64,000 bases of DNA from Gnetum montanum (Eukaryota > Plantae > Gnetophyta): positions 117,549 through 181,548 of the forward strand of contig MNCI01000307.1 of NCBI GenBank assembly GCA_015680685.1, read 5' to 3'. Under the pieces are notes generated by a model that was given only the letters and a program-made list of their open reading frames with translations, made no database searches and was not told where the DNA came from. The position numbers were made by a program, and so were the translations under genes. Positions within the stretch are counted from its first letter, which is position 1; each line of letters starts with the position of its first letter. Shown here piece by piece: positions 1-64,000 of this stretch.

Positions 1-2243
1 CAAATATGTGTCACCTATCATCATATGATAAAGAAGCAATATTCACCAAAGATATCGACAAAGATTACATAGAAATAATTAACTCAATTCAAAGACATTC
101 AAAATGTAGAGAGGATACCTTCTTATGATTAAAAAATGGTTAATTATATTGCAAGTAATGTATCAAAAAGTTATTTGCAAAAATATTGAACAAACTATTT
201 TTAAAAATTCTAATATTATGTTTACATATTCTTTGTTCAATTGCCAATTCATGAAAACTCTTCATTGTTATACAAGAATTGTGACTTAAAAGAAATTGTA
301 TATGAGCTACTAAGAAATGATAATGGATTGAATAAACATCATAGAATATTTTTTCAAACATGGAGAGCTAACATAGATTGGCAACTTATTTTGTCAAAAC
401 ATGCTATTGTGAAGTACATAACAAAATATTTTGCTAAAGAAAAAAAACTTTTGAATCCTATAATAATATGTTAGAAAAAATTATAAAATTATTGAATAAG
501 ATCACATTGGAAAAAATTAAAAAACTTTGATAACTAAAACAGTAATTGAAAGAGATATAGAAGCACAAGAAGTATCACATATGTTGTTGGAACTACCTTT
601 AGTAGAATGTAGTAGAATTTTTGTAAACTTAAATTTGTCTAATCAAGTATGTAAACAAATAGTTACAAATGAATCCAATAATGAAGAATCATATTCAAAA
701 GATGTTTTCAAAGCATACCTAAATAGACCAATAGAGATGAGTGGTTTAAACCTTTATGAGGTGACAAAAAAAATTATTTACAATCCAAAAAAAAATGTCA
801 TAAGTTATGGAAACAAAAACAAAAAGAAGCCATAGCTCAGGTTCAACTTATATTTTCAGAAAAACCAATTGAGAATATTGAAAAATGGTTAGAGTATTGT
901 CAAATTCAAATATTGCTTTATGTTCCATTTTTTTTATATGAAATAGAAATAGGAACAACAGAAGAACAAATAAGAGCTAATTGGAAAGTACATGAACAAA
1001 CAATTGAAATAATAACTAATAAAACCTAAACCAGTGGAGATAAAATTTGTGAAGATTATGAAGAAGATGTTTATATTGAAAATGTAAATCACCTTCAAAA
1101 TGAATGGGAGCTTTTATTAAGTTTACAACCAACACAAGTTTTAAATCACACAGAAGTAAATATGTTAGGATGAAGAGACATAGACATTTGATATGAATGG
1201 AATAAAATTTATCAAAATCAAATTGAAAAAGTAGTACAATTTCTAAATTCCTTGAAAAATTCTAATACTACACTCATGATGCAACCTAATATAAATTATA
1301 AACAAACATTGAATAACAAACAATAAAACGGTAATGGATTTTATTAAAAATTAGCATATTCAAAGTGAAAAAAAAGGCATTAAAACCATTAAAATTAATA
1401 ATACAAGGTAGTGCTAGCACAAGGAAATATTTTCTAACTAAAACCATTTTTTAAAAAATGACTTTGTTTGTAATGGCTCCAACAAGGGTTGCAACTTTTA
1501 ATATTCAAGAAAAAACAATTTATGCTAGTCTAAAACTATCCATAAAAGGAAAAGAAATAAATAATAATATTATTTTACATTAGTTGTAGAATGATTCTAA
1601 AGACATAAAATATATTCTCAAGAATCAAAACATTTTAAGAATAGTATACACTTATTTGCAAGAAACAATCAAGTAAATGAACACAACAAGAAAATGTATT
1701 AATATTAGTAATTAATCTAATCAATACATATATCCATGTATGATAAAGATTTAGAAGCAGAAATATTAATCACAATTGGGGCAAAAGTAATGTTGATAGT
1801 AAATATATCAACTTGTTATGGTTTGGTAAATGAAACAACTGAAACTATTATAGATATATTTTATAGTAATGAAACAAAGTAACCAACACCACCATCTTTA
1901 GTATTGATTAATTTTTCCAAACTTCTAGTCCATCATTTATGTTTTCTTCAAAGAAAATAGTTCTGATAATGCCACTACAATTTGGTTAAATAAGCAATTA
2001 CCATTAAAACTGGAATGGGCACTTACAATACATAAATCACAAGGCATGGCAATTAACAAAGCTATTGCTGATATTACACATACCTAGCAACTTGGATTAC
2101 ACTATGTAGCACTTTCTCATGTTAGATCATTATGATGCCACAAATTTACCATTAATTTTCTATGACCAATATAAATTTATAAACAAATCAAAATTAGCTC
2201 AAAGAAAAATAAATGAAGAAAATTGTCTAAAACAGTTGTTATA
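1..2243 (+). pseudogene. Helitron Rep/PIF1-like helicase (RepHel), decayed and internally deleted
   Basis: Rep motifs WRANIDWQLILSKHAIVKYITKYFAKE and ERDIEAQEVSHMLLELPL. Degenerate Walker A IIIQGSASTRKY (~1395-1430) and motif Ia VMAPTRVATFNI. GAKVMLIVN..GLVN (~1778-1830). Motifs V/VI QLPLKLEWALTIHKSQG...LHYVALSHV (~1995-2125). Walker B to motif IV is missing after ~1618. Many stops and frameshifts. Confidence 0.9.
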
Positions 2244-2409
2244 AAGAAACACTTTTAGTTCTACATATAGTGACAAGTACAATTTTGATTAATTCATATA
2301 TCATATTGTAAACTTTAGAAATAAATATTAGTTAATTTAAATTATTTTTTCCTATTTATCCCATGATAAAAACTAATATTATGTGAATAACACATTGTCC
2401 ATTAACTTC

Positions 2410-3690
2410 ATGGCTGCTCCACTTAGTTTAATGTCAATATCTGTTCTTGGTCATTATGACAAACATTGGGTTTGTGAAGTTTGTGCAATATACAAAAGTG
2501 GTATGAAGCCATTTGGAAATATCAAAGATGGTAAAAAGGTATAAACTTATCAAGTAATGGATGTTGAGGTATCAATTTCAATTATTTACAATTGTGTTCA
2601 TTGTAGTTTATTTAAATATTAATAAGACTAATTTCAATTATTTATGTTTGTGTTCATTGCAATTTATTTAAATATTAATAGCTACTAACTCATTACTTTT
2701 CATAGGAATCTATTATCAACATTTCATAAACTCAAAATTGTAAAAATGGTAAGTAATTTTATTTCAAAAATAAAATAGTTAATTATTAAAATTTACTAAA
2801 CTTATTTTCTTTGACAAGTATATAAGTATAACTAAATTTAAAAATACACTAATATCTTTATATCCATTAGCTAGAGAAAAAAAACAAGCCACACTATGCA
2901 TATTGACTTAGACTATTCATATTAGTAATGTATGTCAAGTCATAAAAAAAATAAAAACTTTCCTTTTTCAAAACTTATATGATAAATATAACCAAAATAT
3001 GTTTTTACAGGTTAATTTTATTATAGTTACCTATATAATTAACATATCAACCATAAGAGATATTTGTGGTATACAGCCTATTTGAGATGTAGATGCCATG
3101 TTAAGCCTTCCAAAGAAGGAAGCTCAAAAAAAAAAAAAAGATCAGAAAAAATATTATGTGAATGTATTACCTGTGGCATAAAACACAAAAATTATGAATT
3201 ACGATAAATTAGTGTATATTGATTTATAAATTAATAAATTAAATTTTGAATAATTATTAATATTTATAACTTATATTTCATGAAAGAGGTATCTATTCTA
3301 TGTTAAAGTGGTGGATGATAATGCACAAACTTTGATAACAATATATAATGAGGGGGGTAAAACATTATTGGAACATGAAAGCCATGAAATAAAATTAAAA
3401 TAGATACATTTGTTAATTATGTAAGATAATTTATATATTCAAGTTATGCATGTTTTATAGGAAAATGACCTTAAAAGCTTTTCAGAAATACCTAATAATG
3501 TTACTTGATGGATATTTGAGTTCAAAATTTATGTCACTATATCAAAGTTTAGAGAAGTAGAAGAATGATGATACAATGTTGATCAAATAAGAGAACTCCA
3601 ACCAACAAATGAAATAATTAAACAATTTTCCAACATTCAAAAAATAGCATCTGAATTGAAAATATATCATCTAAATAATAAAATAAGGTT
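2410..3690 (+). pseudogene. RPA70 (RPA1)-like ssDNA-binding protein gene with introns, Helitron-associated
   Basis: Exon 2410-2568 (MAAPLSLMSISVLGHYDKHWVCEVCAIYKSGMKPFGNIKDGKKV*TYQVMDVE|gt) resembles RPA70 OB-fold DBD-A. LWYTAYLRCRC...CITCGIKHKNYELR|YLFYVKVVDDNAQTLITIYNEGGKTLL (3061-3400, phase-2 intron) resembles the Zn-finger DBD-C. The last exon from 3461 contains IFEFKIYV. Confidence 0.8.
2575..2686. repeat. ~56-bp tandem duplication in first RPA intron
   Basis: atttcaattattta..tgtgttcattg..tttatttaaatattaata occurs twice in tandem. Confidence 0.8.
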
Positions 3691-3990
3691 TTTATTTTTT
3701 TATTTGCAAACCTTTTGTACATTTTCCTATATATTTTTTCAACTAGTGTACTACCAACACATATTTTTTATTTACAAATAAATTCTTCTACTTGCTACAA
3801 GATCTTTTGAAAGGTACATAATATTACATTGTATTAATAGAGATTTTGTTAAGGCAAACACTCCATAATTATATTCTATGACATTCACAACTATGATTAA
3901 AATGTTTTATTATCAAACTTTAAATTTGGAAAAAACACAATTATGAAAATTATTGCTATCTCATTGAATAAATAAAATTTTCAATAACAT

Positions 3991-4011
3991 TTATTATTAT
4001 TATTATTATTA
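3991..4011. repeat. (TTA)7 microsatellite
   Basis: Direct reading of ttattattattattattatta. Confidence 0.9.
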
Positions 4012-4187
4012 TCAATGAAATGTTATCTTTAATAGCCTATGCATATTTACAATCAAAGTTACTACATAAGATTATAGTTTTAAGAAACAAAAATCAAATT
4101 GCTACTTCTTGCTTTCAAATATTGATATGTAGAGTCAATAAATAGTTAACAAAAGAAAACATACAATAAGAAAACAACAATCCTTAG

Positions 4188-5090
4188 TAATGAAATGTTT
4201 GATGGTCACTGCATCTACTAGGCCACCTATACAAGACCTCATATACGCGGCCGCATCGATGCAGGCCTATCTACGCATCCTTCCATGTGTCGACATGGCC
4301 CCGTTTACATGATGCCTTTTTCAACCTATAAATAAGTGGGCTTATGCCACACTTATTTACCTTTTTTGTCAGTTGTAGTGAAGCTTTTGCAGTTTGTTCT
4401 CACGAGAGTTAGAATATTTTCCAAGTGCCCGCAGTAGGTGTAATGAAGGTTTCTGGCTCTTTATTCAAGTGTTGATGTATCTAAGCCATTAGCATGAACG
4501 GAAATAAAGACGAGCTTTCAAGCATTCCTTGCAGCATTTGGACTTAGTCATTTAATGCATTTAGTAGCTTGATGCTTCTATGCTTTGATAATTACTTAGG
4601 TTTCTCTTATTATTATTTTAATCACTATCGCTCATTCATAGTTCATAGAAACCATATGTACGACCATCTCGAACGTAAATCCAACACTTGGTAACCTAGT
4701 GATGCTTAACATTTGGTAACCCAGTAGTGGTTAGGGGATGATCAGAACCTGCCTAGAAGATGGAATCAGATACTTATGCTAGGAATAGTTAGGATATAGA
4801 TAAGGATAATTATAGATTATATGATATTTCATTCCTTACTTTCCATACCTTAATTAGACGGTAAAAGATAAAGTAAAAATCCATAAAAATCAGTTGCCTC
4901 AATCTCACTTAACCATAGTCACTAGAACATCACAAGTAAGATTGGGAAGACAAAGACCATTCTAAACCAAAGTTTTTATGGTTAGGGTCTGGTGTATGCA
5001 AAGTGCTTACAGTCTACAGAATTCGACCGAGTCACGTCTGAATGTCCGTGATTCATATGGTTGGGCATAGGGGTACCTAGCCGCTCATCA
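4188..5090 (+). repeat. 5' LTR of element A
   Basis: Colinear with 16507-17449. TATA box cctataaata at ~4325. Ends ...gccgctcatca. Confidence 0.95.
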
Positions 5091-5091
5091 T

Positions 5092-5109
5092 TGGCACCAT
5101 TATCAAGGA
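5092..5109 (+). promoter_or_regulatory. Primer binding site, tRNA-Asp type (decayed)
   Basis: TGGCACCATTATCAAGGA versus the Athila-type TGGCGCCGTTGCCGGGGA: all six differences are G>A or C>T transitions. Confidence 0.75.
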
Positions 5110-5236
5110 TTGTTAGTCTTATATGCATCATCTAACCTTAGCAAAATTAAAATTCACACCGTTGGAACAAACCTAGGATAGTAAAAATTTATGCATGCTA
5201 GGTGGATTAAAGTAAAAAGTAAGGTACACTGATTAA

Positions 5237-8200
5237 ATGGATCATCTAATATCCAACATGTCTTCTTCTCATTGGCGAGATGTATCTAACCCATCAGTGC
5301 CACAAGAATGTCGGGTGGTATACAAGCATCCTGATGAATATGTCCCTAACTTCACATTCATCCTCCATCAGGATGAGCATCTGCGATGGTAGGACATGGA
5401 AGGCAACATCATACTACCACTCGACCGATCAGCTCCTCGAATGTTGTTTCACAATCTTGCCAAACTAGGCATCTAGGACCATGGAGTGGAGTATATCATG
5501 GAGGACCATGACTATCGGGACTATCATCCCACTGAGGCCCAACAAGCACGAGACTAGCAACAGGTAGAATGTTATGAACACCTGAAGGGGAAACAATTCA
5601 GTAATCCCTTATTCTTGCAAGGGATGCAGGATGATGTGGAACCTATCTTTCATGATTCCCATTCATCCAAAATTCCTTTAGTCCATCATCCAGAACAAGC
5701 CTCAAAGTGACCAAGATCCTCAAGGGGATGGAGGATCATGTAGTAAGGATGGGCAAGATGATCAAGGTCATCATCAGGGTAGAGGAGGAGATTGACACCA
5801 GAGCGGTGGCAACTCCTCTCCCTCTTCTCCATCCTCTCGCTCTCCTATACCTTCATCTAGTTCATGCTCTGATCATAACCATCATAGAAAAGAGTGAAAG
5901 GATGGTGGTTGTAAGGACCGAATGGAACAACGTGACGGAGTGCGCAACCAATCGTGTAAGGCTCACCATCATGAAAGGAGGGGTAGCTGAAATCATCATA
6001 GACATCATGGTCCTAAGTAGGACTATGACTTGGATGAGCCATTGTTGGCTACTCAAAGCATGCTCCATATAGTCGAGGTAGTTCAGATCCCTAGTAGGCA
6101 CGTAAAGGACAGCTATATCAAACACATTGGCATGAACAACATCTCCAAATTTGAAGGGGGATAAAATTATGATCCGCAAACTCACCTATAGGCGTTCCAT
6201 GATGCTTGCACCCTGTAGAATATTGATAAGGATTGGTAGAAGCTTGAGCTCTTCCCTCATACATTCATCAAGGAAGCAAAAAGTTGGTACCAGTCCTTGG
6301 AACCAAAATCAATCAAAAGATGGAGTACGATGCTTGAGATTTTCAATAAAAAGTATCAAACATACTCCAGAGTGGTGAATCTGAGACATCAAATCCAAGG
6401 ATGAAAGCAAGGAAATCATGAACCCTTGGATGCAGCCATGAGAAGGTACTATTCATTGTTACATCAGTGCCCTGGTCATGGCTACTCTCAATGGGAACAA
6501 CTTTGCCATATCATTGATGGGTTCCGCTTTGAAACAAGGAAAATCATTGGCATGTACACCTAGGGACGATTATTAGAACTAAGGGCCAATTAAGTACAAC
6601 GCCTCATTGAGCAAGTGACCAAAGAAGAGGGGGAACTCAAAAAGAAGGAGAGTGCAGAGGAGTTTAATTGGGATCCTTCCATCAGAAAGAGGAAAATCCG
6701 ATTTTGTGAAGATTAGGAGGAATCACCACTAGAAGCAATAGTAAACCTAAAGACCTTACCTTTAAAAAAATTTTCACCTAAAATATTGGCAAAGGTTGAT
6801 AAGATGTGTGACTCTTTGGACAAAAAATTTGAAAGTATGCTGAAAATTGTAGAAGAGTCCAGAGAACAAGGTAATGATCCTGATCGGTGTAGGAAGAAGG
6901 AAGCTGAATGTGCCCAACATAAGGGTAAGGGAAAAGTTACTGTAGTAAAATAGGTTGTAGACTCTAACACAGAGGAGGATGATGAATGTGGCATATGCCA
7001 ATATGAACATCCTAAGAGGTGTTGTCTTGTGGTGTCAAATCTCCAAGAGTCTAGGGTGTATGCGTTGAATCCTTGCTTGGTGAAGCGGAAAACACCACAA
7101 AGGTTGCCTTACCCTCAAGGAAATCCTAGGTAGTTCCACCAACAACAGCAAGGATATTATCCAGGTGAAGTGCCATTGCAACCTTATGAGCACTTCTAGT
7201 AGTGGAGGCATCCACAAGCCTGGGGAATGCCACCTCCAAGGCAACAGTACCCTTACCAATAGTTAGATCCCTATGGGTACTACGTTCAGCAACCAGTATC
7301 TCCATAGGACTCTTCTAGTCATGTCACATTTTAGAATTATTACCACCCCCAAAAATATTTTTGACCACAATCTCCATCACCCAAGGGAGAAAGCCCACAT
7401 CTCTACTATCCTACATCACCTTCACCTTCCACTCCTTCTCCACAATATCCCACTCAGCTACCACCTACTCCACCTATGCAGGGGGAGATACTGCCACATC
7501 CACAGCAACAAAACACTACGAGGGTAGTCAACCTACAACTGACACCTCAGTCAAGTGGATCAGAATCCAAACAATAAAAATGTCCTTTTTTCTTGTCCAA
7601 TAATCTGAACACACCCTCACATACACTTGTGGCCAGTTCCTTTGAACCTCAAAGCACCTCCACCATTCCACCACTCGAGCAACCTTGAAACCAACCATCC
7701 TCCAATGTCCAAACGGTCATGCTCACACATGTCGTGACCAACTAGATAAAGGCAGGGTATCTTCCCTAAAAATAGACTAATCCAAGAAGCCCCCTCATCT
7801 ATCTTCAAGTGGCAGGGAATTAGCCATAGAAAGCTCTTCTGGACTTAGGTTCAGGAGTCAATTTGATCTCACATGACATGTACAAGAATTGAAACCTGCC
7901 CCCATTAAGGAAGAGCAACATTCGACTCAAGCTAGCAGACCAATCCATCACTATCCCCTTGGGATTAGTGGAGGACATTGTGACCACTGTTTGTGGGTGG
8001 TCTTTTCCTACTGATTTCCTTATCATCCGTGTGGAGAATTACAAAGGGAACTTTCCAATCATAATGGGAAGAGCTTAGTTGAGCATGGTGGATGCAAGAC
8101 GAGAACTCCAAAATCTTTCCCTTGAAATTTTAAAGAAAAATCCATTTGGAAAGATTGAGAAGAAGCATGTTCCATGCATCATGTACAGTGACACAGGGTG

Positions 8201-11200
8201 CAAATGTGTGCAATAGTTATGGTCTGCTAAGCAGAAATCCATTCAAGCATGTAGTCGATGTACCGAGGAATCACCAGTTCAATAGTGCCTATACATAGCA
8301 GCCACCAACCAAGAGGGCACCTAGTGGCTAACAGCTAATCCTACTAGTAGCACATTGTGCATGGAACCGTCTGAGGGGCTTGTATGAGGCTACATAGAAA
8401 GCATGGATGAAATGGAAGAGGTTCATCAACAAGTCTCCACTGTTGATGATCATGATGATTGGGGAAAGTTACAAATCCCTAAAAGCTTCAAAAAAGAGCC
8501 CCTAGATCTCAAGTCTATATCGGCCCACTTAGGATATGCAGTTTTGCAAAATGGGAAGCTAGTAATTATCAATGCCATCCTTGCTCCTCAACAAAAGAAA
8601 AAGTTGCTAAAGGTGGTGAACAAATGGGATGCCACGTTTGCATGGTCATATCCTAAGTTAACCAAAGTTGATCCCAGGGTTTGCCAGCATTGGATTTATA
8701 TTGACTCCTCCATGAAGCCACGACGCCAACCACAAAGGTAGTTGAACCCCAAATTGAAGCAAGTAGTCAAAGATGAAATTGAGTAGTTGCTAAAGGCAGG
8801 GTTCATCTATTCTATTGCCAATAGCAAATGGGTCAGTCCACTCATTATTGTCCTGAAGAAAGGTGGAAAATGAAGGATCTATATAGATTTTCGATTGCTC
8901 AAAATGGCTACCTTCAAGATCACTTCCCACTCCCATTTGTGGACCAGGTGTTGGACACCAATGCAGGGCACCGTTCTTATAGCTTTGTGGATGGTTATAG
9001 TGGCTATAACCAAATCCAAATTTCACTAGAGGACCAAACCAAAAAAACTTTCACATGTCCATGGGGGACTTTTGCATATAAGAAGATGCCTTTTGGCCTG
9101 TGTAATGCACCTACCACTTTCCAACAGCTTGTCCTCAACATTTTCCAATAGCAAATTGGCAATGGGGTAGAAGTCTTCATTGATGACTTCTCTACCTATG
9201 GGACCACATTCGATCAAGCCATGGACCACCTTGAGTAAGTTCTAAAAAGGTGTGTAGACACTAATCTATAATGCAATTGGCAGAAAGGCCACCTTATGGT
9301 CCAAGAAGGCATTGTGTTGGGTCATCGTATCTCATACACAAGGATTAGCGTGGATCTTGAAAAGATTAGGATCATCCAAGGAATCACCCAACAACCAAGC
9401 ACTATAAAAGATGTTTGGTCATTCCTTGGCCACACTAGTTACTACCGGCGCTTCATTGAAAATTTCTTGAAGACTGCCAAGCCATTGATAGAACTCACAA
9501 AGAAAGATGCTATGTTCATCTGGACCAAGGAATGTGAATCTACATTCCAATTTCTTAAACAAAAACTCGTAGAGACTCTAGTTCTATGGGCACTTGATTG
9601 GTCCAAGCCCTTCCACATTATGATGGATGCATCCAATTATGCCTTGAGATTTGTGCTTACACAATGTGATGATCAAAAACATCCATACTATATCCACTAT
9701 GCAAGGCATATCATTGTGGATGCTCAGCTTAACTACAGCACCACTAAAAAGGAGTTGTTGGCGGTGGTGTTCTCCTTGGAAAAATTTCAACACTATGTGC
9801 TCGGATACAAGGTGTTTGTGCATACTAACCATAGTGCTATTTGGTTCCTAATGAACAAACCAACGGTGAGCCCCCACATCATCTGATGGCTGGTGATTCT
9901 TCAGAAGTTTAACCTTACCATGGTAGACTGGAAGGGGACCGAGAATGTGGCTGCTGACCACTTTTCTTGGTTGTGATGGGATGATGCACAAGAGGAGGAG
10001 CCCCTCTTTGACCAATTTCCACATAAACTCCTCTTTGTGGGTGCAGTTGATTCGCAGGTGCCCAAGGCATCACCTTGGTTTTGCCACATCCTCACCTACC
10101 TCACAACTCAAGAGTTGCCAAAGGAGTGGAACCACTAGCAGAAACAATAGTTTCTCCATAAGGCCAAGCATTTCATGGAAATCAACGGCCACCTTTATAA
10201 GGTGTGCACAGATGGCTTGGTTCGATGGTGTGTCCCTGATGATAATACACTGCATGTCCTCCAAGATGCTCATGAGGGCCCTTGTGGGGGCCACTATGCT
10301 GGATGCTTCATAGCCATTAAGATCTTGCTTGCAAGGTATTACTAGCCCATAATTTTTAGGGATGCACAATGGATTGTTCGCTCCTACAAATGATGCCAGA
10401 GAGACAGTGGGATGATGGCATAGATGGAGGGACCTCAACAGTGGATCTAACCACTAGAGCCCTTTGACATCTAGGGCATCAACTTCATGGGGCCCATCAC
10501 ACCCCTATCCAATGGAAAGGCGTAAATCATTGTAGCCATGGACTACTACACAAAGTGGCCAGAGACGACATCCATCATTGCTTGTTCTTCAAACACCTCC
10601 GCACGATTTGTTCAACAACAAATCATCAATAGGTTTGGAGTGTCACGTGCACTCATCTCAGATAATGGCACTCATTTCATGAGTGTCGCTTTTCAAAAAC
10701 TCATGCAACACATGGGGGTTACCCATAAATTTACCACACCTTACCACCCCCAAGCCAATGGGTAGGCCAAAGTTACCAATAGGGAGATCACCAGGATCCT
10801 TACTAGAACCATCAGCAAATATAGGAGGGATTGGAGCATCAAACTTAACAATTCCCTCTAGGCCTATCGCTCCACTTGGAAGCTTCCTATAGGTTATTCT
10901 CCCTATGAGTTAGTGTATGGTAAGTTACCAAAATTCCCAATCCAAGTAGAACTCTAGACACTATCCACAGCTAGCGACTTAGTCCTTGACCTCCCACTAA
11001 CACAATGTGAACGACTTATTAATTTAAGTGTGCTAGATGAGAATCAATCAGTGGCCTTGTCTTCAAATGAGATCCATAAGGCCTACAACAAAAAATGACA
11101 TGATCTTAGGATTCAAAAGGTCACATTCAGACGTGGGGACAAGGTATTGTATTGGAACCCCACACATATATCACAACTGACCAAGTCTCAAACACTGTGG

Positions 11201-11425
11201 GAGGGATCTTACATTGTCTTCGAAACCTTCCCATTCAAGGCCTTGCTTATCCACAAACCTAAGGACCCCACAAGAACACAGTTGGTCAACTGGCAACAAC
11301 TGAAACCTTTCTGTGAACTCTACCTAACCAGTGCTACCACCTCATCATCACTCGGACAACCTTGCTCCATTTTTTGCATCTCCTCCTTTCCACCCAGTCG
11401 TGGGGGAGACCATCCTCCATGCTAA
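5237..11425 (+). pseudogene. gag-pol of element A (gag, aspartic protease, RT, RNase H, integrase), many stops/frameshifts
   Basis: Protease KALLDLGSGVNLIS (~7829). RT DHFPLPFVDQVL..SFVDGYSGYNQI..MPFGLCNAPTTFQ..VFIDDFS. RNase H DASNYA..NYSTTKKELLAVVF. Integrase HEGPCGGH, ISDNGTHF, TPYHPQANG. Confidence 0.95.
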
Positions 11426-13473
11426 CCCATTCTCCTTTACACCCCTCACTATTTTTAAAATTTTTGTTTTACACTTTTTTGTTTTTCAACATCATTCATA
11501 TATTTTCCAATTCTTACTAATTTTTCCTTTCTTAAAATTATTTTTCCATTTCCTTGTTATTTATTTATTTATGAGTATGTGTGTGTTTTATTTTCTGTTG
11601 ATTGCTAATATGTCATCTAATTGTCATCAGGTTTGGTGTGGATGGTCTTCGTTGCGATGGGTCACCAGAAATAGCCACTTATTTTACCTTTCTCCTACCC
11701 TTGCATAGTTGTTCTTGGTTTTTTTGTGTCTACTTTCACCTCATAATATCAACAGTGAGTCCACTTCATCCACCCATTCACCCACTCCATGGTTTTCCTA
11801 CTCTTGGAAACATGCAACCACTTTTCACTTAAAGACATTGTAATTAATGTGTGACTTGTGTAGTTCTTAGACTTAGGGATGAACTAATGGTTTGAATTTG
11901 GTGTGACTTCAAGGGGAATGTAACATTTGTTATCCTTTTCTACCCCATGGGTGGTGGGAGTGCCCTTATGGATTTCCTCCCACTCCAAGTTCTTCTCTAC
12001 ATGGAAGCTCCGTGGCAATTTGACCTTGCATGGTGTGGTTCTCATCAAAAATAGAAAATAAAAAAAATGAGGATTCAAAGCACACCCCTTGGTTGAATGC
12101 ATGCACACAAGCATGGGTCTTTGCATGGTGTGGTTCCCACAAATCAAAGAAAACACAAGAATAAAATCTTAACCATGTGGGAATTCAAAGCACACCCCTT
12201 AGACCACCTTTCACGGGCCACAAGCACTACTTATGGGACTTCCTTTATCCTCTCTAACTTGGTCCCATTTCACTTCCATCCTCTCATGTTTGTTGGAGCT
12301 ATGGTTCTCTATGGGTGCATTCCTATCCACTTGGGGGTGGATGGGTCTTCGTATGTTGCTACGATGTCACTAGATGTGGATGGTTTTGGGTCTGAACTTG
12401 GGATAGGTCCTATCAGGTCACTTAACCACAACTACACACAGGGTTTCATGTGACCAAAATTTGGAATTCCACACCTCACTCCTCTCTCTTCACCCACTTC
12501 TCTCCATAACTCACCTCACTGCTGGTCTTATGTTTTGATCATGTGTCGTCATTCCTTTGAACTTCTCATGCCACAACAGGTTCTCATGGATGGGTGTATT
12601 AACTTGCGATCACTATTCCTTAACCCTAGGGCCCACGGATCCTGGTGTTGGGGATATGCAAGGGCTACAAAGGCTACCACCTACTATGGGGAGGACCTAC
12701 TTGCATATTCTTGGTGCCGTTTGTTAGTCTCCCATCCTGTTGGTTTGTTGTTGGCTGGTTTCCATGTTATCCTTTGCTTGATTTCTTTCCCGTGGAGTCC
12801 ATTCTCATCACGTTCTCCTCCTTTGACTCCTTTTCTAGCTCAGCTTCCCTTCCTCTTGTCCTCAGCCATGTTCCAAGCCTCTCATGCTCTTCAATCATCC
12901 CAATTTGGTGTTTTAAATTTATCTTTTCGAGCTTTTTCTGGGCTAGTCAACATTGGTCAATTGGTGTAACCTCCTACATATACAAGGCCCCATATACGCA
13001 ACCCCCTGTGTATACATGGCCGTGTATATGTGGCCCCATCGATGTAGTGCCCAACCCCTATATATATTCCTGCTGCGCTTTAGATTTTCATCATTTTGCA
13101 AACAAATTGAGGGGATATTTTGTCATTTTTTCTATTTGATTTCTTCTCGAGCACCTACATTCCATCGCATGTCCGTATCAACTGATCCTTGCCCTCTTGA
13201 TCACCTAGAGGTATGCTCTAAACCGTGGGAGGGTGAAGCCTATGTAATTAATTAATTAATTAGGACTTTGCACCTCTAAGGGAAGAATGGAAACAACAAT
13301 TTAAACTCCAACTCATCCTTTGTTGGTTTTGGCTCTAACCCATGAATTAACACTTAGGGGGACTTAATGGGATGCCGATGCAAACAATATAACTTAGTTG
13401 AACTGAGAAGGTGTATAAGGACCATCTTGAGCTACTTATGCATAGTCTAATGGGTGGTTATGTTTGATTGTAA

Positions 13474-16250
13474 ATGGCACCCAAACCAAGGCATCCAAGG
13501 GGTGAAGGACCATCACAACCGAGGGATAAGCATCCACGAACGGGAAGGGCACGAGGCATGCAGCAACCAAAGCATGCGGAGGGCTCTCATGCAACTGGCC
13601 CCCTCCATGAAGGACCTGATGTGGAATATTTCCATCAGATTCCCGAAGAGGAGATGCTAAGCAAGCAATCGCAAGGAGATGAAACTTCAGGGATAGCACA
13701 ACGACTTGAGGTCACCCTGACCCAAGCCTGTTTTGATGCTATCAAGCTACGAGACGTGCAACAGATGATCCTACAAGAGCTAAAATTTGGACCATTTCTC
13801 AAAAATGCACCAGAAGATGTGAGACTTCAGTTGCAAAGTTCTCCTATGTGGTCAATCATCACAACTAGTGGTGAATAGTACCTAGGAGAAACCTACCTCT
13901 TCTGGAAAAATCGACAACTAGGGTCTAGTGTAAGAATCAAAGACATATATGTTTCTTACTCTATAGAGGTAATAGTGCAAGCTCTGGGGTTACCAAAGAT
14001 TGGAGCAGATGTGGCAAAGATCCCAAAACAAGTAGATCCTAAGTTAAAAGGGGAGTAGATCAGGCGATGCTATGGGGTTGACTACAAGGAGTTTGGCTCT
14101 CTAACCACCACAGAGAGGGTGTATTCAAAGATCGCGTCTTATCACCTAAATCTAATGGTAAGACCCAATAAAATCAAGGCCTTCTCTACTCGTGCATGTG
14201 TTGCTCTAAGTGGAAGACCAGCTCTCCCCTTCCCCAGCCTGATCAGAAAATTGTGCAAATGGGCAGGGATAGCACGTTACGCCAATGATACACTCGAACA
14301 CACCCCAATTACCTCATGGCATGAAATGATGAAGGATAGAACTCCTAACACTACACAGAAGGAGGAAGAGAAGTAAGCACCTGCACAAATGCCAAGGTCG
14401 GGTTCGCAGACTACTATAGAACACATTCACGAAATCTAAAAATTGCTCTTGAGCGAGCAAGAGTAACTTGGCAGGACTGGTGAAGGGGAAGACCCTTCAG
14501 TTTATCGCCCTGCAATGTGCCACCTAGAGCAAGTGGCTTGATCAGTCATTTTGTTAGAAAGAGCAGAGCTGATGTTCTTCGTCGCCCAAACACAAGTGCT
14601 AGCAAGAATGAATCCTAGGATCTGAGAGGTAACAGTATCAACCCAATAGCTATTTCTTGAAATTTCAGGGAATGTTGCTACCTTCTCAATACACTTAGAA
14701 GATGGTGAAGAGGTGACAGTACTGGTGATGTAGCACCCAGGATAGGAGATTGTGGCCAAAGTGATTGCTGATACAATTGCTATGGTTCTCAATGCATTAG
14801 TAGTGCCTATACTAGATGTACTTGGGCTTCAATATATACAGGCATCCACCAGAACTTCACGTAGCAGGATTGATGCAGCACAACATGAAGAACTATTGGA
14901 CTAATTGGTGGGAACTAGGCAACCACTTTCGAATGTCTTTGACCTTCCAAATAACATCACTGCAACCCAGTCAGAGCTGCTTTCGACAAGGAGTAAGAGC
15001 CTCATTTTGGAAAGGCAACGTAAAGCTGCTCAAGCCACTTGTCAATGCTTTGCAATAGAAGTTACCCAATTAAGAATCCAACTTGTCAATCCAGCTCTCC
15101 TCAACCATGAGATCACCAGAGATGAAGCTTTTCAACAACTTTAGGTTAAACTTCAGATAGCTGAAGATGAGTGAGAGTCGACGATCTTTGATAAGGCCTT
15201 CGCAGACACTTAGACATATCATTTAGACAAGGACTTGATAGAGGTTTGCTAGGAGAACGTCAGGTTGACCGAGGAGGTCCATTGCCTACATAATATTGGT
15301 GTTGAAAATAAGCACATGAAAACTTTTATTCGCCAATAGCATGAAGAGCAAGCTAGGGTGAGTGCTAATGTAAGAAGGTTGGCCACTAAGAACCAAAATC
15401 TATCCATGGAGGAGGTTCGAACTCTCTGACAGAAATCTACAATTGAAATTTCCACTTAGAATAACGAGGCCTTGAAATATGAAAAATTCAAAAATCATTA
15501 CAGGGACCAAGTGGGATTGCAAAAAGAGGTAAACGAAAAACAGATTCAAGTCGCAAAGGCTAAAATGAACCAAGCACTCCAGCAGCTCCAAGGAGGAGGC
15601 AAGGTATGACAACCTATCTTGAATGGGTTGAATGCCTACAATCAAGCTAAAATCTACCTCAAAGAGTTGTAGATTGAGGAAATGATAGAATATATGGAGC
15701 TTGCCAACCTTCGCTATGAAAACCTGGCCATGCTCATAGCTGAGAGACCGCGGTCTGAATTGGAGAAACAAGTGGCCACCTCGTATTCTCTATATGAGGG
15801 CGAGTTCCAAGTGCACAAAGCAACAAAGAAAAAATTGGAAGCAGCAAATGTGGAACTCAAGGTTCTCCACACAGGATTTGAAGGACAACGTATGGTCACA
15901 GAGTACTTGTCTCATTGAATGACTGACTACTAGTAGCTGCAAACATCAATTCAAGCATTGAACATCGAATGGAAACAATTCGCAGCCTGGTTTGTCAACT
16001 TGAAAGAACTCTTCCCCACGCTGTCGTGCCCTTGGTAGGTTTCAATCCCAGTGCATATTTGTGAAGCTTCCTGGATGGTGAATGATCCTTGAAGCAAGGA
16101 GGAGAAAATGAGGGCCCTTATGGAGGCTTTCCGGTTGCCTCCAAAAGTTGTAGCTACTACGGGAAAGCCATCATTTATGCCACCACCATCGCATGGGCCA
16201 AAGGCTGGAGAAGGTCTATCAGAACTACTGCCACTAGGATGGTGTGATCT
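13474..16250 (+). pseudogene. Extra ORF (ORF3, env-position) of element A: plant-transposon-protein-like domain plus long predicted coiled coil
   Basis: Starts MAPKPRHPRGEGPSQP. Contains GETYLFWKN..VSYSIEVIVQALGLP and LPFPSLIRKLCKWAGI. E/K/Q/L-rich heptad-like region at ~14900-16000. Colinear homolog in element B at 53304-56170. Confidence 0.8.
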
Positions 16251-16496
16251 TCTCCAAAAATGTTTGCATTCTTCTACACGATAGAGACTCTAGGACCAGC
16301 AAGGTGTTCAATTTTATCTCTGAACACCATCATTTTTGTAATTTATCCTTCTATGTACACTCGGGCACTTGGTAAAATTGATGTTGTGTCATGTGTGTGT
16401 GTCAGGTCATGTGTTTTTGTCAAGTCATGTGTGTTGTAAATAAAAGTCCCTACCTTCCAAATTATAGAGGAACTCAAGGACGAGTTTTTACTCAAT

Positions 16497-16506
16497 CGTG
16501 GAGGTA
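16497..16506 (+). promoter_or_regulatory. Polypurine tract region of element A
   Basis: ...tcgtggaggta lies immediately before the 3' LTR. The preceding gaactcaaggacgag..tcaat is conserved in element B (reverse complement of 53074-53110). Confidence 0.65.
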
Positions 16507-17449
16507 TGATGAAGTGTTTGATGGTCACTGCGTCTATTAGGCCACATATACGGGACCCCATATATGCAGCCACATCGATGTGGCCCCATATACGTGGTCC
16601 CATCGATGCATCCTTCCATGCATTGACATGGCCCCATTTACACAATGCCTTTTTCAGCCTATAAATAAGTGGGCTCCCGCCACACTTATTTACCTTTCTT
16701 GTCAATTATAGCAAAGCTCTTGTGGTTTGTTCCCACGAGAGTTAGAATATTTTCTAAGTGCCCGCAGTAGGTGTAAGGAAGGTTTCGGGCTCTTTATTCG
16801 AGCGCTAAAGTATCTAAGCCCATTAGCATGAATGGCAATAAAGACGAGCTTTCAAGCATTCATTGCAGCATATGGACTTAGTCATTTAATGCATTTATTA
16901 GCTTGATATTTCTATGTTTTGATAATTACTTAAGTTTCTCTTATTATTAGTTTAATTTCTATTGCTCATTCATAGTTCATAGAAACCATAAGTACGACCA
17001 TCTCGAACGTAAACCCAACACTTGATAACCTAGTGACATTTAATGTTTGGTAACCTAATAGTGGTCAGGGGATGCTCAGAACGTGCCCAGAATATGGGAT
17101 CAGATACTTATGCTAGGAATAGTTAGGATATAGATTAGGATAAATATAGATTAGATGATATTTCATTCCTTACGTTCCATACCTTAATTAGATGTCAAAA
17201 GATAAAGTAAAAAGCCATAAAAATTAATTGCCTCAATATCACTTAACCATAGCCACTAGAACATCACAAGTGAGATTGGGAAGACAACAACTATTCTAAC
17301 CCAAGGTTTTGCTAGTCAGGGTCTAATGTATGCAAAGTGCTTACAATCTACGGAATTCGACCGAGTTCCGTGTGAATGCCCGTGATTCGTATGGTTGGGT
17401 GTAGGGGTGATTCGTATGGTTGGGTGTAGGGGTACCTAGCCGCTCATTA
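16507..17449 (+). repeat. 3' LTR of element A
   Basis: Begins tgatgaagtgtttgatgg. Carries an extra tandem copy of gtgattcgtatggttgggtgtaggg near its end and an extra U3 motif copy relative to the 5' LTR. Confidence 0.95.
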
Positions 17450-18049
17450 CTTAGTATTTAGACTAATGTTATGGCCTATACTTGCAAAAAAATTTAGTGA
17501 GTTTTTTATGCTAAAGTATAAGTGATGTTTAAAACTTAAAATAAATTTATGTTCTTAAAAGTAATTAAATCTTTGAAAACACTTCTCAATGAAGCATATA
17601 ATTCTTTAACTACTCTAATATGAAAAGCAAGGATTGTGATATAAAATTCATGAGTAATAAGCTTATACATAAGCATGATATCAATAAATGAATTTCTTTT
17701 TTGTAGGGTGGAAAAGAGAGAAAGGATTGGACAAAGAGAATTGATAAAATACCATTGAATATTAAATTTTGAGACTTGCAAAACATTGTAAATAAAACTG
17801 ATAGACCATGATTCTTGCAAACCAACCAAAATATCATTGCTAAAGATATTTATATGATATAATAATCATTATTCAAAATAATGTAATTTATCAAAACATT
17901 CAACTCCTAACAATACAAGTATATATTTCAACATAAATTAAATAACAAAATACATCAAAATCATCTAGGTACTCAATAAAAAAAATTTATTAATAGCATT
18001 ATCAAAATTTAAAAAATTAATCTATGTTTACATAATCCAAATCACTAAT

Positions 18050-19240
18050 TCTAAATGTAAACTTCTACCCCTCATCCTTCCATAACTTACTATAATCTTG
18101 AAATCTAAATTTTTCATTTCCATCAAAAAGTTTCAAAAGTTTTTGATAATATCTTCATCATTGCCATCATTAAGCATGGTAACCTTAGCATCATACAAAG
18201 ATTCTCTTTTGCTTTTGTATCCATTTGACAAATGTTGAATTCCATCATGGCTATAAATATAATATCTTTGATTAAAATTTTTATTTGACAAGTCATGTCC
18301 TATAAATTTGTTTAATATACCAGCTGCAACAATATTGTCATGATGTTTGAAACATAATTTTAAAAAAGAGCTATCATTTTATAATTTTAATTGTTGAGGG
18401 GAAACATTGTATCTTTCAGCATCTCTACAATCTAAATTGAAACTTTTTTTTTCCTTTCAACGGTAAGTAATATTCCTGCAGAATTTAAAGACATTATGTT
18501 TGTTAAAACTACAAAACTAATATACAAACACATACTTTTTATAACACTTCATTTCATATTTTTTTACATAAAGAATACAATGTGCATCTACACAAGTAGG
18601 ATGATTAGTGTTACTTCCATGTATTATTTTTTTTAGAGTCTCATATGACAATTGTCCTAAATAAAGATAACATATTATTGTTTTTTAGAAAACACCTATA
18701 CATATAAAATAATCATAACATACATCTAGTATAGCATACTCACCATCATACAATGATTCTTTATTGTTTTTATATGCATTTGCTAAATGTTGATTTTCAT
18801 CACGATTATAAAAATGATAACTTTGATCAACATTTCTATTTTATAAGTCATATGCTATATAACTATTTTGTGTAGCACCAACAACAAATTTTCTATGATA
18901 TCTTATACATGATTTCTTCAAATACTCGTCATTTCCTACTATTACTTGTTCACAATAAATACTAGTTCTATAAACATTTGTGGAATCAGAATGCAAATTC
19001 TTTTTTGCCTTTAATAGTAAGTGACATTTCTACACAATTTTAAGTGATTATATTAATTCAAACTATATAAGTTACATACAAATATGTACTATTCATAACA
19101 CTTTGTTTTTTATAGTATTTTTACCTAAACATTATGTTGTGCATCTACATAAGTAGGTTGAGTACTATCACATTCATGTATTATCTTTTTTGAACTCTCA
19201 CTTAATAATAATCCAAAATAAAGAAAACATATTACTTAAT
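18050..19240 (-). pseudogene. Unknown protein with two tandem homologous domains, each split by an intron at the same position
   Basis: Copy 1: ICFLYFG..ESSKKIIHE..PTYVDAQ|..NRNVDQSYHFYNRDENQHLANAYKNNKESLYDG. Copy 2: ICYLYLG..ETLKKIIHG..PTCVDAH|..NKNFNQRYYIYSHDGIQHLSNGYKSKRESLYDA. The copies are ~550 bp apart. Confidence 0.65.
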
Positions 19241-19249
19241 TATATGTAT

Positions 19250-20405
19250 AAAATAAACAAAACATATACCATTTATTTGAAGTATTTTCCCACTTGTCAT
19301 AAACCTCTGTTCAATCTCACTACATAAAATTCTTTTTGAATATTTGCTCTTATCTTCCTATTACTTTTTCTATAGCATTTTTTCCTTGTTTTTGGTCACT
19401 TTATTTCCACCACATAAAAAAATATTTTGAATAATTTCTTGCCTAATTATATTTTGTCACATAGTTTTCACATTTTTTAGAAGTGTGGGCTTTAAAAGAT
19501 AATGACATGCTCCAAGCATAATTTCTTTGTTGATAATGTCTTTATTTTCAACAATAGACATTACTAAGCAACAAAAAGAATATTAAAATATATACATATA
19601 TCTACATCAAATTACTTCACCTGCAATATATCAAGAAAATTACCTATTAAAAGTATTCTTATTTTTTTAGGTATTTTTATTTTTTTTATAACATACTTTG
19701 CTATGTTGAATCTATGTTTAAAAAAACTATGTGCTCATCAATAACAATGAAATTAAACATATTTACTTCTTTCTTCAATACATCCAAGCATTCATCTCCT
19801 TAGCACAACTTGTAACTGAAAAATAAATAAAAATTTATTTCTAAAAATTTTAAGAAAAAATTCATACTATTAGCTTTAACAAAACAACACATAACCATAC
19901 CTTTATAATTACAAGATTTGAACCTTTTTTTTTTTTACACCAATAAACAGAAAACATGATGATCGACAATAAGAACATGAACTCCATGTAAACCATCATT
20001 ATATTTTGTGCTAATTCCATGACATTATGATATTTACTATGTCTACAATCATGTGCAACTCTTTTATATAGATAATCCTGGCAACAACTTCGAAAAACAC
20101 ATAACAAGAAATAGCTTTAAATCATAAATGTCTACTACAATTTACAAAGTGCATAGTATGTGTCCCACTTATCCATTATTTCATGTTAGTATAATTGAAT
20201 TTTTACTTTTCAATTAATACATCCAAATCTACCACTATCAACATTATTATTATAACAATATATTCACATCTTTTGTGCAACCTAGCATGCTCAAAATTCT
20301 CAAATCACATCTTCCATTGACGATTCTAAAACCACCTTTTTATACACTCATTATATTGGGAATATAATGGTTATAACACTAAACTCAACGAGAAGATAAA
20401 ATCTG
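19250..20405 (-). pseudogene. Further decayed minus-strand exons of unknown function (possibly the 5' part of the tandem-domain gene)
   Basis: GT/AG-bounded segments. Frames such as ECIKRWF*NRQWKM*FENFEHARLHKRC and HEIMDKWDTYYALCKL..LCVFRSCCQDYLYKRVAHDCRHSKYHNVMELAQ. Confidence 0.4.
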
Positions 20406-20893
20406 CTAGTTATATGTCACAATTGCTTTGTCATGTTACATCATTGTTCTATAACATTATCATAATGCAAACCTAACATATACTTAATAAGTTATAACTG
20501 ACACTGAATAACAACAAACATGTCAAACATCAACTATAAGATCTTGTTCTTTTTTCATTGAATGACATAACCATACTCTACATACTAATTGCACACACTA
20601 TACAAATAAAAAACATAGTTTAAGTAGTGTAGATTTAGAAGGCTCCCACAACGAAGAACTCAACATAAGAGTACACTAACTTCTAAATTCATATTTTACT
20701 ACATAAACACTCACAAAATCTATCTTATGCTTGTTTTGATTTTTTAGTTTTATAGTTATTATTTAAAAACATCATCAAAATTTAGCATCCTATTAAGTTC
20801 TATATCAATAAATTTTCTTTGTCCTAACTTGTATTTTCTTCTTTATTTCGATAGATTTAAAAAAAAGAATATAAATAGATCATATTTTATTAG

Positions 20894-21670
20894 GGAAGCT
20901 TGGCAAGAGGAATCTTCCCATCTACTAAGGAATTGTGATAGTGGAGATCTAGATGAATGCATGTCACCCATTGTAATGAAAGCTCATTTTCAATGATATG
21001 AAGCTACTTTGAGAAACTTTGTCTATGAATCCAGGTTGCATTAGCAAAATGAAATATCTAAGTATGAGCAAATTAATTCATTGATAAATTATTGCCACAA
21101 AGTATATGTTTGAATTCAAAACATGAGAAACATGACAAATAATTAGTGGTTGTGGCCATTTTATAAATTTTGAAATTTATGTTTGTATTATGAAATTGAG
21201 GTTACTTCATTTAATATACCTAACAATGCATGGTTTGAATGGTTGAAAGATTTTGGTCATAATCCATATTTGATGATAGAAAATTCTTCCTCTTTTGTTC
21301 AAGGTGCAAATCATAGTGATTATTTTTTGTATATGGATCCCAAAGTTAAAAATATATACACAAACAAGTTTGGTTAGCCAACCATGAGTTATTACTTATT
21401 TTCCACTATAGAAAGAAGATATGTCACTTGTAGTCTATCAAGATTTGCTTTTTATCAAGTAGTGTATACAACAAAAAAGTGGGATATAAGTTACTTTTGG
21501 AAAACAATGTGTAGGCTAATAATACAACTTCATCTTTCACATATAATTTATGCATATTGAATATTCAATTTAATGGTGGACTAACATTGGAAGACCTGTA
21601 ACATGCACTCCATCAAGTGTTGTTGGAAAGTCCTTATGGTGGAGATTCTGATTATGATGAAGATCCATAA
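20894..21670 (+). pseudogene. Decayed ~260-codon terminal exon of an unknown gene
   Basis: Acceptor ttattag at 20887-20893. One frame runs from 20895 for ~225 codons in very AT-rich DNA with only TGA/TAG stops, which CGA/CAG/TGG transitions would explain: EAWQEESSHLLRNCDSGDLDEC...IPNNAWFEWLKDFGHNPY...KKWDISYFWK. After a frameshift it ends ESPYGGDSDYDEDP*. Confidence 0.65.
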
Positions 21671-22089
21671 ACTTTAGCATATATTTTGTCTTGTAATGTT
21701 AATAAAATGAGTATCCCTTTCTCTTTATGATTATGTTCTATTTCCAATAATTACACTTGTTTCATGTGATACTACATATGCTTAATAAATAAGGACAACA
21801 TATTATCTTTTTTGTGAGGATTACTAATAAATATACATAGGTCTTTACATTAGCAATAATATAATACCACCAACTACTAAGAAAATAGACACTTTGTCAT
21901 ATGACTAATTATTCCCTTTTGCTAATATCTTTAAGGTAAATTCATAGCTACTTATAGTCATTAAGTACAACCAATGCAAGAGCCTAGCTTGTGCTTTGTT
22001 TAGATGGTTCTAATCTAGTTTCGAGTGAAGATGGTGGATGTTTTGATTGACATAGGAGCTAGCCAAAATTTTCTTCAACCAAAATATTT

Positions 22090-23185
22090 TTTTAAAATCC
22101 AAGCTATTGTCTCTTCATTCTTGGAAAAATTTATTAGATGCATAATTTATAAGATTGAGAAAAATAGAGAAAAAATAAATAAAAATATATGCAATTTGTC
22201 AGTACTATTTCCATACCAAAAGCTTACTTATTAACTTTCTTGAACAAGTCTTTGTAAAAAAGATATTATGATCTTAACTACTAATAAAACCATCATTCAT
22301 TGCATGATCTAAAAACGTCAATAGAAAGTCATAATAGCCCTCAACATTTAACAACCCAACCTGAAAATAAATAAGAAAAATTATTAGCTAATTTTTAACA
22401 TTAATGATGATAAATTATGCCTAATGTTATAACATCATAAAACATACTAACTTGTTATGAATTCCAAGTTGTCTCCAACTAATAACCTCCATAACCTCTT
22501 CCATGGTTCTAAAACCACCTCGTAATAAGAAAATAAAATTATGTTAACTACAATGGAATACATTAAATATTACAAAATGAAAAAAAAAATATAACAACTA
22601 CCTGGTAAAGTAATAAAGGCATTTGAGTACTTTATCATCATTTCTTTCCTCTTGTGAATAGTATTAACAATATGAACATTGCTAATTATTTTACCAATGA
22701 TCTGTGTAGTAAAAATCACAAAAAAAAAAGACTTAAACTATTAGTATGATAGGCACAAGTACACTACACTAACAAAAGATGACTATTAATGGAATAGTAC
22801 CTACTTCAATGCAAGAAATTTTGGTACCACTTCGTTATTCAAGATACAAATAATAATCAAATAATAGGTTCATGAGGAAAATACCTTAATAAGAATCCAA
22901 AGTCATAATCTTATCCAATAACATTTCCTCCTTTGCTAAAAATAGTGTCAACTACTACAACCATTATCTCAATGCTTCCTCATCCATATATTAATTTTAT
23001 CTTTCTTCCAACCTTCATACCAAAACTACTAAGTTAAATAAACAAAAACATATAAATTTATTATACATACCTTGAAAATTAAAAACAACTAACATTACCA
23101 TTTCTAATCCAACTTTTTTAATAGCATTTTCAAATCTATTATGCTTACATAACTTACTTCCACAGAAAACACAAATTCTTGTCAT
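22090..23185 (-). pseudogene. LOG: LONELY GUY-family cytokinin riboside 5'-monophosphate phosphoribohydrolase, spliced, pseudogenised
   Basis: Exons: 23185-23099 (MTRICVFCGS..VGLEM); 23012-22915 (VGRKIKLIYG*GSIEIM..GGNVIG); 22831-22801 (VVPKFLALK*); 22701-22602 (..IHKRKEMMIKYSNAFITLPG); 22518-22448 (GFRTMEEVMEVISWRQLGIHNKL); 22360-22217 (VGLLNVEGYYDFLLTFLDHAMNDGFI..); probable last exon from ~22147. Internal exon lengths 98/31/100/71/144 nt have consistent phases. Three in-frame stops in exons 2-6 and some mutated splice sites. Confidence 0.92.
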
Positions 23186-23860
23186 GTCACTATCCTCATA
23201 ATGATTTCTCCTTGTTTGCAACCATTACTATATTTTCTAACAAAATATTTGATCTACTTCTCAAGCACAACAATAACATTGTATCGATACATTCCAAACT
23301 TCAATAATGTAACCACTTATTAGTTATGATAGCATGACTACATCAATGACACCAAGGACATTGTATCTATGCATGCCACAAAGAAAGCCCTCTAATAATG
23401 TTACCAATTATCAAACATATCATCAATTGCAATTAAAGCATTATTTCACTAAACATGTTTGTCTATCTTTTTCGTACTTTCCATGCTACCTTTCTTCTCC
23501 AATATGCCATGTCTCCATTATGTAGGCCTTTATGTAACAATCTTTGTGTAAACATTTCTCTCTCTTCTATCTTTTGAATAGAAACCAAGCTATAAATTTA
23601 CTGAGGTGACTTTTAATGCAATCCTTTACTACAGCAATGTTAGTATATGCATCACTCATAGATTTTAGTCCCTCTCATGTTAGCTACCATGCAAATCTAT
23701 CACAAATTTTCATAACAGTGCTTTCATAATCATTTTAAGTATTAACTACTTGATGAATATTTTAGATACTTTTCTAAAAACTCAAATTCCAACCTCATTT
23801 TAGTTGATGCCCCAGATAAAGGTAGAAATAAACACCAACGATAGTTGCTATGACAAAGAA
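23186..23860 (-). pseudogene. Decayed coding segment in frame with and upstream of LOG (possible fused N-terminal domain)
   Basis: The frame continues from LOG exon 1 without a splice site: ..NALIAIDDMFDNW*HY*RAFFVACIDTMSLVSLM*SCYHN**VVTLLKFGMYRYNVIVVLEK*IKYFVRKYSNGLQTRRNHYEDSD-MTRICVFCG. Confidence 0.45.
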
Positions 23861-24959
23861 AAAATCAAGAATAGTGGAGGAGATGTCATGGAATGGAAGA
23901 AAATGTAAATTTATAGATCAATTAATAGAGATGCCAAGAATCTGCACACAGTTTTGCCAATTTGACATAGGAAATATTTGTATTATTAAATTCATATGGA
24001 CTACTTTCCTTATCACAACACACTATAGACTATTCTTCATTTCAAAATCTTAGATTCATAGGATGCTCAAATAGCTTCGCCAATAGCCCACTCAGAAATT
24101 GTTATGGCTAATGATTGAAAAATCATACAAAAAACCTTGCTCGGTACAAAAAATGACTAGGAAAAATTGGGTGACTTTGACAAATTAGCTAAAAACCTTA
24201 ACTAATATTAAACTCCAATATATAATGTTTATTATAATTAAATCTCTACAAAATTTTATATTTTTAAATATGTTAATGTTTTAAACACTTTTTATCAACA
24301 TAGTACAAGTTAAAGTTTAATCTTGAGGGAAAGTAGAGCTGCAACACTTATGTTCAATGCATAAGTTAAAACCTAAGCTAAATAGAGATTTTATAAAGGA
24401 TTTAAGGAAAGCAAATTGCAAAGAAAATCTATGAATTACTGGTAATTAGTTTAGAGCTATCTGTGTGCTCTAGATGTGCTTTTTTATTTTATGACTTGTA
24501 TTTTGAATTTCAAGTATATTTACTATTATATATATTTTATTTATTTAAAATAATATTTAACAAAATTTCAAAATTCTTAAGATTCAAATATTGATATATT
24601 TAACATGTAGATTTTCTTGCTTATCATCCTAAGGGCCAAGTTCTTTTTTTGTTTCTCGCGCATAGTAGAGTATCTTCCTGGTTTTTTTTTTTTAAAATTC
24701 CATTAGTATTTTTTCACGTGAAGGATGGATGCCCTACCAAGGTGATTAAGCAAGGTGCCATCTTTTATGACATGTTGATGGGCACCATTTAGGCAGTTTA
24801 AATTAACTAAATATAAATTCCATTTGGATTCCTTGCTTGTTTAAAAAAATAAAAAGGTTTTTGAGTTTAGTTCCATTCAATAGGCATTAAAAACCTTTGG
24901 TTGATATTTTTATGCTAGTGTAGTTTTGCCCTTGATTTAATATCTAAGTTATCTTACAC

Positions 24960-26705
24960 AGTGAGGGGAGCCTCTTAATTAAAAAGGTTATTGAAAAAAG
25001 GTGCTGATGTTAATGGATTATGTGTAGAGCTTCTTAAATGGGGTGGTCCATTGGTATGGAAAGTAGCTTACAATCTTCTTAATAAAGGGCTTTAGCATGG
25101 TTTTGATCACTCTTGGTTTTCTAGTTGAGTAGTCCTACTTTTCAAAAAAGAAGATAGGACAAATCTTTATAATTATCAATTGATTGCAATCAATTCAATT
25201 TTCACCTAGGTTTTGGGCACTACTTGGGAAAATAAAATTAGTTCATGGACATAAATGCAAGGTCCTCATGCTTAGTCAAAAGCAAGTTTCAAGAGGAATC
25301 ATTCTATTATAGACTATCTAATAACTTTGCATTATTATGTAGAGAAAGTAAGAAAAGCCTAACCATACAACCTTTATCTGTTTTGTTGATTTCTCCAAAG
25401 GTTATGATTCTATTACTCAAGATAAACTTTGAAAGAGATTAGATAGTATTAACATTTCATAAGATCTACCTTTTACTGCTAAAAGAATGTATGAGACGGT
25501 TAACATTCTTATTGAAGATAATTTTACTAAAGAAGGAATAATTATCAACTGCTCAATTGGAGTTAAATAAGGTTGTCCTTTGTTACCTACACTTTTTGGC
25601 ATATTTATATATTAATTGAAGGAATGCATGTTAAATGCCTCTAATAATGGTATGTTAGTGAATAGATTGTTTTAACCATACTTCTCTTTGTAGATGATGT
25701 GACCTTAATTACAAAGTCAACTATAGGATTAAATTATATGCTGCAAATTCTCCATGGTGATCAAAACCATTCTAGTAGAAAATATTGATAAGACTAAAAT
25801 TCTAGTTTGTAGTACTAGAAATAGAAATTACAATTTTTTTCCTTGGAGAAAAAGGAATTGATATATGTGAATCTTATAAATATTTTGGAACTGAATTTGC
25901 CAAGAATTATAGTTGGAATATCCTTATTGCTCAAAGGGTTTTAGCTGGCATGCAAGCACTATTTGCTTTAAGAAATAACTGTAGTAGGAAATAAATTTTG
26001 GCATTGGAGATCAAAAGGAAAAATTTTCATAGTTTTATCCAACCTGCATTATTATATGGGTGTATTTCCTAGGGACCTTTACTTTCCAAACATAATTGGG
26101 AAAAATTAGAGCATGTTCGAAAACCATTCCTTGCATGTGAATTTCTTATGATATCTTACTTTTAGGAGCATATTTTCTTCCTTTTGAAGTTGAAGCCCTT
26201 TGTCAATTTTTTACTTATAATAAGGAATTAAGTCACATGAAGGAAGTTAATTATGGTAAGGAGATAATGAATGGTACACAAGAAAATAGATGGTTGCATT
26301 AAGGAAATTTATGGTTTTAGGGATAGAATATTGTAATAGAGGATCTTTCTTTAAACAAACGGCTCTTTGGGAAAACTATAAAAGAAAAAGTCTTAAATAA
26401 AGTTTGGTTGAATACATTTGAGCATCTATTCTTAGGTATTCTTATTTATTTAAGGAATTAAATTGCTACAGCAAGAATAAGCTCTCATCATATCCTTATT
26501 GAGATAGGTCATTGGAACAGTTTACAAAGAGAAGACCATATTTGCAAACAAAGCATAGAGGATGAAGAACATATTTTTTAAGCTTGCCCATCTTTGACTC
26601 ACATTTGAATGAATTATAATATTAATTGTAATCTGGTAACTACTTTCTTTCAAATTAACTCTATCTATTTAAGGCATTACATCAATGATGTTTTCAACTT
26701 TCTTT
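24960..26705 (+). mobile_element. 5'-truncated LINE (non-LTR) RT and C-terminal region, decayed; non-L1 (L2/Crack/RTE-X-like) signature
   Basis: KGADVNGLCVELLKWG, VLLFKKEDRTNLYNYQLI, GVK*GCPLLPTLFGIFI, LLFVDDVTLI, YKYFGTEF. C-terminal SSHILIEIGHW..REDHICK..EDEEHIF*ACP. Confidence 0.85.
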
Positions 26706-26744
26706 AAAAAATATATTAAGCCTTTATATGGGTCCAACAAATAT

Positions 26745-26898
26745 TTTGTGATTGCCTAGACAGAATAAAAATTTCTAGTTTTCAGTATTTTTAAGTGACT
26801 AGTATACACCAATTACAACAAATCCTTTGTGTTTGCCTGGGTGTAATAAAAATTTTTAATTTTCAGTATTTGTATGTAGGTAATATGCACCAAATACA
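26745..26898. repeat. ~81-bp degenerate tandem duplication
   Basis: tttgtg.ttgcct....aataaaaattt..ttttcagtatt...caccaa.taca occurs twice. Confidence 0.75.
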
Positions 26899-26929
26899 TG
26901 TACTGTGAAGGAGCTCACCAACTATAGTT

Positions 26930-28780
26930 AGAAATAACGAAACTCAAAAACTACAAAGCCCGCTACGGATTAATGCATAACAAGCACGAAATCTACACCC
27001 TTCTGGAGTTGAACTCACGGTTTCCTCAATCAGAGGGAAAGTTAACATGGAAATTAATGTAGCCAAGAAACAAATAGAGCAGCATGGGAAAGCTAAATCG
27101 TCCTAAAGTCTTGCTTCAGCTTGGAAATGCAAACCCAAAGAACAATAAAGCTAAAAGTCACAGGAGCAGGACTCGGATATCTTTTTTGCAACATAATACA
27201 GGATAATTAGTTACATCCGGATTTATTTTAATTTCCTTTACCAATGCTACATTTGAATCTATTTTAATCTTCGTTAGCAATGCAATTTAGAAAAGGATTT
27301 CAGTGGAATCCTCAAATTCCTTAAAGTTGATTGTTGCTTGTTTTTCAATGAGGTCTACTATGTAGCCGGCCACTGTAAATGTAAATCTGGAATACCTTTG
27401 CTTCCTCACCTAAGAAAAATAATTTAAATGTACATCAGAGATTTATTGACCACTTTATAAATGTAAGGTTAAAATGCGAAGACAACTTTATAAAAAAATA
27501 TTGTTACGATAGATAGCAATTATGGGTTTTCTTTTTTATCCGTGTTTCTAATGGTTGAAACGGTTTATAATGGCCGTTGTTGAAATAAAAAATCAATCTA
27601 AGTACTTCAGAATTTTTTAATAATTTAAATATAAAGGTCCTTGTGTTCTTGATCTTTTTACCAATTTTTTTGGTTGCTTGAGCAAATAGAAAGAGATTTT
27701 TTCTCTGAAGCTTTTCTGTAAATGTTTCCCTTCACATGGAACAGTTTACACTGTAAATACATTGACTCTTTTTATTCTTTCCTTTTTATCATCTTAAAAG
27801 TTAAAAAGACTCTAATCCCCATAACACACTGTAAAATACATACCGTCCATTATTTATTTATTTTAATACAGACTCCAGATATGCTTGAGAGAGGCCCTCA
27901 AGCTGGCCGCTGGGCAATAGGCGGGCTCTGGCATTCGAACCATGGGCTAGCCACGTTACCGTTATTTAAATCTTAGAACGTACTAAAACTTCAGTTTTTA
28001 GTTTCATTATTTAGGACAGAACTAGTGTAACAGACAAGAGGATGAAACACATTATTCAGATTTAGATCACCAAAGATCGATGTTGTAGGTGGGACAAACT
28101 TCCGGTACGAGCCACTGTTCAACGGAGAAGAACTGATCCACAGAAGATTCTTTGTATGCGCTGACTGTGACCTGAACGGAGCATTTTGATGTGCTGTTGC
28201 TGTGATGGCATTGTTATTGCTCCCAGTTTCTAGGTCTATGCTGGCTTTGGTTACTTCTTAGCATATGTATATAGGTGTAGCTTAGCCGTCAAAGTATTAA
28301 CATTAAATACCAAAGTCAGGGGGCTACATTGAGTTGATGCCTAAATAATAAGCTGATGTTTAAAAGATGAGATAGCATTCTAACTTTCCACTTGGCATAG
28401 ACCAATAAGCTGATGGTGATGTGCAAAAATAAAATGACATCTTAGTTTTTCATTTGTGAATCCCACTGTTTCAAATTGTGTATATTGGGCATTAGTTTAC
28501 ATTTGATGCAATGTGCTGTGGCATGCAATTTAGTGAATGGACCATAGACATGGTTATCCTGAAACAAAGTTGACAGGTAGTAGTAGCACACAAAGAACAC
28601 AAGTTTACATTATACAAAATTCCAATTTAGCCTCAACAATCAAATAAAACAAAGGTGCATCCTAAATGTTCAAGTGAGATGCATGTTGAAAAAGGAATCA
28701 TACCGCTTAAATGCAATTCCGGGAGGCATATATGAACATAAAAGAAAGACTCACGAATTCTAATCCATGCTTTTCGAGGT
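26930..28780. other. CpG-retaining, non-repetitive island with exon-like segments (possible host gene fragment or regulatory DNA)
   Basis: Intact CG/CCGG sites (gcccgctacgg, gccggcc, tccggtacg, ttccggg) contrast with CG-depleted flanks. Minus-strand acceptor ttttcttag|VRKQRYSRFTFTVAGYIVDLIEKQATINFKEFEDSTEILF* at ~27409-27287. Confidence 0.4.
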
Positions 28781-28829
28781 GCTATGCAATTGTTTTTCAA
28801 TCCCTATACAATTTTTTTAACCCCTACTT

Positions 28830-30547
28830 TTACTAGTCCATTGAACAGTAGCTGAAGAAGAGGCCATATTACATTTGAGCTTCCATTATTGCATCTAGTA
28901 TAAGCTTTAGGTCAGCATTAAAAGCTTAGCAGAGGGGAAGAAATCTATCATTTCATCTTGGTGCTAACATCTCCTTCCCACAGAAATCGCTAGCTCTATT
29001 TATAATAGTTCTATAAGCTTCAACACACAATCCTTGTTCTTATTAATGGGGTTTAGCTCACTTTCGTAGCAGTACAAACTCAAACTTTTATATAGAAGCT
29101 TCCTTCAATATAAACTTTTATTGCCATCTTTATTTTTGAAGATGTGGCATGACCATTTTTGGTATAGCTGATTTGAAACTCAATTCTAGAAATTGGTTTT
29201 AGCTTTTCTTTCACTTGGGCTAACATGGCAAAGACTGGTTTAAAGAAAATCAAAAGCTTTAATTCTCACGAATTTTTACTTTTAATAAGATTTTGTGTGT
29301 ATAGTAAAAGTGCTGATATGGCATAGCTTTTTAGAATAACTTCATAGAACTAAAAATGGTTCCAAAAATCAATTTTACGAGCTGATGTGGCAAGGTGCCC
29401 AGTGAACCAAGAATTAGTTCTGAAGCTTTCCTTAAAGAGACAAACATTTAAATTGAGCTTTTTCATCCAAGCTTGTGTGGGAAAGAAATGGTGACATGGT
29501 AGAGCTAATTAAATGAGACCTTATAGAGTAGAAAAATGGATCTACAAGTTGATTCTCATTAGTGCCTTTATTTCAAGTTGATGTGGTACAGCTAATTGAG
29601 TGAGCCCTATAGAACAAGAAAATGGCTCTACAAGCTAGTTCTATTTAGTGCTATTTTCTTTCATGCTAATGTGGAATAGCTAATCAAGTGAGCCCTTCAT
29701 AGAATGAAAAAACAGCTCTACACACTAGCTGGTTCTATTTAGCACTATTTGTTTTGAGCTGACATAAAAGGGCTAATTGAATGAGACCTAAGTAGAATGA
29801 AATAATAGCTTTGCAAGCTGGCTAGTTCTATTTAGCGCTCTCTGTTTCAAGCTGACATGGCAAAGCTAATTTATGATCTTTTTGTAAAACCAAAAATAGT
29901 TCTACAAGCTAAGGTGGATTAAAGGTACTGTTGTGCACATGCTCTAAAATTATTTAAGCTTAATCCCACTAAGTTTGCAAAAGAAAAACTAACATGGAAG
30001 AGCTATTTAAATAATTCTTTGTAGAACAAAAATAAGTGTCTAAGTGTTGGTTCTACAAGTTGAGCAAGAATAAAAAGTTTTAAGTGCATGTGCTCTAAAA
30101 TTCTTTTAAGCTTGACTACATTAAGTTTGTAAAAGAAAAGCTGATGTGGTAGAGTTGTTTGAATGATTCTTTGTAGAGCCAAAATAAGACTATATTAGTT
30201 AGCTTTACAAGTTGAGCTGAATTAAAAAGACTTTTAGTGCACATGCTCTAAAATCTATTTAAGCTTGGCCCCACTAAACAAAGCTGATATAATAAAATCA
30301 ATTTGAGCTACCTTGGTAAAGGTAAAACAATATGAGTTGTCTTTGTAAAGCAAAAATGAAGAGCTAAGATGAAAGACCCACTCTATTCAAGCTAAGTAGA
30401 ACTGCAAAATGATTGTACAAACGAGCTCTATCTACCAATGTGGCTGAAAATACTCTCAACGAAAGATAAGTCAAGAGCTCAAACCCATGCAAAAGGAAAA
30501 GCTCCACTAAAAGGCAAAACATTCAACCAACCTCAAAACACACAACA
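28830..30547 (-). repeat. 3' LTR of copia element (lacks ~640 bp of its distal end)
   Basis: Colinear with 36858-38376. Both end ...ctcaaaacacacaaca on the + strand. Homology stops at ~28830 and there is no TSD. Confidence 0.85.
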
Positions 30548-31301
30548 ATCTTTCATTTTTTGAGATTGGATGAACTCTCAAAGTAATCTTGAACAAGAGA
30601 GAAAAAAAAAGAATCATACACAACCAAGTATACAATAAATGCTTGAAAATCAAGCTCAAAATTGTCATGCTGATCAACTTAGCTCAACCACACAAATTAT
30701 AATTTAGGCTCTTAACAACAAGATCAAGTTAAGTAGGAAAATCATATAGCTAGTTAAAGATGAGCAAATAATCATCATAATAATCTAGCTTATAATACAA
30801 CCAATTAATTAAACACCACATCTAGTTGATCATTACCCAAATCATAATAAGTGAAATAGTCAAGAGAATACTATAACACAAAATAGTTAAAATAGATGAA
30901 AATAACTTAGCCAATCATAAAGTAAGCTAACAGATCTGAGAGAACCTACACACTTATACTTTAACAAGGCAAAGAAGTCAACTTCACTAGTTTCAATAGA
31001 ATGCAGATACAACAACTCATCACATATCAAAAGAAACAATTTTATGATAAAACCATCATAAAAAATAGTATATACTCTCCTATTTTCAAAAAAGGTAAAA
31101 GGCAGCTCCCCCTAACATTAAGCAAATCAAGCTCAAAACATAGACAGAAGATATGGCTACCATAGACAAACAGGTAACTAGAAAACATAGAGATAGACAA
31201 CACACAATAGAAAAATTAAAGTATAACATACATACTCCTATTGCAACAAAGCTCATTAACTCATAACAAAATCCTAAAATAATACTAAGACTTTTAGAAG
31301 C

Positions 31302-34300
31302 TTATGTATGTTTGGGTAATGTAGTTACACCCAATAATGTTCTTAGATATATAAATCTTTCTTTATTTCAAGCCTTTGTAAAAGTGTTTGCTTTTCGTAC
31401 TTTGGAAGAAATGTATGATAACTTTATTGTTTGCAACTCTACCTAATCTCTGAGAAAATGATATTTAATCATAATATGTTTAGTTTTATCATGAAAATAA
31501 AATTTTTACATATAGAAATGATAACATTATTATCACAATGAATAATTATTGAATTATGATAATACTATACCAAAAAGCTTTAATACTTCACTCATCCAAA
31601 GAATTTGTTTACAGTACTGTAAGGCTACAACATATTTGGCTTTGATTGATAATAATGTTACAAAGTTGTACTTTTTTCTCAACCGTGATACCACTCTATT
31701 ACCAAGAAAATGATAATTTTCACTAGTAGATTTTTTATGATCTTTATTTACTGCCCAATCTACATCTGTCAATGCTTGCAATTCAAAACCTTTACTCTTT
31801 GGATACCATAGCCCATGACTAGCTATGCCTTTCAAATATCATAAAATCCTTTTAGCTGTAACCAAGTGTGATTCTTTTGGTTCTAATTGATATCTAGAAA
31901 TCAAGACTACTACAAAAGCTATATCAAGTCTACTAGCTATAGCACAATGTAAGCCTCCCACAATGGATCAATATAGAGTAGCATCAATATTTTATTCATC
32001 TTCATTCTTGAAAAGGTGTACATTTGTGATAAGATATGTTGTACAAGTTTTAGCTTCTATCATGCCAAAACACTTGAGCATCTCTAAACATACTTTGTTT
32101 GTAAAATGAAGGTTCCATCCCTAAGTTGTTGAATATGTAGGCCCAAAAAATGAGATAACTCTCTTATCATAGACATTTCAAACTTTGATTTCATATATTC
32201 AACAAGTTCTTACAAAACTTATGTCATCAACATAAATCTGAGCAACTAAAAACCATGTATTATCCTTTTTAATATAAAGGGTACTATCTAGAGGAGCTCT
32301 TAAATATACATTTTCAGCCAAATATGAACAAAGCTTAGCATGCCACATACTAGGGATTTTTTTAAAACCATATAAAGCTTTTTGTAGATGGTGCACATGA
32401 TTTGCATTTTTAGTGTTAATTAATCCTTTTGGTTGTTCTATATACAATATCTTTTTTATTTCTCCATTTAGGAATGCAAATTTTGCATTGATTAGGTGGA
32501 TCTTAAACTCTTGATAAATTGAAAAAGCTAACAACATTCTAATAGATTCTAATCTTGCAACTAGAGAAAATGTATCTTGATAAGTAATTCCTTCTATCTA
32601 TGCAAATCCTTTTGCTACTAATCTTGTCTTATTTCGAGTTACTTCACCATGCTCATTTAGCTTGCTTACAAAGATCCACTTAGTTCCAATGACATTACCT
32701 TCTTTGGGTTGTGGAACAAGCTCCCAAGTATTATTCTTTATAATTTTCTTCATCTCTTCATCCATGGAATTCTTCCAGACCTTACTTCTAAGAGCTTCCC
32801 TAATTGTTAGAGGAATGGAAAATGCAAGACAACATATTAATAAGTTATGATCTCTTATTTTAACTCTATTCCTCCTTATTTTTTATCTAAGAGATGTCTT
32901 AAGAATATATATGATGGATGTGAACTTCTGTATTCTTCTTGTTAGGTCATCATTAGGTGTAGCCTCTTGTTCTATTTCTGCCTCATTCATTAAAACTGGC
33001 TATTCTTCATTAATCTCATTAGCTTGTTCAGATGTCAAAATGTCATCATCATTTTCTTCTTCATCTTCATTCATACTTTTCTCAATCATATTGTTAGTAA
33101 CTTTTGATAATTCATCCACCTTAACATGGTGTGTTTTAACAAAATTTAATTTTTTTAAATTTAGGTAATGATAAGCTTTTAAATAACTAGAATATCTAAT
33201 AAACAAACCATCCTAACAATGACTATTAAGCTTGTGGAAATTATATTAATTATTAATTTATGAGTTGCTACCAAAAATTTTGAAATATTAAACATTAGCC
33301 ATTTTATCATACCACATTTGATAAGGAGGCTTACCATCATTAGCTTTTACGAAACATCTATTGATGATATATACATTTGTTTGCCTACCACATTCCATAT
33401 GTACATTGGTACATTATTTTTGTACATCATTGATCGAATCATCTCAAGTATAGTTCTATTTCTCCACTCTACAACACCAATTTTCTCAAGTATTCTAGTT
33501 AATGAGAATTGTCTCTTGATACCTAAATCTCTGCATAGTCTACAAAACTCATTTGAGATGAAATCACCTCCATTGTTAGTCCTAATAGCTTTGATTTTAA
33601 GTCTTCTTTCAATTTCAACCATACTTTTGGATGCCTTAAAACATTTTAAAACATTGGAATTTTCTCAATACAAGTTAGCCATGACATTCTAGTATAATCA
33701 TCAACAATAAGAAAGAAATATTTATTACCATCAAAACCAACTATATCAAAAAGGCCATAGACATCCATATGTAGTAATTCAACTTTATTTTTATAATGAA
33801 AGTTCACTAGCTTAAAGGTAGCTCTAGTTTGCTTGCCACATTGGCATGAAAAAGATACCTCTTCCACATGACTTACCTAAGGAATATTCTTTAACACTTT
33901 GAGCCTTGATGAGAGCTTTTATGTTTCTTGAGCTTAAGTATCCTAGTCTTTTATGCCATAACCTATTACTAGTTATCTAAGAAATAAGAGTTATACATTG
34001 AGCCTACTCATTTATAGAGTATAAATTATTTATTACTTAAGTAACAAAAGCTTTGAAATCCTTTTCTTTATTCTAATATACATTTCTCATCTATGAAATA
34101 GATATTATAACCTTCTCTTGAAAATTATCCTAAGGTTAACAAGTTATAATGTAACCCATCGATAAAATAAACATTATCAAATTCAAGAAAATTCTCATGA
34201 ATTTTTTTGAGCCAATACCTCTTACCAAAAGTTTACCTTTATCACCAAAGATTACTTTTTCTCCATTAAAGGGTTTTAATATGATAAATTTTGATCTATC

Positions 34301-36148
34301 ATCAACTATTAAGAAACAACATCTCTAGCTATAAGAGATCTTTAAGGCTAAATAAACCAAGAGATCTCTTTTATTTATTGATCTCCAAACTTCTTTCCCA
34401 ATTCTATTATTTATCAAAAAGTAGTTAGTAGCATGGAAATCTCACATATATCCATAATGAGAAAAATTACTAATTCTACAATTTCTTGCTTTACACTCTA
34501 GGTTTCCACAATTAAAATAAGATCCTTAAAAGAAATTAGCTACCATTCTTGGGCCATATCCAATGATTGGAATTCTTGGAGTAGGAAGAATTCCCTTACC
34601 TATTTATGAGCTAATATTTTGTGACAATGGAGGCCATGTTTGGACTATCTTTTAGGCTGATACTTTTATTGAAGACGACCATTTTGAATATTTAGGCTCA
34701 TATCCAAGCCCTCTTTTATTATCATTTGATCATCCATTGTTGATGATATCCTTGAGATGTTCCATGCTACAAATAAACTAGCTAAATAAATCAAGTGTAA
34801 CTTGAGTAGCCTTACCTTTCATTTCCTTCTTCAATAGCAACACCTCCTCTTTCAATTTTAAGTTCTCTTGTTTAGTTGATTCAAGCTTCATCTTATAACT
34901 CTTGACTTCTTTCTTTATTTATTTTAAAATTTTATTTTATTTTTTATTAACTTTGTCCACCATCTCCAATTGCTCAATTAGCCCTTCTATGTAAGTGTTC
35001 TTAGTTTCTTCATATTCAATTTCAGTTGTGTCTAATGAGTCTAGTCCATCTTCATCTTCACTTGAACTTGTAGTCTCAAGAGTACTAGAAGTTTTTTGCT
35101 CATTTGGATTAGTATACATGAAGCTTTGAAAATCATCATCTAAATCATAGTCTTCAATCATGGCTTAAAATGAAAATAAATCTTATGTAACAATTTTAGT
35201 ATAATTAGTTATTATATCAACATGATAAAATGAACAAAAGAATTTTCTTCCACATTCTCGATTTCTATATTGATTTCTAAATGCTCTAATTGGTTATAAA
35301 TTTAGCTAATTAAGCTTTTGATTTCTCAAATTTGTACCAAGTTCTCTTTGGCCTAAACCTGGTCATATGATTTTTCTGATGTTCTTCTTCTTTCTTATTC
35401 TTTGAATACTTAGCAATCATATGACCTATTTCACCATAATAATAAGAAAAAGACTTAGTTTCTTACAAGCCTTGATCTTTTGGAGTCTTTTAAGCTTTTT
35501 GTTAAGATTAATGATCTCCTTATGAGAATCTAAACATGGTGTTGATGGTTCCTCCTTATGTTCATTTTTTTCATCTTTAGCTTTGAAGGTAATTTCTCCC
35601 TTTTTCCTAAAACAAGTAGGTCCTCCTTTTCTGATTTTGAATGCTAAAAGAATACTATAGAGCTAAGTTACTATCAATATAGAAAGGTCTTTTGCCACTT
35701 CTATGGATGAAATATTTGCTTTGAATCTACTAGGTAAGATAGATAAAATTTTATAGTAGATTATATTTTCATATTGTGCTTCATCAAGCATAGCCATCTC
35801 ACTAATAATTTCATCTATTTGGCTGAGGAATTTGTTGATATTTTCATTCTCTTCTATCCTTAAAGCATTAAAACATGCTCTTACAGTTAACAACTTAGAC
35901 TTCTTTACTTTATTATCTCCTTCATAAATATCTTGAAGATGCTCCCACATTTCTTTGGCTACATGAAAGTGCATAATCTTCATCCACACTACTCTATCCA
36001 AGCCACACACCAAAGCATTCATACCTCAAGCATCATATATAACATTGTTGGTTCTTCTACATGTCTTCATCTTGAACTTCCATAGAGGATAATCTTAGCC
36101 ATTGTACCATGGAGCTTTATTGGATGAGAATCCTTGATTTCATGCCAT
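31302..36148 (-). pseudogene. copia gag-pol (gag, Zn knuckles, integrase, RT, RNase H), decayed
   Basis: gag MA*NQGFSSNKAPWYNG*DYPLWKFKMK and MWEHLQDIYEGDNKVKKSKL. Integrase ELLHMDVYG..IVDDYTRMSW, IRTNNGGDF, GVVEWRNRT. RT AFLNG..LQKALYG..IYVDDI. RNase H TDVDWA..KSTS, KTKHI.IKYHFLRD. Confidence 0.92.
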
Positions 36149-36200
36149 GTCTAGGAAAATGAAAAAGTACAACACAGATAGTTAAGTCAATAGGTATTGA

Positions 36201-36216
36201 CTAGGATTTGATACCA
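36201..36216 (-). promoter_or_regulatory. Primer binding site, tRNA-iMet type
   Basis: Minus strand reads TGGTATCAAATCCTAG, 2 nt from the LTR end. Confidence 0.8.
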
Positions 36217-36218
36217 AT

Positions 36219-38376
36219 TATTATTTCTTGAATGCAACTAAAGGCACTAAGAAGGAGGAGGGGTGAATTAAGACCTTATACAAAAAGTTTGACTTAAATA
36301 AAGACTAGTAGAAGACTAGAAAAAAGTTTTAAATAAACTTAATGTACAAAAATAGAGCACCTATGTATAAAAGAATAAATAGACACAAAGTTTCTAAGGT
36401 GGTTTAGCTACTATATTTTTCAACCTATATCCACCATAAAACTCTCCCGATATCTTAGGGGGCAGAGCAATTCTATTAATCAAAATAAATTTATAGAGAT
36501 TCTTTTATAGTCTTGGATTGAGCACATCCACTAAGCTAAAAGTTCCATAAATTTGTTTTCACAGCACAAAGGAAAAGATAAATACTCTTCCTTATCTTAA
36601 CACAGATACTCAAAAGTAACCAAGCTTCCTTAGATAACAAAAACACAACTTCTATAGAGAAAAAAATAGAGAGAGAAGAAGAAGAGAAGTGTAGAAGAAG
36701 AAATTCTAGTTCAAGCTCAAGGCTAAAACTAGAATACACAAGCTGAGTCAGACAACTTCAATTTATAACCTTCATTTCATCTAGTCATTTTCAAAGATAT
36801 TTTCCTAGGCATTGTTAATCTGCTGAAGAAGCACATAAGGAACTAAGCTATAATCATTACTAGTTTGTTGAAGAGTAGTTGAAGAAGAGGCCAAACCTAT
36901 TACATCTAAGATTCTAGTATTGCATATGGTATAAGCTTCAAGTGAGCATTAAAAGCTTAGTAGAGGAGAAGAAATCTGTAATTTCACCTTGATGTTGATA
37001 GCTCCTTCATACAAAAATCACTAGCCATGTTTATAACAACTTTGTAAGCTCCAAAAAATAACCATTATTTTCATTAATGGGATTTAGCTCTCTTTCATAG
37101 TAGTATAGACTCAAACTTTTATATAGAAGCTTCTTTTAATATAAACATATCCCCCTTTATTTCTGCAAATGTGACAAGACCTTTTATGGTGTAGCTTGTC
37201 TGAAACATGGTTTTAGAAATTGGTTCTAGCATTCCTTTTTCTTAGGCTAACATGGTAATTAGTGCTTTAAAGAAAATTAAAAGCTTTGATTCTTACAAAT
37301 TTTTTACTTTTAATAATCTTTTGTGCATGCAGTAAAAATTCTTATGTCGTAGAGCTATTTAGAAGAGCTTTGTAGATCCAAAACTGATTTGAGAAATCAA
37401 TTCTATGAGCTAATGTGGCAAGGTGCCTAGTGAACTAAGAATTAGTTTTGAAGCTTTCTATAAACAGACAAACATTTAAATTGAGCTATTTCATCCAAGC
37501 TTGTGTCAGAAAATAAAGTGATGACTAGGTAGAATTCATCAAATGAATCCTTGTAGAGCAAAAAAAATGTTCAAGTTGACATGATAGAGCTAATCGAATG
37601 AACCCTTCATAGAAGAAAAAACTACTCTACATGATAGTTAGTTCTATTTAGTGCTCTTCATTTCGAGCTAACATGGAAGAGCTAATCAGATGAGACCTTC
37701 ATAAAATGAAAAAATATCTCTACAAGCTAGCTAGTTTTATTTAGCACTCTTTGTTTTGAGCTAATGTGGTAGAGCTATTTTACAATCTTTTTTCAAAACC
37801 AAAAATGATTCCATGAGTTGGCTCTACATGCTAAGTTGGATTAAAGGTACTTTTGCACACATGCTATAAAACTATTTAAGCTCTATCCCAATAAATTTGT
37901 AAAAGAAAAGATAACATGGAAGAGCTATTTAAACTATTATTTGTAGAACCAAAATAAGCCTCTATGAGTTGGTTCTACAAGTTGAACTAGATTTAAAAAA
38001 TTTTAAGTGCACATGTTTTAAAACTATTTTAAGCTTTAGCACATTAAGTTCACAAAAAATAAAGCTAACGTGGTAAAGCTATTTGAAAAATTCTTTGTAT
38101 AGCCAAAATAGGCCTCTATGAGATAGCTCTACAAGCCAAGCTAGATTAAAAAACTTTAAGCACACGTGTTTTAAAATCTATTTAAGCTCAGTCCCATTAA
38201 ACAAACTTGATATAATAAAATCAATTCAAGCTACCTTCAACAATCTAAAATAGTACAAGCTATCTTTGCAAAATAAAAAGGAAGAGCTAAGCTCGAAGAG
38301 CCATTCTAGTCAAGCTAAGTAGAAACTTTTCTTCACTAAAAAGAAAAACTTGTAACCAAACTCAAAACACACAACA
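36219..38376 (-). repeat. 5' LTR of copia element (~2.16 kb)
   Basis: Adjacent to the PBS and homologous to 28830-30547. Contains many GCT(G/A)A(C/T)(G/A)TGG repeats. Confidence 0.85.
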
Positions 38377-38573
38377 AAGCATGGCAAGCACTTACTAAGC
38401 TAGATTAAGAACTAAAAGCATAAGTGCACCACCAAAATTTAAACATTGTGGTACTTTTCCTTTATAGCTCGCAAAGTCATTTTAAATTTAGCTTTAATAG
38501 CATGTACTAAAAAGCTACTATTGGTGAAATGAAAGCTCCAATGTGCATAATTGAAACTAAATGCAACACTTTT

Positions 38574-41043
38574 TATTACCAAAATTATTCATTGTGCAAA
38601 AATGTTATCTCCAAATATTGTTATATTACTAGGAAAAAATAAAAATAACACAATATTGAAATAAAACTTGTAGAATGGAGGGAGAGAAACAAGGGAAATA
38701 AACAGGAAAACAACATAGCAAATTTGACATCTTTAAACTATAAACTATAGAGATGTTTACAAAGCTCATAAGTTTGTTACTTCCATCACAACAACCATTA
38801 TCCAAGAGACCATACACTCTCAACTCATTGCCAAACTAATACAGATATACATAAATAGAGATGTTTACAAAGCTCATAAGTTAGTTGTTTCCATCACAAA
38901 AACCCTTATACAAGACACTCACAACAAATGAAGATGGATTTAAATAGAAAAATCTAGGATTTCAATTTCAATAATGGAGTCAACCCATAGTTAACTCAAA
39001 CATGTCTTTAGTCCTTCTTTTATAACAAGTTTTGAATATCTTAACCTTTATTTTTTTATTTTTTAAAAATCTAAAACTAAACAAAGATTAAAAGAGAAAA
39101 ATGAAGTCCAACACAGGTTAACTATATATTTTATCTTTATATTTATGTAAAATAATAATTCAAATGACATAGACTACTACAAAATAAGTAGGAACTACTT
39201 CATCAAAAAACACGCTATGCCTTCCATAATATGTATGGAAATCACAAACATGCAAAGGTGCATCAATCAGGATGCTATGCCTTTCACAATATGTAGAAAA
39301 ATCATAGACATGTAGAGGTATATACACAATCATTCAGGAAACATCTCTGCATAAAACATCCTAATAGAATAGGCCTTCTCAAGCCAAAACCACATGAGAT
39401 AGCATGATACTAGCACTAATAAATTCTATCCAAAAAACCATAACACATGCTAACACAAGACTTGAACAAAACAAAAAATATGTCAAGCTCATACTCTAAC
39501 TTAACAAAATATGTCTCTTAAATAGCAACATGCCTAGAGGGTACAACATCACTAGAGCCAATATCATCATATCTCAACATTATCAAACAATATCATCATG
39601 TCTCAAAATAAAGAAATTCTTTTTCACATGTCCATTATCATCACAATGTTATATCTTGGTCTCTTTTCTTTTCTATATGTTTCATTTATTAATGAGAATG
39701 AAAGCAATACATCTTCATTATCTTGTACATAAAACTCTTACTAAAATAAAAAATCAATATGCACTAAAATAGAAAATTAATCTACAAATCCAAACCACCT
39801 TGTAATTTTTTTTATTTTTATTTTTTTTGTGATTAGCCAGTAACTAACATTGCATAACTTAAGCTCGTTATGATACCACTTGTTACCAAAATTACACATG
39901 GTACAAAAACATTATATCCAAATATTAAAGGCATAAAAATAAAAATAAAGTAACAGAGTAATAATGAAGATAAACAAGAAAGAAACTTAGCAACTTTTCA
40001 CATATTCAAACTATAAAGAGATACAAAGATGATGTTTGAAAAGTTCATAAGTCAGTTGCTTATATCACAACCATTACATAAGAGACCATACACTCCCAAC
40101 TCATTGTGCATAACTAACCTGATGCCTTGTAAAACTTTTTTTTTTTTTTTTGGTGATCAACCAATAACTAACATTGCATAACTTAACCTCATTATTATAC
40201 CACTTGTTGCTAAAATTACACATGGTATAAAGATGTTATATCCAAATACTAAAGGCACAAAAATAAAAATAAAGTGAGAAAGAAATAAGGGAGATAAATA
40301 AGAAATCAATTTAGCAACTTTTCACAAGTTAGCAACTTTTCATAGATTCAAACTATAGAGAGATACAAAGATGATGTTTGCAAAGTTCATAAGTTTGTTG
40401 CTTATATCATAGCAACCATCACATAAGAGACCATACACTCTCAACTCACTGTGCATAACTCACCCAACACATTGTAAAACCTTTTTTTTTTCCTTTTTAT
40501 GATCAACCAATAACTAACATTGCATAACTTGACCTCGTTGTGATACCACTTGTTACCAAAAGAACACATCGTACAAAAATGTTATATCCAAATATTAAAA
40601 GCCAAAAAATAAAAATAAAGTGAGAGAAAAATAAGGAAGATAAACAAGAAAGAAACTTACTAACTTTTAACAAGTTAACAACTGTTCACATATTCAAACT
40701 ATAAAGAGATACAAAGATGATGTTTGCAAAGTTCATAAGTTAGTTGCTTATATCATAGCAACCATTACATAAAAGACCATACACTCTCAACTCACTACAT
40801 AAGAGACCATATACTTTCAACTCACTGTGACTAACTAATTCAAGATAGATTTAAAAAGATAGATTAGGGTAAAATAGATAGATGAGGTTTGAATAGATAA
40901 ATCTAAGGTTAGTTAACTTAGACATCTTTTCACTTTTTCTTCTACAATAAGTTTTAAAATTTTTTCTTTCTTACTTTTAAAAAATATAAAACTAAACAAA
41001 GAAGGAAGTCCAATACAAGTTAACTCTAGATTTCATCTTCACA
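38574..41043 (-). mobile_element. Non-coding TRIM-like LTR element with triplicated LTR-end/PBS unit
   Basis: Terminal repeats 38574-39141 and 40551-41043. Minus-strand TGGTAT(C/A)A PBS at 39871-39878, 40195-40202 and 40541-40548, each followed on + by ct and a tgtt(a/g)c LTR start. ~740 bp internal region without ORF. Confidence 0.7.
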
Positions 41044-41533
41044 TCTAGAAAACTTTCCTTATTTTCAAATTCTATGGGTATTTTATAGATAAATCTGTCA
41101 TTCCCATGACAAGCTAATTAAATAGGGTATCATCTATTAAGACAAGTCAATATGCAGTGATGAAACCTCTAAAAAAGCTAAATGTAAATTTTAGAATAGA
41201 ATTTACATCCTATTGATTTCTAGGTTGCATTAAAAACCTTTGGTTTGAATATTTCTATTTGTGCAGGTTTTGTTTCGATATAATACTGAAATTCATTGTG
41301 CTTGTATTTTTCTTAGTTGATATTCCATAGCTCATCCACCCAACTTTGATTTGTCTACATCGTTATCCCTTTCTTAGCTATCTAGTTTTCTCTACTTGTT
41401 AATATGCAACTACTGTTGACATTTTTCTCTTTTTCTTCTTTCAATGATATCTTCTAGTAATTACAAGGAAGAAATTTCTATAGTTCATTGGGATTTCATT
41501 TTCTATCATCTACGAGTAGGAGACATGCAATTA

Positions 41534-43380
41534 GTTTTTTAGGGAAAAGATCAGGATTTATTAAATAGAAAAATATGTACAAAGTAGCTGAGAAGGGCAT
41601 GGAACAATCAAAAACCACTAAAAATTTGGTAGTCCTTGACACCCAAGAAACCAGCCCAATCCAAAAACCCTAGGAATCCAAAATGATCTATGTTGAAACA
41701 TAGAGCTAGAAACCTTTATACCAAGATTCAAACACCTAGCCATAAATTCCAAAGACATTCCTATGTCCTATGCCAAAATGGCCTAATCACCCCAAACCCC
41801 CAAGCATCAATAGCCTTTTTAGGAGGCTCGTGCATGCACAATCCCTGTAATCCTAACACAGATAGTGCCATAGGGATCTCCCTATGTTCCTCAGCCATCA
41901 AAGAAGTGAAAACAAATTTAAAACAAATGACTAAGGGAGGGGCCAATTCCCTCTCTTAATTCTAACTTAGAATCCACTTCCTATAAACCTCCTTGACAGT
42001 AGGTTGGACCCCCAAGTCTATATCCAACACAAGTCTTGAGGGATGGTCAATCTTGTTCATTTTCAATGAAATATAAAAGGATCTTCTACCATGACATCCC
42101 TACTAGTAATTTTGTCCAAGGGGGTTAAGGGTCCCCCTAGACCATCGATACCCAAGTACTGGGAGGGGGAGGCTTCACCCTTGGCCTTGCTCCCATCACA
42201 TTTAATGCCAATCTACCCTTGATAAGTGAACCCAAAGATCCTAAAAATGAGTCAATGTTGGCAACCTCAACAATCCTAGTGATCCTTGTGACCTTGGTGA
42301 CCCTAGCAAAGTCTCCTTGAAAGCTACTTGTATCATCTACTTCATAGTCAGTGATGGATCCTTAGTCATGTTATCTTTCTATGCCTCCATTGGGCATTGA
42401 TCTATCTTCGCATTTTCATTCTTTCCTCCACCTATAGCTTTAGCTCCTTGGCATCGCCCCTAAGGGTACTAGTATATTAGGCTTTCTATTCCTATAAATC
42501 AATCCTATGGAGCCCTAAGCTGGTCCCCTATTAGGCCTCCCCTTCCAAGTAATGATTAACCAAGTCTTCCTAGCTTTCTTGGGGCCAAGTGTTTTCTAAA
42601 CCATTTGATAGTCTTTAGTTTGATGTCCCACCTTACCAATGGTTCCACAGCCCCTTATGGACTTGGCTACCTTAGGAATCATAACCATGTTTTCATATTC
42701 GATAAGCACCTTCTCCTCCCCCAAAGGGAGGTCAATGACAACTTTGGTGATTAAATCCCGTGGTGACAATGACCCCCACACGTAGAATCTAGCAAAACCC
42801 ATCTAATCCAAAGAGTTAGTAGCTTGATCAAAGGAGATGAAATCCCCAAAGAAATTGACAAAATTTCTCAGAAAATCCATCACCCAAATTTTCCACAGAA
42901 TCCCAAATTCCTAGATCCAAATAGGTATCCTCAAAAATAGGTTTGGATCATGATTGGTACTAGCCTTCAATGTATTAGAGATAGGTCCCATGTCCTAAAG
43001 AACCAAGGATTCCCCATCAAAACTCATTCCCTATTAGACATTAACTGGAAAATAAAGAGAAATAAACTTCTAGGAAGGCTATGAACCTTTGCAAGGTAAG
43101 ACCCCTAGTGTGTGGCAAATGACTTTTTAACCATATCTAAACTAGGGGCCACCTTTGCAAAAAGAAACTTGCTAATGAGGCTCTATTTAACCATTCATAA
43201 ACCCTCACCTAGTAGCGCCTACATACGAATCCTCATCAAACCATCCATTTTTAGGCATTCCTCAATACCCCCATCCCCAGGGTGCCAAGAGTGTCCATCC
43301 CAAAACCTTGTAGCACATTTTCCTTTTGACCATGCATGAGAGCCATCGATTGCCTCCCTAGTCATCCCTCCCATTTATAA
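41534..43380 (-). mobile_element. Plant L1 LINE derivative: ORF1 (DUF4283/Zn-knuckle type) joined to the 3' end, EN/RT missing
   Basis: RIPIWI..W..FGDFISFDQATNSLD*MGFARFYV..IEYENM..CGTIGKVGHQTKDY at 42600-42940. Minus-strand AATAAA plus A-tail at ~41534-41562. Confidence 0.75.
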
Positions 43381-44239
43381 ATTTCCAAATAGCATAGAAA
43401 ATGCATTCTAAGTTTTCTAAAATAATCTTAATAATTAAAAAAACTTTTTTTAAACATTAAGTTTAGGCCATATTTTGTATTCAGTGTAATATAACTCAAG
43501 AAGTGGTTAATAAAGTTTTCATCAGAGAACAACCACAACTAGAAATGGGATCATTTTCATATTTACATAATTATTTTATAAAATGTAAAAATATGTAATT
43601 AGTAATAATAGTGCATCTCTTTTTCTCATCACATAATATATAATAGTGAGCCCTTTTATATCTTCCTAAAATCTTATAATTGTATCATCTTGAAATCTTA
43701 TAAAAATTCAATCCATATAGTTATTCAATGTCTTTAAGAGGATAATTATGGTTACCATTAATCTTATTATACCACAAAATCCTCTTTTCACCTTAATACT
43801 TGTCAATCATATTCCTCCATATTATGGAATATATTTTTCTTTAATAGATTTGGCTCGCTAATATCATTAAGACATGGAAAATTGAAGTCTCTTTATAAAT
43901 TTAAATGAATCCAACCAACAAAACCAAGAATGTGGTCTTGTAACCAAAAATCATAATAGACATTCCCAAGCTAATGCGAGGACTTAAAAAGGACTACAAA
44001 TGAGGGCCAACACTAGAAGAACAATCACAACAAGGGAAGACAAGGTTATTGTTGTTCCCATTAGGCAATTACAAAGCCTATGATGTGGTAGGTGAGGGCA
44101 TGTGTATGCATGATGTGATTTTTTATTGATATACATGGATAATGTATCATCATGCTCATGGATGTGTTTCATGTTAACATGTATGCATACTTATGCTATC
44201 ATTGTTACACTTCAACCTGCATATCTTTTCATCTCTTGG

Positions 44240-46215
44240 AAACCATAAGGAGGTGCAATTAGCACCCTCTTGCAATCCCTACCAAAAGATAGCTAAACCT
44301 TTCAAAAGAGAACAATTGCTCTTAATTTGATTCTACTAGAGGGAAGATGGTCATCCAAAAGGCTCAACATCAACCATAAGGCATTAATACCTTTTGATCA
44401 TGAATAATTGCTTAGAGATCATGGATTCTAGAAGGTAAAGGGTCATCTAGTTACATATTCTAGCTCAACTGTGAGGTAGTGCATCTAACAACCTCTTGTA
44501 GTCCCTACCAAAAGACACTAAATCTTTTGAAATGCTTCAATTGCTCCATGATCCTAGCTTCAATAAGGTAGATTGCCAAATGGATGCAGTTTCTAGTAGA
44601 ACTACAAGGAGGTGTGACTAGCACCATCCCACAATCCCTACTGGAAGGTAGCTGAACCTACTAATAGAAACAATTTGCTTATAATTAGATTCTACAGAAG
44701 AAATATGGTCATTCAAAAGGCTCAATATGAACCAAAAGGCACTAAGACTTTCTAGTTATGAATAATTGCATGAAGATTATGGCTTCTAGAAGCTAGTGGC
44801 TCATCTAGTTGCGAATAATTGCTTGCAGATTGTGGCTTCTGGAAGGTAGTGGATCATCTAGTTGTAAATTCTAGCTTAACTATGAAGCATTATAACTAGT
44901 ACCTACCCACAATCCCTAGTATAAGGCACTCAAATCTTTCAAAAGGGTTCAAATGCATCATGATCCTAGTATTCAGAAGGTAGATTGCCATCTGGTTATA
45001 ATTTCTAGCAAACTTACAAGGGGTGCAACTAGCACCTTGCTATATTCCCTATCAAAAGGTAATTGAACCTTCTAAAAGGGAAACATTTCTTGTAATTTGA
45101 TTCTATCAAAAGGAAGATTTTCATTTTTAAGACTCAAGATCAAACATAAGGCATTCAGACCTTCCAATTGTCAATAATTACTTGGAGATCATGGCTTCTA
45201 GAAGCTAGAGGATCATCTAGTTGCAAATTTTAACTAAACTTTGAGGCCAAATGACTAGCATCCTCTTGCAATATCCACTATAGGGGACCCAAACCTTTTG
45301 AATGGGTTCAATTGCTCCAAGATCTTAGCTACCAAAAGGCATATCACCATCTAGTGCAACTTCTAGTAGAATTTCTAGGGAATGCAACTAGCACCCTCTT
45401 GTAGTCCCTACCAAAAGGCATCCAAACCTTCTAGAAGGGAACAATTGCTCATAATTTGATGCTACCAAAAGGAAGATAATCATCCAAAAGGATCAAGATC
45501 AACTAGAACACATTAAGACCTTCCAACTACAAATAACTACTTGGAGATTAGGGCTTCTGAAAGGCAGTGGATCATTTGATTGCAAAGTCCTACTAAAATA
45601 CCAAGGAGTGTGACTAGCATCCTTTTGTAGTTCCCACCATAAGGCATTTAGACCTCCCAAAAGGTGCAACTACTCCAACATCATAACTTTCTAAAGGCTA
45701 AAGAAGGACTATCTTAATGCAATTTTTAGCAAAACTATGAATCGGTGCAACTAGCACTCTCCTATAATTCCCACAGGAAGGCAATAGGAACTTCTAGAAG
45801 GGAATAATTACTTGTAATTTGAAGCCACTAAAAGGAAGATGGTCATTTAGAAGGCTTAAGATCAACCAAAAGGCATTAAGACCATTCACTTATGAATAAT
45901 TTCTTAGAGATCATGGCTTCAAGAAGGAAGAGGATCATCCGATTGCAAATTCCTACTGAACTGTAAGGGAGTGTGACTAGCACCCTCCCACAGTTCCCAC
46001 TAGAAGGCACTCAGATATTTTGAAAGGATGTGATTCTCCAAGATCCAAGCTTCTAGAAGGTAGAGCATTATCTAGTTGTAAATTCTAGTTGAATTATGAG
46101 GCTTTGCAACTAACACCCTCCTACAATCCCAATTGATAGGCACTCAAGCCTTCTAATACAAAACAACTGCTTGGAATTTAAGGATATTGAAAGGAAGAGG
46201 ATCATTCAAAAGGCC
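44240..46215. repeat. Higher-order tandem array, ~360-bp unit made of ~227 + ~132 bp related subunits, ~5.5 copies
   Basis: The anchor (c)tagcaccctc..aatccc recurs at ~44261, 44488, 44619, 44898, 45030, 45256, 45388, 45615, 45751, 45977 and 46110. Confidence 0.9.
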
Positions 46216-46227
46216 ATTGTGAATTTC

Positions 46228-46293
46228 TTAACCCTAAACCCTAAAGTGTTGCTGTGGTTCCTTAACCCTAAATCCTAAAGTAATGCTATGGTT
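46228..46293 (+). repeat. Telomere-like (AAACCCT) motifs in a ~35-bp tandem duplication
   Basis: aaccctaaaccctaaagt..gct.tggtt and aaccctaaatcctaaagt..gct.tggtt. Confidence 0.75.
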
Positions 46294-47299
46294 TGAACCC
46301 AATGTAACATAATGTTTAACTAACATCCAAAATTAAATCATAAATGAAAATCACATACTCTATCTAACAATAAACATGAAAAAAATTTTGATTCTTATTA
46401 TCCTTCTTATGTTTCCTAGTTATTGTACTTACCCTTCATGTAATTACTATTCATTACTTTTCCAATTAATTACTTAGTTTACAACATAAGTAATGGTATC
46501 CTAAGAGATTCTTATGAATTGGGCGGTAATTTCTAGTCTTGGCTATTATGGTAAGGCGTTAGACTCATTGTAGTTAACTATCATGCAATACTCATCATAG
46601 TTAACTATCATCCAATGGCTAATCATAACTTTTAAAATTAAATACTAACTTTACAATAGAAGTGTTGATATCCTAAGAGGTTATTCTATCTCAGGTGTTA
46701 ATTTTTAGTTTTTGTCTATATATGTTAGGCTTTATTTTAATATGCTATGGATACTATGAGGTAATCCTACTAGCAGTGTATCACAATTTATGTACTCTAG
46801 ATGAAATTGTATGTGATTGCTACTTGTAGTTTCTAGAATGTGAGAGAGTTCTTGTTGCATGTCCTCAAAACATACATATCAAAGTATGAGTAGTATAATA
46901 ATAATATGAGACATATTATTACTATTAAACTACGATAATACATTTAAAGTGTGACTTGTAGTTTTGGAAAATGCAACTCACAAACCTTTGCATTGTGGGG
47001 TAAAATTTAAGAAAATAATATGAATCACCTCGACCATTATTATCACTTTTACTCTCACTTTTACCTTCACTTGTGCATAGCAAACACCAAGTAAGTAGTA
47101 GTGTTGTAGAATGCTATTGAGCAAGGGTACAAAGGCAACAATAGAGGATTTCATTTCAAAGCATTAAATTTTAGATTTTAAAACAATAATTATTAGGAGG
47201 ACAAGTTAAACCACACCGTGATTCTAGATTTATTATCCTTTTTCTCAAGCTATGGTTAGGTTTGATAGTTTGTGATTTGATTAAAATGAAGAATTTTAT

Positions 47300-49310
47300 T
47301 TTTGTATATGGTTGTATTTCCTATAGTTTTTTTTCTTTTTAGTAAGTACTAAAGCTAATAATAAGGATGGTTGAGAAGTGGAAGAGTCATGTTTGCTTGC
47401 TCTTCTCTTTTCAAACCATTGATTATCTCTAGGTGGTCTACTAGAAAATCTGGGCCTAGTGGTCCTCTTGGCATTTCTTCTAGTTCATCCTCTTTCTTGG
47501 TTGCTAACTAAGGTTTAACAAAGAACATAGGTTTATCACATCATTCACATTGAAGAAAATATAATTTGGGTAATTAGATCTCCTTGAATTGTAATTTGTA
47601 TCCTCCTTATTTGATTGTGATGTTACTGGAATGTTCATTCCTTTTTCCTTTACTTCTTCATGGTGGACTTTATTATTATTCTGCTTTAGTTCAACTAATT
47701 CATTAAAAATATTTTGAAGTGAAGTTAATATTTATGTTATTTGATTTTCTATTTGACAAGGGGATGCATTAGGATTATATATTTCATTTGGATTTATGAT
47801 GGATTAGATCAAAGCTTTGAATTGATCATCAGTTAAACTGGTATTTGGTGGTAAAAATGAAGAGGATGTGGGACCTTGAAAATAGCTACTTGTAGGTTGA
47901 GTCATTTGAAGGGGAGTGGGAGTTTGGAACAAAGTATTATTCACTAGGAAAATTTGTAGTGGTAAAGGGGTAGACTATATAGGATTGCTAACATTCATCA
48001 TCCCAAATTGAGTTTGAATGCTATTCATCAAGGTAATTTTCTCTAACTCAACAACTTTAGCCATTACTCCGTGTATTTACATTATGTTAGGATCATATTT
48101 AATGGCATAGGTGAAGAATTGATCAATGGTAGAGAGGTAGAAATTGAGGATACCATCAGGCTACAGACACATCTCATTTTTCACATAAGCAAGTTGATGG
48201 ACAAATCTTAAATTGTAGTCATGAACATTTTCCCCAAGTAGTTTTCTTAAGCTTGTGAAATTGCTTGATGCTAAGGCAAGGCTAGTGAACTTATCAAACT
48301 AAAGTAGAAACTTATATTTAAACTCTTTCCATGAGTTCATAGAGGCATTTGGGAGCATCAAAAACCATTAGGTGGATTTTCTTCTAAAATTTGTTATAAA
48401 GACCCTACATGCTATGTCGTTTTAGACAATGTTATGGATGCCTAGTAAGGTTTCCAAAACATTTTATATGTTGGCAAGCATCACTAGTAGGGGTTGTGTG
48501 ATCAAAGAATAAATTTATGTTTTGAATTGATTTTGGAATATCATAATAATTGGTGAAGTTAAATAGGTTGCTCACCAAGGGAGCTGGGGGTTGATTGGCT
48601 ACCATCCTAGTTTAAATTCTTCTAGGGATAGAACTTGGAACTTGTGTAAATCATTGTTTGCTTAAAATGAAATGATGAGTAGCTAGTTGATTAGGTGCAT
48701 AATTAGAAGCTCTTTTTTGAGTTGCTCTCTAGGGACGTTGGCTCATAAAATGAAAATTATAGAATATAAATGCTAAAATAAAACTATAAAATTAAGTAAA
48801 AAAAATAGAATTTAAAAAAAGTAAATGCAAGAAATTGCAATAAATAAGATTGAAAGGAAGTAAATTTAAACATAATAATGTTATTAATGAGAACCACGTC
48901 ACTAAATTTAAGACTAAGGTAAGGACCACCAAAGTAAAAATTTGCAAAGAGGATGGATAAAATGAGGGTTTGAAGAGGCAAGATTAGCTAAAAAAAGGTG
49001 ATAACTATGAATTGGATTGGAAATGAGGATTCTGGTAATGAAAATGACAATTTTTAGGAAATAGGAAAAAAAATATTTTGTGGAAATAGAAATAGAAAAT
49101 AAACGTGTTGAGTAACACAAATTAAAATGAAGCAAAAAAATTTTAGGATTTTTTTGGAAACTATAAATAGGAACAAAAATTTCCAAGAACAAAAAAATGA
49201 GAATTTTAAACAAAAAAAGTCAATAGAAATAAGTTCTAAAACTAAAACAGGAATAGGAAACAAAACAGGATCAAGAACAGGAAACAAAATATGCCCTCCT
49301 TCTAGCACCA
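47300..49310 (-). mobile_element. Remnant of a Ty3/gypsy (Tat-like) element: PBS, 5' leader and gag; LTR probably from ~49314 rightwards
   Basis: gag NDIACRVFITNFRRKST*WF..LPNASMNSWKEFKYKF..GENVHDYNLRF at 48100-48480. PBS-like TGGTGCTAGAAGGAGGG at 49310-49294. Confidence 0.65.
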
Positions 49311-51089
49311 AAAGGTTTTGATGCATAAATTTTGGACACATCAATGACTAAAAAACTCATTTACAGAAACTATTGCCTAGGACACCTCTCGTATGGGTAT
49401 GAAAACTCAAGAATAGTCTTACTTGGAAAGGGCTATGTGACATTAAATAGTTAAATGACCTTAGATTAGGGCACTTCAAAGAAATAGAAATTATTTAAGA
49501 AAAGAAACCTTTCAAGATAATATAATTAAAAGACTACAATGGACCTTAGCTCAAATGAGCACAACATCTAGTTTCTCTTGTTCAGCTAAGGTTGCCTCTA
49601 CGTTGATGTACTTAATAAAGTTTGGTAGAGAAATGCCATTAGGAACTTGAGTTGGTAGGATATATGGACTAATATAATTTACCAAAAGATGGAAGATGGA
49701 AATAATTGGGCTTCCTACATGCAAGGTTATAGCCTTTTGAGTTTGATCTTTGTTCACTTGAAGCCTCACAGATAAATCCTACATTAATAAAATGAGCTTA
49801 GGATGCATGCTTGAATGTTAGGGACTAAATGCATATTTATAATAAAGTAGGGATAGAAGGTATAGATTGAGATGTTATGGTAAAACAAAACAAGATAGTG
49901 ATAAGCATGTTATGCTAAATAATAAGTTGTGAGGGAGGTAGAAATGATAGTGAGACATGAGGTTGGAAGATTTGAAGAACAACTAACAAGGGATTAAATG
50001 GGTTTAGGGAACCAATGAAGCATTAAGTAAGCTAAAGCAAGTTCACATTTGTTGTGTTATGGAAAAGACTATAAGGTCATGGCAAAGTAACTAGAGGGGA
50101 TTTATGTGAATAGAAGATATAATAGATAATGTAGGCTAAGTAAGAAATGCATTGCTATATTGATTGGATTAATGTATTGAGTACAGTAAGCCATTGGAAT
50201 GTGTGGAAGTAGCCCATGTAGGTGGGAATACCTAATATAAGTAGGACATGTTATTGATCTTTCTTCTCATCACTATAGATACTCACATCTTCTTGCCACC
50301 CCTTCATTACACTAATCATTATGTTATATAAAAACCTAATGTTAGAATGGTTTACAAGGAATTCCAAGGTAGTTGTCTCCCTTTGTTACATTTATGATAA
50401 TGTTACTATAATATCCTAACTTAATCTAATTCCAAAATTACCCAAATCATGTCTTTACTAATGTATTTGTTTAAATAAATAAGAAATATGAACATATAGG
50501 AATAGAATTTAAAAATAAAAACTAAAGATAAAAATTAAATACATTAATAAAATATTTTATTATAACATAAAAGAATTATAACTAAGAGCAATGTAATCAT
50601 AGAAGATATAATAAGGTTGCAACTGAGAGAAATGACATTAAGATATTTAAACAATCATCAAGAACATAAGAAGAAATTAATCAATTAGCCTTTCAACTAT
50701 GAATCCTTTAACAAGCAAAAGCAACCAAGATTATATAACACTAATATTTAGTTGCAAAAACTATATTTAATGTTAATCTAAATTTAAAAATAGTATATAA
50801 GAAAAATTTTATATGCACTCATCACACTACATAATTTAAACTTTCGTTAAAGATTCTCATGAAAAGAGAGAAAATCTAATACAAAACCATATATACAAGT
50901 AAATGAGAATCACCAATAGGAATATTAGACAATTAAATTACAATATGAAATCCATCTAAACAATCCACACCAATAACCTAAAACATATACAATAATTATT
51001 AGTAAAATTACTGAGTATAAGGAGTTTTTTTAGTAGTAGAAATTTCATATATATGATCAATTTCATTGGCATATGCTTAATGTGTCTTC

Positions 51090-51410
51090 TTGGAAGCCCA
51101 CCCCATCAATGCAATAATAGAATCCAATAATGAGAATGTAATCAACAACCCATTGGTCGAAACTCTATGTGCCATGTGAAAGCCCATCTTTATTGATTCA
51201 AACACAAAGGTTAATGGTAGGGATCATCTAAATCATGCAAAGTCTAGCAGTCATAACTTTATGTATCATTTGAGAGCCTATTCCCATTGACACAACCAAA
51301 TAGGCTAATGGTAGGCAACATTTAAATCACCATCTTCTTTGGACATAACTTTGTGTGTCTTTTTGGAGACCATTTCCATGAACGTAATCACAAGGGCCAA
51401 TGGAAGAAAA
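51090..51410. repeat. Degenerate ~90-bp tandem repeat, 4 copies
   Basis: gccca/gccta..cattga..aa..aatgg(t)ag..cat.taaatca..cataactt at ~51097, 51182, 51276 and 51368. Confidence 0.6.
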
Positions 51411-52194
51411 ATCATGTAATGAGATTTCCATTGCTAGAAGGAATACTTAAAATACCAAGATACTTATAATTTAAGCTTCAAAATCACATTTATAAGGTTT
51501 GAAATAGACATCTAGTCAATACTTACTTTTATGCTAAATCAAGAAATCTTTATTAACAACTAAATATAATTGCTCATCTATAAAGTATTCCTAAAGAAGT
51601 AATATATTGATTAATTTAATTAAACTATTTCTAAAATCCTCTTTCACAAAAGATGAAGGATGCTTGCACCAAAGGTCCTGGCCCTAGCTACCTCCATATC
51701 CTTGTAAAGCTTAAAAGGAATCAGGGCCTTATAAATTGTAAATATTAATACCATAATATTAAATAATACTAAGAATAAAATACATACATATAAGAAATGA
51801 TCTATACTATTTGTGTCTAATTAATTGTTATTAACATTCTTTCTTATACTTGAGGAAGGAACTTAAGAGAGAGAATGATGGTTATATTACTTTATAATCA
51901 ACAAAAATTATTATGCAAAGCTTTTATGTTTTTCAAGTAAAAAAACTAATAGACTAGTATACTATTCTTATAATAGATAAGTAACAACATTATATAAGTT
52001 AAACACTTCTATGTTATGCACAAACATGTATACATGCGCATGCATATGCACATGTCTGTGCGTACACACACATAAGCTAATAGAAAATTATAGAGCAAAA
52101 AATAGAATTTAAACTTACCTAAACCTTAAGGACCTTCTTGTAGAACTTATTCACTTCTCTTACACACCTATTTCTTATGCTTCATTCCCTTTTT

Positions 52195-53073
52195 TAATGA
52201 GTACTGAGTATACCCTATGTCTAATCATGCGAATCACTAGCATTCACTCAGCAATCTGGTCAAATTCCAAAGACTTTAGTTTTCTAAGTACATTGGTTCT
52301 AAGAAGTGAATCTAATCATTGTAATCGTTGTCTTCCTAGTTCCACTTGTGAAGTGCAAGTGTATGGTTAAGTTTAACTGAGGCATATGATTTTTATCATT
52401 TTTATCTTTTATGAACTAAATTTCCTAATGAACAAGAATAAAGAATAAAGTAATTTAATGTTTAACTAATCTAATAACTAGGTATCACTTAACTAATCTT
52501 AACATAAGAATCTTTTCCCACTTTTCGTACACATCTGGAACTCAAATAGCACTAATAGGTTACCAAATGTTAATTGTTACTGGGATTACCAAGTGTTAAA
52601 CGTATGCTTGAAGTGGTCATACTTATGTTTACTATTTAATATATATTAATTAATTAATTAAAAACATTAAAGTAAATTACTTGAATATTAAATGCTTAAG
52701 AAAATAATTAATCTAATCCAAGTGTTGCAAGGCTTGATCAAGAAAGCTCATCTTTATTACCATCCACATTAAGGTGCTTAGGTACATCATTGCTCAAATA
52801 AAGATCTATACATTCTTTTGACTCCTATTGCAAGCACTCAAAAAATATACTAACTTTCAAACGGAAAAATTACAAATGCTTTGTTAAAACTATGAAATGA
52901 TTTTGAAAAGTGCATGGGTAGGCACACATTTATAGGCAGAAATAGGATAGCCCATTGACAAGTATACATCAACAAGTCAAACCCTATGTCGATAAGATCA
53001 CATTGATGAGATCTTGTTGACAGGGTCATGTCAACGTCATCTCATCGATGCAACCCAACAATGTGACTTATCA
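52195..53073 (-). repeat. 3' LTR of element B
   Basis: Minus strand starts tgataagtcaca after PPT atgggagta and ends gggtatactcagtactcatta (element A: gggtacctagccgctcatca). TATA cctataaat at ~52935. Confidence 0.85.
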
Positions 53074-53303
53074 TACTCCCATAATTGAATGAAATCTCAT
53101 CCTTAAGTTCTGTACAAAATTTTGGAATGTATGAAATTATTAATTCACTATAGATACACGAAACAAACACAACAAAAATTGAGTGCCCAAGTATATGGAT
53201 CTACAATATTTACAAAATTTTGGTATTTAGGACAACAAAATTGAACATTAGTATAAAACTGAAAAATACAACTTCTCGAATGACATGAATATAATGAAGA
53301 AGT

Positions 53304-56170
53304 TCAAATAGTCCGAGGCATTAGAGGATCCTGAGACTTTGAAGGACCTTCTCTTGCTTTGGACACATGCGATGGTTGAGGCAATTGTTGTGGTTGTACA
53401 ACAGTAGCTACAACTTTTGGTAGAAGACAGATGGCATCCAACATTGCCTTCATCTTCTCCTCCTTACTTTGAGGATCATTCATTGTCCACGTGGCTTCAC
53501 CAATGTGGGAAAAAATGGAAATATCCCATAAATAGGGCATTATTGGGAATAACTCCTTCACATTCACGAACTAGGCAATGGACTATTTACTTTTGATGTT
53601 GAACACTCTGAGTGTATTCTGTAGCTCCTAGTAGTCATTCATCCTTTTGGCTAGGCTATCAATAATTAATCTTTAATCAGCGAACTTTGCATTGAGAACC
53701 CTGAGTTTCATGTTTACTATCTCAAGCTTTTGCTTGGTCTCTTTATGGTGCTTGAACATTTCCTTGTACAACAAGTATCAGCTAGTCACCTATTTTTCCA
53801 ACTCTAACCATAGCCTTTGAGCAATTAGCATTGCCAGGTTTGCATAGCGAAGATTGATAAGCTCCATGTATTTAATCATCTTTTTAATTTGTAGCTCTTT
53901 TAGATAGATTTCAACCTTGTTGTATGCGTTTAGCCCATCAAAGATAGGTTGCTAGACATTGCCTCCTTCCTTAAGTTGCTAAAGGGCCTCATTGACTTTT
54001 GCCTTTGCAAATTCGATGTGGTTTTTGTTGATTTATTTTTGCAATCCCACTTACTTCCTATAGTGATTCTTTAGTCTTTTGAACTTCAAGGCCTCATTCG
54101 TATAAGTAGAAATCTCAATTGTAGATTTTTAATGTAAGGCATAGACTTACTCCATGGGGAAGTTTCGATTTTCTACTACTAATCTCCTTAATTCTACGCT
54201 GACCCTATCTAGCTACTCCTACTATTAATAGATAAATGTTGTCATCTACTACTTCTATGCATCAACATTTTGCATCAATGGTTTTCTGTGGTCAGGATCT
54301 CATTCTCCTAGCAAGTCTAAACCAAGTCCTTCTAAATGTTATGAATGATGGCATTGGCCAATGACTAGTCAAAGATGATCATCTCCTTAGTGTTCTCAAC
54401 CTATTTTTGATGCTTTTGAAGCTATTAGAAAGCTTCATCTCTTGTGATCGCTTGGTTGAGAAATGAGTAATTAGCAATGCGGGCTCTCATATTAGCAACT
54501 TTTACAACCAAGCATTGGTTTTTAGCCATGGCTATTTCAAGTTACCTCTACATTATGATGCACTTGCCCCTTGCTTCTAGCATCTTTGACTAGGTTACCA
54601 TGATGGTATTTAGAAGATCAAATACATTTAGAGTTGGTTGCTCGATTTCCACCAGTCAATCCAATAATTCCTCATGCTAGGTTGCACTCAATTTGCCACT
54701 AATAGTTTCTATAGACATTTGCACATCTCTGAGTGCAGAAACATCTAGTACAAATGTAGTAGGTGCATTAAGTACTTCATAAACCTTATTAGCAACCACT
54801 TTGACTACCATATCCTATTCATGGTGCTACATCAACAAGATAGTTGCCCCCTCACCCTTTTCCAAATGCATTGAAAAGGTAGTGGCATTTCCAGAGATGT
54901 CTAGAAATTTCTACTATTACAAGAGGAACACCATTACCTCTTAGGTGCTTAGATTTGACCTTGTGGGAACCTACATTCATTAAGTTAAGAAAATTGATGC
55001 CCCATCTTCCATCTAACTAGTGGCTCAAGCCACTTCGTTGAGGTGGCTCATTGTTGATATATACACAAATGGATCACCACCACTCATTGTTGTTTGTTGC
55101 TGCTACTATTGCAAGGGCTACTCTTAGATTTCATGCATGTGTTTAATCTTAGTGTAGGTCCTCAATATTGTTTCATGAATAAGTGGTGAAGGTGGTGGTT
55201 GCTACTCTTCTTCTTGGACCATTTTTGTAGGCACTTTGTCCTTTGTCATTTTTTCCTAAGAGGCAATTCATGCATGTTAGATGGGGTTATTTGTGTAGTG
55301 TGCTATGTCTCCCCTCTTACATAATTTTTTGATGAGGCATAGAAAGTGGAGTGCCTTCCTTCCACATTCATTCTCCTTCAATGGCTTCTCTATCTCAAGA
55401 TACATTAGCTGTGGAAGGTTGACCAAGAATCTTTCACTTAAAGTAGCATATGCATAAGTAGAGAAGGCTCTGACGTTGCATGGCATCATCATTGGATTTT
55501 GGTAAAAGGGTTTAATCTTGAATTATGCATGTTCTACCATGGTGAGTGCACCAAAATCCTTGTAGTCAACTCCATAACACTGCTCGATTCATTATTTCTT
55601 AACGTCATGATGTATTTGTGTTGTAATTTTAGTAAGAGTGGCCCTAATCTCAAGCAACCCAAGGGCCTCTAAAATTACTTTCATCAAGTAGGACACAAAA
55701 ATATCATTGATCTAAAATATTGAACCAACCTTCCTGTTATTCCAAAAGAGGTAGGTCTCTCCTATGTACCACTCCCCACTGGAAGTGATAATGGACCACA
55801 TGGGAGAGTTTCGCAATTACATCTTGACTTCTAAAGGAGTGAACTTCAAGAAAGATCTAAAGTTTAACTCTGAGAGAACAGATTTCTGGACCTTCTTAGA
55901 TTTAATTTGTTTAAGGAAAGCATCCATTTGGGTGACCTCAAGGCTTGTTCTTGTCCTTAGTGCCTCATCTTAATGTGACTATTCAATTGTGATCATTTCT
56001 TCAAGAATTTTCCTAACAGATTCCACTTCAGGCTCTTCTAGAAAAGGTCCCATTACATGGGTTTTTGTTGCCTACTCCTAGGCCTGTTTTTGGCCCTTTC
56101 TTATTCTTGATAATTTGGTCCTTGGTTGGGATAGTCCTCCTTCTTGCACATGCTTTTCTTTGGGTGTCAT
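53304..56170 (-). pseudogene. Extra ORF (ORF3) of element B
   Basis: MTPKEKHVQEGGLSQPR..SPMWSIITSSGEWYIGETYLFWNN..CYGVDYKDFG..LIKKLCKRGDI..KELFPIMPYLW..NDPQSKEEKMKA, homologous to element A ORF3. Confidence 0.8.
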
Positions 56171-58199
56171 CTATGGTCACAACATAACCAAGGACTAGTA
56201 TATAATATGTAACTTATAACTTTTAGATACCTTATCTTGTTGGGTAGTTACACTTTGACTAAGTTATGACCATGGTAGATTGATTATTTTAATATTATTT
56301 TAATGTAATTTGATTTAAAATTTCATTAAAGTTTTTTGGAAGGATTTAACTTTTATAAATTGATGTTTTCATGTTAGTTTCTTAGTTAAACCTTTGTGGG
56401 AGTTAGAAAAATTTCAAAAAAAAATATCTCAAAAACCTAAGGTTTGTGGTCCCCATGACAAAGAGCTAACCTCCAGTACCTGTAAGACTAAAGAATGGGA
56501 TGAATCGAAAAAATTATTTGGAAGTTATGGTTCTTGGAAGGTTTTGGGCTTTGAAAAGTTCAAAAACTTTCCCTGCATTTGAGCCCAAATGTGAAAAACT
56601 CTTAAGTGTCACTACATATATATAGAATTTTTACCTTGCATCAATAGGGTCTCATCTAAGTGGGTGCTCCCTATATGGGATCCCATCAATGGAGCTATTG
56701 GATAAAACTTTTTAGTTTAAAAATTCAAAAAAATACGTGTTTAACCTTGAATTTGGGATTCTTGGAGAGCCAGAAAAGCTGTGAACATGGTGAAATACTT
56801 GAAGAGGGCTTAGATGGTTCACATAATTGGAGAATGATATTTTTTTTGGAAAAATGATATTAAAGAGCTCATAGTTAGATGCAATCAATGGGAAATGTAG
56901 AAGATTTGATTGCACAAATTCCTAAGGATAAGCAACTTAACTAGACCAACTAAGAGAACTGCAAGTGGATCCTCCCCATAGCAGGCTCATTTCCTTTTTT
57001 CCCTTGCATATCCTCAAACCAAGGAGTTCATGGGCTCCATGGTTGATTAATTGTTATGAAAAGTTAAGGACCTAATCTTGGAAGAATCTACCTAAGAATT
57101 TCAATATGTCAAACTAACACATTAAATAAGACATGAAAAACTAGCAATGAGGTGAATTACAAAAAGCATTGATGGAAGAGAGAGAAGGTGGAATGAAGTT
57201 CTATATTATAGCCACATGAAGTCCCTTATGGACTTTGTGGTTAAATGACCCAATAAAGTCCATCCTTAGTCTAGATAAAAAAAAACTTTCAATGACTCTG
57301 CATTAACACTCTAAGATAAGTCGACTCCCTCAAGACATAAGAATGCTCCTATAGATTAATCACTATTCCTTATTAAGAAGAAAAAAGAAGGAGGAAGTGA
57401 GAAAAGGCCTTAGTTAGAGAGGATCTTTAGGCATGAGTAACATGTCTTTCTAGTTCCATAACTAATGCTTGTAGCTTGTTAGTTTGTCTAAGGGGTGTGC
57501 TTGAATTCCTATCATTTTTTTTATTTTATGTTTTTATGGATTTTTGGATGGGAACCATACCATGCAAATACTTTAAATTCTTGTAATTGGTTGATAGTGG
57601 AATAGTAAAAAAATCCATGAAAACACTAAGGCACTCAAGAGAATAGGCAAGTACAAAGTGCATCAAATCCCCTTGAAGTCACATCCTTAGCAATCCAATT
57701 GAATCTTTTCCAAGTTTGAAAACTACCAAGGTCATAAGTTCATTAAAGTTCTTATTAAAGAAGGAAACCACACATTTCCAAAATAAGGAAAACCATAGAG
57801 TGTTGTGGATGGGTGGATGACATGGACTCACTACTCATTCCATGAAAAAGAGACTTTGTCTTAGTTATCAATATCAAAATTCAAAGAGAGGAACTAGACA
57901 TTAGCAATCAAAAACATTCATTACAAACCACCATTAGCAAATAGCTACAGCATCACTATGTCATGTCAGCAATAAAGAAAAATAAAGCAATTTTTTAGAA
58001 AACATAAGAAAAATACACACACAAAAATAAAGTAAAATATAGAAGAAATTCTAAAATATCCAAGAAAGTTAAAACGTACTAATGATCTTGTAGAAAAAAA
58101 ATGATGTAAAACAAAAAGTGTAAAAACAAAAATGTGCAAAATAAAAAAGTATAAAAACTAAGAAGCCATTTTAAATGATCGACATGGATGGCTATCTTC

Positions 58200-61100
58200 T
58201 ACACAACTGAGTTGGAAGGAGGAGATCTAAAATATTGAGTGAGGTTGTCCATTTGATAAGGTGTTACTATCACTTGCTCTTTTGGACTCATGAAAAGGTT
58301 TGACTTGTTGTGTGTTGACCAATAACTTCTTATTTGGACTTTCAAGTTTGTAGAACAACATGGCCCTAGAAGAAAAGGTTTCATAAATGATGTAAGGCCC
58401 TTCCCACAATTTTTGTAACTTAGTCTTTTAAGGTACATGTGTCGGGTTCTAATACAGAACCTTGTCTCTTAGTTGAAATTTTACTTTCCTTATTTTGAGG
58501 TTATGCATTTTTTATTGAATGAGTTGTGCACTTCATTCAAGGACAAGGCCACCAATCGATTCTCATCTAGCACATTAACGTTAATCAATCTTTCTTTCTG
58601 TGCTAGGCTCAATTCAAAGACAATGTCTAAGTTGTTGAAAGTGTATAGAGCTTGAATTGAATAGGAAGAGTTGGCAATTTTCCATACACTAGCTCTTAAG
58701 AAGAATAGCCTATAGGGAGTTTCCATGTAGAGCGGTAGGCCTAGAGGGCATCGTTAAGTTTCGTGCTCTTGTCTTTTCTATATTTGCTAATTATTCTCAT
58801 TAAGATTTTAGTAATTTCACTATTGGTAACCTCGGCTTGACCATTGGTTTAAAAGTGGTAGGGTATTATTAATTTATGTTTTAACCCTAAACATTGCATG
58901 AGATTTCAAAAGGTGGTGCCCGTAAAGTGACTACCATTATTAAAAATTAGTGCATGTGGCATCCCAAACCTATTCACAACATTTTGTTATACAAACTGAG
59001 TAGGTGTAGAAGATGAACAATTGGTGATATTTTCTTATTCTATCTATTTCATACAATAGTTAACATCAACTATGATGTATGTCTTTCCATTTGACATGGG
59101 TGTGATGGGACCCACGAAATCAATATTGTAGATGTCAAAGGATTCTAGTGATTAGATCTACTGTTGAGGTTCCTTCATTCAAGCAATCATCCCACCATCA
59201 TGCTAACAATGATTACAAGAGTAGAAAAAGTGGTGAGCATCCCTGAAGAGTGTTGGTCAATAATACCCTACCATCAAGAAGTTAATGGCCATGCATCTCT
59301 CAACATAGTGGTCCACAAGGGCCCTCATCAGCATCCTGAAGGATGTGTAGTTGGGCAACATCAAGAATACACCAATGAACAAGGCCATTGGTGCATACCT
59401 TGTAAATGTATTCATCAATCTCCATGAAGTGTTTGGCCTAATGAAGAAACTGTTATTTCTTCCTATGATCTAACTCTTGCGGCATCTCCTAAGTGAGAAG
59501 AGAAGTGACGATGCCATCATACCATGTAGGATTATTGGACACTTATTCATTTATCACATCAGAAAAAAGAAGTTCATTAGAGAATTGATCAAAAAGCAGG
59601 CTCTCCTCTCTTTATTAACCCATCACAACAAAGACAAGTGGTTAGCAACCACATTCTCAGTCCCCTTTTGATCTACCATTGTAAGATTGAATTTGTGCAA
59701 GAGCACAAGCCACCGTATGACATGGGGGCTCACCATCAGTTTGTTTATTAGAACAAAAATTGCATTATGGCTTGTGTGTACAAATACCTTGTACCCAAGA
59801 ACATAGTACCTGAATTTCTCTAAGGCATACACCACCTCCATTAGTTCTTTCTCTATTGCAGTGTAGTCCAGTTATGCACCCACAATGCTTTGGCTCATGT
59901 AGTGGATGTAGTATGGATGTTTTTGATCATTCAACTGCATGAGAATGGCTCCTAGGGCATAATTGGATGCATCTATCATGATGTGGAATAGTCTAAACTA
60001 GTCAAGTGCTCATAGAATTGGATTTTCTCCAAGCTTTTTCTTGAGTTGCTAAAATTCCTTTTCCCATTTCTTAGTCCATATAAATGGAGCATCTTTCTTT
60101 GTCAACTCCATCAACAATTTAGTAATCTTAGAGAAATTATCTATGAATCACTAGCAGTAGCTAGTGTGGCTAAGGAATGAATAGACATCTTTAACAATTT
60201 TTGGTTGGCAGGTAATTCCTTGGATGATCCTTATTTTTTCAAGGTTCACCTAAATCCCTACTTGAAAGATTATATGCCTCAACATAATGCCCTCTTGGAC
60301 CATCATAGGGCTCTTTTACCAATTGAGCTGAAGTTTAGTCTCCACACACCTTTTAAGCACTTACTCAAGATAGTCCACTGCTTGCTTGAATATAGTCCCA
60401 TAGGTGGAGAAGTCATCAATAAAGATGTTCACCCTGTCACTAATCTGCCATTGAAAAATGCTAAGGACAAGGCATTGGAAGGTTGCAAGGACATTCCACA
60501 AACTAAATGGAATATTTCTACATGCAAAAGTCCCTTATGAACTTGTGAATGTAGTTTTTCCTTGATCATCTAATGCAATCTGGAATTTTTTATACCCATT
60601 ATAACCATCTAGAAAGTTGTAGTAGCAATGCCTAGAGATGGTGCCCAACACCTAGTCCATAAATGGCAATGGAAAATGGTCTTTTAATTTTCCATATTCA
60701 ACAACCTAAAGTCAATACATATCCTCCACTTGCCACTTTTCTTCAGCATGATTACAAGTGGGATAACCCACTTACTATCCACAATGGGATAGATGAACCT
60801 CACCTTGAGGAGTTATTTAATCTCTTTCTTGACAATCTGCTTCAATTTGGGGTTCAACAACCATTGTGGCTACCTCTTTGGCTTTATGGAAGGATCAGTA
60901 TAGATGTGGTTCTGGCAAGCAAAGGCTATTGGCCACTTGTTGACCACCTTCTATACCTTCTCTTTCTATTTAAGAGCAAGATTGGCATTGATTATCACTA
61001 GGTTTCCATTGGTCAGAAAAGCATATCTCATGTTGACAAGTAGAGTTTTCAACTCTCAGGGCTCCTACATGAAAATTTTAAGGATTTCCAACTCTCCCCA

Positions 61101-64000
61101 ATAAGTGTCATCAAGTTCATCATTAGAGAGTTGGCTATGAACTCACTCCAGTTCATCCATGCCTTCAACATAGGCACTTGTTAAGCTCTTAATTGGTTCT
61201 AGGCAAAGTGTTGAGTTTCTTGTAGGATCAACTATCAACCATTGGATATCCTCTTATTTTGTGACTACTACATATAGGAACCTTTGAATTTTTGTCTCAT
61301 CTACATAGTATCTACATGTTATGATTCATGTACTTTTTATGGTTCATAATTTCTTTACACAATTGCACATTGTATCACTATATGTGATGCATGGAACTCT
61401 CTTCTTCTTTATCTTTCCAAATGCACTTTTCTCAAAAATCTCCAAGGAAAGGTCTTTGATGCCCATTTTTGCATCAATGGTACTTAGCCAAGACCTTTCC
61501 ATGATGATTAGGAAGTCCCCCTTACAATTGTCAACCTGGATCATCAAGAAATAAGTAGGATAGGACCACCCACAAATGGTGGTCATAATGTCCTCCACTA
61601 ATCCCAAGGAAATAGTGGTGGACTAATCTACCAACTTAAGATGAATGTTTCTCTTCTTAAGTGGAGGTAAGTTCTAGGCTTTATACATCTCATGAGAAAT
61701 CAGATTAACATCAAAACCTAAATCAAGAAGAGCCTTTCATGGCTCATTCCTAGTGATTTGCAAATAGATTAAGGAACTCCCAGGATTAGATCTTTTCTTA
61801 AGAATGTGACCAACCTTTATCCAATCAATTATCACATGGGTTAACATTACGGTATGCACCTTGGAAGGTGTTTGGTTTGAAGGGGGCTCAAACAAAGTGG
61901 ATGTAGAGGATGAGGGAGAAGTAGGACTATTAATCACGTGAGTGTGTGTGGGCTTTGTAGGATTGTTGATTTGAAAGAATGTTCCTTTTTAAGATTTTAT
62001 TTCTAAACCACTCAACTAAGGAGTCAACTATAAGTTAATAGCCTTAGTAGTGTTACTTTGCTATGACTAGGCTATAATTTCATCCTGCATTGATGGAGTA
62101 GGTGGTAATTGAGTTGAAGGTGAAGGGACATGTGCAGGAGGATGAGGAGGGTATGAGAAAATGAGAATTCCCCTCTTGGATATTAGGCTCTGTAGTATTT
62201 AGGAGAATATTAGTGATGTTGGAATGAAGGGTGACTAAAAGAGTCATGCAAAGCAATGGGCTATTGAACATAGTACCCATATGGATCAGGCTATCAATAA
62301 GGGTACTACTACCTTGGTGGTGACATCCCCCATGACTGTGGGTACTATCACTATTGGTACTACTCATAAGGTTGTGGTGGATCTCCACTTGGATAATAGG
62401 CTTGTTGTTGATAAAAATGCCTTGAATTGCCTTGTGGATAAGGCAACCTCTGGGTGCTTATCTTCTTGTTAATGTAAGATATAGAGTGTGCACCATAAAC
62501 TTCTACAAGTGTTACAAAATGGGAAAACATTCCTTAGAATGTTTGTATTAGCAAATGTCACATCCACCATCATCATCTATTTTAGATTCCATAACCTCCT
62601 CTATGACAACAACCTTGCCCTAACCCCTTTGGTAGGCACATTTAACTTCCTTTCTTCTCTTGCAATCACAACCACTACTATGCTCTTTGGATTCCTCTGC
62701 TATTTCTAGAGTAGTTTGGGACTTTTCATCTAAAGAGGATCACATTTTGTCTAATTGACCAAAATTTTAGAGATAGATTTTTAAATTAGCAAGGTCATTC
62801 ATTACGCCATCACATCAATTGGTACCTCCTCCTCATTGTCATAGAATCAGACTTTCCTTTTTCTAATAGAATAGCCTCAATTATACTCCTTAGCATGTTT
62901 CCTTTTTCCTAAATCTCTTTCTTCCTTGGTAGCCTGCTCTACTAGCCTTTGAATTTAATGGAACCTTAATTCTAAAAGTATCCCTTAGGCATAGACCCCA
63001 AGAGTTCTCCTTGTTTTTGTGCAGAGCCCATCTATGATATGGCGAAGCTACTCTCTTTGAGAATAATCATGGCCAAGACATCGATGCAAAAGGGAATAAT
63101 ACCTACCCATGAATGCATCCAAGGGTTCATGTATTTTTTATTTCCAACCTTGGATCTACTTTCTTAGGATGAACACTCAATATTATTCTTGATACTTATC
63201 ATTGAAGAGCTTAAGCATCATACTCCATCTACAGATTGATTCTAGCTCCAAGGACTGGTACTAACTTTTAGCTTCTTTTATGAGTATCCTTGGCAATAGC
63301 TTTAATTTCTTCCATTTTTTCTTCACATTCTATAGGGCACAAGAATTTTGAAAGGCTTGAAAATGGTTTTGTAGATCTGATTTATATTCCCCTTCAAACT
63401 TGGGGATACTATTCATATCCAATGACTTAATTCTACTATCTTTCACATGCCTTGTCAGAATTCTCACTACCTCTACAATGTTCAACATATTTTGCATTGC
63501 AAGAAAAGGCTTATCATAGTTATAGCCTCTATGATGGCCATGATGTTTATGATTCCCTCTGCTATTTCTTCTTTCATGGTGATAGGCCTCCCTTGATTGT
63601 CCATGCCCCTAATCTTGACTAGTCCAGTGGGCCCTACACTCATCTCTATCTTGTTGATCACCTCCATCACGGTTATGTCCTCTGCACCTTCAATCAGAGC
63701 TAAAGGAGGAAGAAAAGAGTGACAAAGGTAGAGAGCAAGGAGGACTAGCATCACCATGATTCCTACCACCTCCTCTTCGATGGTCACAACCACAATCATC
63801 ATCATGATGCCTATCCTCATCCCTACCATGACTCCCACCTTTGGATTCCACATAATCATGGAATCCATTCTTGCTTGAACCAAGATTATTTACAATGAAC
63901 TGTAAGATTTGGTTCAAGCCCCCTTCATCAAAACTAAGAGTAGGAGAGTTAGTGAAATAAGAACTACTAAAGAGGCGATCTTCACCATCTTTTTGGCCCC
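58200..64000 (-). pseudogene. gag-pol of element B, decayed
   Basis: Protease KALLDLGFDVNLIS (~61737-61696). RT IFIDDFS (~60420). RNase H DASNYALG..LEKFRYYVLG..KGTENVVANHLS. Integrase HFTGTTF, WEGPYII. Confidence 0.92.

Follow-up and report, generated by a model that had tools for sequence, protein, structure and literature searches.

Helitrons begin with 5'-TC and end with CTRR-3' preceded by a 3' subterminal hairpin, and their insertion, between an A and a T, duplicates no target sequence; in plants, an RPA70-like gene is usual in them. Autonomous Helitrons encode an HUH Rep endonuclease that has a two-tyrosine motif and is fused upstream of a Pif1-family helicase. Pack-MULEs and other gene-packing DNA transposons amplify pieces of host genes, usually non-coding. 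Gene capture by Helitrons has been described in maize and other plants (Morgante et al. 2005; Kapitonov & Jurka 2007; both as cited in PMC7947767). Another example is provided by the sex-determining regions of poplars, where a Helitron-like element captured partial or intact copies of type-A response regulators; these duplicates are recent and few in number, and they act through small RNAs (PMC7947767). Nine Y-specific LOG-family genes of Populus euphratica are not described as Helitron cargo, and plant sex-determining regions show recurrent cytokinin regulators and LOG copies, with a Helitron-like element implicated (PMC7947767). No published description of LOG as Helitron cargo was found. 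Helitron gene capture is a known kind of event, and the LOG cargo is probably new.

The locus considered here lies in a 64-kb window, by which we mean the whole stretch of DNA analyzed. The window is a transposon island with many nested elements, and adjacency through nesting is common there. As in plant Helitron capture, a Pif1-type helicase with a putative Rep part and a probable RPA-like gene are accompanied by intron-bearing host DNA 3' of the transposase genes, the DNA is amplified, and the captured copies are pseudogenes. The locus differs in holding almost all of LOG instead of a short fragment, in possibly including a second cytokinin-pathway gene, and in belonging to an old, very AT-rich family; the LOG block is putatively linked to the Helitron genes by adjacency at this one locus. 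Like the poplar regions, it combines LOG and a putative response regulator, multiplied in transposon-rich DNA, with a Helitron-like element, whereas its receiver motif is closer to type-B in appearance and the family consists of many old copies. Amplification of host gene pieces inside a transposon is shared with Pack-MULEs, but neither terminal inverted repeats nor 9-base target duplications are seen around the LOG block.

Helitron gene remnants and a nested retrotransposon

The left part of the window carries the remnant of a Helitron Rep-helicase (RepHel) gene and, probably, of an RPA70-like gene (Table 1). Helicase piece 1929-2084 (+) matches 18 PDB Pif1 chains (E 1.5e-5 to 4e-4), and piece 1721-1879 (+) matches the Pfam family Pif1_2B_dom (E 7e-5) and aligns with PIF1 residues 272-299. 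These stop-interrupted pieces are collinear on Pif1 (2B, then the C-terminal motifs), and the Pif1-family helicase domain that marks an autonomous Helitron is present at 1721-2084 (+). The stop-free pieces of RepHel reach at most 104 residues, and its 5' side is truncated at the window start, inside the Rep region. There, a Y..KY..K-type Rep motif is seen at ~400-450 by eye alone, and Pfam gave no match to Helitron_like_N. Of the two plus-strand genes reported in the preliminary description, RepHel is borne out by its Pif1 helicase pieces and the RPA70-like gene is weakly indicated by its profile match and zinc-ribbon pattern; both are decayed.

Table 1. Features identified in the left part of the window
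Feature	Position	Strand	Basis or remark
Helitron Rep-helicase remnant	1-2250	+	Rep tail cut by window start; Pif1-type pieces 1455-1580, 1721-1879, 1929-2084
RPA70-like gene remnant, probable	2377-3560	+	Rep_fac-A_C E 0.2 on 3308-3403; zinc-ribbon pattern (Cys-x2-Cys ... Cys-x2-Cys, 3043-3204) seen by eye
Target-site duplication CTTAG, left copy	4183-4187	.	
Element A, LTR retrotransposon	4188-17449	+	Self-comparison; LTRs ~4188-5074 and 16509-17449
Target-site duplication CTTAG, right copy	17450-17454	.	
Decayed tandem-domain gene	17455-20320	-	Receiver fragment 19460-19582; tandem duplication of ~555 bases
Middle segment (unknown gene (+) of the preliminary description)	20321-22216	.	Most highly repeated part
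LOG pseudogene	22217-23185	-	Pfam PF03641, At2g37210 matches, splice sites
LOG exon 1	23185-23099	-	Splice-site flanked
LOG exon 2	23012-22915	-	Donor reads AT instead of GT
LOG mini-exon 3, doubtful	about 22800-22770	-	
LOG exon 4	22701-22602	-	Splice-site flanked
LOG exon 5	22518-22448	-	Splice-site flanked
LOG exon 6	22360-22217	-	Splice-site flanked
LOG upstream sequence	23186-23860	.	Within repeated unit to at least 23440; GC skew shifts near 23800

Between these remnants and the LOG-bearing block lies element A, an old LTR retrotransposon. Its LTRs of ~890-940 bases are 88% identical (K2P 0.135, self-comparison), and the LTR pair together with CTTAG at both edges bears out the element and target-site duplication first described. 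The LTR divergence implies that the Helitron/LOG copy is older than about 5-27 million years. With element A taken out, the gap from the RPA remnant to the cargo block is ~1 kb. Element A has a GC content of 42.5%, compared with 24-27% in the surrounding sequence, which the Helitron and cargo blocks share; the observed/expected CpG ratio is 0.33 in element A, 0.32 in the flank, and 0.05-0.15 in both blocks.

A plant-type LOG and its neighbors

The minus-strand gene at the right of the block is a plant-type LOG. Three of its exon pieces match PF03641 (E 5e-8, 2e-6, and 1.5e-4) at consecutive profile positions 25-61, 58-87, and 85-111. Exon pieces are collinear with residues 7-43, 82-119, 114-143, and 141-168 of Arabidopsis At2g37210 (PDB 2a33), a cytokinin riboside 5'-monophosphate phosphoribohydrolase. 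The comparison was made exon by exon with short queries, and the identities, about 41-64%, refer to single exons and not to the whole protein. HKRK- and PGGxGTxxE-type motifs are recognizable, the first as HKRK and the second as PGGFRTMEE, just as reported earlier. AG/GT splice sites flank five exons (1, 2, 4, 5, and 6), save the exon 2 donor; the introns are 83-87 bases long, at positions that appear to resemble those of plant LOG genes. These five exons stand from the six clear and one probable exon of the preliminary description, mini-exon 3 and exon 7 being doubtful.

A bacterial or fungal origin of LOG was considered and rejected, as Arabidopsis LOG is the best match of the start-codon piece and of two among the three core exon pieces, and the introns are plant-style. 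The third core piece scores 35.7 bits with a fungal LOG and 31.3 bits with Arabidopsis over ~30 residues, a difference that is not meaningful. Deamination alone was likewise rejected as the source of LOG divergence: in a comparison by hand with At2g37210, G-to-A and C-to-T changes explain about two-thirds of the exon 4 differences and only ~40% overall. Judging from these substitutions, deamination would be a contributor to the divergence and not its entire cause.

The tandem-domain gene retains the strand and the duplication first noted: segments 18189-18677 and 18744-19234 are 72% identical in self-comparison, and joints in DNA contigs indicate that the number of tandem units differs among family copies. 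The gene is decayed, and two tools weakly suggest that it carries a response-regulator receiver fragment. A 41-residue piece has six PDB matches (E 0.4-1.5), every one a receiver domain and two of these from Arabidopsis ARR1, and PF00072 accounts for 27 of its 30 nearest Atlas clusters (score 0.92), with the C-terminal part of the receiver alone recognized. Pfam gave no receiver match in this gene, and the proposed upstream receiver exons are without support. A GARP (B-motif) domain in the two tandem units was rejected, since Pfam, NCBIfam, PDB, and Atlas gave none and the resemblance (HRKFV ... HL..Y[KR]) is by eye alone.

For the middle segment, where a plus-strand gene had been proposed, no family match was obtained in Pfam, nor any retroelement domain. 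A protease-like motif is seen by eye on the plus strand near 22040-22075. Rfam gave no match anywhere in the window.

Copy number and state of the cargo

Public DNA contigs under three species labels were aligned onto 17441-23440 and evaluated in 200-base bins. All 30 bins are covered, by 5400-6200 contig pieces per DNA run that are mostly 80-95% alike, with 20-76 distinct contigs departing from the window sequence at most of the listed sites. Long contig pieces (~300 bases, ~85% identity) reach a depth of ~5 each, with a similar pattern across the three species labels. Since every bin bears many diverged contigs, LOG is not single-copy but part of a mobile unit that is old and present in many copies. 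The 6 kb from the right edge of element A through LOG is a high-copy repeat in all three species labels, so that a single-copy LOG, which the preliminary description had named as fatal to its proposal, does not apply here. The block is present in dozens to hundreds of copies in three related species, and LOG is carried by a mobile element and is not a host gene. The genomic repetition expected of a captured transposon cargo is thus observed for 17441-23440, the block onto which the contigs were aligned. An ordinary host LOG paralogue decaying immobile in heterochromatin would agree with the plant-type exon-intron structure; it has next to no probability, because between 26 and 76 distinct, diverged contigs overlie exons and introns alike at each listed site, in every one of the three DNA runs. 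A low-complexity artefact is argued against by the length and identity of the ~300-base pieces.

The family copies are not uniform along the block. Summed contig depth peaks at 21241-21840 and is 1200-1500 at 23241-23440. Many family copies depart from the window across 20835-21207, where contigs of all three DNA runs show loose ends at positions 20834 and 21208, and in one species 14 contigs part from the window exactly at 23185 yet agree among themselves. No further copies of the Helitron or cargo block were detected inside the window by blastn or tblastx. Protein-word searches, in which the queries were short, gave no relatives of LOG exon 4, LOG exon 1, or the 104-residue RepHel piece, and metagenome and viral-contig scans gave none for the query pieces. 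The single HMMER match of the LOG exon 4 piece, a TLPGSCY-repeat protein, was dismissed as chance.

The tightly packed, compact gene cluster of the preliminary description turns out to consist of decayed pseudogenes. The LOG copy is dead by virtue of two stops, a lost exon 2 donor, and damage to both nucleotide-binding motifs. Unlike At2g37210, it has in-frame stops at 22982-22980 (TGA, inside the GGG motif) and 22276-22274 (TAA, exon 6); Arg replaces Gly in the PGGxGT motif, and the GGGxxGxM motif reads G-stop-GSIEIM. Neither intact PGGxGTxxE and GGGxxGxM motifs nor an open reading frame is found, and from its coding sequence the copy as it stands would be unable to encode an active enzyme. 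Among 12.6 million reads sampled from one poly-A RNA run, only 14 poor, partial reads correspond to the LOG block, and none is credible, so the expressed copies sought in RNA were not seen in that run.

These observations bear on the idea that an entire, working LOG is maintained by a Helitron lineage as long-term cargo, possibly together with a response regulator, some copies being intact, expressed, and altering cytokinin where active. The captured LOG is almost complete and retains introns and splice sites; two cytokinin-pathway genes in one block would be an unlikely coincidence if the response-regulator reading holds; and in a large family some intact copies are possible. In addition, the window copy stands apart from nearly all other copies at two LOG-exon sites among those listed, 22316 and 22340, and both differences are synonymous. 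The lesions and the near-silence described above speak against a maintained LOG acting on cytokinin, as the preliminary description had supposed. The stops are absent among the 40 listed of 1556 sites unique to the window copy, which hints weakly that they occur in other copies as well, and by our own estimate two stops in 166 LOG codons are about what neutral deamination would give. The lack of family relatives in protein searches points the same way, weakly, as the exon queries were short. A working LOG is therefore highly improbable. Only a slightly better chance, and still a slim one, is given to a Helitron that carries a two-gene cytokinin module (nearly whole LOG plus response regulator) across related species, with some copies intact or transcribed.

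The vehicle of the LOG block

The explanation that we narrowly favor is Helitron gene capture: RepHel/RPA and the cargo block would be one old, silenced, and decayed copy of a large family, most likely of an autonomous Helitron. In this scenario, an autonomous Helitron with a Rep-Pif1 helicase and an RPA-like gene would have captured host DNA at the DNA level, as the retained LOG introns imply. Its 3' part would have received a nearly whole LOG with introns, a response-regulator-like gene with an internal duplication, and the middle segment. Amplification in the shared ancestry of three or more related species would then have brought element and cargo to dozens or hundreds of copies, and element A would later have split the window copy.

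The adjacent Helitron is a plausible vehicle because the two blocks adjoin when element A is taken out, are alike in their extreme AT content and CpG depletion, and have no canonical Helitron 3' end between RPA and LOG. A scan of the first 30 kb for a GC-containing hairpin followed by CTRR found none on the plus strand in 1-4187 or from 17455 to ~27000-27800; such an end between RPA and LOG, which the preliminary description had held to speak against its own proposal, is therefore not observed. A Helitron reading through its own end is expected to place cargo 3' of RepHel, and the LOG block is so placed. Adjacency at one locus makes the RepHel/RPA-LOG linkage plausible, and we infer that both blocks form one rolling-circle element, whose cargo would have no present function. 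The Helitron 3' terminus could have been erased by decay, and the 5' end lies beyond the window.

A less probable but serious alternative is that the LOG-bearing 6-kb block is a different mobile element merely adjoining a dead RepHel/RPA remnant. Candidates are a non-autonomous Helitron, a host-gene-packing DNA transposon, and a retroelement or pararetrovirus-like unit with antisense intron-bearing genes. High copy number is uninformative on the vehicle, the scan found no termini, the window is full of nested elements, and the two blocks are not quite equal in GC content and CpG depletion; the minus-strand orientation of both LOG and the response-regulator-like gene, with the protease-like motif on the plus strand, would also suit such a unit. 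The direct adjacency of the blocks after removal of element A, the very unusual composition common to both, and the lack of a retroelement domain match in the middle segment all argue against it. Against a single Helitron stand the weak signals for the Rep domain and RPA and the seemingly somewhat greater decay of RepHel than of LOG. LOG and the response-regulator-like gene are antisense to the plus-strand reading frames, an arrangement that also fits cargo of another element type.

A many-copy family with a nearly whole LOG, perhaps also a response regulator, would keep a great deal of cytokinin-gene sequence in silent chromatin. Such stores make LOG gene families look larger than they are and can lead annotation astray. 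On the improbable two-gene reading, intact or transcribed copies could be a source of LOG activity, or of small RNAs directed at host cytokinin genes, and could give rise to events resembling the sex-setting regulator duplications of poplars. A unit that mobilizes cytokinin genes makes a genome-wide census worthwhile. The window copy itself is ordinary dead transposon DNA.

A LOG pseudogene in a high-copy mobile unit

The LOG gene copy (cytokinin-activating; minus strand, 22217-23185) belongs to an old, diverged, high-copy mobile unit common to related species. This follows from a comparison of 17441-23440 with contigs from three DNA runs, labelled as species A, B, and D, at a likeness of at least 80%. 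Each run placed 5400-6200 contig pieces on this stretch, covering 30 of 30 bins: approximately 400 pieces at least 99% alike, 900 at 95-99%, 2200 at 90-95%, and 2400 below 90%. A single-copy LOG, set beforehand as a refuter of the cargo interpretation, is thus ruled out. The longest pieces measure about 300 bases, share about 85% identity, and have a depth of about 5 each; they are therefore separate paralogous copies, not low-complexity noise. The ratio of transitions to transversions is about 2:1. Of the 1556 variable sites, 40 are listed at which the window departs from nearly every contig; most of these have 20-76 distinct contigs per run, but the count drops to 1-16 at 19820 and at a few others close to the left edge of the stretch. 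Summed depth in species A is 300-950 over the regulator-like gene (minus strand, 17455-20320) and 740-2800 over the middle part and LOG; it does not equal copy number, and the block can be said to have only dozens to hundreds of copies.

LOG was searched exon by exon, with exons not joined. Three exon pieces match the Pfam family PF03641 at consecutive profile positions, and four pieces are collinear with residues 7-43, 82-119, 114-143, and 141-168 of Arabidopsis At2g37210. Compared with this Arabidopsis protein, exon 1 is about 41% identical, exon 4 about 45%, and exon 6 about 64%. The preliminary description counted six clear exons and a probable seventh; exons 1, 2, 4, 5, and 6 stand, but mini-exon 3 and exon 7 were not cleanly recoverable. 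The five exons have AG/GT borders save for one donor, and the introns are 83-87 bases long. Retention of introns indicates that the gene was copied as DNA and not via spliced RNA. Just beyond exon 6, a plus-strand reading resembling a retroelement aspartic protease (..LIDIGAS.NF.., 22031-22100) overlaps the doubtful exon 7 on the opposite strand; a Pfam search at this reading gave no match.

Coordinates of the helicase pieces and LOG exons
Feature	Position	Strand	Evidence
Pif1-helicase piece	1929-2084	+	hits to 18 solved Pif1 chains, E 1.5e-5 to 4e-4
Pif1 2B piece	1721-1879	+	Pfam E 7e-5; aligns to PIF1 residues 272-299
LOG exon 1	23185-23099	minus	DNA reading and coordinate check
LOG exon 2	23012-22915	minus	AG before; donor reads AT
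LOG exon 4	22701-22602	minus	AG before, GT after
LOG exon 5	22518-22448	minus	AG before, GT after
LOG exon 6	22360-22217	minus	AG before, GT after
Exon coordinates were obtained from the DNA and a coordinate check.

The window copy of LOG is dead and silent. Its phosphate-binding motif reads PGGFRTMEE, as first reported, and it carries two stops, TGA at 22982-22980 within the GGG motif and TAA at 22276-22274 in exon 6. By estimate, neutral C-to-T and G-to-A changes would at this divergence leave about two stops in 166 codons, and the proposal of a maintained working LOG was not borne out. Both stops are absent among the 40 listed sites (of 1556) where the window copy stands alone, only a hint that they are common to other copies; the two LOG-exon sites on that list (22316 and 22340) carry synonymous differences, a number too small to count as evidence. 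Counted by hand, deamination-type changes alone can account for about 40% of the amino acids that differ from At2g37210, and for about two thirds of those in exon 4; such decay contributes to the divergence of LOG without explaining all of it. Expressed copies had also been suggested as worth seeking. In the poly-A RNA run (species A), 14 of 12.6 million sampled reads fell on 17441-23440, all less than 90% alike and most only partly on the stretch, so that no credible expression is seen in this run. A functional LOG, an unlikely reading, would have to lie in other copies of the family.

The regulator-like gene and variation among copies

What was originally an unknown tandem-domain gene, here the regulator-like gene, does contain tandem units, as confirmed by self-comparison, and likely a receiver fragment. 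A 41-residue piece (19460-19582, minus) reads GAC-H-YLLKP. Its six PDB matches (E 0.4-1.5) all fall at the corresponding position of a receiver domain, twice that of Arabidopsis ARR1, and Response_reg occurs in 27 of its 30 nearest named protein-atlas clusters (score 0.92); these matches are weak but consistent. After GAC-H-YLLKP, which like what comes next is our own reading, the piece runs into a stretch similar to the NIWQHV-type terminus of type-B receivers, a stop standing at the place of Trp; type-B status is only a possibility. Two tandem units resemble decayed GARP motifs by eye, but Pfam, NCBIfam, PDB, and the atlas gave no support for GARP in them.

The family also varies in structure. 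A 555-base repeat within this gene (18189-19234) differs in unit number among copies: in some contigs a unit is missing (18265 to 18826), while in others the sequence steps back by one (19004 to 18492). Many contigs of all three species leave the window at 20834 and rejoin it at 21208 with consistent loose ends; in the window copy, 20835-21207 is a small insertion or else a segment that has been replaced. Approximately 21745-22169 is skipped in some copies. The LOG start codon (23185) is the precise point at which 14 contigs of species B part from the window. Because they agree mutually, this break marks a sub-family joining LOG to other upstream sequence, not an element end, and it bears on the N-terminal extension of LOG in the preliminary description.

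The vehicle of the LOG block

The left block (1-4187, plus strand) holds remnants of RepHel, a Helitron Rep-helicase, and probably of an RPA70-like gene, both broken up by numerous stops and frameshifts. The two Pif1 matches are collinear. The window starts inside the RepHel gene; a Rep-like tyrosine motif was seen by eye upstream of the Pif1 pieces, and a Pfam search of that region gave no match. The RPA70-like gene has a weak Rep_fac-A_C match (E 0.2) and a zinc-ribbon pattern read by eye.

The left block is split from the LOG block, which begins at 17455, by the LTR retrotransposon called element A (4188-17449). This insertion and its target duplication were upheld: self-comparison gives a direct repeat pair of about 890-940 bases (4190-5074 and 16509-17408), and CTTAG is read at both junctions. 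The LTR divergence (K2P 0.135) dates the insertion to roughly 5-27 million years ago, depending on the rate used, and the DNA that it split must be older.

We lean slightly towards the LOG block being cargo of the Helitron. Once element A is removed, the RPA remnant lies about 1 kb from the LOG block, and the cargo is positioned 3' of RepHel. GC is 24-27% in both blocks, and their CpG observed/expected ratios are 0.05 and 0.15, versus 0.32-0.33 in the flank and element A. The same gap and common composition speak against a distinctly less probable origin, a separate element adjoining the RepHel/RPA remnant, which would suit an island crowded with nested elements; LOG and the regulator-like gene are both antisense to the plus-strand frames, and another kind of carrier would also fit. 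When the first 30 kb were scanned, no hairpin followed by CTRR was found on the plus strand in 1-4187 or 17455-27000. Hence no Helitron 3' terminus, whose presence there had been named in advance as a refuter, was found between RPA and LOG, and the same lack of any Helitron terminus counts against a Helitron vehicle. So does the recovery of no second copy of RepHel/RPA or the LOG block in protein, metagenome, and viral-contig searches or by blastn/tblastx in the window.

Gene-carrying transposons are of a known kind; LOG is a new cargo member, real and rather striking in a high-copy family that is probably a Helitron. A full-text search of literature on Helitrons with LONELY GUY, phosphoribohydrolase, or cytokinin capture found LOG not described as Helitron cargo. 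The nearest work concerns Salicaceae sex determination (PMC7947767), where type-A response-regulator copies were apparently captured by a Helitron-like element, and where, in Populus euphratica, nine Y-specific genes belong to the LOG family and are described as translocated. This system is a parallel only, not an identification.

The window is plant DNA within a transposon island. Both 1-4000 and 18000-26000 have 24-29% GC; over 4000-16000 the value is 39-44%, falling to 36% by 18000. An inverted relative of element A (52325-63589), 66-68% identical across more than 5 kb, indicates two landings of one retrotransposon family. An old Ty1/copia-type LTR retrotransposon occupies 28830-38324; its direct repeats (28830-30401 and 36857-38324, 76-79% identical) enclose minus-strand reverse-transcriptase and integrase frames at about 31557-36025. 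Two satellite-like tandem arrays, at 39815-40796 and 44241-46214, have periods of about 346 and 359 bases.
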